Assembly (NCBI GenBank): GCA_026770705.1 | Contig: JANJGN010000018.1 | Location: forward strand, 40,920,001-40,984,000 | Length of the DNA: 64,000 bases | Direction: 5' to 3' | DNA from: Isurus oxyrinchus | Taxonomy: Eukaryota | Shown here: positions 1 to 64,000 of the stretch, piece by piece | How the letters are laid out: each line of letters opens with the position of its first letter | How positions within the stretch are numbered: position 1 is the stretch's first letter | Made by a program: the position numbers and the translations under genes | Notes under the pieces: generated by a model | The model's input: the letters and a program-made list of their open reading frames with translations, nothing else | Told to the model about the DNA's origin: nothing | Database searches by the model: none

Positions 1-1968
1 GTAGGGGGGGTGGTGTGGTTGTAGGGACAAGCAAGCAGTGATAGAAGCAGATCATCAAAAGATGTCACAGACAAAAGGACAAAAGAACACATAGGTGTTG
101 AAGGTAGTGATATTATCTAAATGAATGTGCTAATTAAGAATGGATGGTAGGGCACTCAAGGTATAGCTCTAGTGGGGGTGGGGGGGGCATAAAAGATTTT
201 AAAATAATGGAAATAGGTGGGAAAAGAAAAATCTATATAAATTATTGGAAAAAACAAAAGGAAGGGGGAAGAAACAGAAAGGGGGTGGGGATGGAGGAGG
301 GAGTTCAAGATCTAAAGTTGTTGAATTCAATATTCAGTCTGGAAGGCTGTAAAGTGCCTAGTCGGAAGATGAGGTGCTGTTCCTCCAGTTTGCGTTGGGC
401 TTCACTGGAACAATGCAGCAAGCCAAGGACAGACATGTGGGCAAGAGAGCAGGTTGGAGTGTTAAAATGGCAAGCGACAGGGAGGTTTGGGTCATTCTTG
501 CAGACAGACTGCAGGTGTTCTGCAAAGCAGTCGCCCAGTTTACATTTGGTTTCTCCAATGTAGAGGAGACCACATTGGGAGTAATGAATGCAGTAGACTA
601 AGTTGGGGGAAATGCAAGTGAAATGTTGCTTCACTTGAAAGGAGTGTTTGGGCCCTTGGACGGTGAGGAGAGAGGAAGTGAAGGGGCAGGTGTTGCATCT
701 TTTGCATGGGCATGGGGAGGTGCCATAGCTGGGGGTTGAGGAGTAGGGTGTGATGGAGGAGTGGACCAGGGTGTCCCGGAGGGAATGATCCCTACGGAAT
801 GCCGACAGGGGGGTGAAGGGAAGATGTGTTTGGTGGTGGCATCATGCTGGAGTTGGCGGAAATGGCAGAGGATGATCCTTTGAATGCGGAGGCTGGTGGG
901 GTGATAAGTGAGGACAAGGGGGACCCTATCATGTTATGGGAGGGAGGAGAAGGCGTGAGGGCGGATGCGCGGGAGATGGTCCAGACACGGTTGAGGGCCT
1001 GTCAAAGATCATGGTTGGAAAACCTTGGTTAAAGAAGAAGGAGGACATGTCAGAGGAACTGCTTTTGAAGGTAGCATCATCAGAACAGATGCGATGGAAG
1101 TGAAGGAACTGAGAGAATGGGATGGAATCCTTACAGGAAGTGGGGTGTGAGGAGCTGTAGTCGAGGTAGCTGTGGGAGTCGGTAGGCTTGTAATGAATAT
1201 TGGTGGACAGTCTATCACCAGAAATTGAGACAGAGAGGTCAAGAAAGGGAAGGGAAGTGTCAGAGATGGACCACGTGAAAATGATGGAGGGGTGGAGATT
1301 GGAAGCAAAACTAATAAATTTTTCCAAGTCCCGACGAGAGCATGAAGCAGCACCGAAGTAATCATCGATGTACCAGAGAAAGAGTTGTGGAAGGGGGCCG
1401 GAGTAGGACCGGAACAAGGAATGTTCCACATACCCCATAAAGAGACAGGCATAGCTGGGGCCCATGCGGGTACCCATAGCCACACCTTTTATTTGGAGGA
1501 AGTGAGAGGAGTTGAAGGAGAAATTGTTCAATGTGAGAACAAGTTCAGCCAGACGGAGGAGAGTAGTGGTGGATGGGGATTGTTCAGGCCTGTGTTCGAG
1601 GAAGAAGCTAAGGGCCCTCAGACCATCCCAGTGGGGGATGGAGGTGTAGAGGGATTGGACGTCCATGGTGAAGAGGAAGCGGTTGGGGGCAGGGAACTGG
1701 AAATTGTTGATGTGATGTAAGATGTCAGAGGAATCACGGATGTAGGTGGGAAGGGACTGGACAAGGGGAGAGAGAAGGGAGTCAAGATAACAAGAAATGA
1801 GTTCTGTGGGGCAGGAGCAAGCTGACATGATCGGTCTACTGGGACAGTTCTGTTTGTGGATTTTGGGTAGGAGATAGAAGCGGGCTGTCCGAGGTTGGGC
1901 GACTATCAGGTTGGAAACTGTGGGAGGGAGATCCCCAGAGGAGATGAGGTCAGTGACGGTCCTGGAAA
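1..1968 (-). mobile_element. Penelope-like retroelement (RT + GIY-YIG endonuclease), 5'-truncated, runs off the left window edge
   Basis: ORF 929-1996 has RFYLLPKIHK, TMDVQSLYTSI, GVAMGTRMGP and YIDDYF. ORF 305-634 has VYCI..YIGET (GIY-YIG). Same family as 60534-62381, with small frameshifts near 810 and 1000. Confidence 0.93.
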
Positions 1969-2744
1969 TTAGATATATGGAATGAACGTCAAACAAGAGC
2001 AGTTAATCCTATGTCAATTAACATCTTTAATAGAGAATTGATTCAATATTTGAATTAAGTTTGAAGAATTTGAAGATTGTTGTAGTCGTGGAGGATAATG
2101 AAAGCAGCTTGCAACGTGAGGCATCCTGAATCAAAGTGAAAGGTTTACAGAACTTTCTCTTTTAACTTCTTCAAAGTTTACCCTATTATTCACTTCTCTC
2201 AGAGCATTAGATAGCAGCCATGCAGTGCAAATTCAACATGATTTGCTGAAAGGAGCAAGACTGAATTATGCAAGATCCTAATGTCCTTATCTAATTATCT
2301 TAAGTAGGCAGTTTCTGTCTATTTGATGAAATAGTCTCTGATTACCAATATGTAATTCTGTTTGTTGTCAGGAAATGTGAGCGCCTACCAGCTGACCAAT
2401 TACAATTTAATTAAGACCTATAGCAAAACCCCTGGGTCAAGATGAATCTCCACACAAATCAACCTGACTTGGCCCCGTAGAAAATCTGTCTCAAAGTCTC
2501 CTTTTTAAATTGAGTAAAAAATAATTTCTTTGGAATAAGGGGAAATACAAAAATCTGTCCATTTTGTTGTGGGCTTTGTTAAAGTAGCAAAAAGAGGAAT
2601 TTCACATACGTATTCAAAACAGCCTCATCGAATGCAATTTCAATCCCTCGCAAGTGTTGATTATTTTGGCTGAAGAAAATTAGGCAAAATATTGGGTTCA
2701 TCTCCAGTATCCAAGTTTGTTTTGAGTTCTCCAGTATTCTCACT

Positions 2745-3052
2745 TTTTATTTATTTATTCATTTATTCTTTAACAGGATGTGGATGTTGCTGACAAGCCT
2801 AGCATTTTTTGCGCATCCTTAATTGTCCTCAAACGAAATGGCTTGCTAGGGCATTTCAGAGGGCCGTTAAGAGGCAACCCCATTGCTGTGGATCTGGAGT
2901 CACATGTAGGCCAGACCAGGTAAGGATGGCAGATTTCCTTCCCTAAAGGACATTAGTGAACTAGATGGATTTTTGCAACGATCGATGATAGCTATCACGG
3001 CCACCATTATTAAGACTAGCTTTCAATTCCAGATTTTTATTAATTGAATTGT
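2745..3052 (-). mobile_element. HE1-like SINE, 5'-truncated
   Basis: Reverse-complement similarity to 23150-23420 (ttccttccctaaaggacattagtgaac, gctgtggatctggagtcacatg). Confidence 0.72.
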
Positions 3053-3649
3053 ACCTGGAATAATCTATTTCTAGACAGATGATTGACCTACATCTACAAT
3101 TTCAAGCACATTGTTGAATTTTACCACACTGCTGTGTCTGTAGGCTATTACAGCCATGGAATTATTTTCACTTTTTCTATAATATACATTTATAATTAAA
3201 TAAAACATAAAGGAAGATTGATCAGGCAAAAAAGTCACACCAAACAAACTATAGCAAATACTTGTTAAAAATATTTTTCAGCAATTTGGAGAGATCATTG
3301 AGAATTTAGACATTGCATTGTGCAAAATATATGTACTAAACACTTAACAATTGAGTCAGATTGCCACTCTCTCAAAAGTACTTACCTGGAACTCCAGGTG
3401 ATCCTGTCTCACCCGACCATCCGACTCAGGTCAGGCGAGATCTGTGCAGTGCAGCACGCTCCCAGGGCCTACAATCGAGGGCAGCTCAGCCGCAGGAAAG
3501 TTAGGCATGCTGCCATGAAACAGGTAGCTTTAAAGGTCCAGCCAGGTTTAAACTCTTTGACAAGTAGGAGGAAGCTAAGCATATAAGGTAAATGGGTAGG
3601 ATTTTGAGGACGGAGATGGTTGGATTGGGATGGGTCTTGGGGCAGTGGG

Positions 3650-4120
3650 GAGGTTGGTTGTCAGGCCTTGAGGGGGTTCAGCAGGTGGGCCTTGTGGGGT
3701 AGGGGTGGTCAGCAGACAGGCCTTGGGGAGGGTCAGCAGTTGGGCCTTGTGGGGGGAGGATGGGTCGCCAGTCATGCTTTGTGGGAGGGGAGGCAGTCAG
3801 GCCTTGTGTGGTGGGGGGGAGGCGGTCTGATATTGGGGGAGACAGCAGTTGGGCCTTGGGTGAGGGAGTTCCCATAGGGGGTGGGATAGTCAGGGGTGGG
3901 GGTGTTGCCTGGAGGTGGGGAAAGTGCCACATGGTGGTGAGTTCTTGTGGGTGTGGGTCGGAAAGAGCCCCTTGTGGGTGGGGAGTCCGTGGAGGGGGGT
4001 GGTTGGGGGGTAGTTGGTGGGTGGAGGGAGTCCCCTTTGGTTTCAGGGCTGGGGATGGTGACAAGAATCCTGTGGTTGGGTGGGGGGGGGGGGGGGGGGG
4101 GGGCGGGGGGTGGGGGGGAT
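3650..4120 (+). repeat. G-rich degenerate minisatellite (unit ~CAGCAGTTGGGCCTTGTGGGG) ending in a long poly-G run
   Basis: About six imperfect CAG(CAG)..GGCCTTG(T)GGG units at 3660-3865, and a G-run at 4081-4118. Confidence 0.7.
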
Positions 4121-7100
4121 GTGGTATGGGTATGTATAATAGTTACCAGGAGCTGGAAGTGGTTTTAATTTTTCTTATTTTTTGGGGGTAACTATTGATG
4201 TAACACAGTCTGAATCATCCGAAGTTTGGATTTAAATCTCATTTTCAGACAGTTCCTTGGGCAGGGTAATTGCCTATCAAAGTTTGCACTTTCCTGGCAA
4301 TTGCCATGCAATCCTTTCCTGGGATCTGCCAGGGCTTTGGTGGGGTGGGGGGGGGATCCCCAGGGCATCTTTGGGGCACCCCGCGAAAGCTATGTCCCAA
4401 TGTGTTTATGTGAAATTCTTTTGTTTTTCTAGTGGAGTTTCCAACTGATTCAAAATAGGCAGGTTTACACCTCTACTCATAAGCCAAAGTTATTCCACAC
4501 AAATCTGTTTGTTTTTGTATGACAACAATGCACAGCGTAATTTTTAGGCTCAAGAATGTTGGGATTCACTCAGTTAGAATTAGGCTGCCTGTTCATCCAT
4601 TGATTTTAGTGCAAGATTAATAGGGCTGTATTTCAAATGTACCTGCCATGGGATATAAAACATTACTGAATACCAAAACTAATATTTTTAAATTAGCTGT
4701 TTCAAGATTTATGCTGTTAATAAATATGGTGCAACAATATGTTTTATCATGGCCTTGGGATTCAGTGTAAGATGATGAAGTGACACACTGAAGGTAATTG
4801 TAACTCCCAAGAATTGATGGGTTTGGATCATGAGAGAAGTTAAAGCTTTCAAACTTTCCAACCTGACCCCAACCCGACTCGAGCCCAGGCACTTCCAGTT
4901 TTAAAGGAGGCAGGATAAGGATGGGGGGAGGGGTAGACAGGCAACAATCAGCTCTCAGGAGGCTCTCAATCTTTAAGGTGGTTAAGTGCCTCCAATTTAA
5001 CAAGGAGGAGAATTTTCTTCAACTCCATCGCTGCAATGAGATTAGTCAAGGGCAACAACTGAATATATTTCATAGAAACTATTAAAATTAGCAGAGGTCT
5101 TATTCTGATTAATGTTGTGTAGTATGGTGAGAGACATATCTCAATTCTGCCGACATTGTGCTTTTACTAAAACATTGCATTGTGTTTAAAATACAGAGCT
5201 CCCAAACTAAAAAAAACAAATGACATGTAGAACAGCTAAATGATTAACCTTTATCTGATAAAAAGTTATTTGAAAGGAGATTATTTGGGGCATTAGACTT
5301 GTCTGACTCTGTTTAGAGTGCTACACAAACAACTTCAAAAATCTGCATTTATTTTTTGAGCAGGGAAAGTGTTCAGACACTTATTACTTACTGAGTTAGA
5401 AATCTGTATAAAAGGTAACAGATAGTGATCATAGTGCAGAAAGAAGCCATTTGGACCCATTTGGATTGGATGTGTGGGCATGGCACAATCCTCTCCAAGC
5501 TCTGCTTAGCTGGACACAAATGTTGAACCACAGGATTGTTCATTGAGATGGAGAATGCCCGAGATGCATCAGCAACAGACAGTCATGCCACACACATTCT
5601 CCTCAATAGTGGAAAGGAAGCAGGACTCCAGCATGAACAGTAAATTGGTGACACAGGGAATTGTAGAAATGTCTGCCATAGAGAGCAGCTGCCTTCATGG
5701 AGCTTCATCATGGCTCTCAAGTGAGCCCATGCAAATGATTTCCATGGCTGTATAGGAAATATCTGAGGTATCCATGGCCATATAATGCTTCATATAACTC
5801 TACGAAGCTGATCTGCATCTGAGTGGTGATGGCACTGACCCAGGAGAGTGATGAATGTGAAAGTAAATGTGGAAGTGGAAACTCCATTCAAAGTGCCCCC
5901 TCTTCTCACCTGCTGCTCCTCTGCATGTCACCCCTACCCTCCAACTCAGTCAGTACCTCACAATCTGTCTCCTCTACCAATGACTGAGTCTGTTCCTACC
6001 CATGTACACAGTACTTGGTGGGTCTCAGGGGCTCCAAAACCTAAAGGATAACAGCCAAGAGCAGCTTGACAGTCAGAGCAGGGATCTGAACTGCCTGCCA
6101 TTGTGTCTGACAAAGTTGTACTCTTTTGCACTAGGTAGAAGCATAATTCAAGAAATTATAATTTACCAAAATGTTTGACAAAGTGTTAAGTTGTTAAGTT
6201 TCTTTTTTTCATAATGCTAAATAAAATGCATTGATTAGTATCACTTACACAAATTGCTCATTATTGCATCCCGAGTGCCAACTTGCCCTTTCATGTCTTT
6301 CATGTTAAATGTGAGGAATTGGGTGGATTCGCACTGGATAGGTTAATGAATGATGGACTGTTTAGTGAAAAGTGGAAGGGTGGGTGGGGGTGAGGGGGAT
6401 GGTGCTGGGAGAGGTGGGGGAGCTTGTGTTGGTCCTGGTAGCAGGCAACAGAATTTAATTCCTTAACTTTCACTCTAATGTTAGTGAATCTCTTTTGCAA
6501 CTTGTCTAGTGCCTCTATGTTCTTTTTATAATATGGAAACCAGAATTGTTCACATGACCCCGTGTGGGCCAACCAAGGTTCTCTACAAGATCAATATAAG
6601 TTCTCTGTTTTCCAATTTTTAACCCTCCAGCAATGAAAGGTAGGTCTTTATTTGCTTTTTTTAAGGCCTTATTAACTAGTACTTTTCGTGACTGTTTCCC
6701 CAGGGGCAGAATTTTCCCATTGGCATGTGGGGGCGGGTTCCGCACATCCGCACGTAAAATGATGTGCAGTGATGTCAGGCGGTGATGTCACCGAGCGCCA
6801 TCGCGATATTTCGCTGGTTGGGCATGTGATGATGTCCAATGCGTGCCAGCCATTAATTAACAGGCTACTTAAGGCCCTTGACTCCCCAATTGACACCGAT
6901 TTTTTGGCGCCCGTGCAATTTTTGTGTCGACACACAGGCACAACGGGCAGGCGGTAGGACAGATTTGTATAAATCTCATCCATGGTTGGGTAAGAGGGGT
7001 CAGTGGGGTAGCAAGTGTACACAGTTATGTATTTATTTATGAAAGTATTTGAAACTTGCCTGTGTGATCTGCAGTACTTCAAACACATACCAGCTGCTTT

Positions 7101-7189
7101 TTCTGGACTCTTAATCTTCAGGTCAGCACTGTGCAGTGAGGAATCTTTTCAGGCCTGCAGGTTTCAGGAAGCCTTTCCTTAGCCTGGGA

Positions 7190-8405
7190 ATGGGAACTGA
7201 ATTGTCCACTGGAGGCAGCTCCTCCGAGGAGAAGGGAGGGCTAGAAGGGGGGAGGAGGCCAGGAGTGCAAATTCAGCCTCCAGGGGAGCCACCTTTGGGA
7301 GGACAGGCGCAGGCACAAGGGACGCAGGGCCAACAGGAAGTCCAAGGTGGAAGAGGCTGCAGAAGACGCCACTATCCTGCTGCCAGGGTATACAGGCGGC
7401 GAAGTAGCTACCTCAATATGACTGAGGTGCAGTGTCGAAGGAGGCTCCATCTTTCAAGGGAGACAGTCAACTATATCTGTCAGATGATAGGCCCTGAGAT
7501 CTCCGTGAACTGTGTGGGTGGACACCCCTTGCCAATGGCGCTGAAGGTCACAGCTGCCCTCAACTTCTATGCCTCTGACTCCTTCCAGGGCTCGGTGGGT
7601 GATCTTTGCACTGTCTCCCAATCAGCTGTCCACACTTGTGTCAAGCAGGTTTCAGACGCTCTGTTCAGACGGGCATTAACCTTCATCCACTTCCATTGGG
7701 ACCAGGCAAGACAGATACAGCGAGCCAGAGGCTTTGTGACCATTGCTGGCTTCCCCCGTGTTGAGGGTGCAATAGACTGTACACATGTGGCCATCAAAGT
7801 GCTAGCAGGTGAGCTTGGTGCCGTCGTCAACAGGAAGGGCTTCAACTCCATGAACGTGCAGATAGTGTGTGATCACAGGATGCAGATTCTACAAGTCAGT
7901 GCAAGGTACCCAGGCAGCTCCCATCCTCAGACACTCCCAGGTGCCAGGGCTCTTCAGAGCTCCGGCTCAGCTGGATGGATGGCTGCTGGGTGACAAGGGC
8001 TATCCCGTCAGAAGGTGACTCATGACCTTCTCCACCATCCAAGAACAGAAGCTGAGCAGCGCTACAATAGGAGTCACGGCTCCACAAGTGCTGGTCGAGA
8101 AAACCATTGGTCTTCTCAAGAAGTGCTTCCAATGCCTGGACCACTCAGTACTCCAGTACCCCCCAGATCATGTGGCGCTGATAGTGGTTGCATGCTGCAC
8201 TCTCTGCAATCTTGCGCTGGAAAGGGGGGACGCTGTGGATGATGAAGACGTAGATGCAGTGGCTGTGGCTGCACATGTTGAGTCCAGCAGTGAGTCCGAG
8301 GATAAGCTCGCACGGGGACATGCTGAGGGGGTAGACGCTGACCCGGGCATTCTCCAGGGAGGCAAGGACACCCAGGAGGCTTTAATCCAATGAACCTTCA
8401 GCTAG
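7190..8405 (+). pseudogene. HARBI1-like DDE transposase of Harbinger element 1 (frameshifted)
   Basis: [65 protein letters not shown]. Deletion/frameshifts near 7921 and 8020-8090. Confidence 0.88.
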
Positions 8406-8669
8406 CACACCACATATGGTCCACCTGGTTAGGAGCAGTCACTGTGCCTTTTTAATAAAACTGAATGTCCAACAAAGCACTCAGCTTTATAAACCATACA
8501 CATGCAGAAGAAAAGAGGCACCCTCAGCATGGTGACATATCTGAATTTAATATGTCAAGCAAACCAACTTATTCCAAAAAAAGAGAAAATATTGTTACAA
8601 AACCAAACAAATCATAAGGACCTCATCTCGGGCCAACACAAAAGCACCAGTGGAAAACATGTGGTGTGC

Positions 8670-10768
8670 CTAAGGTGCCTTATGTTGATGTTTTCGAGTG
8701 CTACATCTTGGTGCTGCCCTCTCGCTGGGAGTGGCATCTGAGACAGCCTGCTGACTCTGTTGTCCTGTTGGCCTCGATGACCTTGGCGGTTGTCCTCTGG
8801 CTGGTGGAACGAGTGCCGGCCCCGCCTAGGAGGGATCTGCCAGTTTCACAGCTGGCATCTCCCCAGTCTTTGCAGCCTCACCGGATGGTACAGTCACTGG
8901 GAGAGGGGCGAAGTTGCTGGTGCCTGCAGAAATGCCAGGCAGCTGCTGCTCCGACATGAAATCGCTTCGGACTTCCCTGCTCACCGTGGATGGATGGGCA
9001 CCGAGCTGGGAAAGTTGATGCTCCAGGAGGAGCCTCTCCACGAGAGTCACCCTCTCTCCATGGAGGATGCATGGTGCTCAGACATGTGGCTCATTGCTTT
9101 GGCGATCATCCGCGTAGATTCTTCCACCACAGAGACCAAGCCAAGCATAGCCTCATGTATCTCCACCAGATGGTCCCACACACCCAGCCACATTTCCTGC
9201 ATCTGCTGTGTCACGGACGGTGCCAGAGGCACATCATCAGGCACCAACTGAGCATGTGCCTGGTCCCCTGCAGTCCTTCAACTGCTGGCGCCATGGGCAC
9301 TCTCTATATCTTCCAGCACCTCTAGCAACTGGGAAGTGCCCTCACCACTGTGTCCCGGGACACTAGCCAATGTTCTAATTACCACCGAGGTGCGAGTATC
9401 TGTGCTGGTGCCTGCCTGGCAGAAATGTTGTGACGCTGGTGAGACTTCAGGGCCCTCAGGTGTGAGAGGGGGCTTCTGCTGCTCCTCCTCCCGGCCCTGC
9501 TCCGATGATGCTGAAAGGAAGAACAAGGACATTGGATCAGTTAATGTGGAGACAATGTTAATATGCATCCCTGTCCCCTGGATCATTATGCACTCATTCT
9601 TCCATAACAAATGGTCAAGGCATGTTGTAAAATTAAATCAATTAATATACAACAGTGCTATGGCTGTGGGACAACAATGCTGACGTCACAGTTGCGCATA
9701 AATACCTGGCCATGGCACCCCAGCCTCACCAACACCAGTGGACATTGGCACATGGTGTCTCTCCAGATCCAGGGCCTCCTGCTCGAAGCGGCTAAGAATG
9801 GCGATCTGCGCCTGACCGCCGCCAGTCCTCGCATGCTCTGCCATGTTATGAGCGTTCTTCTCCTGAAAAGGAGAGACGAACATTGATTAGTGAAAATTGT
9901 ACCTGGACTCTCTTCGCACATGGCCCACCCCAACCAGAGTGGGACATTGCAGGGCTCCTGTGTCTTCTCACCCCACTGCTGCCAAATACTCACACAAAGA
10001 TGCTAGGTATATCCTCCCATAGCACGGAGGCGCAAGCACGTGGAGCCCAGAGGGCAGCAGATCAATCATTGCTGACACCATCTTGAAGCTCCCCTCCCAG
10101 CATCTCATCACCCTGACTTGGACATGTCCTGGAGTTCAAGCACAGAGCCCAGGTGCAGCTCCTCCAGGTGCCCCCAAATCAGTCATGTGGGTCTCAGTGT
10201 AACACATGCTGTGGGGGCAAAACACATCTCTTCATCACCCTCTCAGGCTGACCTCAGCATGGGCAGTATCTGCTTGCCCACCCAGCGAAGGATATATGCC
10301 ATCAATGATTCAATGCAGTCACTAAATTCAGACTTGAGGTGAGGGGGTGGTACAGCAGAGGGGGTAAGCTGACCTGCTGGGGTACATGACCAATGCCAAC
10401 ATGGTACTCACCCTGCCAGAGTGCAACAAGTCATTGAAGTGCTTGCGACACTGGATCCAGGTGCGCTGCACCACACCACAGGAGCTCACCACCTCCCCCA
10501 CCTCCTCCCAGGCACATTTCGTCATGAGGGGGGGCCTCCTCCTGCCATCCTAAGGAACCAGTGCCTCCCGGTAAGCTGCCACCTCCTCAAAGAGGGCAGC
10601 AAGGCAGTCATCTGATAAACGGCAGGCACTACCCTCTGGCCTGACCTGTCCCACTGCCCTACCCTCCAGCCTTGCCTGCTCCGCTGGCCTACCCTCCGGA
10701 CTGGCCTGCTCACCAGAAGCCCTCTGGTGGGTCCTTCCACTGTAAACAGCCTTACAAAGGCTGCCATT
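8670..10768 (-). pseudogene. Spliced Myb/SANT-like (trihelix) second gene of Harbinger element 1, three exons
   Basis: Exon 1 (...AWEEVGEVVSS..RTWIQCRKHFNDL) ends at 10412 (AGG|gtgag). Exon 2 spans 9862-9706 (EKNAHN..RTGGG). Exon 3 runs from 9510 to a stop at 8670. Phases are compatible; an in-frame stop and frameshifts are present. Confidence 0.78.
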
Positions 10769-11619
10769 GCTTCAGATAAACAGGCCGCCGGGTCGCCATT
10801 GGACCCAGCGGGCAATGCATTCCTGGCGCTGCCTGCCCACTTCCCGCTATCTTTGGGAGTCGCGCATTACGCTGGGCGAGCCTTAATTGGCTCACCTGCA
10901 TAAAATGATGGCACGGGCCCGATCACGGGCCGCAATTGGGTCTGTGCCCACCCATGCAGGATTCCCACTCCGCCCTCCCGCCTACCAGAATTCAGCACCA
11001 GATTTCTCAGTTACTATTCCATTTAGATGCTTATTTTCTAAAATACACATGGCCTCCTTATTCTTCCTGGAAAAATGTACTACCTCACACTTATCTATGT
11101 TAAAGTTTATTTGCCAATTACCAGCTCTTTCTACAAGTTTATTTGTGTCACAACTCTTCTCTGTATTAAGCAGAGCCCTCAGCCCCAATTTGCTGTCATC
11201 AGTATCATGCCAAAACTCTAACACAATACCGTATCTGGGACTACATGCCACCACAAGGGTAGTGCCCCCACCATTTGCTTGCCATTTCAGTTTAATGTTG
11301 AGGGGTGGGGATTGGGGTAGATTTCAATTCTGAATGGGTTTCAGGCAGGCTAGTGAGCAGGAGGAGTTATGGGGAGAACTTGCAAGATAAGCATCAAACA
11401 CATCCCAATTTCAACTGTTTGAGGCCTGGATTATTTTAACTATTTTTCATCCCACTGACCAGCTGCCCCCCAAAGATGGTTGGAAAGAAGCAGCTGGTTG
11501 GTGTAGATTGGCTAAGAACACATAGCTTAGATGCTGTCTGCCTGCTGGAAAGTTAAATAAAGGTTTTAGTAGGGTCCTGCAATAGGAGAGTGGAAAGGAG
11601 TCTGAGACCACAACAGCAA

Positions 11620-11992
11620 CAAGTTGCATTTATACAGCACCTTTAACATCCCTAGGTGCTCCACAGATGTTATCAAACAAAATCCGGCACCAAACCACAA
11701 ATGGAGATTTTAGAGCAGATGGCCAAAAACATATGTCAAAGAGGTAGGCTTTAGGGACCGCCTTATAAGAGGAATGAGAGGTACGGAGGTGAAGAGATTT
11801 ACAGAACAAATTCAAGAGCTTAGGGTCTTAGCAGCTGAGGGCATGGCCACTGATGATGGAGTGATTAAAATAGGGAATGTTCAAGAGGTTAGAGATTTGG
11901 GTGGGCTGCGTGGCTGTAAAGTTAGAAATAGGAAGGGTAAAGGCCATGGAGGATTATGAAAACAAGAATGAGAATGTTAAAATCAAGGCATA
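11620..11992 (+). mobile_element. L2 LINE-derived fragment (similar fragments at ~14100-14435, 15001-15230 and 44100-44470)
   Basis: tcaaagaggtaggctttaggg, aggccatggaggattatgaaaacaagaatgagaat and similar antisense-L2 3' motifs recurring in the window. Confidence 0.55.
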
Positions 11993-12688
11993 TATTTAAA
12001 AAAATTAAAAAGGAAAATAGAAGCAGTACTTCTGCTTCTCCCGGTCCCACAAAGGAAAGTTTAACACTTAATAGCCTTTTCAGTTTTCAACTTTTATGGA
12101 TGGGGCCATGGCAGCAGACTTCCTGCACAGAAGTCCAGTGGATTCCTATTGATGTAATAGCAATGAATAGCTTGTTTTAGGGTGAGTGCCTCATCTGCTG
12201 CCAAAATAGCAGCGTTAAGTTCCCTGCACTTAATTCACCATCTCCTCTTTAACCAACTCAAGTAAAAATTCGACCAGTTAAAATTCCCATTAGTGTTCAC
12301 AGGGTGGCCATAGGCTTTTTGAAAGTGTTAGAATACATTCCAATCTGCACAAATAGCCCAACTATGTAACATTACTACTGAGCTATCAAAGCATGATAGG
12401 AACTGTTGGATGGTGAAAGCTTTGCTCAGAACTAAAATCCAATTGCTGCCAGGGGTGTGCTAATTCTATTAGCTTTTCAATGATAATTGCCATTTGCTTT
12501 CATGTTGCACGGTAAGTTTTGACTGTTGGGCGCAGGTATGCACTAACCTATTTTGCTGTGGCTTCTGAGGACTTAAATGCTATTTTTGGCACATTGCACG
12601 AAAATCCCAAAGGACAAGACAGGGGTTTGACTGCTTAAAAGTATGCTGATAAAAAGCTCACTTGCTGGCCTAATAGGTAAGAATACCG

Positions 12689-12788
12689 AGACAAAAACAA
12701 AAATTGCTGGAAAAACTCGGCTGGTCTGACAGCATCTGTGGAGAGAAAGACAGAGTTAACGTTTCGACTCCAGATGACTCTTCTTCAG
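12689..12788 (-). mobile_element. Short Penelope-terminus (hammerhead-bearing) insertion, different subfamily, 14-bp TSD
   Basis: The minus strand reads CTGAAGA-A-GAGTC-ATCTG-GAGTC-GAAACGTTAACTCTG...GATGCTG...CCAGCAATTTTTG. Flanks are AGGTAAGAATACCG (12675-12688) and AGGTAAGAATACTG (12787-12800; the AG overlaps the element end). Confidence 0.8.
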
Positions 12789-15700
12789 GTAAGAATACTG
12801 CCTGGTGTACTGTTGTCACATAGACCAGTAATCCTTGTTTGTGCTAAATTAGCTAATAAAAAATAGGACAGTCCCCGGAATTGCTCTCAATTACCTCTGA
12901 CCAGGAGAAGAAAATCAGCCAGAGTTCCACTAATTGCTGCCCATTAATGGCTGTTGGAAAGTGTGCAAATATCTGGTGCAAACGGGATTGGGTTTAGCTG
13001 TGAGACCTTTCAAGGCAGGCTAGCTATTTTGGTTCGCACATTTACCTTGGGTTAGTAACTGCCCACAGAATCATAACTCAGCAGGTGTCAGTGCTTTCAG
13101 GTATAATTCGAAGAGCAAAACAACCAAAAGAGCATTCCAAAGAAGTCACAAGAACTTGAGGAAAACACAAAAAAAGGGCAATAATTTTAACTAACATTGC
13201 TCATTATGTTGGGTATGTTCTATGAATAGAACTTTTCATAGATGAGCCAAAATATAGCAAGATAATAAAATGTAATCACACTTAATCTGTTTAACAATTA
13301 CATCTAAATATTTGGGTGCAGATTTTTTTTTCTGCATCAAAGACCAGCGATCCTATTTCACCACTTTTCCATTTTAACTTTCCTTGTCACATGGATAATT
13401 TACCTTTCAAGGTGCACCAGCTTGTGGTCTTTTCCCAATTTTGTGAACAGTTTATAGTCAGCATCCAAGAATGGTATTGGTATTAGAGATTAGCCTTGTT
13501 TCAAGGGTATCGCTCTTATCTCAGAATCAGAGAAAGTGCTGCACTGATGGAGGCAATGACCTAGAAATTCAGGTTTCTGATTTAGGCATGCAACCTTTAG
13601 AGTGCAATTTGGCTGCTCTGTTTCCCTACATCACAATAGTGGCTGCACCTCAAAAATACTGCATTAGCTGTGTAGCATTTTGGGGAATCCTCAAGTATAG
13701 ATACCAGACCTCGTATCCAAGAGGCTCAGGACCGGACATGTAGCAGATATGGTGATTTTCCAGCTTTTGGGTCCTGGGGTGGAGCTGGTGTAGGATAACT
13801 TAAAGCCGGGTTGATTTCTCCATCGAGCTGGACCCAGCTGAGACAGGAAAAGGATGGGATGTGGGGCTGACCACACCAATTTCTGCCGTTAATCCCAGAC
13901 CCAAAGAGCAGGGGATCAGTGGACTGCCACCCGGATATAACAGACAGCAATGCCTGGTGGGGTTTATAGTTTCCAGTGCAGGACCCAGTCTGGATTTTGG
14001 GAGGCCGGATTACGGGTATGGTACCTGTGTGGAAAGGTGCAATAAAAGTTTTTTTCTTTACTTATTTTCTAATCAGCCAGGTGCTTGTAGGAATCGCTGA
14101 GTTTAAATGTAAAAATGGCATGAATGAGGGTTTCAGCAGTAGATGAGCTGAGGTAGGGGCGAAGTCGAGTGGTATTTTGGAGCTGGAAATAGTCAGTCTT
14201 AGTGATGGCATGAATATGAGGCTGGAAGCTCAACTTGGGATCAGATGTGACACCAAGGTTGCAAACAGATTGGCTTAATCTCTAACTATTGCCAGGGAGA
14301 GGGATGGAGTTGATAGCTAGGGAATGGAGTTGGAGAGGTGACCAAAAACAATGTCTTTCCAATATTCAATTGGATGAAATTTCTGCTCATCCAGTGCTTG
14401 ATGTTGGATAAACAATTCAATAGTTCAGCAACAGTGGGCACGCAAGCGGTGGGGTGGGGGGGCAGGTGGGGGGGTGGGTGCCAGTCTGAAAAATTCCCTT
14501 GGAGGCCTTTCCACTAGCTTCCTGCCTGCTCCCAGCCTGTTCAAAATTTTATTGGGGGTGGACGAGGCCTATGGCGACTGCTCACCCTTTCCCCAATTGA
14601 GGCCTTTAAGTGGCCACTTAATGGTTGTTTCCTACACAGCCTCAATTTTGTGCAGGCCTCGTGGGAACAGAGGCCTCCATCACCAGCCACCTTTTCCTGG
14701 TTGGGATAGCCCCCCCAAGGTCTTCCCCCTCCCCTGACCTCTCCATCAATAACCACCTGCCCATATCACCTCCCAGGCCCCTCCTCACAATCCCACTGCA
14801 ACACCCTTCAGCACTTACCTCCATCCTGGCTCTGGAACTTAGACTCATGGAACTGGGTGTAGTCTCAACAGTGGCCACTGCTCCCATTGGTGCTGCTGGG
14901 ACTATAGCCAATTAACACTCTTTGGAATGTTGAATTACTGAGGAGAAGCCAGCATCAGTGAGGATAGGTTCCCTGCCAACTCTGTAGGTGAAATCCTGCC
15001 TAGTGGAGGAGACTAGAGAGATGGTAATGAGGGGGAACTGGGTGTCATCAGCATACATGCAAACCTAACATTCTGTTTTTGGACTAATATAGCAAAATGT
15101 CCCAAGGTGCTTCACAGAAGCATTGTTAAACAAAAAACCAGTGTTAGATGGAAATGAGAAGTGATGACTAAATGCTTGGTCAAAGAGGTAGGTTTTAGGA
15201 TGTATGTTAGAGGAGGTAGAAGGAGATGCTTGAAAGAAACCATAAATTCTCTTCCCTATTCTGGCCAACCTTACGTACTCGTGACCACAAGGAAGTAAAG
15301 GATGCAATGGTGGTTTAAAGAAAGTTGCAGTGTGAATATCAGAATCAGAAAATAAAACTGTGTGAGCCAAACAAAATGAGGTCCAACAGCGAAAGTTTGC
15401 TGTTTACTTACTACTAAAATCAGCAACTGAGACTAACAGATAAGAAACGAGTGTCTAAAACTCACTGTGCCTTGCCTCTAAGGCTGCTCAGTTTAAACGC
15501 TGTCTGGTGTCCTTGTCGACAGCTCAGGACAGCAGGTTAACATCCCAAGCAGTCAGCTGGCACCTTCAAGGTGGTTAAGGGAACCTGAGTGATTTGAAAT
15601 GTTCGAAGGTTTCAACCAGGCAGTTAGTTAGCATCACCCTCAAAGATTTTTTCGTGCCAAGTTTCATGTTCTTTTAGAAGAAGGTGAAATTAGTCAACAA

Positions 15701-16509
15701 TAATAGTACAGAATAGGCTTATAATGAAATAGTAGCTAGTTGCACCCGATTTTCTTAATTCCAATGGAAAATTGGTTGCCATGTGAAATTAATTGTAAAT
15801 TAGATACCTGCCATTTTACACTATTGGCGGCAATCAGTTCAGAGTCCAGTGATCATTCTTACAGCTCTTTTCTGCACTGTCTCTGGAGCTTGATTTTTTT
15901 TCTCATGTGACCAGAACTGGAGACAGTATTCAACGTGTGTGGCGTGACCACATTTTGCTTTGTGGCTACAGAATGTGAAGTCTACCTATATCCCTGTACC
16001 TCTTTCGCCTTCATTTTCAGCTATTTTATCATGAGTTGTGAAGTAAATATAACATCCATTTGTCTTCATAAGTAAGCTACGCACTTTCCAGACCTCCATA
16101 AACTTTCATAGCTTTGGGTATTCTGTTGCTTTCAACCAACCTCAAGTCTTTCACAGCAACAAAGAATAGCTTTCTGGCTACATAAAATTTCCTAAATTAG
16201 GTCAGTTTCCAGACAAAGATCAGACATGTCCAGTTAACTGCATATATCTTTTTTTTAACACTTTTCTCATATGAGTACAGAGTGAAAATCAAAAATACTG
16301 TTGAAACAATGCCAATGATATTGTCATATTTTGCTAAACAGTAAAATACCCAAATGTTAATGGCTTGTTTGATTAATCCACAATTGTAAAAAGACGTGCA
16401 TACTTCCTGCTTGTTCTGCTGTGTACAGCTTATAAGGTCATCATTTTTAAACTTGTCTGACCTTTCAATGTGTAACAAGTAAGATATTAAGACACACCTT
16501 ACCATATCC

Positions 16510-17836
16510 CTGTGGCTGAACCTGCCTCATCAACTTCCCCCTTGTCCTCACTTAACTTCCCTCCTCCTCCACTGTGGGCGACAGGCCACTTAACTGTGTT
16601 CATCTCATTTTCTGTACTTTTGTTCCACCCCTTCCCAGCAATGTGATAGGGTTCCCTTTTTCCCAACTTCCACCCCACTAGCCTCCACATTTAAATGGAT
16701 CATCCTCTGCCATTCCTCCAATCAAATGTGATGCCACCTACAGACACAACGTCCCTTCTGCTTTCAGCATTCTGAAGCTAGGGACTGTTCTCTGCATGGC
16801 ACTCTTCAATCACCCCCAGCATCCCCTCCCCATTCCACAGCACCTTCACATGCAAGCTCAGGAGATGCAACACCCCGGCCTGAAATCTCTGTTTCCACCA
16901 GCCAGGGCCCCAAACACCCCTTCCGAGTGAAACAGCAATTTACTTGCGCTTCTTTCAATTTACTATACTATATTTATTCCTCTTAATGCTGTACCGTGTA
17001 CAGTGGGGAGGTCAAATGCAGATTGGATGATTGTTGTTCAGAACACCTTCACTTCTCGTTAGTCACTTCTCATTTTAATTCTACATCCTCATCCCACTCT
17101 GACCTCTGTGTTCTCAGCCCCCTACATTGTTCTATTGGAGGTCAATGTTAGCTCGAGAAACAGCACCTCATCTTTCAACAATGAGCACAACCATTTTAGA
17201 TCATAGCTTCGGCTCCTATTTTTTATTTTTTGGAATGTAGTTACTGGTACTGATTCTGTTTTTGGCATTTTCAGCCCACTGGCTGCATCTTTTTGTTTTT
17301 TTACTTGTCCCATTACCCACTCTCTTTTGTCCTCTTCGCTTTTCACTATCATTTTTTTGTCATTTATGATGTTGTAAGATCCCACCTCTGAGACCATGTA
17401 TTAAGTTCGTTGCGACTGGCCAAGGAACGGTTGCAGAGACAAAGATACATCTGAGCAGTAACTGGTTTATTGGATGAACTTTACCACGTATAGATATACA
17501 CACTACAGGTGTTACTCTGTCTAAACCATGAGCTTTCTCCTTTCTGACTCTTTGCCATGTGTCTCTCTCTTACATCATCATGCAGGTGGTATGGTTTTTC
17601 CAGTTCCACACATTAACTCTTTCGACCATGAACACCGTAATACTACAATTTAATTTCTCCTGCCTGCACTTTCTGCTCTTTCCCCCCACCACCCTCTTGC
17701 TGCACTTGCTTAAAAATTTACTCATCTCTAACTTTTTCCAGCTCAGACAAAATGGCATTGGCCTGAAATGTTAAGTCTGTTTCTTCTTCCACAGATGCTG
17801 CCTGACTTGTTGAGTATTTCCAGCATTTTCTGTTTT
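16510..17836 (+). mobile_element. Older degraded Penelope-like element 3' part (GIY-YIG region and terminus)
   Basis: Recognisable homology to 61200-62340 (cccaaacacccctt..gtgaaacagcaatttacttgc; cagcacctcatctt; cagatgctgcctgacttgttgagtatttccagcattttctgtttt), with many indels. Confidence 0.8.
17367..17647 (-). mobile_element. Probable solo LTR (281 bp) nested in the old Penelope copy
   Basis: Begins TG and ends CA, flanked by the 5-bp direct repeat ATTTA (17362-17366 and 17648-17652). AATAAA is present on the minus strand near 17466. Confidence 0.65.
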
Positions 17837-18378
17837 AACCCCTGTCACTTAGTAACTGTTCTCTTTTTTCCATACTGATAGAAATTCCTGAAAAATATGG
17901 GGGAGTATTAATCCCCAAAAATGTGTGGATTTGGTTTGGGTGGGAGGTTAAAAAGTTAAAAATCTGAAACAGGAACCCAATGTATCAAGCATTGTCCTCA
18001 GTGCCATCTTTAGCACGCCAATTGTTTGTTCAGTCATGTTTCTATGATGGCATGGCCCTCATTGCAGGCCAGCTCTGCACTGTGCCCAAGTTTCTATCAG
18101 GAGTCATGCCCAAAGGAAATAGTCCTTGTCACCCAATAGCCATCTGTAGCTTGGCATTGGCATTTTGATTGGAATGAAGACGACACTGAGGACTGACACA
18201 GGATGAAGGAGTCATGATCGCTGCCAGGATGTGCTGCTAACTAGCGGTGAGTTGAGGAGTGAAATGCAATTCAACTGTTAAAGATGCCAGACTGGTGATG
18301 GGTGATTACTCAAGACAATATGGATGCAGTCTGTGTCACCTTGCACACTGGGGAAGTCTGCCATATGGATGACACCGA

Positions 18379-19558
18379 GGGTGGAATTTTTGTGCCCATT
18401 GACGGAGGGCATGCTTGCCGTAAGCGGACAATATGGTGAGGCCAAAAATTGGTTTCACAATGTCGTGAGACCATTTGCAATTGTCCACTCTGCCCGTCAA
18501 TGATGGGCTATATTTCCCACCGTCAGACATTGGGAACTTCATTGTAATACATCTGTATATCATTATAAGCCCAGCTCACTGGAACCATCGCCTAATGCAG
18601 GATCATCTGAAAAGCCAATGTGTTTCACAACTGTGCATAAGCGACTTGCACCTGATGAGCTGCACTTCACTTGGGAGTTTGAGGTTTGTTTGCCTATCTT
18701 GCTTCGGGTAGCACTCACGGTCATCAGCGCCAGGCTTTGCACACAGTACCACATCACTTTTAGGGGGCCTCATGGGCAGGTATCTACCTACCAGAGCAGC
18801 CATTAAGCAGGGTCATTTTATAATGGCTGCAAGGCTATGGCTTGCTTGGGGAAGGGGGAAAAGTGACTTCATTCAGGAGAAGAGGCTGCAGGGTGAGGGC
18901 TATACCGAGGAAAGGGGTATCCCAGGGTATGTGTGAGGGCACAAGTTGACCTGTGCAATGGGCCTCAAGATGGTGAGGGCTGAGGAGGCAATGTCTCTTG
19001 AGCTGACAGTAAGTGAGATGCCAGTGAATGTGTGTATGAATTTGGAGTGATAAGATGGTTGCCTTACCCTGGTGGCACAGATGAGATCATTCATCCTCCA
19101 TCTGCATTGGATGACCAAACTCTTGTGTACAGCATTTACAATGATCACCACTACATTGCCTATGAAGCCAGAGTGGTGAGATTGTTGCCCCTCCTGTGGC
19201 CAGAGCTGGGGTAGAGAACTTCACGACAGGCCTCCAGGGTGTTCAAAAGGTGTTCCGGGGACGTGTCACTGAATCAGGGGACTGCATTCTCCTTACATTT
19301 TGGGGCTATGCCTTCTGTGCAGCAGTGCTGGGCTGGAAGCAGAGAGGTGTGTGCGCGGCTGCACTTTAAGTATAGTACTTGGTGTGAGGAAGCAGTGAGG
19401 TGATGGTGTGGCGGGCAAATGAGAGCTTGCCCACCATTGAAATGGCATGTTTCCCTGGATTGCATGATTAATGAGGCAGGATTGGGATGATACGGCGTGA
19501 AAACATTCTTTTTCCTGCCTGCTACCGTACTTAGTGCAAATCTGGGACAATCCATCCC
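18379..19558 (-). mobile_element. Harbinger-type non-autonomous element carrying a decayed Myb/SANT exon
   Basis: Starts GGGTGGAATTTT and ends ATCCATCCC. Homologous in reverse to 58182-59373. Confidence 0.62.
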
Positions 19559-21005
19559 TAGTGTTCTCTTGTCCTGCTTTGCTGTGTCCATGAGGAATGA
19601 GATGTTAAATGTTTCTCCTAGCTTTGAGAGCCTTGCTGACCTCCTTAATTGATGCAGCAGTGGGCTGTGAACCGAGATATGTTGCTGATAGCTGCTGCAG
19701 CCTGAAAGGAGGGCATGGCGCATAAGTTACAGGCTAGGGTGACCTTGATAGTTAGATGCCCAAGTCCTGGCCTGAGGCTCGAGTTGTGCCTACAACAAGT
19801 GACATAGCTCAGGGACATCTTCCTTTTAGATGTGAAGCTGCCTCAGATGTTTGTTAGTGAAGCTTATGTAGGGGAAGTGCTTGCTGAATATACATTGTGG
19901 ATAAAGTCTCCTGCACAGTATCCTTCTCCTCTACATTCTTATTGCTGCTGCTCATACTCCAGTCACTTTTCTTTGCTGTTCCCCATCCAGACTACCCATG
20001 GTTGTAGTCAATTTGTATCCCAATTAAGGCATCCGAAAACAATGTAACACCAGCAAAATCATCTTTGCAGCTGTCAAGCCTAACTTTCCTGGATTGGAAA
20101 ACAGGGCAAAAAACAGGCAGATGTCAACCAGCAGCCTAAAATATGAAACCAGCAACTAACCTGCAAACACTACATGGTCCCTTGAAATAGCACTGATGTT
20201 GAGAATTCTAGGGCTAGAGTTACTATTATGTTGACCTGTTCAAATGCAATCTTTGCTTTTGAAACTAATCGGTGTTTAATTTGTCACTTTAAGTTTAAGT
20301 TATGCTTTTTCTTCCTTATTTTATATCTTGTTCAGGTTATCAGATGATAACTTGATGATACAGATATTGATCATGCTTCTTTGTGCATGCTGCCTGAAGC
20401 TTTTTCTCGGCATTATGTTCATGATTAAGAACCACAAACACTTCTGTCAAACACTGCTGTCTGAATAACGTGTTGTGTGATCGAATTTCTGTAAAGCTGA
20501 AGTACTCAAAACAGCAGCTGTAGGTTACATTAACTCCACCGCAACGAGCAACTGCACAATTTCAGTTAGAATTTAAATTCACAAAGGAAGAGGTTTTCTG
20601 CATAGGTTAAAACACAATACAAAAAAACATACAGAGGACATAATGGTCTGATCTCTCAGTGGGTGGAAAGAGGTTACTACGGATGTTAATTGTACATTTT
20701 CTTTCTCGTTAAGTTATTTTCATCATGGAGTATTTAACAGATTAGAATATAGAAATGTCCATCAATTGTGTGCGGATGCTTTTTAGGTCACTATTGAATA
20801 TATAGGAGCCAGAGGTCCATCTGAGCTGGAATTGGGTTTGGGCTTTATCAGAAGAAATATTTGCAGCCCCCTTTACTGCACTTCAAATGTATGGCTAGTG
20901 ACCTGCCCTGGTTTCCATTTATTCTTACAGTTCTTAAGAGAGCATGAAGGGAACATCATGAAGCACTTTTTAAAAAATGTGCTCCCATTGTTTAATTAAA
21001 CATTT

Positions 21006-21994
21006 GGGCTGAAAATTGGATATGGCCCTCTCAGGCGCATGGGGATTGTGATGCACAATTACCCTTATCGGATCAAAACTGTGCTGCCTGCTCATCTCCA
21101 TGTTTGTGGTGTGCAGTCCAATGCTAAATGAATCAGCAGGACGCCCACGTTTGAGCAATTCTAGCATGCGTGCAGGCTGGCTTTAAGAGATGTAGGTTAG
21201 CTTTAAAACCAGCCTGTACCTGTTAAAGAGGCGGCACATTTTGGTTGCAGCAGGCTTTGGAATGGGATCTGGGAGTGTTTCTCAAAAGGAAGTGTGAATA
21301 ATGGAACAGCAGGCCAGGGAGGAAGCTCCCAAGTCCCGTGCTCTCCAACATACTGGAGGCTCAGTGAAGGAGACAGAAATGAGGAAGGAAGGCATCTTTC
21401 TGCGGGAGCCAGAGATCCACGAGACATTTACTTTGAAGGGAATGTGAGCAGATAGCCACAGAGGTTATTGCAAGGAGTCTGGTCTTCAGGGCTAATGCAA
21501 CAGGCATTGTTGAACCATCTGGAATGAAAGTATGTTCCTACTTTATGCATCTTCTCAAATACCACTATGCTCTCATCCCGTAATCTAGTATAAATTACAA
21601 GCTGCAGATGATGTGATCACTCACCTCTTCTTTTCAAAACCACATCATCTGAAAACCTTAAGCCAATGCCTTTAAATCATGCTCAGGTGGTGTAAGCCTT
21701 GTGCAGTTGAACAGATGTTCACGTGTGTGTGTTTAAGGGAGCATGTTAACAGGACCTGAGGCTCAAAATGGCAGGTCAGGCACAAAATTAGCAATAGACT
21801 CTGACTGACATCACAATCTGCCCACTCCACATGCCTTTGGTGCAGGCACAAGATGGCAGCACTATCACCTTTCCTAAGGCCCCACCCAGGCTCCTATAGC
21901 ACTGAAACCAGGAAGGCTTCAGGGCTGTAACTGGCAGTCTAAGTTGTGTTGAACGGATTTGACAATAGGTGCTGGCATTGCAGCATTTCAGCCT
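21006..21994. mobile_element. Old Harbinger-like element remnant
   Basis: Termini GGGCTGAAAA / TTTCAGCCT, with weak Myb-exon-like sequence at ~21300-21530. Confidence 0.35.
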
Positions 21995-23045
21995 GGATTA
22001 TAGAACTCAGGTACTCTATCATAGTCATTCTGTAAACCCAGCACATTCTATCATAATATAATTAGGCACATTTCATGTAAGAGTGGCTGATCCGAGAGTC
22101 TCTATCGGAATGATGTTCCATTGAGAATGTTCCCTTAATGTGCCCTTCTCACTTGCCTTCCTGCAGTTTATGTAATGCCATACTCTCTAAAATCAGAGAC
22201 AGAAATCAAATACCCTCTCATTTTTACTTTATTTTTGTAAGATACAACTTTCAGCATTTTTCTTAGAAAACACAAAGAACGTTTGTAAATTTTAAATTAA
22301 TAGCCGTACAAAATGGAAAGCTTTCCATTAAAAGTTAACTTGCCAGAGTAAGGTGGTTTATCTATATCTATGTATAATATAGATAAAATAATCTAATTTT
22401 ACATAGTCACATGAAGCCAGACAAAAATAGCAATATCAGGAGATTATTTAATAGCATGTAATCCCGCTGTGGCAGTAATTATTTTGTTCTCCCTGTTCCT
22501 TCTGACAACATTGACTTTTGTAGGCTTATGAGGATCAATTTTAAATACTGGCAAAAGGCCTCAGCCAATTAGAGGCACAGGTCTCATTTGTGTTCAGTTG
22601 ATGAGCTGCAGGTACTAAATGGATAATGCCCTGTTAAAACTCGCCAGTTCTGAGAGGCAGGAAATTGATCAGCTCCTGCATTGTCAGTCAGAGGCTGGTG
22701 GAGGGGTGGGGGAAGAGACCTTGAATGGGCTGGCAGCAGCCCAGATTTTTTTTTGTGTGAACCCAGGAAACCTCACAAAAATGGAGATTAAACACTTCCT
22801 GGTTAGTTTGGCGAGCAACTTTCAGTAATCCCCTTCAAGACCATTAGTAGGCCACCTACAAAAAGGAGCATGTGTTGTTCATGGGCCTCACATTTGCACC
22901 TCAAATTTTTCAAATCAGGGTCTTTCTTGCTTGTGGAGGCACAGTAGTGGGACTGCTACTGCTCCATTCCCATCGGGTAGGCCAAGTTAAAATCTGGCCC
23001 CACTGCGACCATCCAATACCTGATTTAGCTATTTTTATAGCTATT

Positions 23046-23424
23046 GGGGGAGGCAGTGGCATAGTGGTAATGTCACTGGACTAGTAATTCAGGGGCCCAG
23101 GTTAATACTCTGGGGATGTGGGTTCAAGTCCCACAGGAATTTGGACCTAATTAATAAATTCAGGTATATAAAGCTAGTCTCAGTAATGGTGACCCTGAAA
23201 CTATCATTGTTTGTCATAAAAGCCCATCTGGTTCACCAATGCCCTTTAGGGAAGGAAATCTGCCTTCCTTACCTGTTCTGGCCACATGACTCCAGATCCA
23301 CAGCAAAATGGTTGACTCTTAACTGTCCTCTGAAATGGCAAGCCACTCAGCTCAAGGGCAATTAGGGATGGGCAACAAATGCTGGCCTTGCCAGTGCCAC
23401 CCACATCTCAAAAGATTTTTAAAA
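23046..23424 (+). mobile_element. tRNA-derived SINE (HE1-like)
   Basis: A box TGGCATAGTGG (23057-23067) and B box GGTTCAAGTCCC (23121-23132). The 3' tail CTCAAGGGCAATTAGGGATGGGCAACAAATGCTGGCC is shared with the HER1-like LINE. Confidence 0.8.
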
Positions 23425-25698
23425 ATCTCTATGTATGAATCTGGACAGCAAGTGTAAGAGGCCTATTTGACCACAGGCATTATACCCATGTCCAATTCTG
23501 TTCTTACCAATTGTCTACAGTGTCCTCTAGTAGGAATAATGAGAAACTGCAGGTGGTTCCAGTGCTAGCTTGGAAAGAGGCGGACATAAAAAAAAATCGA
23601 TGGTGGTAGTGATCTTCAATGTCAATAATTATACAGATTGCTGTAGGTGTCATCCAGCAGATGGTTTATCTTTGAAACTGTCTCTCTGCCAACCTGCAGC
23701 CTGAACAGACAGTGGACCTCAGTCTGTGCCTTGTCCTCATATGATTGGCGACATGGGGGTTTGGAAAGTTGAACTCTAATGCCAGCTGATCTCCTTGGCA
23801 TACATTTGTTCATCTAAGAATATTTTGTGGCTAAAATAATACATTTGGAGTGCTTTAAAAACAATTCCCCATCATTAATTTTACATTGATATGGCAACTG
23901 GTGGAGGATTCTGTAACCTTGCTGCCTTGAGCTGCTGTAAATGTTTGTTTCAAAGCGCTTTTCCTATTCCCTTCTTTAGCTTGTTTCACGGTATTCTTGG
24001 AACTGGTTCAACTTTAATTAAATTTCTGGTGATTCGGTACACAATATTTGACTGTACACAAATTTTCCCTACTTGTAAAAATGCCCAAAAAAGTAAAAAC
24101 ACTAAAATGCTATTGAAAACAATGACAATAAAAAAAAACTTCTTCAAAGGACCCTTGGATATATCCAATCAAAATCTTAATATAAAAATCAAAGTTATCA
24201 AAGTTGTCTGAATAGCCCATCCTTTTCACCACATAGACCTAAAATAAGATTTATAAAAAATGCCTACTTCCTCATGCATGGCCAGATAAATGCCATCATA
24301 GCACATAACCATTCTGACTCTAGCTGCACAAATGTACACACTGCCACACATAATACTGTCTCAGTAAAGTCTATCTCTGATCCCAGAAATTTTGCCACAC
24401 ATCTGGACTACAATTCCCATGAATTACTGAGCTGCCTGGTCCTACCACAACATGTGTAAGGCCTTTAGCACAATGCATATAGAAAATAATCCTGTCTCCA
24501 GTCATGTCCTGATCCGATCTTTCAGGAACAAAAAATTAAACTTATCTCTCTTCTATCTGTCAAAACAATCATCTTTCTGTCTGAGATCACAGGATACGTA
24601 CAAACCATGAAAGCTTTTTCATCCATTTCCAATAACCCAGCTGGAACCCCACAGCCATCCCTTGCCCCAACAATTAACTAGCTTTGCTCTATTCAAGATT
24701 TCATTCCAAATGCTGCACATTCTTTGCAAGAGTTTCCTGTGTTCAATTCCAAATTTATCATTCACCCCAGTTTGAATTCATTTCCCTTCTCCCCAGTGTC
24801 TGGGCTTGTTGTTAAGCTTTAATCTAACATGGTGCTCTCATTGTATCTTTATAATACATTTTACTGTCTTATATACTTCAATGGGGTCCCTTTCAGCCAC
24901 CTCCTTCAAGGCTGAATGACAAAAGTTAATCCAGCCTCACACTATGGTTCAGCTTTGTGGCTCTTCTCTGTACCATCTCAAGGGTTTGAACGATTGTATC
25001 CCAGTGACAAAACTGACCACTGTACAAACGGTGTGGTCTGACCATACACTTTGTAGATACTGAATAACATCCACCAACTTTTTCTCTGCTGATTTAGCAA
25101 TTAAGTTAAGCATTTTTGACAAGCCCAACCCTGGGCAAAAATTCAATTATAATACATTGCTCTCCAAGTGTTAGATTTCTGTTAGATTTTTAGAATCTAA
25201 AACTCTTTGATTATTTTGTTATTTTTGACTCCCTGGTGCTCTGGATTTGGAGCAATGGCTGCAAGGATTTCAATAATGTGGAAACTATTGAAGGATTGAA
25301 AAGCATTGTACGTTTTAGGTTTGAATTGAGGAACTGAAAAGTACAAGAAGGAAGTTCACAAATATTAAGCATTGGCAATAAAGAAGCAAAACAATTGGGC
25401 TGTTTGAACCAGGAGAGAAACTGAGCTTTTCAACATATTGTGATAAGACTGAATAACGTATTTACAAATTTCTTGTTAGGCAAGGTTTACCAATGTTAAT
25501 TTTTTAAAAAGTTATAATGTGCAAGATGAATGGATGCCCTCAAATTGCATTTATGTTTTAACTTTTTGTTTGGCTGGGATACAGTGTAAATATTTTCTTA
25601 ACCACAAGTGATATTTTGCTGCTATTTATGACAGTTCCTATAGCAACAATAGAGTTACAAAAATAAGGAAGTACAAAATTCTATATTACATTGTCTTC

Positions 25699-25898
25699 TT
25701 ATTCACCCTTAGTATCATCAATGAATGTTTCTATTGGTGTCCAAAGACTCTTCTCATTATTAGGTTTCTGCGGTTTCTTTGGCCTCAGGTAAAGATAAAG
25801 TACAATAATGATCAGAGCTATGAAGACTATAAATGGGTAGGCAAATATGAAGTAGAAGAGAGATGGTGAGGCACAGGCCTTCGAGTGAAGAGTGGCAA
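25699..25898 (-). CDS. CD101: CD101-like terminal coding exon: stalk, transmembrane helix and short cytoplasmic tail
   Basis: Acceptor with a long T-run ending ctag|, phase 1. Encodes VATLHSKACASPSLFYFIFAYPFIVFIALIIIVLYLYLRPKKPQKPNNEKSLWTPIETFIDDTKGE*. The C-S-x-x-LFYF-x-F-x-x-PF TM start is typical of CD101/IGSF3; EKSLW resembles the CD101 tail as I recall it. Confidence 0.85.
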
Positions 25899-26699
25899 CT
25901 AGAAAAAAAAAGGCAAAATAAGTTAGAAATAATATTCTTTGATACATTAGAAATATAATCACAGACCATACAATCTGGAATGAAGGTTGGAACTTTTTTT
26001 CTGACAGGTTAACTGAGCTGCAATTCCAGGATTTTCAACTGTACAGCAAAATTGAACAGAATATGACTTGAGTTATATCAAGGCCACATATGATTTCAAT
26101 CTTCACCTCAAGTCATCAGGTTCTCTGTTCAGTGGGGAAGTGTAAAATACCGAATTTATTATAAAGATGAAGGAGGCTTTCCAGTTTTAAAATACTAAAG
26201 TTACAACCACACATCATGATCTTCCTTGTCCTGGAGGGGAAGCTTTCGATTTTCAATTCTAAAAAGGATTTTGATTATACAGAAAAATTATTATTCTAGT
26301 TTACCATTAAACATTCAGCTTACACACTTTGACTCAAGTCAAACAACACATTTCTGGATTTGCACTCTCTTCAGCAACTACATTAACAAGTTGAGAGAGA
26401 CCTAGGAGTCTTAATAGACTCAACATTCATCAACAATTTATTTTAGTAGACTCAGCAATGCAGAACAGCAATCAATAAGTAAACAGTACGTGCAATCACA
26501 AACACATAAACCCCACTTTTAGTACTATGCCTGATTTTAATAAGGGAGACATTTATGCGATTATGGTAGGTCAAGAGCCACAAAACTGATTGCTGTTCCT
26601 GGGGCTCAGAGTGGAGAAAAGATAAGAGAAACATGGGCTTTTCTGTCCCAATAAGACACACAGAAAATCGAAGGATAGGAAAAGTCCAGCTTGCTTATC

Positions 26700-26865
26700 C
26701 GGTCTGTCCCTTACTGCCCATCTAAGCACCATAAAAATTTTCTCACCAAGATATCGTCATTGCTTTTCTCCCTCAGCCTCTGCACCAAAAAACTTCTCAT
26801 CTTTTATGATTTCAATCTTCACCTCAAGTCATCAGGTTCTCTGTCCTCTGAGTTTGCTGTCCAGG
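26700..26865 (+). mobile_element. L2 LINE endonuclease fragment
   Basis: PSKHHKNFLTKISSLL..LLIFYDFNLH, the APE GDFN region. Confidence 0.55.
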
Positions 26866-29467
26866 AGGGGCATATAAACTCTCTAACCCATTGTCATGGC
26901 CAATTAGAGGCCTTCCAGCTTGAGGAGCAACAGGCTGCAATAGAAGGTAAGTTAGAGAGAGGGCAATCAAGATGGATGCACCCACTCTCCAACTTTACTC
27001 AATAAATAAAAAATAGATTCAGCAGCCAGACCACCACTGTGGGGATCAGAGTGGTGGAAGGGGAGCCCCTCCATAGGGGGGTGAGCAGCTGGTCCTGCAC
27101 CAGACTGGCAGGGCGGGTATCTAGGCCTGCATGGAATGCTGGCTCTTTCAGCCTGCCATCCCTTCCAGGCATCTACTCTGACCCCTGTCGGTGCAGGAGC
27201 TTGGAGGCTGTTTAGATCCATTGGCCCCCGATCCCACCTCTGCAAAAATGGCCTGTAGGTGGATAGAGCCTGCAGAGCTTATCTTTGGCCCTGTCCACCT
27301 CTGACCCCAGCAGGGGTTGAAAATCCACCCTACAGTCTTTCCACCCAATGACTCACATATGATGTCTTCTTATCTGATGTGCACACGGCACATCTTTCAC
27401 CCTTGCAGGAAATCTCTGACGGGAGGTCAGGCCAGTAAGAGTTTTCAATATCCCAATTACATGTTGCATGTCCTTGTACCTTTCTTTAATGACCAATTGC
27501 CAAGCTCTGGCAGGCTCAGTCATCATTTCATCCTTGTCTTATGATTGTAGGCATCAAAAGTTAATAGTAGAAGGGAGAGGCTCAAAATTGGAGAATCTGA
27601 CCCTCTCAAATTTTGAGACATTGTACAACAATGGCCAACTACTCCAACCCACTTTCAGGGGAGAGACATGAAGATGGTAAACTTGAATATGCAAACTGGT
27701 ATATATTTACCCTTCAAAGTATCTTATTTTATTTACATACTATGCCAACAGGGAATTTGCCTTGCATCACCATATCAAGTCAGGACTGTCTAAAATGTGC
27801 AGATTCTAATCTGTTTTTTCCTCATTGTGTTTCTGTAAGGCTCTGAGAAGCAGTTGTTTACAGGGCCCAAAGGGACCATCCTCTTTGCATCACTCTCTCC
27901 ACCTGTACAGAGCATCAACACAGAGATATTCATTCTGGAGGATACAGTGGAGTTGGAGATAGATCTGCGAAAACCAGATAAAGAACATAGCATGAGTGAA
28001 GAGCACCATGTACAGGAAATAACAAGGAAGAATCCTGTGGACCAGCTCCAGATGATTTGCTATGTGACTGCTGCTATCTAACACCTGAACGTAAAGGGGA
28101 AGGATTTGTTCATGTAGCATCATGTGAAGCAGTGCTACGTAGACTTGTGGTGATTCCTGGAGACAGTTGCTGTGTGTCACTATCTTTATGGTCAGTGTGG
28201 ATTTCCTCATTCATGCCATTGCTGATCGCTGTATGGATCATGCAGGTAGTAGTTCATGGTGCTGTCAGCTACCAGGGAATCAATGTAGTCTGTGTAGCAC
28301 TGCCTGAAGCAACATCACACAAAAATATTTCCTCCTGTAGGTTTCTTTATGACCAACTTATTGGTCTCAATTTTTATACCCCTGATGGGTAGAAAAGGGT
28401 GTTGGGGAGTGGGGAGTTAAATCCCAAGCAAACAACTTACTTCTTTTAACATTTTTCAATAACATCAATGAGACAGCTGCAAAAGGCAGCCAGGATCTAA
28501 TTAACAATCAAAAGTCATACGAAGCCTAATAATATCCTCAGTGCCACAATTCAAATTTAATAGTAAGTAGAGGGGAAGCCGTGCAGAGGGATTCCCAGGT
28601 TCCCAGCAGCAGATCCTAAGCTGGATGTGTCAAATTACTAAAGTAATTGCTAGAGGTCTGATCCTGTTAGCATTCCTTGTGGGCAAAAAGTCGTCTCGGC
28701 TCACCTAGCACTGATCGCAGCTCAGGGCCTTCAGCATCTGTTGATCCAAAGGTCGCCCAGCTGTGGCCTCTTCCCCGTTGTTTGTGAATCCCACCCACTG
28801 GCCAGGCTGTAAATTTGGTGGAGTAGGCAGAAGATTATATAAGTGAGGGCTTGTCATTGGGATCAACAGGACCTCCATGTCCTTGCTGCGTCTCCCCCAA
28901 TCCACAGCACACCTGTCCCACCAAATCCTCTCTATGACTCAGTTAATATTGGGGACATTGTGCTGGATTTAGTCTCAAAGCAGTGCTCCAGCCGATGGGC
29001 CCAAAAGCAGTAAGTGACCTTGCTTCTGTGGCCTATGGAACCCAGGGTTGCAGCTTGTTAGCCGCTGTCTTCCTATCCTGGGAGCAGTGGCCACTTCTGG
29101 GACTATGCATGGAAGAAGAGGAAGCCATGGAAAGATGTCACTCTCCTAACCAGGTAAGTGGAGTCTGGGGATGCAAGGACCAGTCAGGCAGGCCCTGGTG
29201 AGTGAGTGAAGTGGGTAGGGATAGTTTGGTGAGGGTAAGGAACTCTAATTCCTTAGGGATAGCCATTGTTGCAGGGGTCTCCTCCATGAGGCAAAGAGTG
29301 TCCAAATAGGGGGCTCTCTACCAGCCACTGTGAGGCTGTCAGGGTTCACCAGGTGTGGGTTCCCTATGAGAGCCTATCCGCCTCTGATAAAATGCCAGCG
29401 GCGGCAGGGAGAGGCCTTTAAGTGGTTACTTAAGTGACCCAACTACCCCTTGTGTGAGGGCCAACTC

Positions 29468-30775
29468 TTTTTTTTGTTTGTTCATGGAATGTGGGCATCA
29501 CTGGCTAGGCCAACGTTTATTGCCCATTTTCAAATTGCCCTTGAGAAGATGGTGGTGAGCTGCCTTTTTGAACCGCTGCAGTCCATGTGATGTAGATACA
29601 CCTACAGTGCTGTTAGGGAGGGAGTTCCAGGATTTTGACGCAGCAACAGTGAAGCAACAGCAGGAAGGTGAGACTTTTAGAGGGGAACTTCCAGTTGGTG
29701 GTGTTCCCATGTGCTTGCTAGTCCTTGTCCTTCTAGATGGTAGTCATTGTGGGTTTGGAAGCTCTCAAGGAGGCTTCGTGAGTTTCTGCAGTGCATTTTG
29801 TAGATGTTACACTCTGTTGCCAGCGTGCGTTGGTGGTGGAGAGAGTGAATGCTTGTGGACAGGGTGCCAATCAAGCAGGCTCCTTTGTCCTAGATGGTGT
29901 CAAACTTCTTGAATGTTGTTGGAGCTGCACTCATCCAGGCAAGTGGAGACTCTTCCATCACACTCCTGATTTGAGCCTTGTAGATGGTAGACAGGCTTTG
30001 GGGAGTCAAGAGGTGAGTTATTCATCGCACGATTCCTAGCCTCTGTCCTGCTTTTGTAGCCACAATATTTATATGGCTAGTCCAGTTAAGTTTCTGGTCA
30101 GGATGTTGATAGTGGGGTATTCAGCAATGGTAATGCCATTGAAAATCAAGGGGAGATGGTTAGATTCTCTCTTGTTGGAAACAGTCATCCTGGCACTTGT
30201 GTGGCATGAATGTTACTTGCCACCTTTTCGCCCAAATCTGGATATTCTCCAGGTCTTGCTGCATTTGGACATGGACTGCTTCAGTATCTGAGGAATGATG
30301 CTGAACATTTTGCAATCATCAGCGAACATCTTCACTTCTGACCTTATGACGGAAGGAAGGTCATTGATGAAGCAGCTGAAGATGGTTGGGCCGAAGACAT
30401 TACCCTGAGGAATTCCTGCAGTGATGTCCTGGAACTGAGATTATTGGCCTCCAACAACCACAACTATCTTCCTTTGTGCTAGGTATGACTCCAACCAGCA
30501 GAGAGTTTTCCCCCTGATTCCCATTGACTCCAGTTTTGCTAGGGCTCACTCGGTCAAATGTTGCCTTGATGTCAAGGGCAGTCAGTCTCACCTCACAAGT
30601 TCCGCTCTTTTATCCATATTGGAACCAAGTTTGTAATGAAATCAGGAGCTTGTGGCCCTTGCAGAACCTAAACTGAGTGTCAGTGAACAGGTTACTGCTA
30701 AGCAAGTGCCGCATGATAACACTGTTGATCACCCCTTCCATCACTTTACTGATGATTGAGATATGCCACCTTCCT
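29468..30775 (-). mobile_element. CR1-clade LINE 3' part (HER1-like), same family as 57154-58137
   Basis: Reverse-complement homology including the 3' tail; LDIKATFDRV motif. Confidence 0.82.
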
Positions 30776-30914
30776 CACTGCTGGCAAGATGGCATGACAT
30801 TGGGAAGATGATGGGAATGCCACCACCCGTCTCCCACTCCCCAACTTCTTGTGCCATTTTAAGGGCCCTCACCTCCCATGCTGTCCCGGAGGGCTTGTAA
30901 AATCCAACCCACTG

Positions 30915-31595
30915 GGGGTGCATTTTCGAGGGGTGTATTGCTCACCTGCACCACCCACCAACCCAGGCTGACTGACTTTAAAAAAGGCTGCCCTGCAACG
31001 ATAATATGATTAACAAGCTGAGAGTGGGACTCACGCTCATGAGGGAAAATCAATCTGATTGGCCAGTAGCTCAGTAGTCCCAATCATGACACCACTCAGT
31101 GGTGGTCAGAACATAGATGTCGGACTTACAGGTAAGTCCAATGTTTGACTGAGAGGGATCAGAGGCCATAGGGAGGCGAGTCAGTGGGGAGTGGATGGTG
31201 GGGAGCGGGGTTCAAGTTCTGGAGGCTCAGGGAGGCACAATAGGGTGGAGCCATCTTGGCGGGTGCCCCTGATGGGCAGAGGGTACCCCCCCCCAAAGGA
31301 AGTAACTCCTTCCTGACTTTTAACCCAAGTTTGTAAAAGAGCAGGCTGGTCTCTTTTGTTTCACCTTGCCCCACCCACCATATCATGGCGTCGGAGGTGA
31401 AATAAGGCCCTTAACTACCCATTCATTTGCCAGTTAAGAGCCTTAGTAGGCCTAAGGGCAGGTGGGCTGGCTGATGCCTTACCTGCCCACCGTATTATGG
31501 GGGACAGCTCAGGGGTGGGTGGGAAGGTGATGGGCTAGCCACCTGTGTGCCCCCTGCCTGAAAATACACCAGTAGGGAGCTGTAAAATTCTCCCC
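30915..31595. mobile_element. MITE-like element with Harbinger-type termini
   Basis: Termini GGGGTGCATTTT / AAAATTCTCCCC; shares GGCCTTTAAGTGG-like internal motifs with 14450-15000 and 29400. No TSD seen. Confidence 0.4.
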
Positions 31596-34340
31596 ATCAT
31601 CTTTTGCAACTGTGGAAAGAACACAAAATAGGATCGCTGATTTTCAGCTGTGCAGTAATTTTGACCAGTATTCTGGAATAAATGCTACCTCCAGGCAGAG
31701 CTCCCTTTATCAAAGGTCCTAAATGTTGCTGTGGACACCTTCAGCAGTACTATAACTATGGTTCAGGGATTCTCCATGCTCATGGATCATCAGAGCAAAA
31801 TTTTGATGGAGCTGGCACAACCTCACATCAGCTGTGTGATCTGATCTCAAATAAATGGCCCAGTATGCAGACAGAGGCCAATGCAGGAGTAAGGAGATAA
31901 AAGAGAAAGCGTTTCTCAGGATGACTCATCATCTGTTGCTATTCAGTTGCATCAAAGTACACCCGAGCCCAGGATATCACAGTAACATGTTACATTTGCA
32001 CTTGCATACGCCATGAACTTTAGGCATGCATATTCCTTTAACTGGGATCTGGTGGTAGAATTTCTCTTGTCCCATTGGTCTTCCTCCTTGCTAAGATCAA
32101 AGCTTCAAGGGCAATTTGTTAAATGAGTTCAAGTCATAAAATCAAAATAACCTCAACTGCACCAGGAGGCTAATTTCAACTTCATTGTTCTAACCATAAT
32201 GCAAAATCCAGACAAGAAATGATAAAACTCCATCTTCCTGATTTAATATAAAGACAGGTAATAAAGCACCACCTCCATTCATTTTAGCTGAAATGCACAA
32301 CGGATGTATTCTTCAAATACTGCTACCCTAAAATCTATAACTCTTTATGATTTCAATGATCCCATTGAGTCTTATTGAATTATGTTTTTACTAGAATAGG
32401 GACAGAGACGATTAAAGCAGAATGTGACTGCTGTAGTAATGATACATAGCATGTAATAAACAGCTCTTTGAATCATTTTGTGCCCTCCAGATGATATTAT
32501 GGCAGAACTACTTAAATCATGAGACAAAAGCCAATTAGAACAACAGACTAAGCTTTGGTTCATGTTTTTGGAGCCCTGGGGCAATCTCTGTGTTGCCTGT
32601 ATTCCAATAACACTATACAATGAATTATATGCCACTAATATGGCTATGCACAAATGGAACCACAACCAGCTCTTGATGTAAAATAAGTTAAAATTCACTT
32701 ACTATTTTTATCCATTTTAAAGTTTCTGAATTTGGGAAAATAAATTATTTTAGGAAGGCTGCTTTCCCCCTCCCCCATTCAGGGTATGCCTTTAGGATTA
32801 ATAACAGGTTATTTAACCAGCACTTTAATTATTGTTAGAGTCCATTAAAGATAGGGCAACGACAGTCAGAGAAAAATGCTATGGCTTTAACAGAACTGGG
32901 TAAGGTTGAAGATAATAACAATGAAGAAAGAATTTTCATTATTATTGCACTTCACATGACTTCAGAACATCCCAAAGTGTTTCACAAAAATTAAACACCT
33001 TTGATGTTAGACATTATTGTTATTTAGGGAAAGGACTTTTTTTAATCTCTCAAGGGCAATTAGGGGTGGAGAATAAATGCTGGCCTTGCCAGTGATCCTG
33101 ATATCCCATTTCCATGAACAAATTAGAAAACACCACCTGTGACAGGACCCAAGATCATTCTTGCACCAGCTTGTATGAAATTCCATCTTTTAGTTTTGTG
33201 TGAATGTTAGCTAGGCACAGTGCTACATGAAGGCTCGAACTTTAGTCCATCTTTCATTATTGATCTCACTATCGCCACTGGTCTCAAATGGAACTCCCAT
33301 ATCTCAGCTATTGCTAAGATTGACTCTGAAAAGCTCAGTTTCCCGCTTTCACTTACAATCTTTCTTTCTCTTCAATGACTCAGTTCCCCTACAAGGATCA
33401 AAGGATACCTCAAATTTGAATCTGAAATGACTCCAAGAGCAACTCTGTCACACACACTAGAACATAGGAAAGTACTTTTTTGTCCGATAGGTGGTGGATC
33501 CACATCTCACCTCTTGCTTCCAACCTCGCTTTCTCTCTATAATCAGCTGGCTTAATTACAAGTATCTATGGTAAAGCAAACATCTTGCACATCCTTCAAA
33601 TTCTGTTCTGGAAATACTATTAGCTGCTGATGTCAATATTGGCTGCTCTGCCAGTACATTTCTTTGTCCTTTTCCAGTTAAAGGAGGCGAGTGCAGGAAA
33701 ATGGAAAACTCATACGTTGTAGAGACCTAGTTGCAAATCTTCTGACTCCACCACTATGTCACAGTACTTCACTTGATCCCACTGCATATTGACAAAACCC
33801 GGGCAACCTGCAGCTTTCAGAACATGCAGGCAACTGACCTGACCTTCACTGTGAACTTGGTAAACTGAAGTTCTATGGGCAACTGTAATGTTAACCGCCT
33901 ACCGGAAACCAGGCAGATCGGCAGAAAAATGCTGGCCGGGTTACTTATCTATCAGAAAGCTGCAAAGAGCTGAGGCAGGTAGCTGCCTCAGGTAAAGTGA
34001 AGACAAGTGAAGGTGGTGAAACCTAGATTTTAAACTGAGGTGGATTTTGGCTGGGTGGGTAGAAGTGTGGCTTGAAAACTCACCTGCTGGCCCAGGAATG
34101 AGTCGCTTTTAATTCCCAAGCCCCATTTAAATCTCACTGGCCAACTTCCGGATTGGCAAGAAGTTGGTGGGAAGCAGGAGAAAATCAAAGGCCACATAGT
34201 TGGCAGATTTGGCTTTGGGAATTATCTAGTGGGGGAATCCCACAGTTGGGAAGTGGGGCGATGCTGCCAAAGGCAAGTGAAGACATTGAGGAGATGTGCC
34301 AGGATCAGGAGAGTCCCAAACATCTAAGGTTTTTTCCCCC

Positions 34341-34865
34341 AGTTCTGGGCCCCATACTTGTGAAGGATGTGATGGCATTGGAGAGAGTACAGGGGAGATT
34401 CACAAGAGTGATCCCAGAGATGAAGAACTGTAACTATGAGGAGAGGTTTGAGAAGTTGGGACTCTTTTCCTTGGAGAGAGGAAGGCAGAAAGGACATTTG
34501 ATAGAGATATTCAAGATCCTGAGGGATATGAACAGGGTAAGTGGTGGGAAACTGTTCCCACTCAAGAGAACATCAAGAAATAGAGGGCACAGATTCAATA
34601 TAATTGGCAAAAGGAGTAAATGTGATGGGAGGAATTTTTTTTCACCCAGAGGATGATTGAAGTCTGGAACAAGCTTCCTGAGAGGGTGGTGAAAGTACAT
34701 TTTATCAAGGTATTCAAAAGGAATTGGATTGCTATCTGAAAAGAAATAATGTGCAAGGTTACAGTGATAAGACAGGGGAGTGGGACTAGGTGGAATGCTC
34801 TTGCAGAGAACCAGTACAGACTCGATAGGCCAAATGGCCTTCTGTGCTGTAATGATACTGTGATA
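34341..34865 (+). mobile_element. CR1 LINE 3' end
   Basis: KDVMALERVQGRFTRVIP...YEERFEKLGLFSLE...RGHRF, the typical CR1 ORF2 C-terminus. Confidence 0.85.
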
Positions 34866-35341
34866 CAAGACAGGGCAGCTTTTATTCCTATTAATTTGTG
34901 TTAAATTCAAACCCATTTCCCTGAAATGAAAGACAGCAATACTAACTCAATTCTTCAATATTATATATTCCTGTTTCTCTCACAAATTTAAATTCTCTGT
35001 GGGCATTACTTCTGCAGTGTTCTGATAAAGTATCAGCTCGGAAACCTTAGCTTCCTTTCTAGATATTAGCTGTCAACTTGGATCAGAGAGATAAGAAGGT
35101 AATATTCTAACACACTGTTCCCTAATCAACTCATCTCTTTGTTGGTTGACTTTGAACTTTGTCAATGAAAGGACAGAAAAGGTCAATGTTCTAATATACA
35201 CATAACCAAGAATCATATTCTAGACGCTGATGTAATTTTCATCATTTCTATACAGTCTGGTTCTGAAACATGTCCTAGGAGAGAGGAAACAATGTTCTAA
35301 TCAAGCAAGTTGGATTCTGGTGAAATGGTTTCAGATGTTAC

Positions 35342-35758
35342 CTGGTGACTGGACTTGAAGAATTGTTGATCCAGAGCGAGCATGTCCTTGTATAACCCAT
35401 TCATTCTGGGGGCTCGAAACCCATTCCTCTACATTGCAAAAGTAAACACCGCTGTCACTTACTGCTGCCCTCTGTATTATCAACTTGTAGGTGTTACTGG
35501 AGGTCTTCACACTTTGGAATTTCATCTTTCTCTGTGGATCTGTAAGCAAATCTCCATAATACTGTAGTATATTATTTTGATCGGTTTTGAGAAGCGCTCT
35601 CTCCTTAGCATTTGGACTCTCTTTATTTTGGAAGGACCATGTAACTGAAAATTGTGATTGTGTCTGTGTCTGGTTGATAATATGGCATTCAAGTTCAACA
35701 ATAGCATCCTCACTGCTTGATATAGTTAAGTTATTGTTCCCGAGTTGTAGGTTTACAT
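35342..35758 (-). CDS. CD101: CD101-like Ig V-domain 7 exon (417 bp)
   Basis: DVNLQL...ELECHI...FSVTW...DSGVYFCNVEEWVSSP. Acceptor cttctgcag|, donor G|gtaac, phase 1-1. Confidence 0.88.
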
Positions 35759-36859
35759 CTGCAGAAGCGACATAAGACAAAAGAAAGATAATGAGGCCTT
35801 GTTTGGAAGTGAGAAAAATTACACTGCATGATGTTGAACTCAGAGAGAGTATTATGCACATTACAAGAAGTTAGAATATTATTTTCTTCAGGGGTTAACG
35901 ATAAGTTTAGCTTTGAAGATCTGTTGATTTAGCTATCACTGCACGGGTTTCCAAAGAAAAAGGGGACAGCCACCTGCCCACTACAACCAGTGGAGCATAG
36001 AACTCCCTGCAACTGACCAATGATTAATAAAACATGCCAGGAAAATGGATGGTTTCTCATTTATACTAAACCCATACTTAGGTTAAAAACCCTCCCCAAC
36101 CCACACTAGACTAACCAGCTCACTAACATTTAAAGATAACGGACACAATATTGAGTCTAGAATTCTGGAGTTTGAATCTTACTTGAGCAGCTAGTTACTG
36201 TTGAATATGGGCACATGAAATAGCAGTACTACTTGTGTGGGGGATAAACACCAACACAGACTGGGCAGGAATTGATTGATGATAAAGAGTTGAATAGCTT
36301 GCTGCAGGAGGTGTTTCAGAAGAAGGTAGGCATGTTTGGGGCTGACAGCTATCTTCCTGTAAACCGCTACTTTAAAGGCGATCCCTCATATCTGGCTGAA
36401 ACTGAGAAAAAATTGGTTGGTATCAGTTTGACAGCCTCGTGACCGCTGCCACTAAGCAAGGCAAGAGCAGCAATGTCATAACAGTACCATCACCTGTTAA
36501 GTTTCCCTTCAAGTCACACACATCTTGACTTGGACACATACCACATCCCTTCACAATATCATGAGAGGAGCACCATCATTGCATGGTTTGTAATAGCCCA
36601 AAAGGACTCACTGCAATCTTCTCAAAGCAACTTGGGTTGGACAATGAACACAGTTTGCTGTTTCATGGGTCCAAATTTAAATAAATATTCTATGCTAATG
36701 AGGCTTGAGGATTTCTACCTTTGGAAATCATTTGCTGAAAAATACTGTCCACAGCAAAATAGGCAAGATATTCTTACTCATGTTCATTGGCATTGAGGTT
36801 CAGCACTGTTGGCAGAGCCTCAAAGTCAGGGTTAATATTCCCACTGAGGCCTAGTCAGT

Positions 36860-38000
36860 GCATCCTAACCTTTAACAAAGCCTATTGAAAGTTTATACTC
36901 CATTATTGAGCCATGTATCCCACATTTGTTGTGCATTTTGAATTATTTCTCCACATTGTTATCTCTGCACTTTCAATGTTAAAACAGCAGTCCAGGTCAT
37001 TTTCAGTGTCTTTGTGCTACTTCTATTTGTTATCGTACATGTTTCTTAGTCTTTCTACCAATATGGAATATAGCTTGCATTTAGCAGCTTTAGTCTTCAT
37101 TTATAAATTGCCTGGACAATTGCATAGCAAGTCTAAACCCTTCTTCAAAACTGTGCTTTCATCCCTAAAATGCTCCATATTTTAATGTCATCTGAAAATG
37201 TTACACACAATTCTTTTTTGGTATTCTGGCTACTAAGGTCAATATGAAAACAACAAAGAGTCAAACATCAAACTCTGTTATAGTCCATCAGTACCATCCC
37301 CAACTGGTGCCACACTTCTGTCTGTGTTTCTTATTTTTTTATCCAATCTTTTAATCCAATTTCTTAAAGGTCCCACATTCTAGGACAGATTGGATTGTCT
37401 CTGAGATTCCCATAGATTTTCCTTTATTTAACATTCCTTCACGTGGAACTTTGTCAAAGGCTCTCTCAAAATCCAAATAAATCATATTGTAAAAGGTTTT
37501 ACAGTCTATTTGTAATGTTGCCAGGGAGGCTGAGGAGGATTGCCAAACAGAAACTCTCTTCTAAAGCTATGATGACACAAGTTATTACATTAGAACTGAC
37601 TTGGACATATACACCATCCCTTCATCGTCGTGTGCCAAAATATTGAAATCCCCTACAAAACACCATCATGAGTGTGCCACCACCATAAGACTGTAGCAAT
37701 TCATGAATTTGACCCACTACCACCTTGTCTAGGTAACTTGGGATAGACAATACATGCAGATTTGCCATTACATAAGACAAAATTGTATGGTATATATTCA
37801 TCAATCTACTTTTTAGTATTGCTTTCATTATTTAAATCTGCCCCAACATAAGTCTATTTGACCTGTAGTTACTGAAGTCAGATTTGTCTCCCTTCTTAAA
37901 TTATAGGCATTACATTTGCTCACTTCTAATCCTGTGGAACTTCTCTAGTACCCAGCAAATCTCTAAACATTCTCATCTGCAAGTTATTTCTCCCTTTGCA
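36860..38000 (-). mobile_element. Old CR1-type LINE RT fragment, with a nested HER1-tail fragment at ~37590-37770
   Basis: aatgtcatctgaaaa (FADD region), gaactttgtcaaaggctctctcaaaatcc (DF.KAFDKV), gacctgtagtt (NYRP). Confidence 0.6.
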
Positions 38001-39219
38001 GCTACCTAATGACTGACAGGTTTTTTAGCCTTCATTCTTTTTAATTTATTAAATATCGCTGCTTCACTCATTTCAAAATATTCTGTAATGTTGATTGTAC
38101 CACAGTTATCGAATGGCAAACAGTATTTTCTTGCTGGTGAGCACTTTGAGAAATAATAAAGTAATAAAACCATTTTCCTCTAACTTTCAATTATTCCACA
38201 CTTTCGTCTTTTAAGGATCTAGGCTTGGATTAATAAAAAAAAGAGCATAAGGCTGGCAAGCTGAGACTGCTGTCTGCCATCCCAAAGTTGCAATGACGCT
38301 CATCCACTTTCTTGAATCAGAGGTCATTATTTATACAGCTCAGACTCACTGTATCCATGCCAGCAAGTGGGAGTCCTCCACTCTACAACAGCAGAAGTCT
38401 GAATTAAGGGAGATTGAAGGGTCCAAAGGTAAGGTTACCATTTTCCTTTTAAACCTCAAACTGGACTGATACCTTCATTTACTGAGTGGTTGGAGCTTAA
38501 AGAGAGAGATAGGTATCCATTATGGGTTCTTTCATTCCAGAGGGACCTCAAGCAGGCGCTGTACCATGATTCGGAGTACAGTATACAACCATCCCATGCC
38601 TGTCGATGCTCGTGTCAACTTAGCAGTTTCCAGGCCCTGCTTTCTCACCATCATTTTCCACTATATAGCCTGATTTTGGATAGCATAGCAAAGGAAAATC
38701 CAAACAATAACTTCATCCTTAACCACTCTTTTTCCAATTATGATAATGAATAAGTTCTGTTCTAATTAATTCTGCTCCATTGCCCTTTTTGAACTCATGA
38801 AACCATTTAACTTGTTATTAATATTTTCTTTTATTTCTTCTAATTATCTCCCCTCGCTTCCCCCCACCCTTGTTGGTTCCATAATTTTAACTTCTTCCAT
38901 CCATACTGGAGACTGTTCAGTTTACACTTGAGGGATAATTTTCTCACCACTGGGACTCCATTTTGGAAATTCTGGTCCAAAGTTCATACACTGCACAGGC
39001 CACTGCCTGGCAACTTCCGTCAGGGATGCAAATGTGAAATATTGCTCCTTTAATATCGCTGCCAATCTTTTTCTCCATCACGTTACCAGTCATTCCACTC
39101 ACTATTTTTACTTCAGCATTTTTAGTTGCAGGAAAAGAAACAGTTTATACCATTGAATAAATAAATAGCCATTAGTTCTGGCCCTGCAATTTTGAGAGAT
39201 ATTTAAGAAACTTGTTTAC

Positions 39220-39636
39220 CTGCTGTATGCACCTGCAGAACCGTTATTGCCGACGTATTCTCTCCCACTTTATACCAGATGTTGTTGGGATCCAAAAGCC
39301 ACTCCTTTACATGACAATAGTAACTTCCACTGTCATTCACATCAGTTTTCTGTATAATCAGCTTGTACATATCATTAGAGGGCTTCTTAGCCTGGAATTT
39401 CATTTTCTTCTGAGAGTCAGTGAGCAATTCTCCATAGTACTGGATAACATTATTGCGATCGATGTTCAGAAGATTTTCCCCTTTCACATTTGGTCCCTGT
39501 GTCTTACTGAAGAGCCATGTGACTGAGAATTGAGAATCATTTTGAGTTTGAGCTAAAATTTTACATTCAAGTTCAGTGACATCTCGAATCCTTTTCTGTA
39601 TTGTTGTAACTTTCTTGGTGAGCTTCAAGAGACTTG
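39220..39636 (-). CDS. CD101: CD101-like Ig V-domain 6 exon (417 bp)
   Basis: ASLLKL...ELECKI...FSVTW...DSGSYYCHVKEWLLDP. Acceptor cttgtgtag|, donor G|gtaaac, phase 1-1. Confidence 0.88.
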
Positions 39637-40963
39637 CTACACAAGTAGAAAAGGCAGCATGTCAAAATAATTTCACAGCATTTCTTTACAACATTTAAGT
39701 TCAAGGTGAAGCATCACAGGGATCAGTCAATACCTAACTATTGCTTTAGTCGTATAAACTCATCCATGATTTAAAGAAACTCAATGCTACTAATGAGCAT
39801 GATGTACAGTTGAGCTCATGGCATTAATGATCTCAGCTCATGATACTCCTAATGTTTTTATTGTAAATTTACACCTTAAATTTTATCCAATTCTTTATAA
39901 AGCTGTTGTACTACTGTGCATCTGTATGCTGAGAGGGTACCCTATTCTTGCTTAGTTCCCTCATTACTCCATTAATGCCCATTTTATTTTCTGAAGGTAC
40001 AGATGAAGACAGAGTGACTACAACACAAAAATTGCAGATTTTTCAAAACTAATATGAACTGGCCATCGTTAATTCCTTTTGATTGTAATGTGTAACGTGG
40101 CAGAGTATTTACAGCACACCAATATTATTTTAAAATGCTGTTTCTCCTTAAAAACATCAAAACTGTACTTTAGCAATATGATAGCCTTGGGGTAAGAGAT
40201 TGAAATGTATGTACTTAATGACATAATACAGCCCCTTAAATAACTTATTTGACTAAAGTACCTCATACATCCATGTAACCTAATTTTCACAAGCATCTTT
40301 TCATAGTTGGTTACATGGATTTGTGCTAATGATTAAAATAGTCTTTTTTATCGGCTTTCTCTGAAATCTATTTATAACCCATTTTCTTATTTCATTGTAT
40401 TTAATTATAGTCAATTTATTTTGTTTTCCATAGATTCACATTTTGCTTTCTTCCTGTCAGTTTTTCTCCTTCCTATAAAGGTGCTGACTCCTGCTGGGAT
40501 ATGACTCAACAGATGCCTATGGCTTTCCAGTACCATGCTGAAGGCACCATTTTCATGTGTGATCCTAGAAAGTGAGTGTTTGCCAGCTACTTGACCATTG
40601 AGGACCCTGCAGCTGAGGATGATACTTCATTTCTCTGATGTCCACACACTTCTCCAATAGGAGCCACTGGATAACACCCACAAGCAGATACCCCCAGCAG
40701 ATTTTTTCCACTTCCCCATTCCAGGATCACTGAGCCCTTTTTCTCTTAATGCACAGGGGCTGAAATTAGAAGTGGGACTTTTTAAGTCCACATGGCTTAT
40801 TTCCACACCGCTGAGTGCACTTACCAACTGGAGCCATTATTTCAATTTCATTCTTTCCTTTTCAGAAGGCAGGTTAACATCTCTCATATTACACACAACA
40901 GCCCATCTTTCCACTTTAATTCATCATTGATCCTAGAAACACAAAAGTAACCTCTTACCTTAC

Positions 40964-41365
40964 CTGGGGGTCTAACCTTCACTTGCAAGATGTTTGATGT
41001 TGCACTGGCTTTCCTGACCCATTGGTTTAAATGATTCCTTCCCCATAATTCTGCAAAACATAGAAACTTCCCAGCTTCTAGCTTGCTGGCTCGAGATACA
41101 CTCAACCGGACAGTATTGGTCACAGTTTTCACTACAATCATTTTTCCTTTGAAGTTCTCCGTCTTGTCCCCCCACTTAATCGCAGTGTCATGGGTGAAAG
41201 TGACAAGCTGGTAGCTGCCATTAGAATTGGCTGGTTGAAATTTCCAGGATACAGATGCTGGCACATGGGTAAGACGTGAAGGGGTAATGACACACTGGAG
41301 TTCAAATGTACCATAGTATTGCACGGTGGGTGTCCGTGTCATTGCAATAATCCCAAAGCTACTTT
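40964..41365 (-). CDS. CD101: CD101-like Ig V-domain 5 exon (402 bp)
   Basis: ESSF...FELQCVI...VSWKFQP...EAGKFLCFAELW. Acceptor gtttacag|, donor G|gtaag, phase 1-1. Confidence 0.88.
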
Positions 41366-41510
41366 CTGTAAACATTAAAGGAAAAAATTAATGAATATTA
41401 CCAACACTAATGAGACTTTTCAGTGATGCCAATTCCCTTGGCAAATATTCTAGAAACAGTACAGGTCTGAGTTTGTTAGACCAGAATGATGCTCTTTTGA
41501 CCAATTCAAA

Positions 41511-42161
41511 GGGCAGGATTTTCCACGTGGTTTGCGGGCATGTGCCTGACAAGCTCGAGTGTGTAAGAGCACACAATGACATTAGGCAAGCACCCTGACA
41601 TCATCACGCACTTGCACGATATCTCAGTCTACGGATGTGCATGTGAGTCGGCAACCACCCACCGGCAAGTAAGAGACCTATTAATGCCATTCGTCAAATA
41701 ATTAACATGTATTTTTCACTGCCCGTCCAACATTACGGTTGGTGGGCAGGTGAATTGACCAGGCGGCCTTTGGATTTTTTAGGAAACCTCATCCACGGGC
41801 AGGATGAGATTTCTGACATTAATTCAAAGATAAAAATGCTTCCACAAAATTTTTTATTATGTTTCTGTTCATGTGAGTGAGTCTTACATGGGGACAATCT
41901 TTTCCCCTGATTTTCAAAACCTTACATTTTGATTTTAAAATTCTTCAGCTCCCTGAGGCAGCTCCCCTGTGCGTGCGCAAGCTTTTCTGCTTGCACTCCT
42001 CCCACCCCCACCTCGGCAGCGCTGAGCTTCTCAGCACCTCTCTCACACTGGCTGGCCGCTAATTGGCCAGCCAGCATGAAATTGAGGTCACGGGGCCGAT
42101 CGCAGGCGGCTGCTCCAGGGCCCGCCCACCATGCCTGCCCGACGACCCGAAAATTCTGTCC
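41511..42161. mobile_element. Non-autonomous Harbinger derivative (MITE-like) in a CD101 intron
   Basis: Termini GGGCAGGATTTT / AAAATTCTGTCC, with subterminal similarity to 6704-6990 and 10860-10998. AAA flanks both sides. Confidence 0.7.
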
Positions 42162-43244
42162 AAAGGCTTTTTGAACACCAAGACTACTGTTTTCTCCCTA
42201 GACAGATTTTCCACTTGTCTGAAGACTGAAGAGGCCCTTTAGGTAATTCTAAAACTTTGCTTTGTTGAGCCAGGAAAAGCAGGAATGATCCTCCTGGTTC
42301 CGCAAGGAAAACTGCAGCCTCCCCTTCCCTAGGCTCCAACATCCCTTCCCTCTACCAGATCATGCCATTGATCTATCGACGCCAGTTACCTGGGAGTCAG
42401 TGCGTGGCACTTATTTATGCCAGTGGCTGTTCTGCAACCTCTTTATGCCCATTTCAGGTCCAATAAGGCTTGGTGATCAAAATCACTGTAGCTTTCCACT
42501 GCTTCTGCCAGTTGGGAAATCAACTCACTTGAGTGGTTTCCTGTCAGAAACTCGCTCCAAGTTAAAATCAATTTGAGCTTTCATTTCATTTTTACAGATG
42601 TTGTCTCTGATTTATTGCATGTTTCCATCATTTTCTACTTATATTTCTCATTTTCAACATTTGAGGGCTTTTATTTCATTTGTTAACTTTAAATATATTT
42701 TCGCTACAAAGTAATATGGCGGCTCAATAATCTGGGGCTCTAGCACTCCACATCGCAGGGTGGTGAGATACTCCATGATTCCCCACATGGTAGATTTCCC
42801 AACTTAGCCATACAGAGCAGAAGAGACCACCATGGATTTTGGGCATTTTTTCAATGAAATGTGAGAAAATAAGAGAAGTATTCACCCCTGCCTAAGACTC
42901 TCATGCACCACTTCAGTAGTTGGTCACCAAGTCACCTACCCATTTACTCAATTGGGAATAATGCATGGAACAAAATGACCCAGAAAGGTGCTTATTTTTA
43001 TTAAAAAATTATAAATAGAAAAGTAGGCAGAAAAAAATTGTTCATTTTCTGCCCAAAATCCACTTCATTAAAAGTTGTCACCAAATGCATCAAAATTAGG
43101 GAAGGCAATGAAAGCCCCATTTGTGTCTTGACTGTGTATGATAGAATAAGGACCATCCCGTTGAAAACTTGATCTATGTCCATTCGAGAACCCTGCAATT
43201 GTTTAATTTGAAGTATCACAGATATTCAATACTGAAGTGCTTAC

Positions 43245-43649
43245 CAAGGGATTCGATAGTCACAGCTTTATTGTTGCTGACATACTCTCCGGCTAGCTGC
43301 CACCTTCCATTAGATCCTGCTTCCCATTCCATCACTTTGCAAGCATACATTCCCTGATCTGAAGTCAGGGCATTATAAATACTCAACATGAAGGAATCCG
43401 ATTTCACTCTTGCTATTCTGACATCACTGTTAATGACACGCTCATGGTAGGGCTGATAAGTAACCTGCATACCATCTTGGTCCATTCCAATGATATCACT
43501 GTTTTGATTCTGTTGGTTTATGAACTGCCAGGTAATAGAGAGCCGACCATAGCCTGCTGTTTCTGAATGAACGTCACAGGCAAACTGAAGAAAATCACCT
43601 TCCAACACCACAGTAGTATTACTGTTGATTACCACCTTAAGGTTGGTTT
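43245..43649 (-). CDS. CD101: CD101-like Ig V-domain 4 exon (405 bp)
   Basis: TNLKV...LQFACDV...LSITWQF...DQGMYACKVMEW. Acceptor atttcacag|, donor G|gtaag, phase 1-1. Confidence 0.88.
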
Positions 43650-45110
43650 CTGTGAAATGACAAAAAATTACTATAATGTGAGAAATACATGGAAGCGATG
43701 AATGTTTGGTGGTGAGAAAGCTGTGTTTAGTCAAACATGCTAGCTAACAGAATAAATAAGGTTTATGAACATCAACAGAACAACAACTTACATTTATGTA
43801 ACACATATAACATGGCAAAATTTTTCAAGGCACTTAACAAGAGCCTTGGATATTAATGCAGGATTTGTGTTGCAGTGACATACGTGCTTTAAATTAGTGA
43901 TTAAGCAAGCTATCTCCAATTGCGGAAGGATTAGGGAATCATTGTCAGAGCATATAAACGGGTCACTCAGTGTCTGGGAGGAACTGGGAGAGCCTGTGAC
44001 TTTGCTTGATGTTTTGGAAATAAACCTGTTTTAAAGTACAGGCTAGCTTCAGGTTCATTTTTCCTCAATGTGTGATTATTGGAATTAACATTGGGCTTCT
44101 TTAGACACTAAGCCACATAATGAGAAATCGGGAAAGATGACCAAAAGCTTGATTGAAGAGGTAGGTTTTAAGAAGTACTTTAAAAAAAGAGAGGAGATAG
44201 AGAGGCTTAGAGGTTTATGGAGGAAATTCCAGAGCTAGCTGAAAGCATAGCTCTAATAGTGGAGCTATTAAAATCAGGAATTCACGGCAGGCTTGAATTG
44301 GAGAAGCACAGAAATCTCAAAGGCTTGTAGGGCTGGAAAAAGTGACAGATGAGAAGTGGTGAGGCCATGGAGAAATTTGAAAACAAGAATTAGAATTCTA
44401 AAAGTACAGTGTTGTCAAATGTGGAGCCAATGAAGGACAGCAAGCATAGGGTGATGGGTGAATGAGATATCATAGGGTTATAGTACAATACAGCCCTTTG
44501 TGCAAGTGCCAGCTCTCTGCTAGTCCCATACCACCCCCATAGCCCAGCAATTACTTTCTCTTCCTGTGCTTATTCAATTCCCTTTTGAAATCTAAAATTG
44601 AATCTTCCTCCACCACACACTCTGGCAGTGTATTCTAGATCCTAACCATTCACTGTGTAAAAAAAATTTTCTTCATGTCGCTGTAACTTCAGTGTCCTCT
44701 GGTTCTTGACCCTTCTGCCACCAGTGGGAATAGCTCCACCCTATCTATTCTGTTTGGACTGCTGGGTAATTGAAAGCTGAATGCTGCTGTGCTTGGGGTT
44801 AGGAACTGATCTTGGGCAGCAGCATAAATGAGAGCTAGTGAATCTTACAGTGTGTTTTATGTCCAGTCTGATTTTCTTTTCCGTGGACCTTATTGGACAA
44901 TAAAAGTCATGCTGAATGTAAATCTGGTTGCCCATTCATTATCACCATCTTGCTCCTGCCCAAGATGAGCATCTATCCCTTTGTGTCTGAGATTTATAAA
45001 GTTCATCCAGGAGCTGACCAGATATCCTGTCAGAATTAAGATATAATACTGCTCCTAATATCTTAATCACCATCAAAGATAGGAATAAAGTTAATCTGAA
45101 TGTTTCTTAC

Positions 45111-45491
45111 GTGGTTGTTGAACAGTGACTGCAACTTCCTTGGATTTGTTGGTAGAGAGTGCTCCAGTTGAACCTTTCTCAGTCTCTTCCACTTGACAGT
45201 GATATGTACCATCATCCTGCATTTGAATCTGATAAATTTTCAGAACATAGTCCCTGTCACTTTTCTTACTGACCATCACCTTTCCCAGCTGTGCTCTCAT
45301 TTTATATTCATCATGAAAGGATGGTACTGCATTTGGTCCAATACGAACTGTTTCATTTTTGTTCAAGAACCAGGCAATAGAGAAGAAGCGTTCTGCGAAA
45401 TTCTGAGCTTCAACTGTGCAGACTATTTCCAGTGAGCCTCCTACAGCAATATTGACTGCAGTGGCTTTAATCAGAGCATGAAACTGATTAC
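45111..45491 (-). CDS. CD101: CD101-like Ig V-domain 3 exon (381 bp)
   Basis: GNQF...LEIVCTVEA...FSIAWF...DDGTYHCQVEE. Acceptor cactgcag|, donor C|gtaag, phase 1-1. Confidence 0.88.
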
Positions 45492-47673
45492 CTGCAGTGT
45501 GAAACAAAATGAATATTATCACTGTGCAAGTCAGTATATGGGGCCAAATCAGAAGCAAAGTGAGCGAATTTGCCAAAGTTTTAGCCTGATGAAAGACCAC
45601 CATTTCAATGTCGGCTTTGATGTAGTGTAGAGAGCACAAGGCGATGTACAAATTGGATGGAAATATGGCTTCCTATGCAGTTAATTTACTTTAGTGGCGA
45701 GAATGCTGGAGATAGTTTCTGTACAAGTTTCCTGATTGTCCAGGGACGTGCTCCTAACATACTCACTTGCTTTCTTTTTAAAAGATGATCTTTTAAATTT
45801 CATCGTTTCTAGTTCATTACTAAATATAAATGAGTCCAAATGATCTTTGCTATTTGACTAGTGATCCTGAGGGCACAGAGCAGCATACTTTTTTATGATC
45901 AGAGGAAGAGAATGGAATGTGGAGGGAGATTAAGGGATCAAAATGAGATGGAAGCAAATGGATGTAAAATTCAAACATTATAAATTTCAAAATTCAGAGA
46001 CTGTCACCAGCTCAGTATTGGCAGATATCCAAAGCGTGTCAACAAGTGCAATTATTACACTTGCCTTTAAGTGGTGTACCCTTGGCCATTAAGGCTACCT
46101 TTAAATTGTAAGACACTCTCTTTGGTGCAAACTGGGGAGTGCCATTTGAAGCTGAAATTTATCGCATCAGCAATTGAAGTCTGCTGAAGGTTAAGAGCAA
46201 TGATTCACTCTGTGCATTAACATAATACTGGCGTTCATCAAAAGGTCAGTGATTCAAACTTCACAAAAGACCTTCAGTTTATACATCTGACTGTTTGCGC
46301 TATAATTAACCTGTCTAGTACATTATTGTCTGTTATGATCTCCTGTCACTACCACTAAGACTCAGCCATAGCAAACCATTCAATGCTTGTCATCCAAAGT
46401 TTGGCTGAGAGCAGGGTAAAATAGGAAAGTTTATAAATATAACTATTTATGGTGTCTGCAATCTGTCCGCACAAGATCACACAATATAAATGTACACATG
46501 TAAATCCTTACTTATGGCCATTTTTTGCAGTATTTGAACAATCAAAGGCTAAAATTTGACTTGGTTCAGCTGAGCTGTGGAATCCAAATGTGCTCAGCTC
46601 TTTGATCTAGCTGAGTGTCTAATTTCAGATAGGAGGGACTGTTTGATCTAGGTGCTAGTGCATATGACCAATGCCTAGGGTTCCCAGTTGGTTTAATCTG
46701 AAAAATGGGCACACGTTGGATGAAACTATTTGAAATTTGGGCTAGAGAACTATCACACGGGTTCTGTAAAGACCAACTGGCAGTAATGAGATCAGTGAAG
46801 CCCAGTCCCAAGACTCCCTGGTGTTGATCCCAATCCACCTTTCAAAACTAGACAAGATAATCCATTCAAGCTGGAATACTATGCTTCTCTGATTGCAGTC
46901 TGAACATCCTTGGGAGAATTAAGCACCCCTGTCCTTAGACATGGAGGCTTTACGGCAGGTTTTCTGGAGTTGGCAGCCACCCCACGAAGGATTCTACTGT
47001 TATAAACCATCATGCAAGGCAGCATATAGGTGAGTGGCGGACCCCTTTATCCAAGCCATTGTCTGCAACAAACTGCTTGGTATAATTGTCAATGAATGCA
47101 CCAACTCCTTATGCTCAGGAAGAAAGCATCTTTTTAAATAATTGAGTGGTTCAGAAGTGGTATTGCAAAGTACATCATGTGCCATAATGCTGAAAGCATT
47201 TAAGATACTGTGAAGGGTATATTAATTATAATTATCAGCGCTGCTTTGTATGCTGAATTAATGGAAGGTTGACAATGGGTTCTCCTACCATGGTTAATAA
47301 ACTTCTTTAGGCATTACCACCAGGTAGGTGGCATGTTGCTCACGGGATTGTAACTTGTGAGCTCTGTTATGTTGTGGCTTTTCACTCAAGATATTTTTCC
47401 CAGTTTTAGCATTGCAGACTTCTACGAATGAGCCCTTGTGTCTTTAAGTCAGAAATACACTTTTACTTGCTCAACTGTTAGGTATCTTGTAACAAACCCA
47501 AGGAAAGCACAGAAAATCCTCAATACTATATTTTGGCTCAGTAGTTATATCTCGTACTTCATGTGATGTTTCGCAATTTTGGGATATAGCAAAACAACCA
47601 AACCACTGGACCATGGCAATAGTGTCCAAAAGATTTAACAAATAGGTTTATTGAACAGCAGAAATGATACGCT

Positions 47674-48104
47674 GCTTGTTTCTACTGGAGTTTAGAAGAG
47701 TGAGGGGTAATTTGATTGAAGTATACAAGATCCTGAACGGCCTTGACAAGGCAGATGTCAAACAGATGTTTCCTCTTGTGGGTGAGTCCAGAACTGGGGG
47801 GGGGGGGGTGTGCTGTTTTAAAATTAGGGGTCACCCTTTTAGGACAGAGATGAGGAGAAATTTTTCTCTGAGTGTTGTGCAACTTTGGAACTCTGTCTCA
47901 GAAGGTGCTGGGTGCGGGGTCATTGAATATTTTTAAGGCAGAAGTAGATAGATTCTGGTTAGGCAAGGGAATCAAAGGTTATCGGGGGCAGATGGCAATA
48001 TGGAAATCGAAACACAAGATGATCAGCCATGATCTTATTGAATGGCGGGGCTAGCTTGAGGGGCCGAATGGTCTACTCCTGTTCCTATTTCTTATGTTCT
48101 TATG
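47674..48104 (+). mobile_element. CR1 LINE 3' end with (TTCTTATG)2 tail
   Basis: LFLLEFRRVRGNLIEVYKILNGLD; terminal octamer repeat. Confidence 0.85.
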
Positions 48105-49660
48105 CAGAGTAATTATCGTTATCACCCTGAATATTAATCTTTACAATATGCTTGCTTTTTCTCTTCATGGAGCATCTCCCTATCATCTGACGCCTTCAGA
48201 TGGATCACAAAATTTGAACAAAACCAACTCAGAAATAACTTTTACAAATTTAGCTGGGCCAAAGAAAATTTAAATATTTGTCTCAAACTCAGCAAAAGGT
48301 TGCCAAACAAAATATATGTAAACAAATTGTAAAAGGTGCTTGTATTTGAACTGAATATCTTATCCCTTCTCTCGGACATCATATGCAGACTTGACGGGGG
48401 ATTTTTCAGATTGGATGGAATCCCACCACAAAGTCACTTGGGGGGAATTACCCTCAGACTGTGCTAACCCCTAATTTTTTGCAATCGGCCTTATCTAAAT
48501 AATTCAGGCAAATTTCCAGTTGATTTCCATCAGCAACAGGGATCCAGCATCTGAGAGAAGGTGGAAAACAGTGAAGGCAGGCCTACTTCCTTTGAGGCGG
48601 CCAAAGACAAAATTTTTGCAGTTGCTGGGCATTGGATATAATCAATTACCTAGCGGCCTCAGGAGAATTTAAATTTTAAGTCCCCCGCCCCTTGTCACAG
48701 CAGCACTATCCACAAGACCATTTTGCTTTGTTTATTCTTTTATTGACAAAAAAACTCTCATGATGTTTTGCCACAATTAATATGCTGTTTGAATAGGCAC
48801 AAATATATTTGGATGGACATATTCAATATCTACCAGTAAATAATATTGGAACTAGGATCAGACCATCAGGAGCTAGTGGAACAATTTACAACCGGCCTGT
48901 CCCTGATGTACCCAAAATCATCAGGTACACAAACTGAAAGATCAACTTAAATTCTGAATATCTGTCCACAGTGTGGGTATCAAAACAAGACGCAACATTG
49001 AAATGATACATTGGTGACAAAAATGTCCCATTTCTGCCATCCCCATCTCATGCCTTTATTGTGGTGTTCACTGGGGCGCAGTGTCATTCTCTTCCAGGCA
49101 GAACCAGCAGCTGCATATAACCCCATCTAAGTTGCTGGGCATCTTCTGTGCTGTTACGTTCCTTCCAGCTGCTGGGAACCTCTGAAGAAACTGGCTACCT
49201 TGACAAGCTAACAAAAGCAAGGACTGCTCCTTCAAGCTGCCGCAGCCCTTCAATCCTGTAACAGCACTTGATTTCTTGAATTGCAAGTCCTAATCGGGCA
49301 TTTGCAATGCCAAAAATTCACCTGCATTATGCTGATGAGGCTGCCCACAGAATTACAATCAAGGTTCTGTTCTCACATGACCTGACTTCGGGTCAAGCTT
49401 TCACCAGATTGCAGAATCTTTGTCCTTGTGTATAGATTTTCTTTTCTAGTGATAAATCTTGCATGAGTGTATGTAGTGTAAATACAGATAGTGAACATGC
49501 AATTTCCAGCTAAATAATCTCTCTCATCATCACCGCAAAATGTGTATTATAAATTCAGCCATGTGCAACACTTGAGTTTCTTACCACAATGGATGTAACA
49601 GTCACATTATGAAAATGTAGCTGTTTAAAGGAGATATGTTTATTTACTTATGAGTCTTAC

Positions 49661-50068
49661 CTATGCTTTTAACATTCACTGTGGTCTTTTCAGTACGTTT
49701 ATTAGTCAGGCCATACCAGGATTTGTCTAAATCTTGGATCCACTCTGTGCCTTCACAATAAAACTCTCCCTGGTCTGACATCTGCAGTTTGGAGATGGTG
49801 AGTTTGAATGAAGTCGCTCCAATCTTATCAAGTCGTACATCTCCTGATGCCTGTCTCTGCGAATATGACTGTCCAGGATGTAGGATGAAATCTTGTGTTA
49901 GAGAGATGACCTGGAGATTCTGATTCGCTTTCTGTAGATACCATGTGACAGCCACGTGTGTGTGCTGCTCTGTGCGTTTGGATACTTCACAGGTCAGTTC
50001 CAAAGTATCACCTTCGACTCTATCCAGGGTCTGGGGTACTGATATTGCACTGAGTGTGTCGGGAATAA
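49661..50068 (-). CDS. CD101: CD101-like Ig V-domain 2 exon (408 bp), carries the EWI motif
   Basis: VIPDTL...LELTCEVSKRTEQHTHVAVTW...DQGEFYCEGTEWIQD. Acceptor ttcttacag|, donor G|gtaag, phase 1-1. Confidence 0.9.
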
Positions 50069-50799
50069 CTGTAAGAACATATGTTTTGAGCATGTTTTGC
50101 AGAATGTACAATGGATAATTGTGCTTGAATACAAGAATGCAATACTTCCACAATCTAATTTGTCTAAAAAGGTACCTTAACTCAATACAGATCAAACATT
50201 CAGTTCTTCCACAGTATGACATTTTGAAAAACAATATGGAGAAACAAAACTCTAAAACTCCATGGGATCAGTTGCTTTGGTGAATTACAGCCTCTCTAGT
50301 CATTCATTATTTTGACTTCTGCTCAAATCCATCTGAGATAGAGGTGATCAGAGATTTTAAGCAGAACAGTTGTACATGATAGCTTAATATATTAACATAC
50401 TCTTCTTCTTGGGTTTCTCCAATGGCTCAATGGATTAGAATACACTATTGTATGGTATTGTGCTGTATACACCCTGGATGGCCATAGCCACTGATGTCCT
50501 CAGCAACCTCTGACTAGAATGGGCATAGCCAGAATGGGATCCTACTCCTTTTTTTTATTTCACAGGATGTTGGCAATTGCCCTTGAGTAGGTGGTGGTGA
50601 GCTGCCTATCCTGAGACCTATCGAGTGACCCTGCTGCAAAGTGTATGGATGTTGTGTAAGAATTAGCTTGTGCTTCAATGCACCTGATGCTTGCATAGTC
50701 TGCCAGCACTGCTGACCTAACTGATTCACTACTGGCCTTTAGGGAAGGAAACCTGACTTCCTAAATCTGTCTTGCCTATATGTGACTATAGGTGGCAAG

Positions 50800-51478
50800 A
50801 TTAGAGAACTGGGGTTGTTCTCCTTAGATCAGCAAAGATTAAAGAGAGATATTTGATGGAAGCATTCAAAACCCTAAATGGGGTTTTGATAGACTAAATT
50901 AGGAGAAACTACTTTCAGTGGCAGAAGGTCCAGGGACCAGAGGACAGAAATTTCAGGTAATTGGCAAAAGAACCAGAGGTGATGTGAAGAAACTTTTTTT
51001 TAAAAAAAAACAGAACAAGCAGTTATGATCTGGAATTAACTGCTTGAAAGGTGGTGGAAGCAGATTCAATAATAACTAACTATCTAAAGGGAATTGGAGA
51101 AATACTTGATAAGAAAAAAAATTGCAGGGCTCTAGGAAAAGAGCAGGGGTTGGGCTTAATTGGAAAACTCTTTGAAAGAAAAAACAAAAACAGAAATACC
51201 TGGAAAAACTCAGCAGGTCTGGCAGCATCGGCGGAGAAGAGTACAGTTGACATTTCGAGTCCTCATGACCCTTCAACAGAACTAAGGGTCATGAAGTCTC
51301 GAAACATCAACTGTACTCTTCTCCGCCGATGCTGCCAGACCTGCTGAGTTTTTCCAGGTGTTTCTGTTTCTGTTTTTGTTTTGGATTTCCAGCATTCGCA
51401 GTTTTTTTGTTTTTAACTCTTTGAAAGAGCCTGGAGCCAAATAGCTGCCTTCTGTATTGTGTCATTTTATGATTCTAT
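50800..51478 (+). mobile_element. CR1 LINE 3' end, host of the 51180-51414 palindrome
   Basis: gaactggggttgttctccttag, accagaggacag, gtggtggaagcagattcaata, ending tatgattctat. Confidence 0.75.
51180..51414. mobile_element. Non-autonomous Penelope terminal fold-back (palindromic) insertion with 14-bp TSD
   Basis: About 93-bp inverted arms around the 10-nt loop CAACAGAACT. Tail at 51383-51414. AACTCTTTGAAAGA at both 51166-51179 and 51415-51428. Confidence 0.9.
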
Positions 51479-52155
51479 AAACTGAACCTTGTGATCTCTG
51501 GAACTCAGTACCACAGTGGGCATTACCATCACTCACAAGGCCAAGGAGTGTCAAAAATCAAAAAGCATTTTGAATCTTACAAACAATGATATGTTCTTGT
51601 ACTATATGAACAGGCTGCTCATCTGATTTGGCTAATAGTAGTATGTTTCCCATTCTATTCACTCTTCCTAGAAAATCTCAAAGAAAAGTGCCTACCTATA
51701 AATAAGCAAACTGCATGTACAGGAAACACATATGGTGCATTACATCATGTTTAATAGGATTTAAAAACAAACAAATACGTTTAACAATGGTGGGTTTCTA
51801 CATGTTGGTAAATTTTATAATGTGAGCTAAGAACTCATTAGGACTTTATACATGTGCATGTCTTGTTTATAATCAGATTTCATGATGGTGTATTGTTCTA
51901 ATTGATCAAGATGTATGTATAATTGTGCATTTCTTTTTATATAGTAGGATTCATAAGGCTGTGATGAAATTTGGATAGGATTGTCAGTACCTTTTTGCTA
52001 CATTTTTATTAAATTGCATTTATACACAGCTGAATGTTTAATTGGTTACAATATTCATTCTGCGTACTTTCAATAAGGATGAAGCTGATAATGGTCAGGT
52101 ATATTAAAGTCCTGAAAACAAAAATAGAACAGGTGAGAACATTTGAATAACCCAC

Positions 52156-52533
52156 CTGTCAAGTTCATCTTGCCATTGTAGGATCCCCAGTATATACTGG
52201 CTGTGTTGGGGGTGTAACACTCATACTCTCCTTCATCACTTTTCTGCAGTTTTGTAATGTGTAACATCACCGAGCTTGCTGTTACCCTCTCTATGTAAAT
52301 CTCATTATTCCGCACTCTCTCTCCATAGATGGCGTAAAAGAAATCAGAAGTAACCGTGCTGATAATCTGGATTTTCAGTGTAGGCTCAGCTGGACGAAAG
52401 ATGGACCACTCAAAGTTCTGTTCCGAAGACTCCTTTTCCCCACTCACAGTACACTGAATTGTTATATGGTGTCCCTCAGCCCGGACTAGGGGTCCTTCTT
52501 GTAATTTCACTTCTCTTTGAGCAGTGCATGAAT
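52156..52533 (-). CDS. CD101: EWI-family IgSF receptor (CD101/IGSF2-like), Ig V-domain 1 exon (378 bp, phase 1-1)
   Basis: Encodes DSCTAQREVKLQEGPLVRAEGHHITIQC...EQNFEW...DEGEYECYTPNT..YWGSYNGKMNLT, the characteristic first domain of CD101/IGSF3. Acceptor ...gatatag| at 52535-52534 and donor G|gtggg at 52155. The symbol is inferred from the 7-domain count and the tail motif; IGSF3-like is not excluded. Confidence 0.88.
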
Positions 52534-53249
52534 CTATATCAAGATATAAATACAAGAGGTAGTTCAGGTCATTTTTCTCTTGAAGTGAAAACAAAAAATT
52601 CTGAAAGAACAAATCTGCATTTTATCCTGAAGAACAGGAAAAATTTAAATCTTGTATTCAACTTGGGATGTAATACAGAAACAAGAATGTACCTCCTAAA
52701 TGTCTGATGGAGTTCTGTTACAAACACTGGTGAATGATCAATAAAGCAATTGTGTTACAGTTAGACACAAAACATTTGCCTCACGTGCAATAATATTGGT
52801 AAACACATCCAAAAAAGTAACCTTAAGCTCCTGGTGAAGAAATAGTGGCTTCTTATGTATTTAAAGTGATTGGCCAAAGAACTTGAGATGAATAGGAAAA
52901 CCTATTTATGAATGATAGGGTGGAATACAGATAACAGTGACCTTCAAGAAGAACTTGGATAAATACTTGGAGAAAAGAAAACTGCAGGGATATGGGGAAT
53001 GAGTGGGGAAGCGGGGCTAACTGAATTGCTCATCAAAAGAGCTGGTCAAATGGTCTCCTTCTATCAATAACGTTTTATGAAACTATTTATGTGCCATTTT
53101 AGCAAAATTTTCAGCTCATTTGAAAAAAGTGTGATAACTGTTAAAATAGTTCATACAGAAATTTGACATGAATGCATTGACATGAATGGATAGGCAAAAA
53201 ATAGCACACAGAGAAACTTAGGGCATAACAATATTGAGAAGTCACCAAA

Positions 53250-56200
53250 GACCTCCATACCCCCTCATCATCTCCCGCTATGAGAAAGAGGTCTTGGAGC
53301 TTGAGAGGTGCCATGCACCTTAGTTGAGTGGTTGCGGTGAGGCTGGAGTGTCAGACGAAGATAAGAGTGCAGTGCACTGAGGCGAAAAGTTTGGCTTGTG
53401 CACCCATATTAGTGTAGTCTCTTCATCGATGAGACCCCTGAACCTGGAGTCCCCAGTGATCATTGAAAGACGAGGGCACCATGATGCAAATCTCCATTGT
53501 CTCACCAAGGTGCCTGGCATGCGCAGTGACAAGTGTGACGACTTTAACTAATGACTTCCTTCTTCTCCCTTTTAGGTTCACCTGCAGGCATTTGCCCTCC
53601 AGACCCTGAAGGGTCAACCCTGACACCGGAGGACCACCATGCTCCCCATGCACCTGCATCAAACCCACTCTCTGAAGCAGGCACCAGCACAGATACCAGC
53701 ACCTTGGTGGGCATTAGTTTGGGGCAAGTATCTCAGTGCACATTGGTGAGGGCACTTCATACTCACTTGAGGTGCAGACGGAGGCAGAAAGCGCCCAGGC
53801 GCTAGCAGTTGGAGGACTGCTGGGGATCAGGACTGAAGGCAGATGATGAGCCTCTGGAGTCGTTCATTAGGCAGCGGGATGTGCAGGAGGATCTGGCAGA
53901 GATCCAAGAGGGTATGTGTGCCATGTTCTCCATTGTGGAGGAGTCCCTGCTGAGCGCAAACTGGGCATTGACCCTCATGGCTGAGCAGAGACTGTCATGG
54001 AGAGGCAGCTCCAGGAACAGAATCAGGGGTTCCTGGGGTTGTGCTCGGACCTGCAAGCCCTCACACAGGCACTGATCTCAACTGGTCAGTGTCCGTGTAT
54101 GAGATAGATGGGGCACCTAGTATCCCAGCTAGGTGCCCATCCATCAATGGTGAGCAGGGAGGTTCAGAGCGACCTCATGTTGGAGCACAAACTGCTTATC
54201 GTCTCTGGATGTTCCTCTCAGGGTGCTCAGGATGATTGGGCAGCAGCTCCTCCACCCCTCTGCCAGTGACAGTGGCATCAGATGAGGCTGCGATGACTGG
54301 GCAGATGCCAGCTTTGGCACCGGCCTCTCCCTCCCAGGCAGGGCCAGCATGGGCTCCACTGGCCAGAGGATGACTGCCAAGGTCATCATGACCAACAGGA
54401 CAACAGAGTCAGCAGGCTATCTCCAATGCCAGCAAGGGGGGGAGCACCTACGTGTAGCACGCGTAAACATAAGTTTAAAGCACTTTAAGCACCAGAGGGA
54501 CTGGTCACATGTGAATTTTTGTTCCCCCATTGTTTTATTTCCATGGTGTAACTACCAACACCTTTTTTTTCTGTTCAAAATGACGTGAGTTCCAACATAA
54601 AAGTATATTTGTTTTTGTTATCGGCCTGAGTATGCTTCATTTATTTTGTAGGTGCAGTGTAGGCCAATATGTAATGTGAACATGAGCGGCTTGAACCTTT
54701 ATTACACAGGCACTGAGTGTATCCTGGGGACCAAGGAGAGGGTCATTTCTGTGATCCAAGATGAAGGCGGCAGCCCTGGTATGAGGTGATAGTTCTTATT
54801 GGACAACCTGGATGAGGGAGCTAAAAACAAAAAACTGCGGATGCTGGAAATCCAAAACAAAAACAGAATTACCTGGAAAAACTCAGCAGGTCTGGCAGCA
54901 TCGTTCTGTCGAAGGGTCATGAGGACTCAAAACGTCAACTCTTTTCTTCTCCGCCGATGCTGCCAGACCTGCTGAGTTTTTTCTGGATGAAGGAGCGTTG
55001 GATCAAGGCATCCCTCCCCCTCTGGAGGTTACAGAAGTCTGCCTCCACGTTCTCAGCTTTCTCCTTACCATGCTCCTCTTCTGACTCACTACTGGGTTCA
55101 TCAAGTATGGCCTGTGGAGCTGCCTCAAGATCCTCTTCCTCCAGTAGGTACCCCCTTGCCAGTGCCAGATTGTGGAGAGCACAGCATGTAACCACTATCA
55201 GTGATGCCTGCCCTGGGCGGGGCATATTGTGTTGCTCCCCCCGAACAGTCCAGGCATCGGAAGTGCATCTTGAGAAGACCGATGGTTCTCTCTATTACAG
55301 CCCTTGTGGAGGTGTGGCTCCTGTTGTACTGCTGTTTCGCCTCTATTCTTGGGTGGTGGAGAGGCATCATGAGCCACCTTTTCAACGGATAGCCTTCATC
55401 ACCCATAAGCCATCCATCCAGTCAGGCTGGAGCACTGAACAGCCTCGGCACCTGGGAGTGAGCATCTGAGGATGTATGTATCATGGGAACAGGACAGACT
55501 TGCAGAATCTGCATCCTGTGGTCACACACTATCTGGATTGTTCATGGAATGGAATCCCTTCCTGTTGACGAAGGCACTCGGCTCACCCACTGGCACCTTG
55601 ATGGCCACATGTGTGCACTCCATTGCATGGATGCGGAGAACTCAGCAATCGCTGCAAAGCCTTTGGCTTGCCCAGACTGGCTGGCCTCATCTGTACGGAA
55701 CTGAAGGAAAGTCAATACCTGCCTGAACAGAGCATCAGTCGCCAGCTTGACACAACTATGGACAGCTGCTTGGGAGACTCCACACAAATCCCCTACTGAG
55801 CCCTGGAAAGAGCTGGAGGCATAGAAGTTGAGGGCCACTGTGACCTTCAGAGCCACTGGCATGGGATGTCCACCCATACAGTCGGGAACTGATCTCAGGT
55901 CCAATCATATGACAAATGGAGCTCACTGTCTCCCTTGAGAGACGGAGCCTCCTTCAGCATTGCACCTCAGACATATCGAGGCAGTTGCACCACTGCCTGC
56001 AAACCCTGGCAGTGGGATAGTGGCGTCTTCTGCGGTCCCTTCTGCCTTGGGCTTCCTGTTGGCCCTGTGCCCCTTGTGCCTGCACCTCTCCTCCCACAGG
56101 TCGCTCTCCTGGAAGCTGCATAGGGACTACCTGGCCTCCTCTCCTTTCTGCCCCTCTCTTCCTCCTCAGAGGAGGTTCCTCCAGCAGAGACCACAGTCCT

Positions 56201-56693
56201 CGTTACCTGGGTAGAGGAAGGCTGACTGATATTTGGAAGGGTCCACACAGTCCAGATCCTAAGGGGGTCTGGAAGACACCAGTGAGTCCAAAAATGAAGC
56301 CCAGAAATGCAAAGAAGGAAGCCCCGATCAGAGAATAAGCTGTCAAGTCTCAGTAAGCCACCAACAGCAAGTTATCTCCAAAACTCCTCACTACTCACAT
56401 TGACAAAGCTGCTGATCCTTCTTATCCCGCCCGTGGATGAGGTTTTGCAAATTGTGGCCTGTCCGCTTGACCATTTTGCCTGTGTGAAGATCAAAAACTC
56501 ACACGGGCAACATTAAATCGCCATCAATTGGGTTGCAAGGGCCTTAACTGGCAGGAGCGGCTCTGACTCCCACACGTGCACAATATTTCCCTCGGCAGGC
56601 AAGTGTGCGATGACGTCGGGATGCTCACTCGACGTCATCACGCGTCATTTTACGCTCGAGCGGGATCGGCCTGCTCAGCAAAATATTCTGCCC
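53250..56693. mobile_element. Second Harbinger element (related subfamily, opposite orientation, left end lost)
   Basis: The right terminus ATTCTGCCC is the same TIR. Minus-strand transposase ~54800-56200 ([42 protein letters not shown]). Plus-strand remnants of Myb-gene exons 2-3 at ~53280-54480. Confidence 0.85.
54822..54982. mobile_element. Non-autonomous Penelope terminal fold-back insertion with 14-bp TSD, inside the 3' end of a Harbinger transposase
   Basis: Tail-bearing minus arm 54822-54903 followed by a plus arm starting GTTCTGTCGAAGGGTC. Flanks are CTGGATGAGGGAGC (54808-54821) and CTGGATGAAGGAGC (54983-54996). Confidence 0.88.
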
Positions 56694-57153
56694 TTAAAGT
56701 TTCTCACCATCATGTGACAGGGAGGACAACTTGTTTTGTGGCTAGACAACACTGCTCGGAGACACCGGGTCTAAATTGGATAGCCCCCGACATCGGGTGC
56801 GTGGATCGTGATGCACAAGTTCAATGTGTATGCAAACTTCGTGCTGTCTGCTAATTATAAGGATTGTGATGTGCTGCCCAGCACTAAACACACATCTGAG
56901 TGGCTGCATTCTTCAGCGAGAAGCCCAACAGGGGCTTGCACCCAGCAAGGGCAGCACCAGATAAGGTACACCCATGCAACATGAAGCCAACCTACATTTC
57001 TTAAAGGGGAGAGGCATTAGGGGTGCAGCAGGATTAAGGAGGTTTGTAAACCAGGAAGAATCTACAAAAATGGCACTTTAGGCCAGGCAGAGAATCCCAG
57101 GGTTCTCAAATTTGCACTGGGGGCCTTGGTGTGGGAGGTGCACAGGAGGAGAT

Positions 57154-58137
57154 AGAGCTCCTCAGGGTAGTGCCCTCGACCCAACCATCTGCAGCTACTT
57201 CATCAAAGACTTTCCTTCCATCATTAGGTCAGAAGTGGGGATGTTCGCTGTTGAGTGCACAATGTTCAGCACCATTTGCGACTCCTCAGATACTGAAGCA
57301 GCCCATGCCCAAATGCAGCAAGACCTGGACAATATCCAAGCTTGGGCTGACAAGTGGCAAGTAACATTTGCGCCACACAAGTGCCAGGCAATGACCATCT
57401 CCAACAAGAGAGAATCTAACTATCGCCCCTTGATGTTCAATGGCATTACCATCGCCAAATCCCCCACTATCAATACCCTAGGGATTACCATTGACCAGAA
57501 ACTGAACTGGACTAGTCATATAAATACTGTGGCTACAAAAGCAGGTCAGAGGCTAGAAATCCTGCAGCGGTAACTCATCTCCTGACTCCCTAAAGCCTGT
57601 CCACCATCTACAAGGCACAAGTCAGGAGTGTGATGGAATATTCCCCACTTGAGTATGTGTGCAGCTCCCACAACACTCAAGGAGCTTGACACTGCCCAGG
57701 ACAAAGCAGCCCGCTTAATTGGCACCACATCCACAAACATTCGCTCCCTCCACCACCAACGTACAGTAGCAGCAGTGTGTACCATCTACAAGATGCACTG
57801 CAGGAATTCACCAAAGCTCCTTAGAACGCACTTCTCAAACCCACAACCACTACCACCTAGAAGGACAGAGGGCAGCAGATAGATGGGATCACCACCACCT
57901 GGTAGTTCCCCTCCAAGCTACTCACCATCCTGACTTGGAAATATATCGCCGTTCCTTCACTGTCACTGGGTCAAAATCCTAGAGCTCCCTCAGTAACAGC
58001 ACTGTGATTGTACCTACACTACATGGACTGCAGCGGTTCAAGAAGGCAGCTCACCACTGCCTTCTCAAGGGCAACTAGGGATGGGCAATAAATGTTGGCG
58101 CAGACAGCGATGCCCACAACCCACAAATTAATAAAAA
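57154..58137 (+). mobile_element. CR1-clade LINE 3' part (HER1-like)
   Basis: RT motifs PQGSALDP, MFA(DD), DLDNIQAWADKWQVTFAPHKC, LGITIDQKLNW. The 3' end CTCAAGGGCAACTAGGGATGGGCAATAAATG..AATAAAAA is shared with the SINE. Confidence 0.85.
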
Positions 58138-58181
58138 GTCAACTTTGGAGCCAGATATCCCTCACCTTGGGTATGGAATTA

Positions 58182-59373
58182 CAGTGTAAATCTGGGATGA
58201 TTCCGCCCTAATTGTGTGGTAGTAGGCATAAAGAAGAAGTTTTACCCACCGGCTGCAATCGTGGGTTTTTGCGCCATATCGTGCACTTCCTGCCTCATTA
58301 ATTATGCAGCCACGCAAACATGCCATCTCGCTGGCAGATGGCCTCTGAATCTCCACCATTTCCTCACTCTGGGTGCCATATCTAAACTGCAGCCACGCAC
58401 ACTGTTCTCAATGCTTACAGCCCAGGACTGCTCCAGTGAAGACATGGCCCTTAAAGCTAAGAAGAGTTCAGTTGCTGGAATACCTTTTGGAGACCGACCG
58501 TGATGTTCTCCACCCCCATTCTGGCTGCAGGAGGTCCAGCAATCTCACCACTCCGGCTTGGGAGGCGGTGGCAGTGGTAGTCAGTGCCAATGCTGCAAAG
58601 AAGGTATTGGCCATCCAGCGCAGAAAGAATCTGAATGATTTCATCTGGGCCGCCACAGTAAGGCAATCATCTCATCATTCTAAACTCACACTCAAGGCCA
58701 GCACACATTTACTGGCATCTCTGTCAGTGTCAGCTCAAGGGATATCAACACTCACTCTCTCACACACCCCCTCACATCACCATCTGGCTGCATCTCCTCT
58801 GCCCTCACCATCTTGAGAAAGCTTACACAGAACAAAGTGTGCCCCCACAAACACCCTGGGATACCCCTTCGCCCTCGCCCTGCTGCCTCTTCCCTTGCCC
58901 AAGGCCACTTCATCGCCTTCCCAAGCAAGCCTTAGCCCTGCAGCCTTAAGGCTGGTCTGGTAGGTAAAGACATGCCCATGAGCCCCCCTAAACTTGATGT
59001 GGCCTGTGAAGTCTGGCGCTGATGACTGTGAGTGCTGACCAAAGCAATGTTGGCAAACAAACCTCAAAAGTCCCGAGAGAAGTGCAACTCGCCAGGTGCA
59101 TATCGCTTATGGACAGTTGTGAAGCACATCGACGTGCCCGGATGATTGGGAGGAATGATTCCGGTGAGCAGGGTTTATAATGAGATGCTAAAGTATTGAA
59201 ATTGGATTCCCGACGTGTGGTAGCAGGAAATGCTGCCCGAGAGTGACAGGCGGAGCATACAATCGCAAACTGTTTTCACAATGGTGAAAAACTGATTTTT
59301 TGACCTTCTCACCATATTATCCGCTTATGCCACCAAACAAGCCCGCCAGCAATGGGAACAGAAAATTCCACCC
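58182..59373 (+). mobile_element. Same Harbinger-type family, with a Myb/SANT exon remnant
   Basis: Encodes LLEYLLETDRDVLHP...AWEAVAVVVSAN..AIQRRKNLNDF, followed by a gtaagg donor. Ends AAAATTCCACCC. Confidence 0.68.
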
Positions 59374-59712
59374 ACATTGTTTTCCATTGTGTAAACAGCA
59401 GAACGATTGACTATGTCTGTACAGTCCTGTTTAAACCAAGGAATGGAATAAACCAAAGGTAAAGAGGTGCTAAGCACTGAGTTACTCAGTGGAATGCTAT
59501 CTGTGCCTGTGATAGTGTGATCTGAGTCATCATAAAAGAGGGTGACATCAGAGAGTGGGCACTGCAGTCAGGAGGAGGGGGACAGAGACTGGTCATCTCC
59601 AGATCCGGGCCTCCAATCAAAACTGGTAACGACTCCCTGATACTGGAGAATTGCCTGTAACATTCTCTTGACTTGAAGTTTGATCCATCCTGGACAATAT
59701 AGCTGGGTTTCT

Positions 59713-62381
59713 AAAACAAAAACAGAATTACCTGGAAAAACTCAGCAGGTCTGGCAGCATCGGCGGAGAAGAAAAGAGTTGACGTTTCGAGTCCTCATGA
59801 CCCTTCGACAGAACTTGATTTCGAGTCCAGGAAAGAGTTGAAATATAAGCTGGTTTAAGGTGTGTGTGTGGTGGGGGGAGGAGAGAGAGAGAGAGACAGA
59901 GGTGCTTGTGTAGACAAACAAGCAGTGATAGAAGCAGATCATCAAAAGATGTCAGTAACAATGGTACAAAAGAACACATAGGTGTTAAAGTTAAAGTTGG
60001 TGATATTATCTAAACGAATGTGCTAATTAAGAATGGATGGTAGGGCACTCAAGGTACAGCTCTAGTGGGGGTGGGGGGAGCATAAAAGATTTTAAAATAT
60101 TTAAAAATAATGGAAATAGGTGGGAAAAGAAAAATCTATAAAATTTATAGGGAAAAAAAAAGAAAAGAAAAAGGGGGAAAAAAGGGGGGAAACAGAAAGG
60201 GGGTGGGGATGGGGGAGGGAGCTCACGACCTAAAGTTATTGAATTCAATATTCAGACCGGAAGGCTGTAAGGTGCCTAGTCGGAAGATGAGGTGTTGTTC
60301 CTCCAGTTTGCGTTGGGCTTCACTGGAACAATGCAGTAAGCCAAGGACAGACATGTGGGCAAGAGAGCAGGGTGGAGTGTTAAAATGGCAAGCCACAGGG
60401 AGGTTTGGGTCATTCTTGCGGACAGACCGCAGGTGTTCTGCAAAGCGGTCGCCCAGTTTACGTTTGGTCTCTCCAATGTAGAGGAGACCACATTGGGAGC
60501 AACGAATGCAGTAGACTAAGTTGGGGGAAATGCTTCTTCCTCGAACAGAGGCCCGAACAATCCCCATCCACCACTACTCTCCTCCGTCTGGCTGAACTTG
60601 TTCTCACGTTGAACAATTTCTCCTTCAACTCCTCTCACTTTCTCCAAATAAAAGGTGTGGCTATGGGTACCCGCATGGGCCCCAGCTATGCCTGTCTCTT
60701 TATGGGATATGTGGAACATTCCTTGTTGCAGTCCTACCCCGGCCCCCTTCCACAACTTTTTCTCCGGTACATCGATGATTACTTCGGTGCTGCTTCATGC
60801 TCTCGTCGGGACTTGGAAAAATTTATTAATTTTGCTTCCAATCTCCACCCCTCCATCATTTTCACGTGGTCCATCTCTGACACTTCCCTTCCCTTCCTTG
60901 ACCTCTCTGTCTCAATCTCTGGTGATAGACTGTCCACCAATATCCACTACAAACCCACCGACTCCCACAGCTACCTCGACTACAGCTCCTCACACCCCGC
61001 TTCCTGTAAGGACTCCATCCCATTCTCCCAGTTCCTTCGCCTTCGTCGCATCTGTTCCGATGATGCTACCTTCAAAAACGGTTCCTCTGACATGTCCTCC
61101 TTCTTCCTTAACCGAGGTTTTCCACCCACGGTCGTTGACAGGGCCCTCAACCGTGTCCGGCCCATCTCCCACGCATCCGCCCTCACGCCTTCTCCTCCCT
61201 CCCAGAAACATGATAGGGTCCCCCTTGTCCTCACTTATCACCCCACCAGCCTCCGCATTCAAAGGATCATCCTCCGCCATTTCCGCCAACTCCAGCATGA
61301 TGCCACCACCAAACACATCTTCCCTTCACCCCCCTTATCGGCATTCCGTAGGGATCGCTCCCTCCGGGACACCCTGGTCCACTCCTCCATCACCCCCTAC
61401 TCCTCAACCCCCTCCTATGGCACCACCCCATGCCCACGCAAAAGATGTAACACCTGCCCCTTCACTTCCTCTCTCCTCACCGTCCAAGGGCCCAAACACT
61501 CCTTTCAAGTGAAGCAGCATTTCACTTGCATTTCCCCCAACTTAGTCTACTGCATTCGTTGCTCCCAATGTGGTCTCCTCTACATTGGAGAGACCAAACG
61601 TAAACTGGGCGACCGCTTTGCAGAACACCTGCGGTCTGTCCGCAAGAATGACCCAAACCTCCCTGTGGCTTGCCATTTTAACACTCCACCCTGCTCTCTT
61701 GCCCACATGTCTGTCCTTGGCTTACTGCATTGTTCCAGTGAAGCCCAACGCAAACTGGAGGAACAACACCTCATCTTCCGACTAGGCACCTTACAGCCTT
61801 CCGGTCTGAATATTGAATTCAATAACTTTAGGTCGTGAGCTCCCTCCCCCATCCCCACCCCCTTTCTGTTTCCCCCCTTTTTTCCCCCTTTTTCTTTTCT
61901 TTTTTTTTCCCTATAAATTTTATAGATTTTTCTTTTCCCACCTATTTCCATTATTTTTAAATATTTTAAAATCTTTTATGCTCCCCCCACCCCCACTAGA
62001 GCTGTACCTTGAGTGCCCTACCATCCATTCTTAATTAGCACATTCGTTTAGATAATATCATCAACTTTAACTTTAACACCTATGTGTTCTTTTGTACCAT
62101 TGTTACTGACATCTTTTGATGATCTGCTTCTATCACTGCTTGTTTGTCTACACAAGCACCTCTGTCTCTCTCTCTCTCTCCTCCCCCCCCCACACACACG
62201 CCTTAAACCAGCTTATATTTCAACTCTTTCCTGGACTCGAAATCAAGTTCTGTCGAAGGGTCATGAGGACTCGAAACGTCAACTCTTTTCTTCTCCGCCG
62301 ATGCTGCCAGACCTGCTGAGTTTTTCCAGGTAATTCTGTTTTTGTTTTGGATTTCCAGCATCCGCAGTTTTCTTTGTTTTC
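59713..62381 (+). mobile_element. Young Penelope-like element, 5'-truncated, with an inverted copy of its 3' end (fold-back) and 14-bp TSD
   Basis: Open RT-C-half + GIY-YIG frame from 60534 to 61838 (QIKGVAMG, RYIDD, VYCIRC..YIGET, R..EH, GLN). 59713-60533 is the reverse complement of 61528-62348. ATAGCTGGGTTTCT is present at both 59699-59712 and 62382-62395. Confidence 0.95.
62246..62284 (+). ncRNA. Minimal type-I hammerhead-ribozyme-like motif in the Penelope terminal repeat (mirror copy 59777-59815 on the minus strand)
   Basis: AGUU-CUGUCGA-A-GGGUC-AUGAG-GACUC-GAA-ACGU-C-AACU. Stem I is AGUU/AACU, stem II is GGGUC/GACUC, and a palindromic ACGU replaces stem III. Minimal hammerheads are an established feature of PLE termini; the core here has U at position 6. 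Confidence 0.65.
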
Positions 62382-62395
62382 ATAGCTGGGTTTCT

Positions 62396-63360
62396 GTCAC
62401 TTCAGGCAGTGTGTTAATAGCCACAGTTCTTTGTCTGATAAGACCGTTACATTTGCTCCAATATCCAGTTTAAAGTTGCTGATACATCCATTGACATAAA
62501 TATCTACATTCCAGAATGTGTACTTGGAGTCATTGATTTCACCTAGGAAACATTTTTTGAACCTCTTCTTGTTTAAATTCCTCAATTTTATTAATGGCCT
62601 TGTGTGTGAAGTCTTTCTCCTTAACATCTGCAAAGTTAGAGATTTTACTTCAGCACATCCTCCCAAAATGTCCAATCATTTTGCAGAAAAAGCATTCTGC
62701 AGTGCTTGCAGTACACTATTCGTGTATGTGGGGTCTTTTTGGTACCACAGTGCTGGCATGGTTTGATGGTGTCTTGTACTTTCCCTCCAAATCATTACTT
62801 CTTTTCTGATGTTTTTTACATTCCTATGCTTAATGATCACTGGAGGTTTCCTGAGCCAAGGTTTTCCTTGTTCTGTTTATGGAGCTCCGTTTGTTTCACC
62901 AGCTTTCTTTAAGGTTAGGTCTTCCTTAGATTGCAATAGGTTTCATGAGTGTCATCAGTAATACTGACTCCAATATGGTCTCATGTTGATTCTTTCTCGA
63001 GGTCTCCATACTCACAACCTCCAACCAGCTTGTAAAGGTCATTAATAAAAGCATCTACTGTGTCACCTGGTTTCAGCCTTTTGCTGAATTTAGCTCTTTC
63101 CTCGGGTTGAAGTAATTATCAAGGCTTTTAAGACTTCTTCAAATTCATCTGAGGCCTCATTAATTCCCCATTTTGCAACATTATCATCTGCTATTGTTCC
63201 TATGGAGTAATGTATTGACTTATTCAACTCGAGACTTATTGACCAAGCGTGAAGCAATTCAGAATCTCAAGAACCCTTTTCTCTAAAGTACCCACTTCTG
63301 ACTTTGATTTGGTCCTTCCTTATGTCCAAACCTCTCAGGTAATATAAATTTGGAATCCAT
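62396..63360 (-). mobile_element. Gypsy-like LTR retrotransposon gag-protease relic, interrupted by the Penelope insertion (continues at ~59600-59698)
   Basis: Starts MDSKFILPERF at 63360. Zinc knuckle CFFCKMIGHFGRMC and aspartic-protease motif FKLDIGANVTVL are present, with several stops. Confidence 0.78.
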
Positions 63361-64000
63361 GGCTTCTCTAAGTTTCTAGGTGGTTTGCCTTAGGTTTTAA
63401 ACTTTCCTTGCAGTAATTGCTGTTTTCCCACATTGATCAGCTTCTCCCCAAGACTTGCTCTGGTCAATGTTTCTCTTAGGTATTTGTTTCTTAAACTCTG
63501 CAAAGTCTTTAAAGCTCTTTGCTTGAAGTTATTGCGATACTCTCCTCACTCCCTTCCCTGAGTGCATCAAATATTTGCAGCCTTTCTTTTCCTGTTTGCT
63601 GCTGCGTGGTCACCACATGTAATGATGACAACCTCAGACCCGGAACACAGGGTTTAATCAAAACCTGCTTTTGCTAAGGATGCAGTTTTCCCAGTGTTGC
63701 CTGCCTGGTGCACCATTAAAATGACATTTTTATCCTTTTTAAGTGTTGTTCACCAGTTCCATGATCTTTGTTTGATTCTCTGACTCTTAGCACTGGATCA
63801 AAATTTTCTTCACGGGCCACCACAAGCTATGGTGCAGCCCCTAATGAGTTGAACAGTTGATTTTCTGTTGAATCGGAGGCAAGAAGAATCAATGGAGCAA
63901 CTTCTGGAATTCTTCAACTGTACTTTACCAAGTTTTCAGTTTTGCTTCCATTCTTCCAGGCCAGATTTGCAATTTTTCTTAAAGCTGAGTTTTCAAGGTT

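What the first reader, a model, noticed from the sequence alone, without database searches (positions are those of the whole stretch)
12675..62395. Four independent Penelope-type insertions all have a 14-bp target-site duplication
Seen: 14-bp direct repeats flank 59713-62381 (ATAGCTGGGTTTCT, exact), 51180-51414 (AACTCTTTGAAAGA, exact), 54822-54982 (CTGGATGAG/AGGAGC, 1 mismatch) and 12689-12786 (AGGTAAGAATACC/TG, 1 CpG-type mismatch). Insert sizes range from about 0.1 to 2.7 kb, span two subfamilies, and show no shared target sequence. Established: TPRT elements, including PLEs, usually leave variable-length TSDs. Inference: this GIY-YIG/RT machine makes a fixed 14-nt staggered cut without sequence specificity, for example as a ruler-like dimer, which would be a distinctive mechanism and potentially useful for gene writing.
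Basis: partly seen in the sequence, partly recalled or inferred. Interest (0 to 1): 0.8.

Follow-up and report, generated by a model that had tools for sequence, protein, structure and literature searches.

The report
Shark Penelope-like insertions with 14-bp duplications
Four separate insertions of a very abundant shark Penelope-like retrotransposon are each flanked by a 14-base duplication of the target, which suggests the element cuts the two DNA strands a nearly fixed distance apart, though four cases cannot show that the distance never varies.

Summary
All four 14-bp flanking repeats are at the stated coordinates: two are exact and two have one mismatch. They are not chance: 11 of 20,000 random placements gave a repeat of 13 bp or more.

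The inserts are Penelope-like element (PLE) copies, with RT followed by a C-terminal GIY-YIG domain. Three have outward-facing element 3' ends on both sides and a ~33-nt tail on one side only, which is known PLE anatomy.

A contig from a sister organism crosses the 2.7-kb site with one 14-mer and no insert. That is a true empty site.

These four are every PLE insert in the window whose two ends can both be read. With n=4, the share of 14-bp TSDs is only bounded at 0.47 or more.

Unchecked notes of this scan from other windows of the same genome report 13, 14, 15 and 14-16 bp. The scan had therefore seen this before, and "fixed" is probably a tight mode.

The claim of no target preference is doubtful. 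All 8 half-sites fit RRN|N14|NYY (post hoc, p about 0.01).

The dimer ruler is untested. I found no statement of a 14-bp PLE TSD in the paper library that I could search.

The parts
12675..12688 (.). Left TSD copy of insertion 1 (AGGTAAGAATACCG)
   Evidence: 13/14 match to 12787-12800. The difference is C versus T at a CpG.
12689..12786 (-). Insertion 1: a single 98-bp 5'-truncated PLE 3' end of an older subfamily, with no tail
   Evidence: 80.9% identity over 94 nt to 62255-62345; alignment and nhmmer hit, E 7.7e-26.
12787..12800 (.). Right TSD copy of insertion 1
51166..51179 (.). Left TSD copy of insertion 2 (AACTCTTTGAAAGA)
   Evidence: 14/14.
51180..51283 (-). Insertion 2, left arm: element 3' end facing outward, no tail
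   Evidence: 94.2% over 103 nt. alignment; arms 88/94 identical.
51284..51414 (+). Insertion 2, right arm: element 3' end facing outward, with a 32-nt tail at 51383-51414
51415..51428 (.). Right TSD copy of insertion 2
54808..54821 (.). Left TSD copy of insertion 3 (CTGGATGAGGGAGC)
   Evidence: 13/14.
54822..54902 (-). Insertion 3, left arm: the 3'-most ~82 nt, including the tail (54822-54853)
   Evidence: 97.6% over 82 nt..
54903..54982 (+). Insertion 3, right arm. It runs from the 5' edge of the hammerhead-like unit to an internal T run and has no tail. It overlaps the left arm as an inverted repeat for only 27 nt.
   Evidence: 98.7% over 79 nt. (54877-54903 versus 54955-54981)..
54983..54996 (.). 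Right TSD copy of insertion 3
59699..59712 (.). Left TSD copy of insertion 4 (ATAGCTGGGTTTCT)
   Evidence: 14/14; the empty site in organism B keeps one copy.
59713..60533 (-). Insertion 4, left arm: an 821-bp inverted copy of the element's 3' part, with no tail
   Evidence: 818/821 identical to 61528-62348.
60534..62381 (+). Insertion 4, body: a 5'-truncated PLE. It has an open 434-aa RT(C-terminal part)-GIY-YIG frame at 60534-61835 and a 33-nt tail at 62349-62381.
   Evidence: GIY-YIG E 3.6e-4, RVT_1 E 5e-3, both under Pfam's cut-off. (52.9% identity to aa 330-756 of the 759-aa P0014)..
62382..62395 (.). Right TSD copy of insertion 4

Best explanation
The four repeats are real target-site duplications. 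They were made by a very abundant shark Penelope-like retrotransposon (RT plus C-terminal GIY-YIG nuclease).

The element nicks the two target strands about 14 nt apart. In most events the 3' ends of both strands prime reverse transcription near the 3' end of the element's RNA. The two cDNAs are then joined head to head. This leaves element 3' ends facing outward on both sides, inside one 14-bp duplication.

The stagger is tightly constrained, with a mode of 14 bp and a likely spread of 13-16 bp. It is probably set by the geometry of the element's own protein, not by host repair. The same weak sequence preference at both nicks (two pyrimidines just outside the duplication on each strand) suggests that the same nuclease makes both cuts.

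Shown here: the TSDs, their length in 4 of 4 readable cases, the arm anatomy, one empty site, and the abundance.

Inferred: the polarity of the stagger (3' overhangs), priming at both ends, and the protein ruler.
For: -: four 14-bp repeats. Random placements reach 13 bp or more in 11 of 20,000.
- a contig of organism B (X15, record 11) joins 59698 directly to 62382. The insert plus one 14-mer (2683 bp) is absent there. The source organism's contig X1 record 2 covers the filled junction.
- an RT-then-GIY-YIG frame. The nearest named proteins are elasmobranch (68% Rhincodon, 66% Hypanus).
- in 3 of 3 fold-backs the ~33-nt tail is on one arm only, and the arms stop at different T runs.
- the arms of insertion 3 overlap by only 27 nt, so they are two separate cDNAs and not a copy of one another.
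- there are no other inserts in the window that can be read at both ends, so 4 of 4 are 14 bp.
- 8 of 8 half-sites have pyrimidines at +2 and +3. Such a column pair turns up in 1.3% of 50,000 random sets.
- raw-read depth is about 1.8 on unique flanks against 10,000-24,000 on the element, so there are on the order of 10^4 copies at 90% identity or more. Many joints such as 59815 to 62246 show that mini fold-backs are a common form.
- Geometry (inference from B-DNA, about 10.5 bp per turn): a 3' stagger of 14 nt puts both cut phosphates on one face of the helix.
Against: - There are only four sites, in a window that may have been noticed because of the coincidence.
- Notes from other windows (unchecked) report 13, 15 and 14-16 bp. 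A 13-bp TSD cannot come from a chance extension of a 14-nt stagger.
- The polarity of the stagger cannot be read from sequence. A 5' stagger that is filled in before priming gives the same product.
- The pyrimidine pattern was found after looking, and n=8.
- Pfam scores for RT and GIY-YIG are below the curated cut-offs.
- No protein experiment or structure bears on the ruler idea.
Confidence: 0.72

Rival explanations
1. The stagger is strictly invariant at 14 nt. It is made by a symmetric dimer that acts as a ruler and has no sequence preference.
For: - 4 of 4 readable inserts are 14 bp.
- If the stagger is fixed at 14, the chance that none of four TSDs is lengthened by a chance match at an edge is (9/16)^4 = 0.10, which is not unlikely.
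- Observed lengths of 15-16 elsewhere could be such chance extensions.
- The symmetric flanks RRN|N14|NYY fit a two-fold symmetric complex.
Against: - Unchecked notes report 13-bp TSDs in the same genome, one of them from a follow-up agent.
- The pyrimidine pattern argues against "no specificity".
- Nothing tests dimerisation.
- The best-studied GIY-YIG ruler, I-TevI, is a monomer (PMC2988022, passages read).
Confidence: 0.15
2. Coincidence. The family's TSD lengths vary broadly, as in other target-primed elements, and this window shows four equal ones by luck and by selection among many windows.
For: - The scan holds notes on 1610 windows of this genome, so a striking window can be picked up by selection.
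- Other notes give 13-16 bp.
- PLE TSDs in Adineta vaga are 8-10 bp or absent.
Against: - All values noted anywhere in this genome lie within 13-16 bp, which is already narrow.
- Under a flat 13-16 distribution, four observed 14s have a probability of about 0.002 (my arithmetic, allowing for chance extension).
- The four sites are all the readable ones in the window, not a chosen subset.
Confidence: 0.1
3. The fold-backs arise from one cDNA that snaps back on itself (self-priming), as was proposed for rotifer PLEs, and not from priming at both nicks. In that case the TSD reflects an ordinary first and second nick.
For: - PMC3846280 (discussion passage read) interprets inverted PLE structures by self-priming.
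- The arms of insertions 2 and 4 are near-perfect inverted copies (88/94 and 818/821).
Against: - The two arms differ at their outer ends: the tail is on one side only in 3 of 3 fold-backs.
- In insertion 3 the arms cover largely different parts of the element, with only a 27-nt overlap.
- That paper itself notes that self-priming on a sense template would give tail-to-tail repeats, not the head-to-head repeats seen here.
Confidence: 0.1
4. The short fold-backs are MITE-like DNA transposons moved by a transposase. That would explain both the terminal inverted repeats and a fixed TSD length.
For: Inverted ends together with a constant TSD length are the usual signature of cut-and-paste transposons.
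Against: - The outer ends are not constant: they come with or without the tail and stop at different T runs.
- Insertion 1 has a single arm and no inverted repeat, yet it has the same 14-bp TSD.
- The arms are the 3' end of an RT/GIY-YIG element.
- The inner junctions differ in every copy.
- I know of no transposase family with 14-bp TSDs (recalled; no call).
Confidence: 0.02

Closest known systems
[quoted passage not shown]
   Same: - RT followed by a C-terminal GIY-YIG nuclease.
- Frequent 5' truncation.
- An inverted 5'-truncated copy at the 5' side.
- A 30-40-bp tail at only one end.
- Short TSDs.

Sources: PMC8557442 abstract and passages; PMC3846280 passages; PMC2377424 passage.
   Different: - The TSDs quoted for Adineta vaga are 8, 9 and 10 bp or absent. 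Here 4 of 4 are 14 bp.
- No pseudo-LTR tandem is visible in these truncated copies.
- Rfam finds no hammerhead here, even at E up to 10.
- The passages I read give no TSD length rule for vertebrate PLEs.
L1/Alu target-primed reverse transcription and L1 twin priming
   Same: Staggered nicks, a cDNA primed on the target's 3' hydroxyl, TSDs with a preferred length, and use of the second nick as a second primer (recalled knowledge; no call).
   Different: - L1 uses an AP-type nuclease, and its TSDs are recalled as spread over roughly 7-20 bp.
- In twin priming the second primer anneals inside the same RNA, so only one outer end is the element's 3' end. Here both outer ends are 3' ends.
I-TevI, a GIY-YIG homing endonuclease with a protein ruler
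   Same: A GIY-YIG catalytic domain is held at a set distance by a linker with a zinc finger, and it has a weak local cleavage-sequence preference (PMC2988022, passages read). The shark frame has a cysteine cluster (C-x4-C-x2-C) about 40 residues before the GIY-YIG motif (seen directly).
   Different: I-TevI is a site-specific monomer that makes a double-strand break with a 2-nt stagger, 23 and 25 nt from its binding site. It has no RT, and it does not make a 14-nt stagger.
R1 rDNA-specific non-LTR elements
   Same: A precise 14-bp TSD (recalled; no call).
   Different: R1 is site-specific in 28S rDNA and uses an AP-type nuclease. The shark inserts lie at four unrelated sites.

Membership tests
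Penelope-like elements, canonical EN+ type | A single frame with RT followed by a C-terminal GIY-YIG nuclease | tested here: met
   - RVT_1 at residues 24-87 and GIY-YIG at residues 337-371 of the 434-aa frame. Both are below Pfam's cut-off (E 5e-3 and 3.6e-4).
- The YIDD and YIG motifs are visible.
- 52.9% identity over 431 aa to a 759-aa homologue with the same domain order.
- 977 homologues at E 1e-20 or better.
Penelope-like elements, canonical EN+ type | An inverted 5'-truncated copy next to the element, giving inverted-repeat structures | tested here: met
   821-bp arms, 818/821 identical. Two short fold-backs.
Penelope-like elements, canonical EN+ type | A 30-40-bp tail at one end only | tested here: met
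   a 32-33-nt tail on one arm in 3 of 3 fold-backs; separate piles of loose ends at 62349 (no tail) and at 62371/62380 (tail).
Penelope-like elements, canonical EN+ type | Pseudo-LTRs formed by partial tandem copies | tested here: not met
   No direct tandem of the 3' region appears in any window copy. All the copies here are 5'-truncated, so the feature may simply be missing from these copies.
Penelope-like elements, canonical EN+ type | A hammerhead ribozyme motif in the terminal repeat | tested here: inconclusive
   Rfam gave 0 matches at gathering score over the whole window. It gave no hammerhead at E up to 10 on 62150-62420. By eye, 62246-62284 can be drawn as a hammerhead-like fold with a non-canonical core, as note s1-864045 says. 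I did not test this.
Elements with a fixed-length TSD | The same TSD length at all or nearly all independent insertions | tested here: inconclusive
   4 of 4 in the window, so the lower bound on the share at 14 bp is 0.47. Unchecked notes say 13-16 bp.

The most novel reading that the evidence does not exclude
The shark PLE protein makes two symmetry-related nicks at RRN|N14|NYY sites, exactly one helical turn plus the minor-groove offset apart. That is a 14-nt 3' stagger with both cuts on one face of the DNA. It hands both 3' ends to reverse transcriptase at once. The stagger and the double-ended insertions would then be two read-outs of one rigid two-site complex, either a dimer or an RT-anchored nuclease tethered by its cysteine-rich linker. 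This would be the first geometric description of second-strand cleavage in Penelope-like elements.
Probability: 0.3. Interest if true: 0.7.

Novelty: new member of a known kind. Interest (0 to 1): 0.45.

Why it matters
How Penelope-like elements integrate is an open question. Their students call the transposition cycle undefined and ask for an in vitro system (PMC8557442, discussion passages read). In particular, how the second strand is cut is not known.

A family with about 10^4 young copies, a sister species that supplies empty sites, and a TSD that clusters at 14 bp would let the nick geometry and the nick-site preference be read from genomes alone.

Any use for gene writing is speculation at this stage.

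Tried and rejected
1. A fifth data point. The old copy at 16536-17848 has no flanking repeat. Searches gave only hits inside its coding part, so it is undetermined. The copy at 15 to about 1996 loses its 3' end at the window start.

2. More copies from elsewhere.
- Exact-pattern scans of metagenome, prokaryote-genome and viral contigs with a 28-nt stretch of the arm gave 0 hits.
- A 30-letter degenerate form gave 0 hits in metagenomes.

3. Counting TSD lengths in the scan's notes by number. The index drops numbers, so searches returned the same list. Those three look-ups were wasted.

4. The tail as a duplicate of the preceding 35 nt. This is not significant (308 of 2000 shuffles score as well), so I dropped it.

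5. Hammerhead by Rfam: nothing.

6. Microhomology between the primer and the RNA.
- The blast alignment of the long arms runs 11 nt into the left TSD, and 7 of those 11 match by my own count on the letters (extent of the alignment).
- The other arms give 5-6 of 11-14 by eye.
- There are too few cases, so I make no claim.

7. The DNA-transposon reading: rejected (see rivals).

8. Papers.
- Searches found no statement of a 14-bp or fixed TSD for PLEs.
- Pyatkov et al. 2004 (PNAS) is not held. What I say of it is recalled.
- Figure 2 of PMC3846280 and the supplements of PMC8557442 and PMC8969392 may list more TSD lengths. Figures are not held and I did not open any supplements.
Full report
**Observation.**
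- Two pairs are perfect 14-mers: 59699-59712 with 62382-62395, and 51166-51179 with 51415-51428.
- Two pairs differ at one base: 54808-54821 with 54983-54996 (G versus A), and 12675-12688 with 12787-12800 (C versus T at a CpG).
- The neighbouring bases differ on both sides of every pair, so 14 is the maximal length in each case.
- In 20,000 random placements of inserts of the same sizes, with three bases of slack at each end, a flanking repeat of 13 bp or more with at most one mismatch appeared 11 times.

The repeats are therefore not chance.

**What the inserts are.** The 2669-bp insert carries an open 434-residue frame (60534-61835).
- The frame has a reverse-transcriptase core and, at its C-terminus, a GIY-YIG motif. 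Pfam finds both, but below its curated cut-offs.
- It aligns at 52.9% identity to residues 330-756 of a 759-residue homologue with the same domain order. This copy therefore lacks about 330 N-terminal residues and is not autonomous.
- A search of the large protein collection gave 977 homologues at E 1e-20 or better. The closest named ones come from elasmobranchs: whale shark 68%, a stingray 66%.

To the left of this frame lies an 821-bp inverted copy of the element's own 3' part, 818 of 821 identical.

The two short inserts at 51180 and 54822 are fold-backs made only of the terminal ~100-130 nt. The 98-bp insert at 12689 is a single terminal fragment of an older subfamily, 81% identical.

In 3 of 3 fold-backs a 32-33-nt tail is present on one arm only. 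The other arm stops at an internal run of T. Inverted 5'-truncated copies and a 30-40-bp tail at one end are described features of Penelope-like elements (PMC8557442 and PMC3846280, passages read).

Rfam finds no hammerhead, neither at gathering score over the window nor at E up to 10 on the terminal 271 nt.

**Independent proof of one TSD, and abundance.** I laid four public runs on 58300-62900.
- A 926-nt contig of a closely related organism (run X15, organism B, record 11) runs from 59176 to 59698 and continues without a break at 62382-62789. That organism therefore lacks the 2669-bp insert and has a single 14-mer, which is a true empty site.
- A contig of the source organism (X1, record 2) crosses the filled left junction with no differences.
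- Raw reads of the source species (X20) cover the unique flanks about 1.8-fold and the element 10,000- to 24,000-fold. The family therefore has on the order of 10^4 copies at 90% identity or more. This is a rough ratio, and reads that fit both arms may count twice.
- Loose ends pile up at 62349 (the no-tail end), at 62371 and 62380 (the tail end) and at 62246 (a favoured 5' end).
- Joints such as 59815 to 62246 occur in many contigs. Mini fold-backs are therefore a common form of this family.

**How far "all are 14" reaches.** blastn with the element, nhmmer with a profile of the arms and a scan for inverted repeats find no further PLE inserts in the window, apart from two:
- a longer copy cut by the window start (15 to about 1996);
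- an old 68%-identical fragment (16536-17848) with no detectable TSD.

Four of four bounds the share of 14-bp TSDs at 0.47 or more (95%). A chance match lengthens a true TSD at either edge with probability 1/4. A fixed 14-nt stagger would therefore give four unextended TSDs with probability 0.10, while a flat 13-16 distribution would give four observed 14s with probability about 0.002. These are my own arithmetic.

Notes of this scan from other windows of the same genome, which are unchecked AI notes, give 13, 14, 13-14, 15, 14, 14-16, about 14 and 13 bp. The scan had thus met the same thing before on other DNA. If those notes are right, the length is a tight mode and not a constant.

**Target preference.** I aligned the eight half-sites at the edges of the TSD. 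Both positions +2 and +3 outside the TSD are pyrimidines in 8 of 8, which gives a two-fold symmetric target RRN|N14|NYY.
- Random sets of four sites from the window show an adjacent pair of unanimous same-class columns, somewhere in 30 columns, in 1.3% of 50,000 sets.
- The left flanks of the two youngest inserts share an 8-nt stretch at 7 of 8 positions.
- This was found after looking and rests on eight half-sites. It is a lead, but it speaks against "no sequence specificity".

**Mechanism (inferred).** The element's 3' end abuts the TSD on both sides. Each arm must therefore have been started on a target 3' hydroxyl that already contained the TSD sequence.
- The simplest geometry is two nicks that leave 14-nt 3' overhangs, each extended on RNA, with the two cDNAs then joined head to head.
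- In insertion 3 the arms cover mostly different parts of the element, with only a 27-nt overlap. In all three fold-backs the outer ends differ. This fits two separate cDNAs better than one cDNA that snapped back.
- A 5' stagger filled in before priming cannot be excluded from sequence.
- In B-DNA a 3' stagger of about 3.5 + 10.5 nt places both cut phosphates on one face of the helix. This would suit a rigid two-site complex.
- A GIY-YIG precedent for a protein ruler exists in I-TevI, which is a monomer (PMC2988022, passages read). A tethered single nuclease is therefore as good a model as a dimer.

**Comparison with print.** In the passages I read:
- PLE TSDs are 8, 9 and 10 bp or absent in Adineta vaga.
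- They are called short, or are not quantified, elsewhere.
- Six full-text searches found no 14-bp or fixed-length TSD reported for PLEs.
- The 2004 paper on the Penelope nuclease is not held. I recall that it reports nicking of one strand with some site preference.
- Figures and supplements that I could not see may hold further TSD lengths.

**Verdict.** The elements are ordinary members of a known class with known anatomy. The regular 14-bp TSD is real in this window and is a modestly new, testable property of this family. "Fixed", "non-specific" and "dimer" are not shown.

Noticed in passing
window 15-1996 (minus strand): A longer copy of the same family, 92.4% identical over 1628 nt. Its RT frame reaches about 120 residues further towards the N-terminus than the 2.7-kb copy. 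Its 3' end lies before the window start, so no TSD can be read.
   Followed up: partly
window 16536-17848 (plus strand): An old PLE fragment of a different subfamily: 68% DNA identity and 37% protein identity over 199 aa. It has a recognisable 3' terminal unit, but no flanking repeat was found.
   Followed up: yes
window 62246 and joints 59815>62246: In raw reads, 3657 loose ends lie just before 62246, the 5' edge of the hammerhead-like unit. Many contigs join the inverted arm directly to 62246. A discrete ~100-136-nt terminal unit therefore seems to be a favoured insert, often as a perfect fold-back.
   Followed up: partly
window 58300-59377: The DNA upstream of the 2.7-kb insert is itself repetitive. 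Raw-read depth there is about 25-260, against about 2 on the unique flank at 59378-59685. Another repeat family therefore lies there (table 2). I did not identify it.
   Followed up: no
window 59702-59712 versus 62349-62359: The alignment of the long inverted arms runs 11 nt into the left TSD, with 7 of 11 matches to the start of the tail by my own count (extent). This may be microhomology between the target primer and the RNA at the place where the tail-less arm begins. It is a single case.
   Followed up: partly
window 60532-60534: In raw reads, 5338 loose ends just before 60533 agree at 0.95 on one sequence. That sequence matches the upstream RT part seen in the copy at the window start. 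This confirms that the 2.7-kb copy is 5'-truncated at 60534 while most family members continue.
   Followed up: yes
window 62385: About 570 raw reads, roughly 2% of the depth of the element's end, run 4 nt past the end into the TSD and show T instead of G there. A minority of copies therefore share the first three bases after the tail (table 3). The meaning is unknown.
   Followed up: no
window 61445-61470 (protein residues ~304-313 of the 434-aa frame): A cysteine cluster (C-x4-C-x2-C) lies about 40 residues before the GIY-YIG motif. It is seen directly in the translation. It may correspond to the zinc-finger-like linker recalled for PLE nucleases. Not tested.
   Followed up: no

Follow-up and report, generated by a model that had tools for sequence, protein, structure and literature searches.

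A U6 core variant of the minimal hammerhead motif is widespread and long-lived in a Penelope-like retrotransposon of Isurus oxyrinchus

Introduction

The minimal hammerhead ribozymes of Penelope-like elements (PLEs) cleave weakly, as dimers (PMC4209133, PMC6765202), and the purpose of PLE hammerheads is unsettled (PMC8557442, PMC4209133, PMC11167929). In a stretch of 64,000 nucleotides of Isurus oxyrinchus DNA (assembly GCA_026770705.1, contig JANJGN010000018.1, positions 40,920,001 to 40,984,000; hereafter the window), a PLE insertion carries a motif of this architecture with U in place of the consensus A at core position 6. The original prediction regarded this change as fixed in a young family, and read the motif either as an attenuated ribozyme or as a non-catalytic signal. 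The locus raises the question of how common and how old U6 is, and of what the altered motif is kept for.

Results

The motif and its copies in the window

The stems, the core, the palindromic ACGU and the cut site were read in the window letters as the original prediction had described them (Table 1), with the addition of the unpaired A62257, which it had omitted. All five window cores that it listed were found (CUGUCGA at 62250(+), 59811(-) and 54906(+), CUGUUGA at 51279(-) and CUGAAGA at 12788(-)), but those at 62250 and 59811 belong to the two arms, 99% identical, of a single insertion and are not independent.

The U6 motif has the consensus G12 A13 A14, A15.1-U16.1 and H17, and departs from the consensus core C3 U4 G5 A6 N7 G8 A9 at position 6, which is U in 77,050 of 78,939 exact genomic copies. 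The assignment to PLE minimal hammerheads was borne out by helices I and II, the extra base after A9, the G10.1-C11.1 pair, the palindromic 15-16 region and the position in the pseudo-LTR (pLTR); an unpaired base between 9 and 10.1 is a known trait of these hammerheads (PMC4209133). An Rfam scan up to E 5 returned 7 matches, hammerhead not among them, and the folding energy of the motif was no better than that of shuffles (z 0.06), so that the motif is identified by its core sequence, by its A6 relatives and by where it lies in the element, not by folding energy. By these features, a minimal type-I hammerhead motif in the pLTR of a Penelope-like retrotransposon with RT and GIY-YIG was confirmed; it is of the PLE minimal hammerhead architecture and off the consensus core at one site.

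Table 1. Features of the PLE insertion and of the hammerhead copies in the window
Feature	Position	Strand	Evidence or remark
Single PLE insertion, 5'-truncated, inverted	59713..62381	.	arms 99% complementary, self-BLAST
Inverted arm of the insertion	59713-60533	-	
Forward arm of the insertion	about 60532-62381	+	
Truncated ORF: C-terminal RT, CxxxxCxxC linker, GIY-YIG endonuclease	60531..61838	+	
Left target-site duplication, 14 bp	59699..59712	+	
Right target-site duplication, 14 bp	62382..62395	+	
Conserved 20-base block with TATATTT, putative TATA element	62200..62221	+	
Second GGACTCGAAA, gained stepwise in youngest subfamilies	62233..62242	+	
Minimal type-I hammerhead motif, U6 core	62246..62284	+	window sequence, alignment of copies
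Stem I, AGUU/AACU	62246-49/62281-84	+	
Core CUGUCGA, U6 = 62253	62250-56	+	non-canonical base
Unpaired A between A9 and G10.1	62257	+	
Stem II, GGGUC/GACUC	62258-62/62268-72	+	one G.U pair
GAA-ACGU-C: GAA 62273-75, palindromic ACGU 62276-79, C17 62280	62273-80	+	predicted cut after C62280
Downstream segment and tail	62285..62381	+	3' ends cluster at ~62343-62357 and 62381-62392
Same motif, identical, in inverted arm of same insertion	59777..59815	-	self-BLAST
Short U6 copy, G12 decayed to A	54903..54940	+	fused to inverted tail piece
Short U6 copy (CUGUUGA), older subfamily, C15.2 to T	51245..51283	-	head to head with copy at 51284(+)
Old A6 copy (CUGAAGA), begins at C3	12754..12788	-	without stem I 5' strand; stem II mismatch

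The host element

The motif lies 410 bases past the stop of the truncated RT and GIY-YIG frame. Outside the window, the genome also contains tandem 3.35-kb units that share 99.5% identity; one has a 926-codon open frame and the second a frameshift close to its start. This identity and the open frame uphold the recent mobility claimed for the family. Pfam analysis of a full-length relative gave RVT_1 at E 7e-8 and GIY-YIG at E 9e-4, the latter just missing the cut-off (20.0 against 22.6 bits). The features of EN+ PLEs are present, namely a single ORF with RT and C-terminal GIY-YIG, a tandem or inverted arrangement, pLTRs and an optional tail of 30-40 bases. The ORF contains the linker CPRKRCNTC, which has the Zn-finger-like CX2-5CxxC form that marks the Neptune/Nematis clade between RT and EN (PMC8557442), and going by this cysteine linker the element fits the Neptune/Nematis type. 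A canonical core elsewhere in the unit that might supply the 5' half was sought, but both strands of the 3,353-base unit lacked CTGANGA. A further copy of this PLE family, older and broken, with 92% identity, occupies window 15-2002 (-) and continues past the window start.

U6 is the family consensus and is older than the young family

The genomic copies above were counted with an exact 31-mer in which positions 6 and 7 were free; A6 accounted for 138 of them and C or G for 1,751, these exact-match counts being biased towards young copies. Since the reversed-pattern control gave 0 matches, the U6 pattern is not due to chance. With a relaxed pattern, the wider family gave 70 U6, 15 A6 and 2 other copies in 1.46 Mb unselected for the motif (seven 200-kb blocks, of which one was chosen for its tandem array and one lies in the same copy-rich region). 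The genome counts give U6 as the family consensus and reject an A6 consensus, the outcome that the original prediction had named as contrary to it.

The claim that the young family fixed U6 did not hold, since U6 is already present in an older subfamily: the U6 pattern with the older stem II had 6,897 exact matches, with the old loop and a GUU site in most of the first 100 listed, and older A6 subfamilies had 8,765 matches. In total 228 copies were collected, and 118 of them were sorted into eight groups. The subfamily series runs from A6/GAGUC/GUU through the same with U6 and U6/GGGUC/GUC to U6C7. Divergence from the own majority was 4.6% for the oldest U6 group (17 of 22 long copies) and 1.3% for the youngest (12 of 13), and the two majorities differed at 28 of 188 3' UTR sites (15% raw).

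In a tree built from the flanks only, with the motif excluded (45 of the 118 grouped copies, chosen by sufficient upstream homology), the young subfamilies were placed inside the old U6 group on a branch of 0.24 (100/100) and the A6 side branch stood apart (100/99), while the oldest U6 and oldest A6 copies were intermixed. The young-family A6 copies sampled nested within the U6 group, L033 and L034 beside the U6 arm of the same locus. Going by these groups and trees, A6U predates the young family: its origin lies in a subfamily about 5% diverged, from which several successors inherited it. We showed by the same comparisons that the main active lineage carried it through several subfamilies. 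The U6 motif is a real core variant, genome-wide and long-lived; the ribozyme and the element class to which it belongs are both known.

Later changes in the motif

Between the oldest and youngest U6 majorities five changes were made, one at N7, two in loop II, one at H17 (U to C) and one at pair 10.2 (A-U to G.U), the last of which leaves stem II paired. GUC is the preferred hammerhead cut triplet. Four of the five fell in the 7 free sites (N7, loop II and H17) of 38 (P 0.002 for 4 or more), and none in the 23 sites of the core, extra A, stem I and stem III (P 0.024 at the 3' UTR rate of 28/188); the 12 invariant core sites alone gave P 0.13, and five changes are all that the constraint test is built on. 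The whole motif changed at the pace of the 3' UTR (5/39 versus 28/188), which was counted against our best explanation. The patterns gathering old copies fix the core, and a subfamily with an altered core could stay hidden from them; 140 BLAST hits unselected for the core, inspected by eye, had no shared core change, and their departures were scattered or of CpG type. The A6 side branch acquired the same changes at H17 and at the 10.2 pair of stem II, separately from the U6 line.

Within the lineage, stem changes in a 10-copy alignment were one-sided only, and no two-sided (covarying) stem change was seen there within the U6 lineage. Two-sided differences in stem II were found between a sister family and the lineage, at 10.1-11.1 and 10.2-11.2. 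The sister family had 275 matches, with A6 in 88 of the first 100 listed and with A-U and G-C as the first two stem II pairs; its hammerhead carries A10.1-U11.1 where G-C is usual, and its loop II has 3 bases. The TATA-like 20-mer and the tail are likewise conserved across subfamilies, and since such other blocks are conserved too, a promoter or protein-binding constraint could mimic the conservation picture of the motif.

Copy ends and the start of the RNA

Among 56 young copies of the unselected sample, 15 extend past -45 of C3. The 5' ends of the remaining 41 lay at -9 to -1 of C3 in 19 and at +27 to +35, the bin of the cut site, in 1; not all of the 19 are independent, as 14 are fused to an inverted copy. 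Genome-wide, raw starts at the cut site numbered 298 of 91,158, and of the 30 that were inspected, 19 were joins at an inversion, 9 had an internal deletion or a mutation and 2 were plain truncations. A control position four bases upstream of the cut had 120 starts in the raw count, and the corrected genome-wide share of copies starting at the cut was about 0.4%. Neither genome-wide nor in the unselected sample did the copy 5' ends peak at the cut site, and inserted copies mostly continue through it. The A6 side branch had 20 starts at the cut in 1,672, with about 7 true joins (~0.7%) and 1 at the control; with so few joins, and a control that requires an intact CpG, we claim no difference between A6 and U6. 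Since the 5' ends lie at the edge of stem I rather than at the cut site, the templates appear to be mostly uncut, in the U6 family and the A6 relative alike, and because the end pattern is the same in both, copy ends do not separate A6 from U6.

The 3' ends of copies cluster at about +93 to +107 and +131 to +142, which are likely two RT start sites around the tail by analogy with PMC11167929. That the motif itself is the RT priming signal, as had been proposed, finds no support in the place of these ends in the tail, 60-110 bases downstream of the cut. Many of the short copies in the unselected sample are paired head to head, with one arm stopping ahead of the tail and its partner beyond it; such pairs would fit a dimeric RT that primes on each target strand.

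In each of the seven majorities with upstream data, TATATTT precedes stem I by 28-32 bases, and this spacing suggests a transcription start at stem I. Alternatives for the stem I edge are an RT stop at structure or, in the older subfamilies, a splice acceptor, for which Drosophila Penelope offers a precedent (PMC4209133). The internal promoter of Drosophila Penelope is TATA-less (PMC2377424), so a TATA ahead of stem I is not a known rule. Contigs of three organisms from public runs span the motif; the variant table contained neither T>A at position 6 nor the common C>T at position 7, and so is unsuited to the per-species base, RNA ends and splicing.

In the spacer before stem I (window 62221-62245, L087:2180-2209), a second GGACTCGAAA and an TCAACTCTTT echo of the post-cut sequence were acquired stepwise, and one intermediate had a short hairpin covering the 5' strand of stem I. 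A possible 5' UTR intron was noted at L087:2289-2380, with a donor-like CAG/GTAATT in the tail, missing from the oldest subfamily, and CAAG just before the first ATG; the contigs contained no spliced joint.

Predicted folding

Opening the core of the isolated 39-base motif was predicted to cost 2.1 kcal/mol in the youngest form, 3.0-3.1 in U6U7 and 2.1-4.1 in the A6U7 forms, which were predicted to pair the core with the cut site; U7C lowered the cost from 3.1 to 2.1 kcal/mol. When flanks were included, the hammerhead fold was not the predicted favourite in any subfamily, and stem I had a probability of <0.1. A UCGA/UCGA helix through which U6C7 would lock G8 and G12 was not favoured by the folding model. 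These energies were used as weak hints for the readings below.

Discussion

The motif resembles the metazoan PLE minimal hammerheads described by Cervera and De la Pena 2014 (PMC4209133) in being type I with a short helix I, an unpaired base between 9 and 10.1, G10.1-C11.1 and a palindromic 15.2-16.2, in lying in the pLTR, and in occurring mostly as single short copies, some head to head. It differs from them at position 6, U here and A there, the core variant reported in that paper being U3-A8. The natural A6C hammerhead of phage Bcep176 is likewise changed at position 6 with the other core letters intact (PMC3088659, PMC7151607), but it has C at one phage locus, against U in about 77,000 copies of a long-lived retroelement lineage here; its activity is low but detectable, slow in Mg2+ and rescued by Mn2+. 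In pairwise mutagenesis, CUGA mutants had low activity and second changes did not rescue them (PMC9901934). By analogy with published mutagenesis, changes at position 6 are expected to leave little activity, and A6U may be worse than A6C. A literature search in the running text of papers found no natural U6 or A6U PLE hammerhead and no measured A6U rate.

The green anole Poseidon PLE (PAc) has a protein-assisted hammerhead, and in vitro its insertion can proceed without hammerhead cleavage (PMC11167929). Our element shares with it the tandem units, a tail between two RT start sites, a hammerhead upstream of the tail and a mainly uncut template. It differs in the cysteine linker of Neptune/Nematis type, in U6 and in the place of the hammerhead, which overlaps the ORF start in PAc (PMC11167929) and lies about 170 bases before the first ATG here. 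Among Xenopus retrozyme dimers, 8 of 9 did not cleave (10.64898/2026.07.22.740005).

We tentatively favour, at a little short of an even chance, a hammerhead ribozyme that is strongly slowed yet still constrained. A6U would slow self-cleavage strongly while the remaining core stays under selection. The element RNA likely begins at or near stem I; reverse transcription likely initiates downstream, in the tail, on uncut RNA, which would yield short hammerhead-plus-tail copies or longer ones from the 3' pLTR. Residual cleavage would need two motifs pairing through ACGU, probably together with the protein of the element, and would be rare or late; cleavage is probably not needed for each jump. Between the attenuated ribozyme and the non-catalytic signal of the original prediction, the later changes lean to the still-constrained hammerhead.

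It is possible, if doubtful, that catalysis is gone and the sequence is kept as a non-catalytic signal, either as a protein-bound fold or as one component of an internal promoter where transcription begins. The low and unrescuable activity of CUGA changes (PMC9901934), the insertion without cleavage in vitro (PMC11167929) and the proliferation of hammerhead-less Naiads (PMC8557442) would agree with this, as would the peak of 5' ends just before C3 (19 of 41 truncated copies, against 1 near the cut), the TATATTT 28-32 bases upstream and the second GGACTCGAAA that arose upstream. Yet the changed positions are exactly those that are free in hammerhead chemistry, and H17 remained H, going to C twice. 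In the anole PLE, moreover, the minimal template can start inside the hammerhead, at +20 of the ORF with the cut at +26 (PMC11167929), and RT use there thus does not depend on an intact fold. The concentration of changes in free sites (P 0.002) also speaks against a decaying vestige, under no selection since A6U and with its core intact through few changes and luck, which we hold to be decidedly unlikely. Over the same interval the flanks moved by 15% raw, about 0.24-0.3 by ML, and the 140 hits unselected for the core, read by eye, were without a shared core change; a vestige would be in line with only five changes in 39 sites, with the P of 0.13 for the 12 invariant sites and with the missing folding signal.

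Very improbable, in our judgement, is full tolerance of U6 (through the extra A9a, the dimer or help from the protein), with cutting at least as good as in the A6 ancestor by removal of a UGAUG/CGUCA misfold. A6 forms with GUC are indeed predicted to mispair the core and the cut site (4.1-5.9 kcal/mol versus 2.1 for U6C7), but the predicted energy gaps are small and ignore tertiary structure, and the position-6 changes in the literature are all slow in Mg2+ (PMC7151607, PMC3088659, PMC9901934). That A6U was itself selected seems unlikely to us; cleavage would then have come to depend on the protein of the element, on dimerization or on a metal (Mn2+, for example), or would have been retired with the fold kept. 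With the element RNA beginning at the hammerhead, a cut would cost it the cap and leave shorter templates, and the U6 line would have taken over while the A6 sister line stopped.

At the branch point, matched A6 and U6 subfamilies differ at one core base, so that their cleavage and transposition are directly comparable. If any activity is found, U6 would join the short list of natural core variants. A descriptor built on a consensus core of the CUGANGA style misses the dominant hammerhead-like family of such a genome.

Neighbourhood of the insertion

Seven exon-sized frames at window 35331-52621 (-), six of them with V-set matches, belong to a multi-Ig membrane-protein gene, which we take to resemble the IGSF3/IGSF8/EWI type. 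The PLE insertion lies 5' of the first multi-Ig exon and is intronic or upstream. Two diverged remnants of Harbinger-type DNA transposons (DDE_Tnp_4) lie in opposite orientation at window 7115-9025 and 54109-56161 and are 76-80% alike; the short PLE copy at 54823-54986 is within the latter. LINE RT fragments (RVT_1) were found in opposite orientation at window 57082-58074 and 29535-30411. At window 23057-23427, a tRNA-like head is followed by a repeat common to 33049 and 58064, likely a tRNA-derived SINE.
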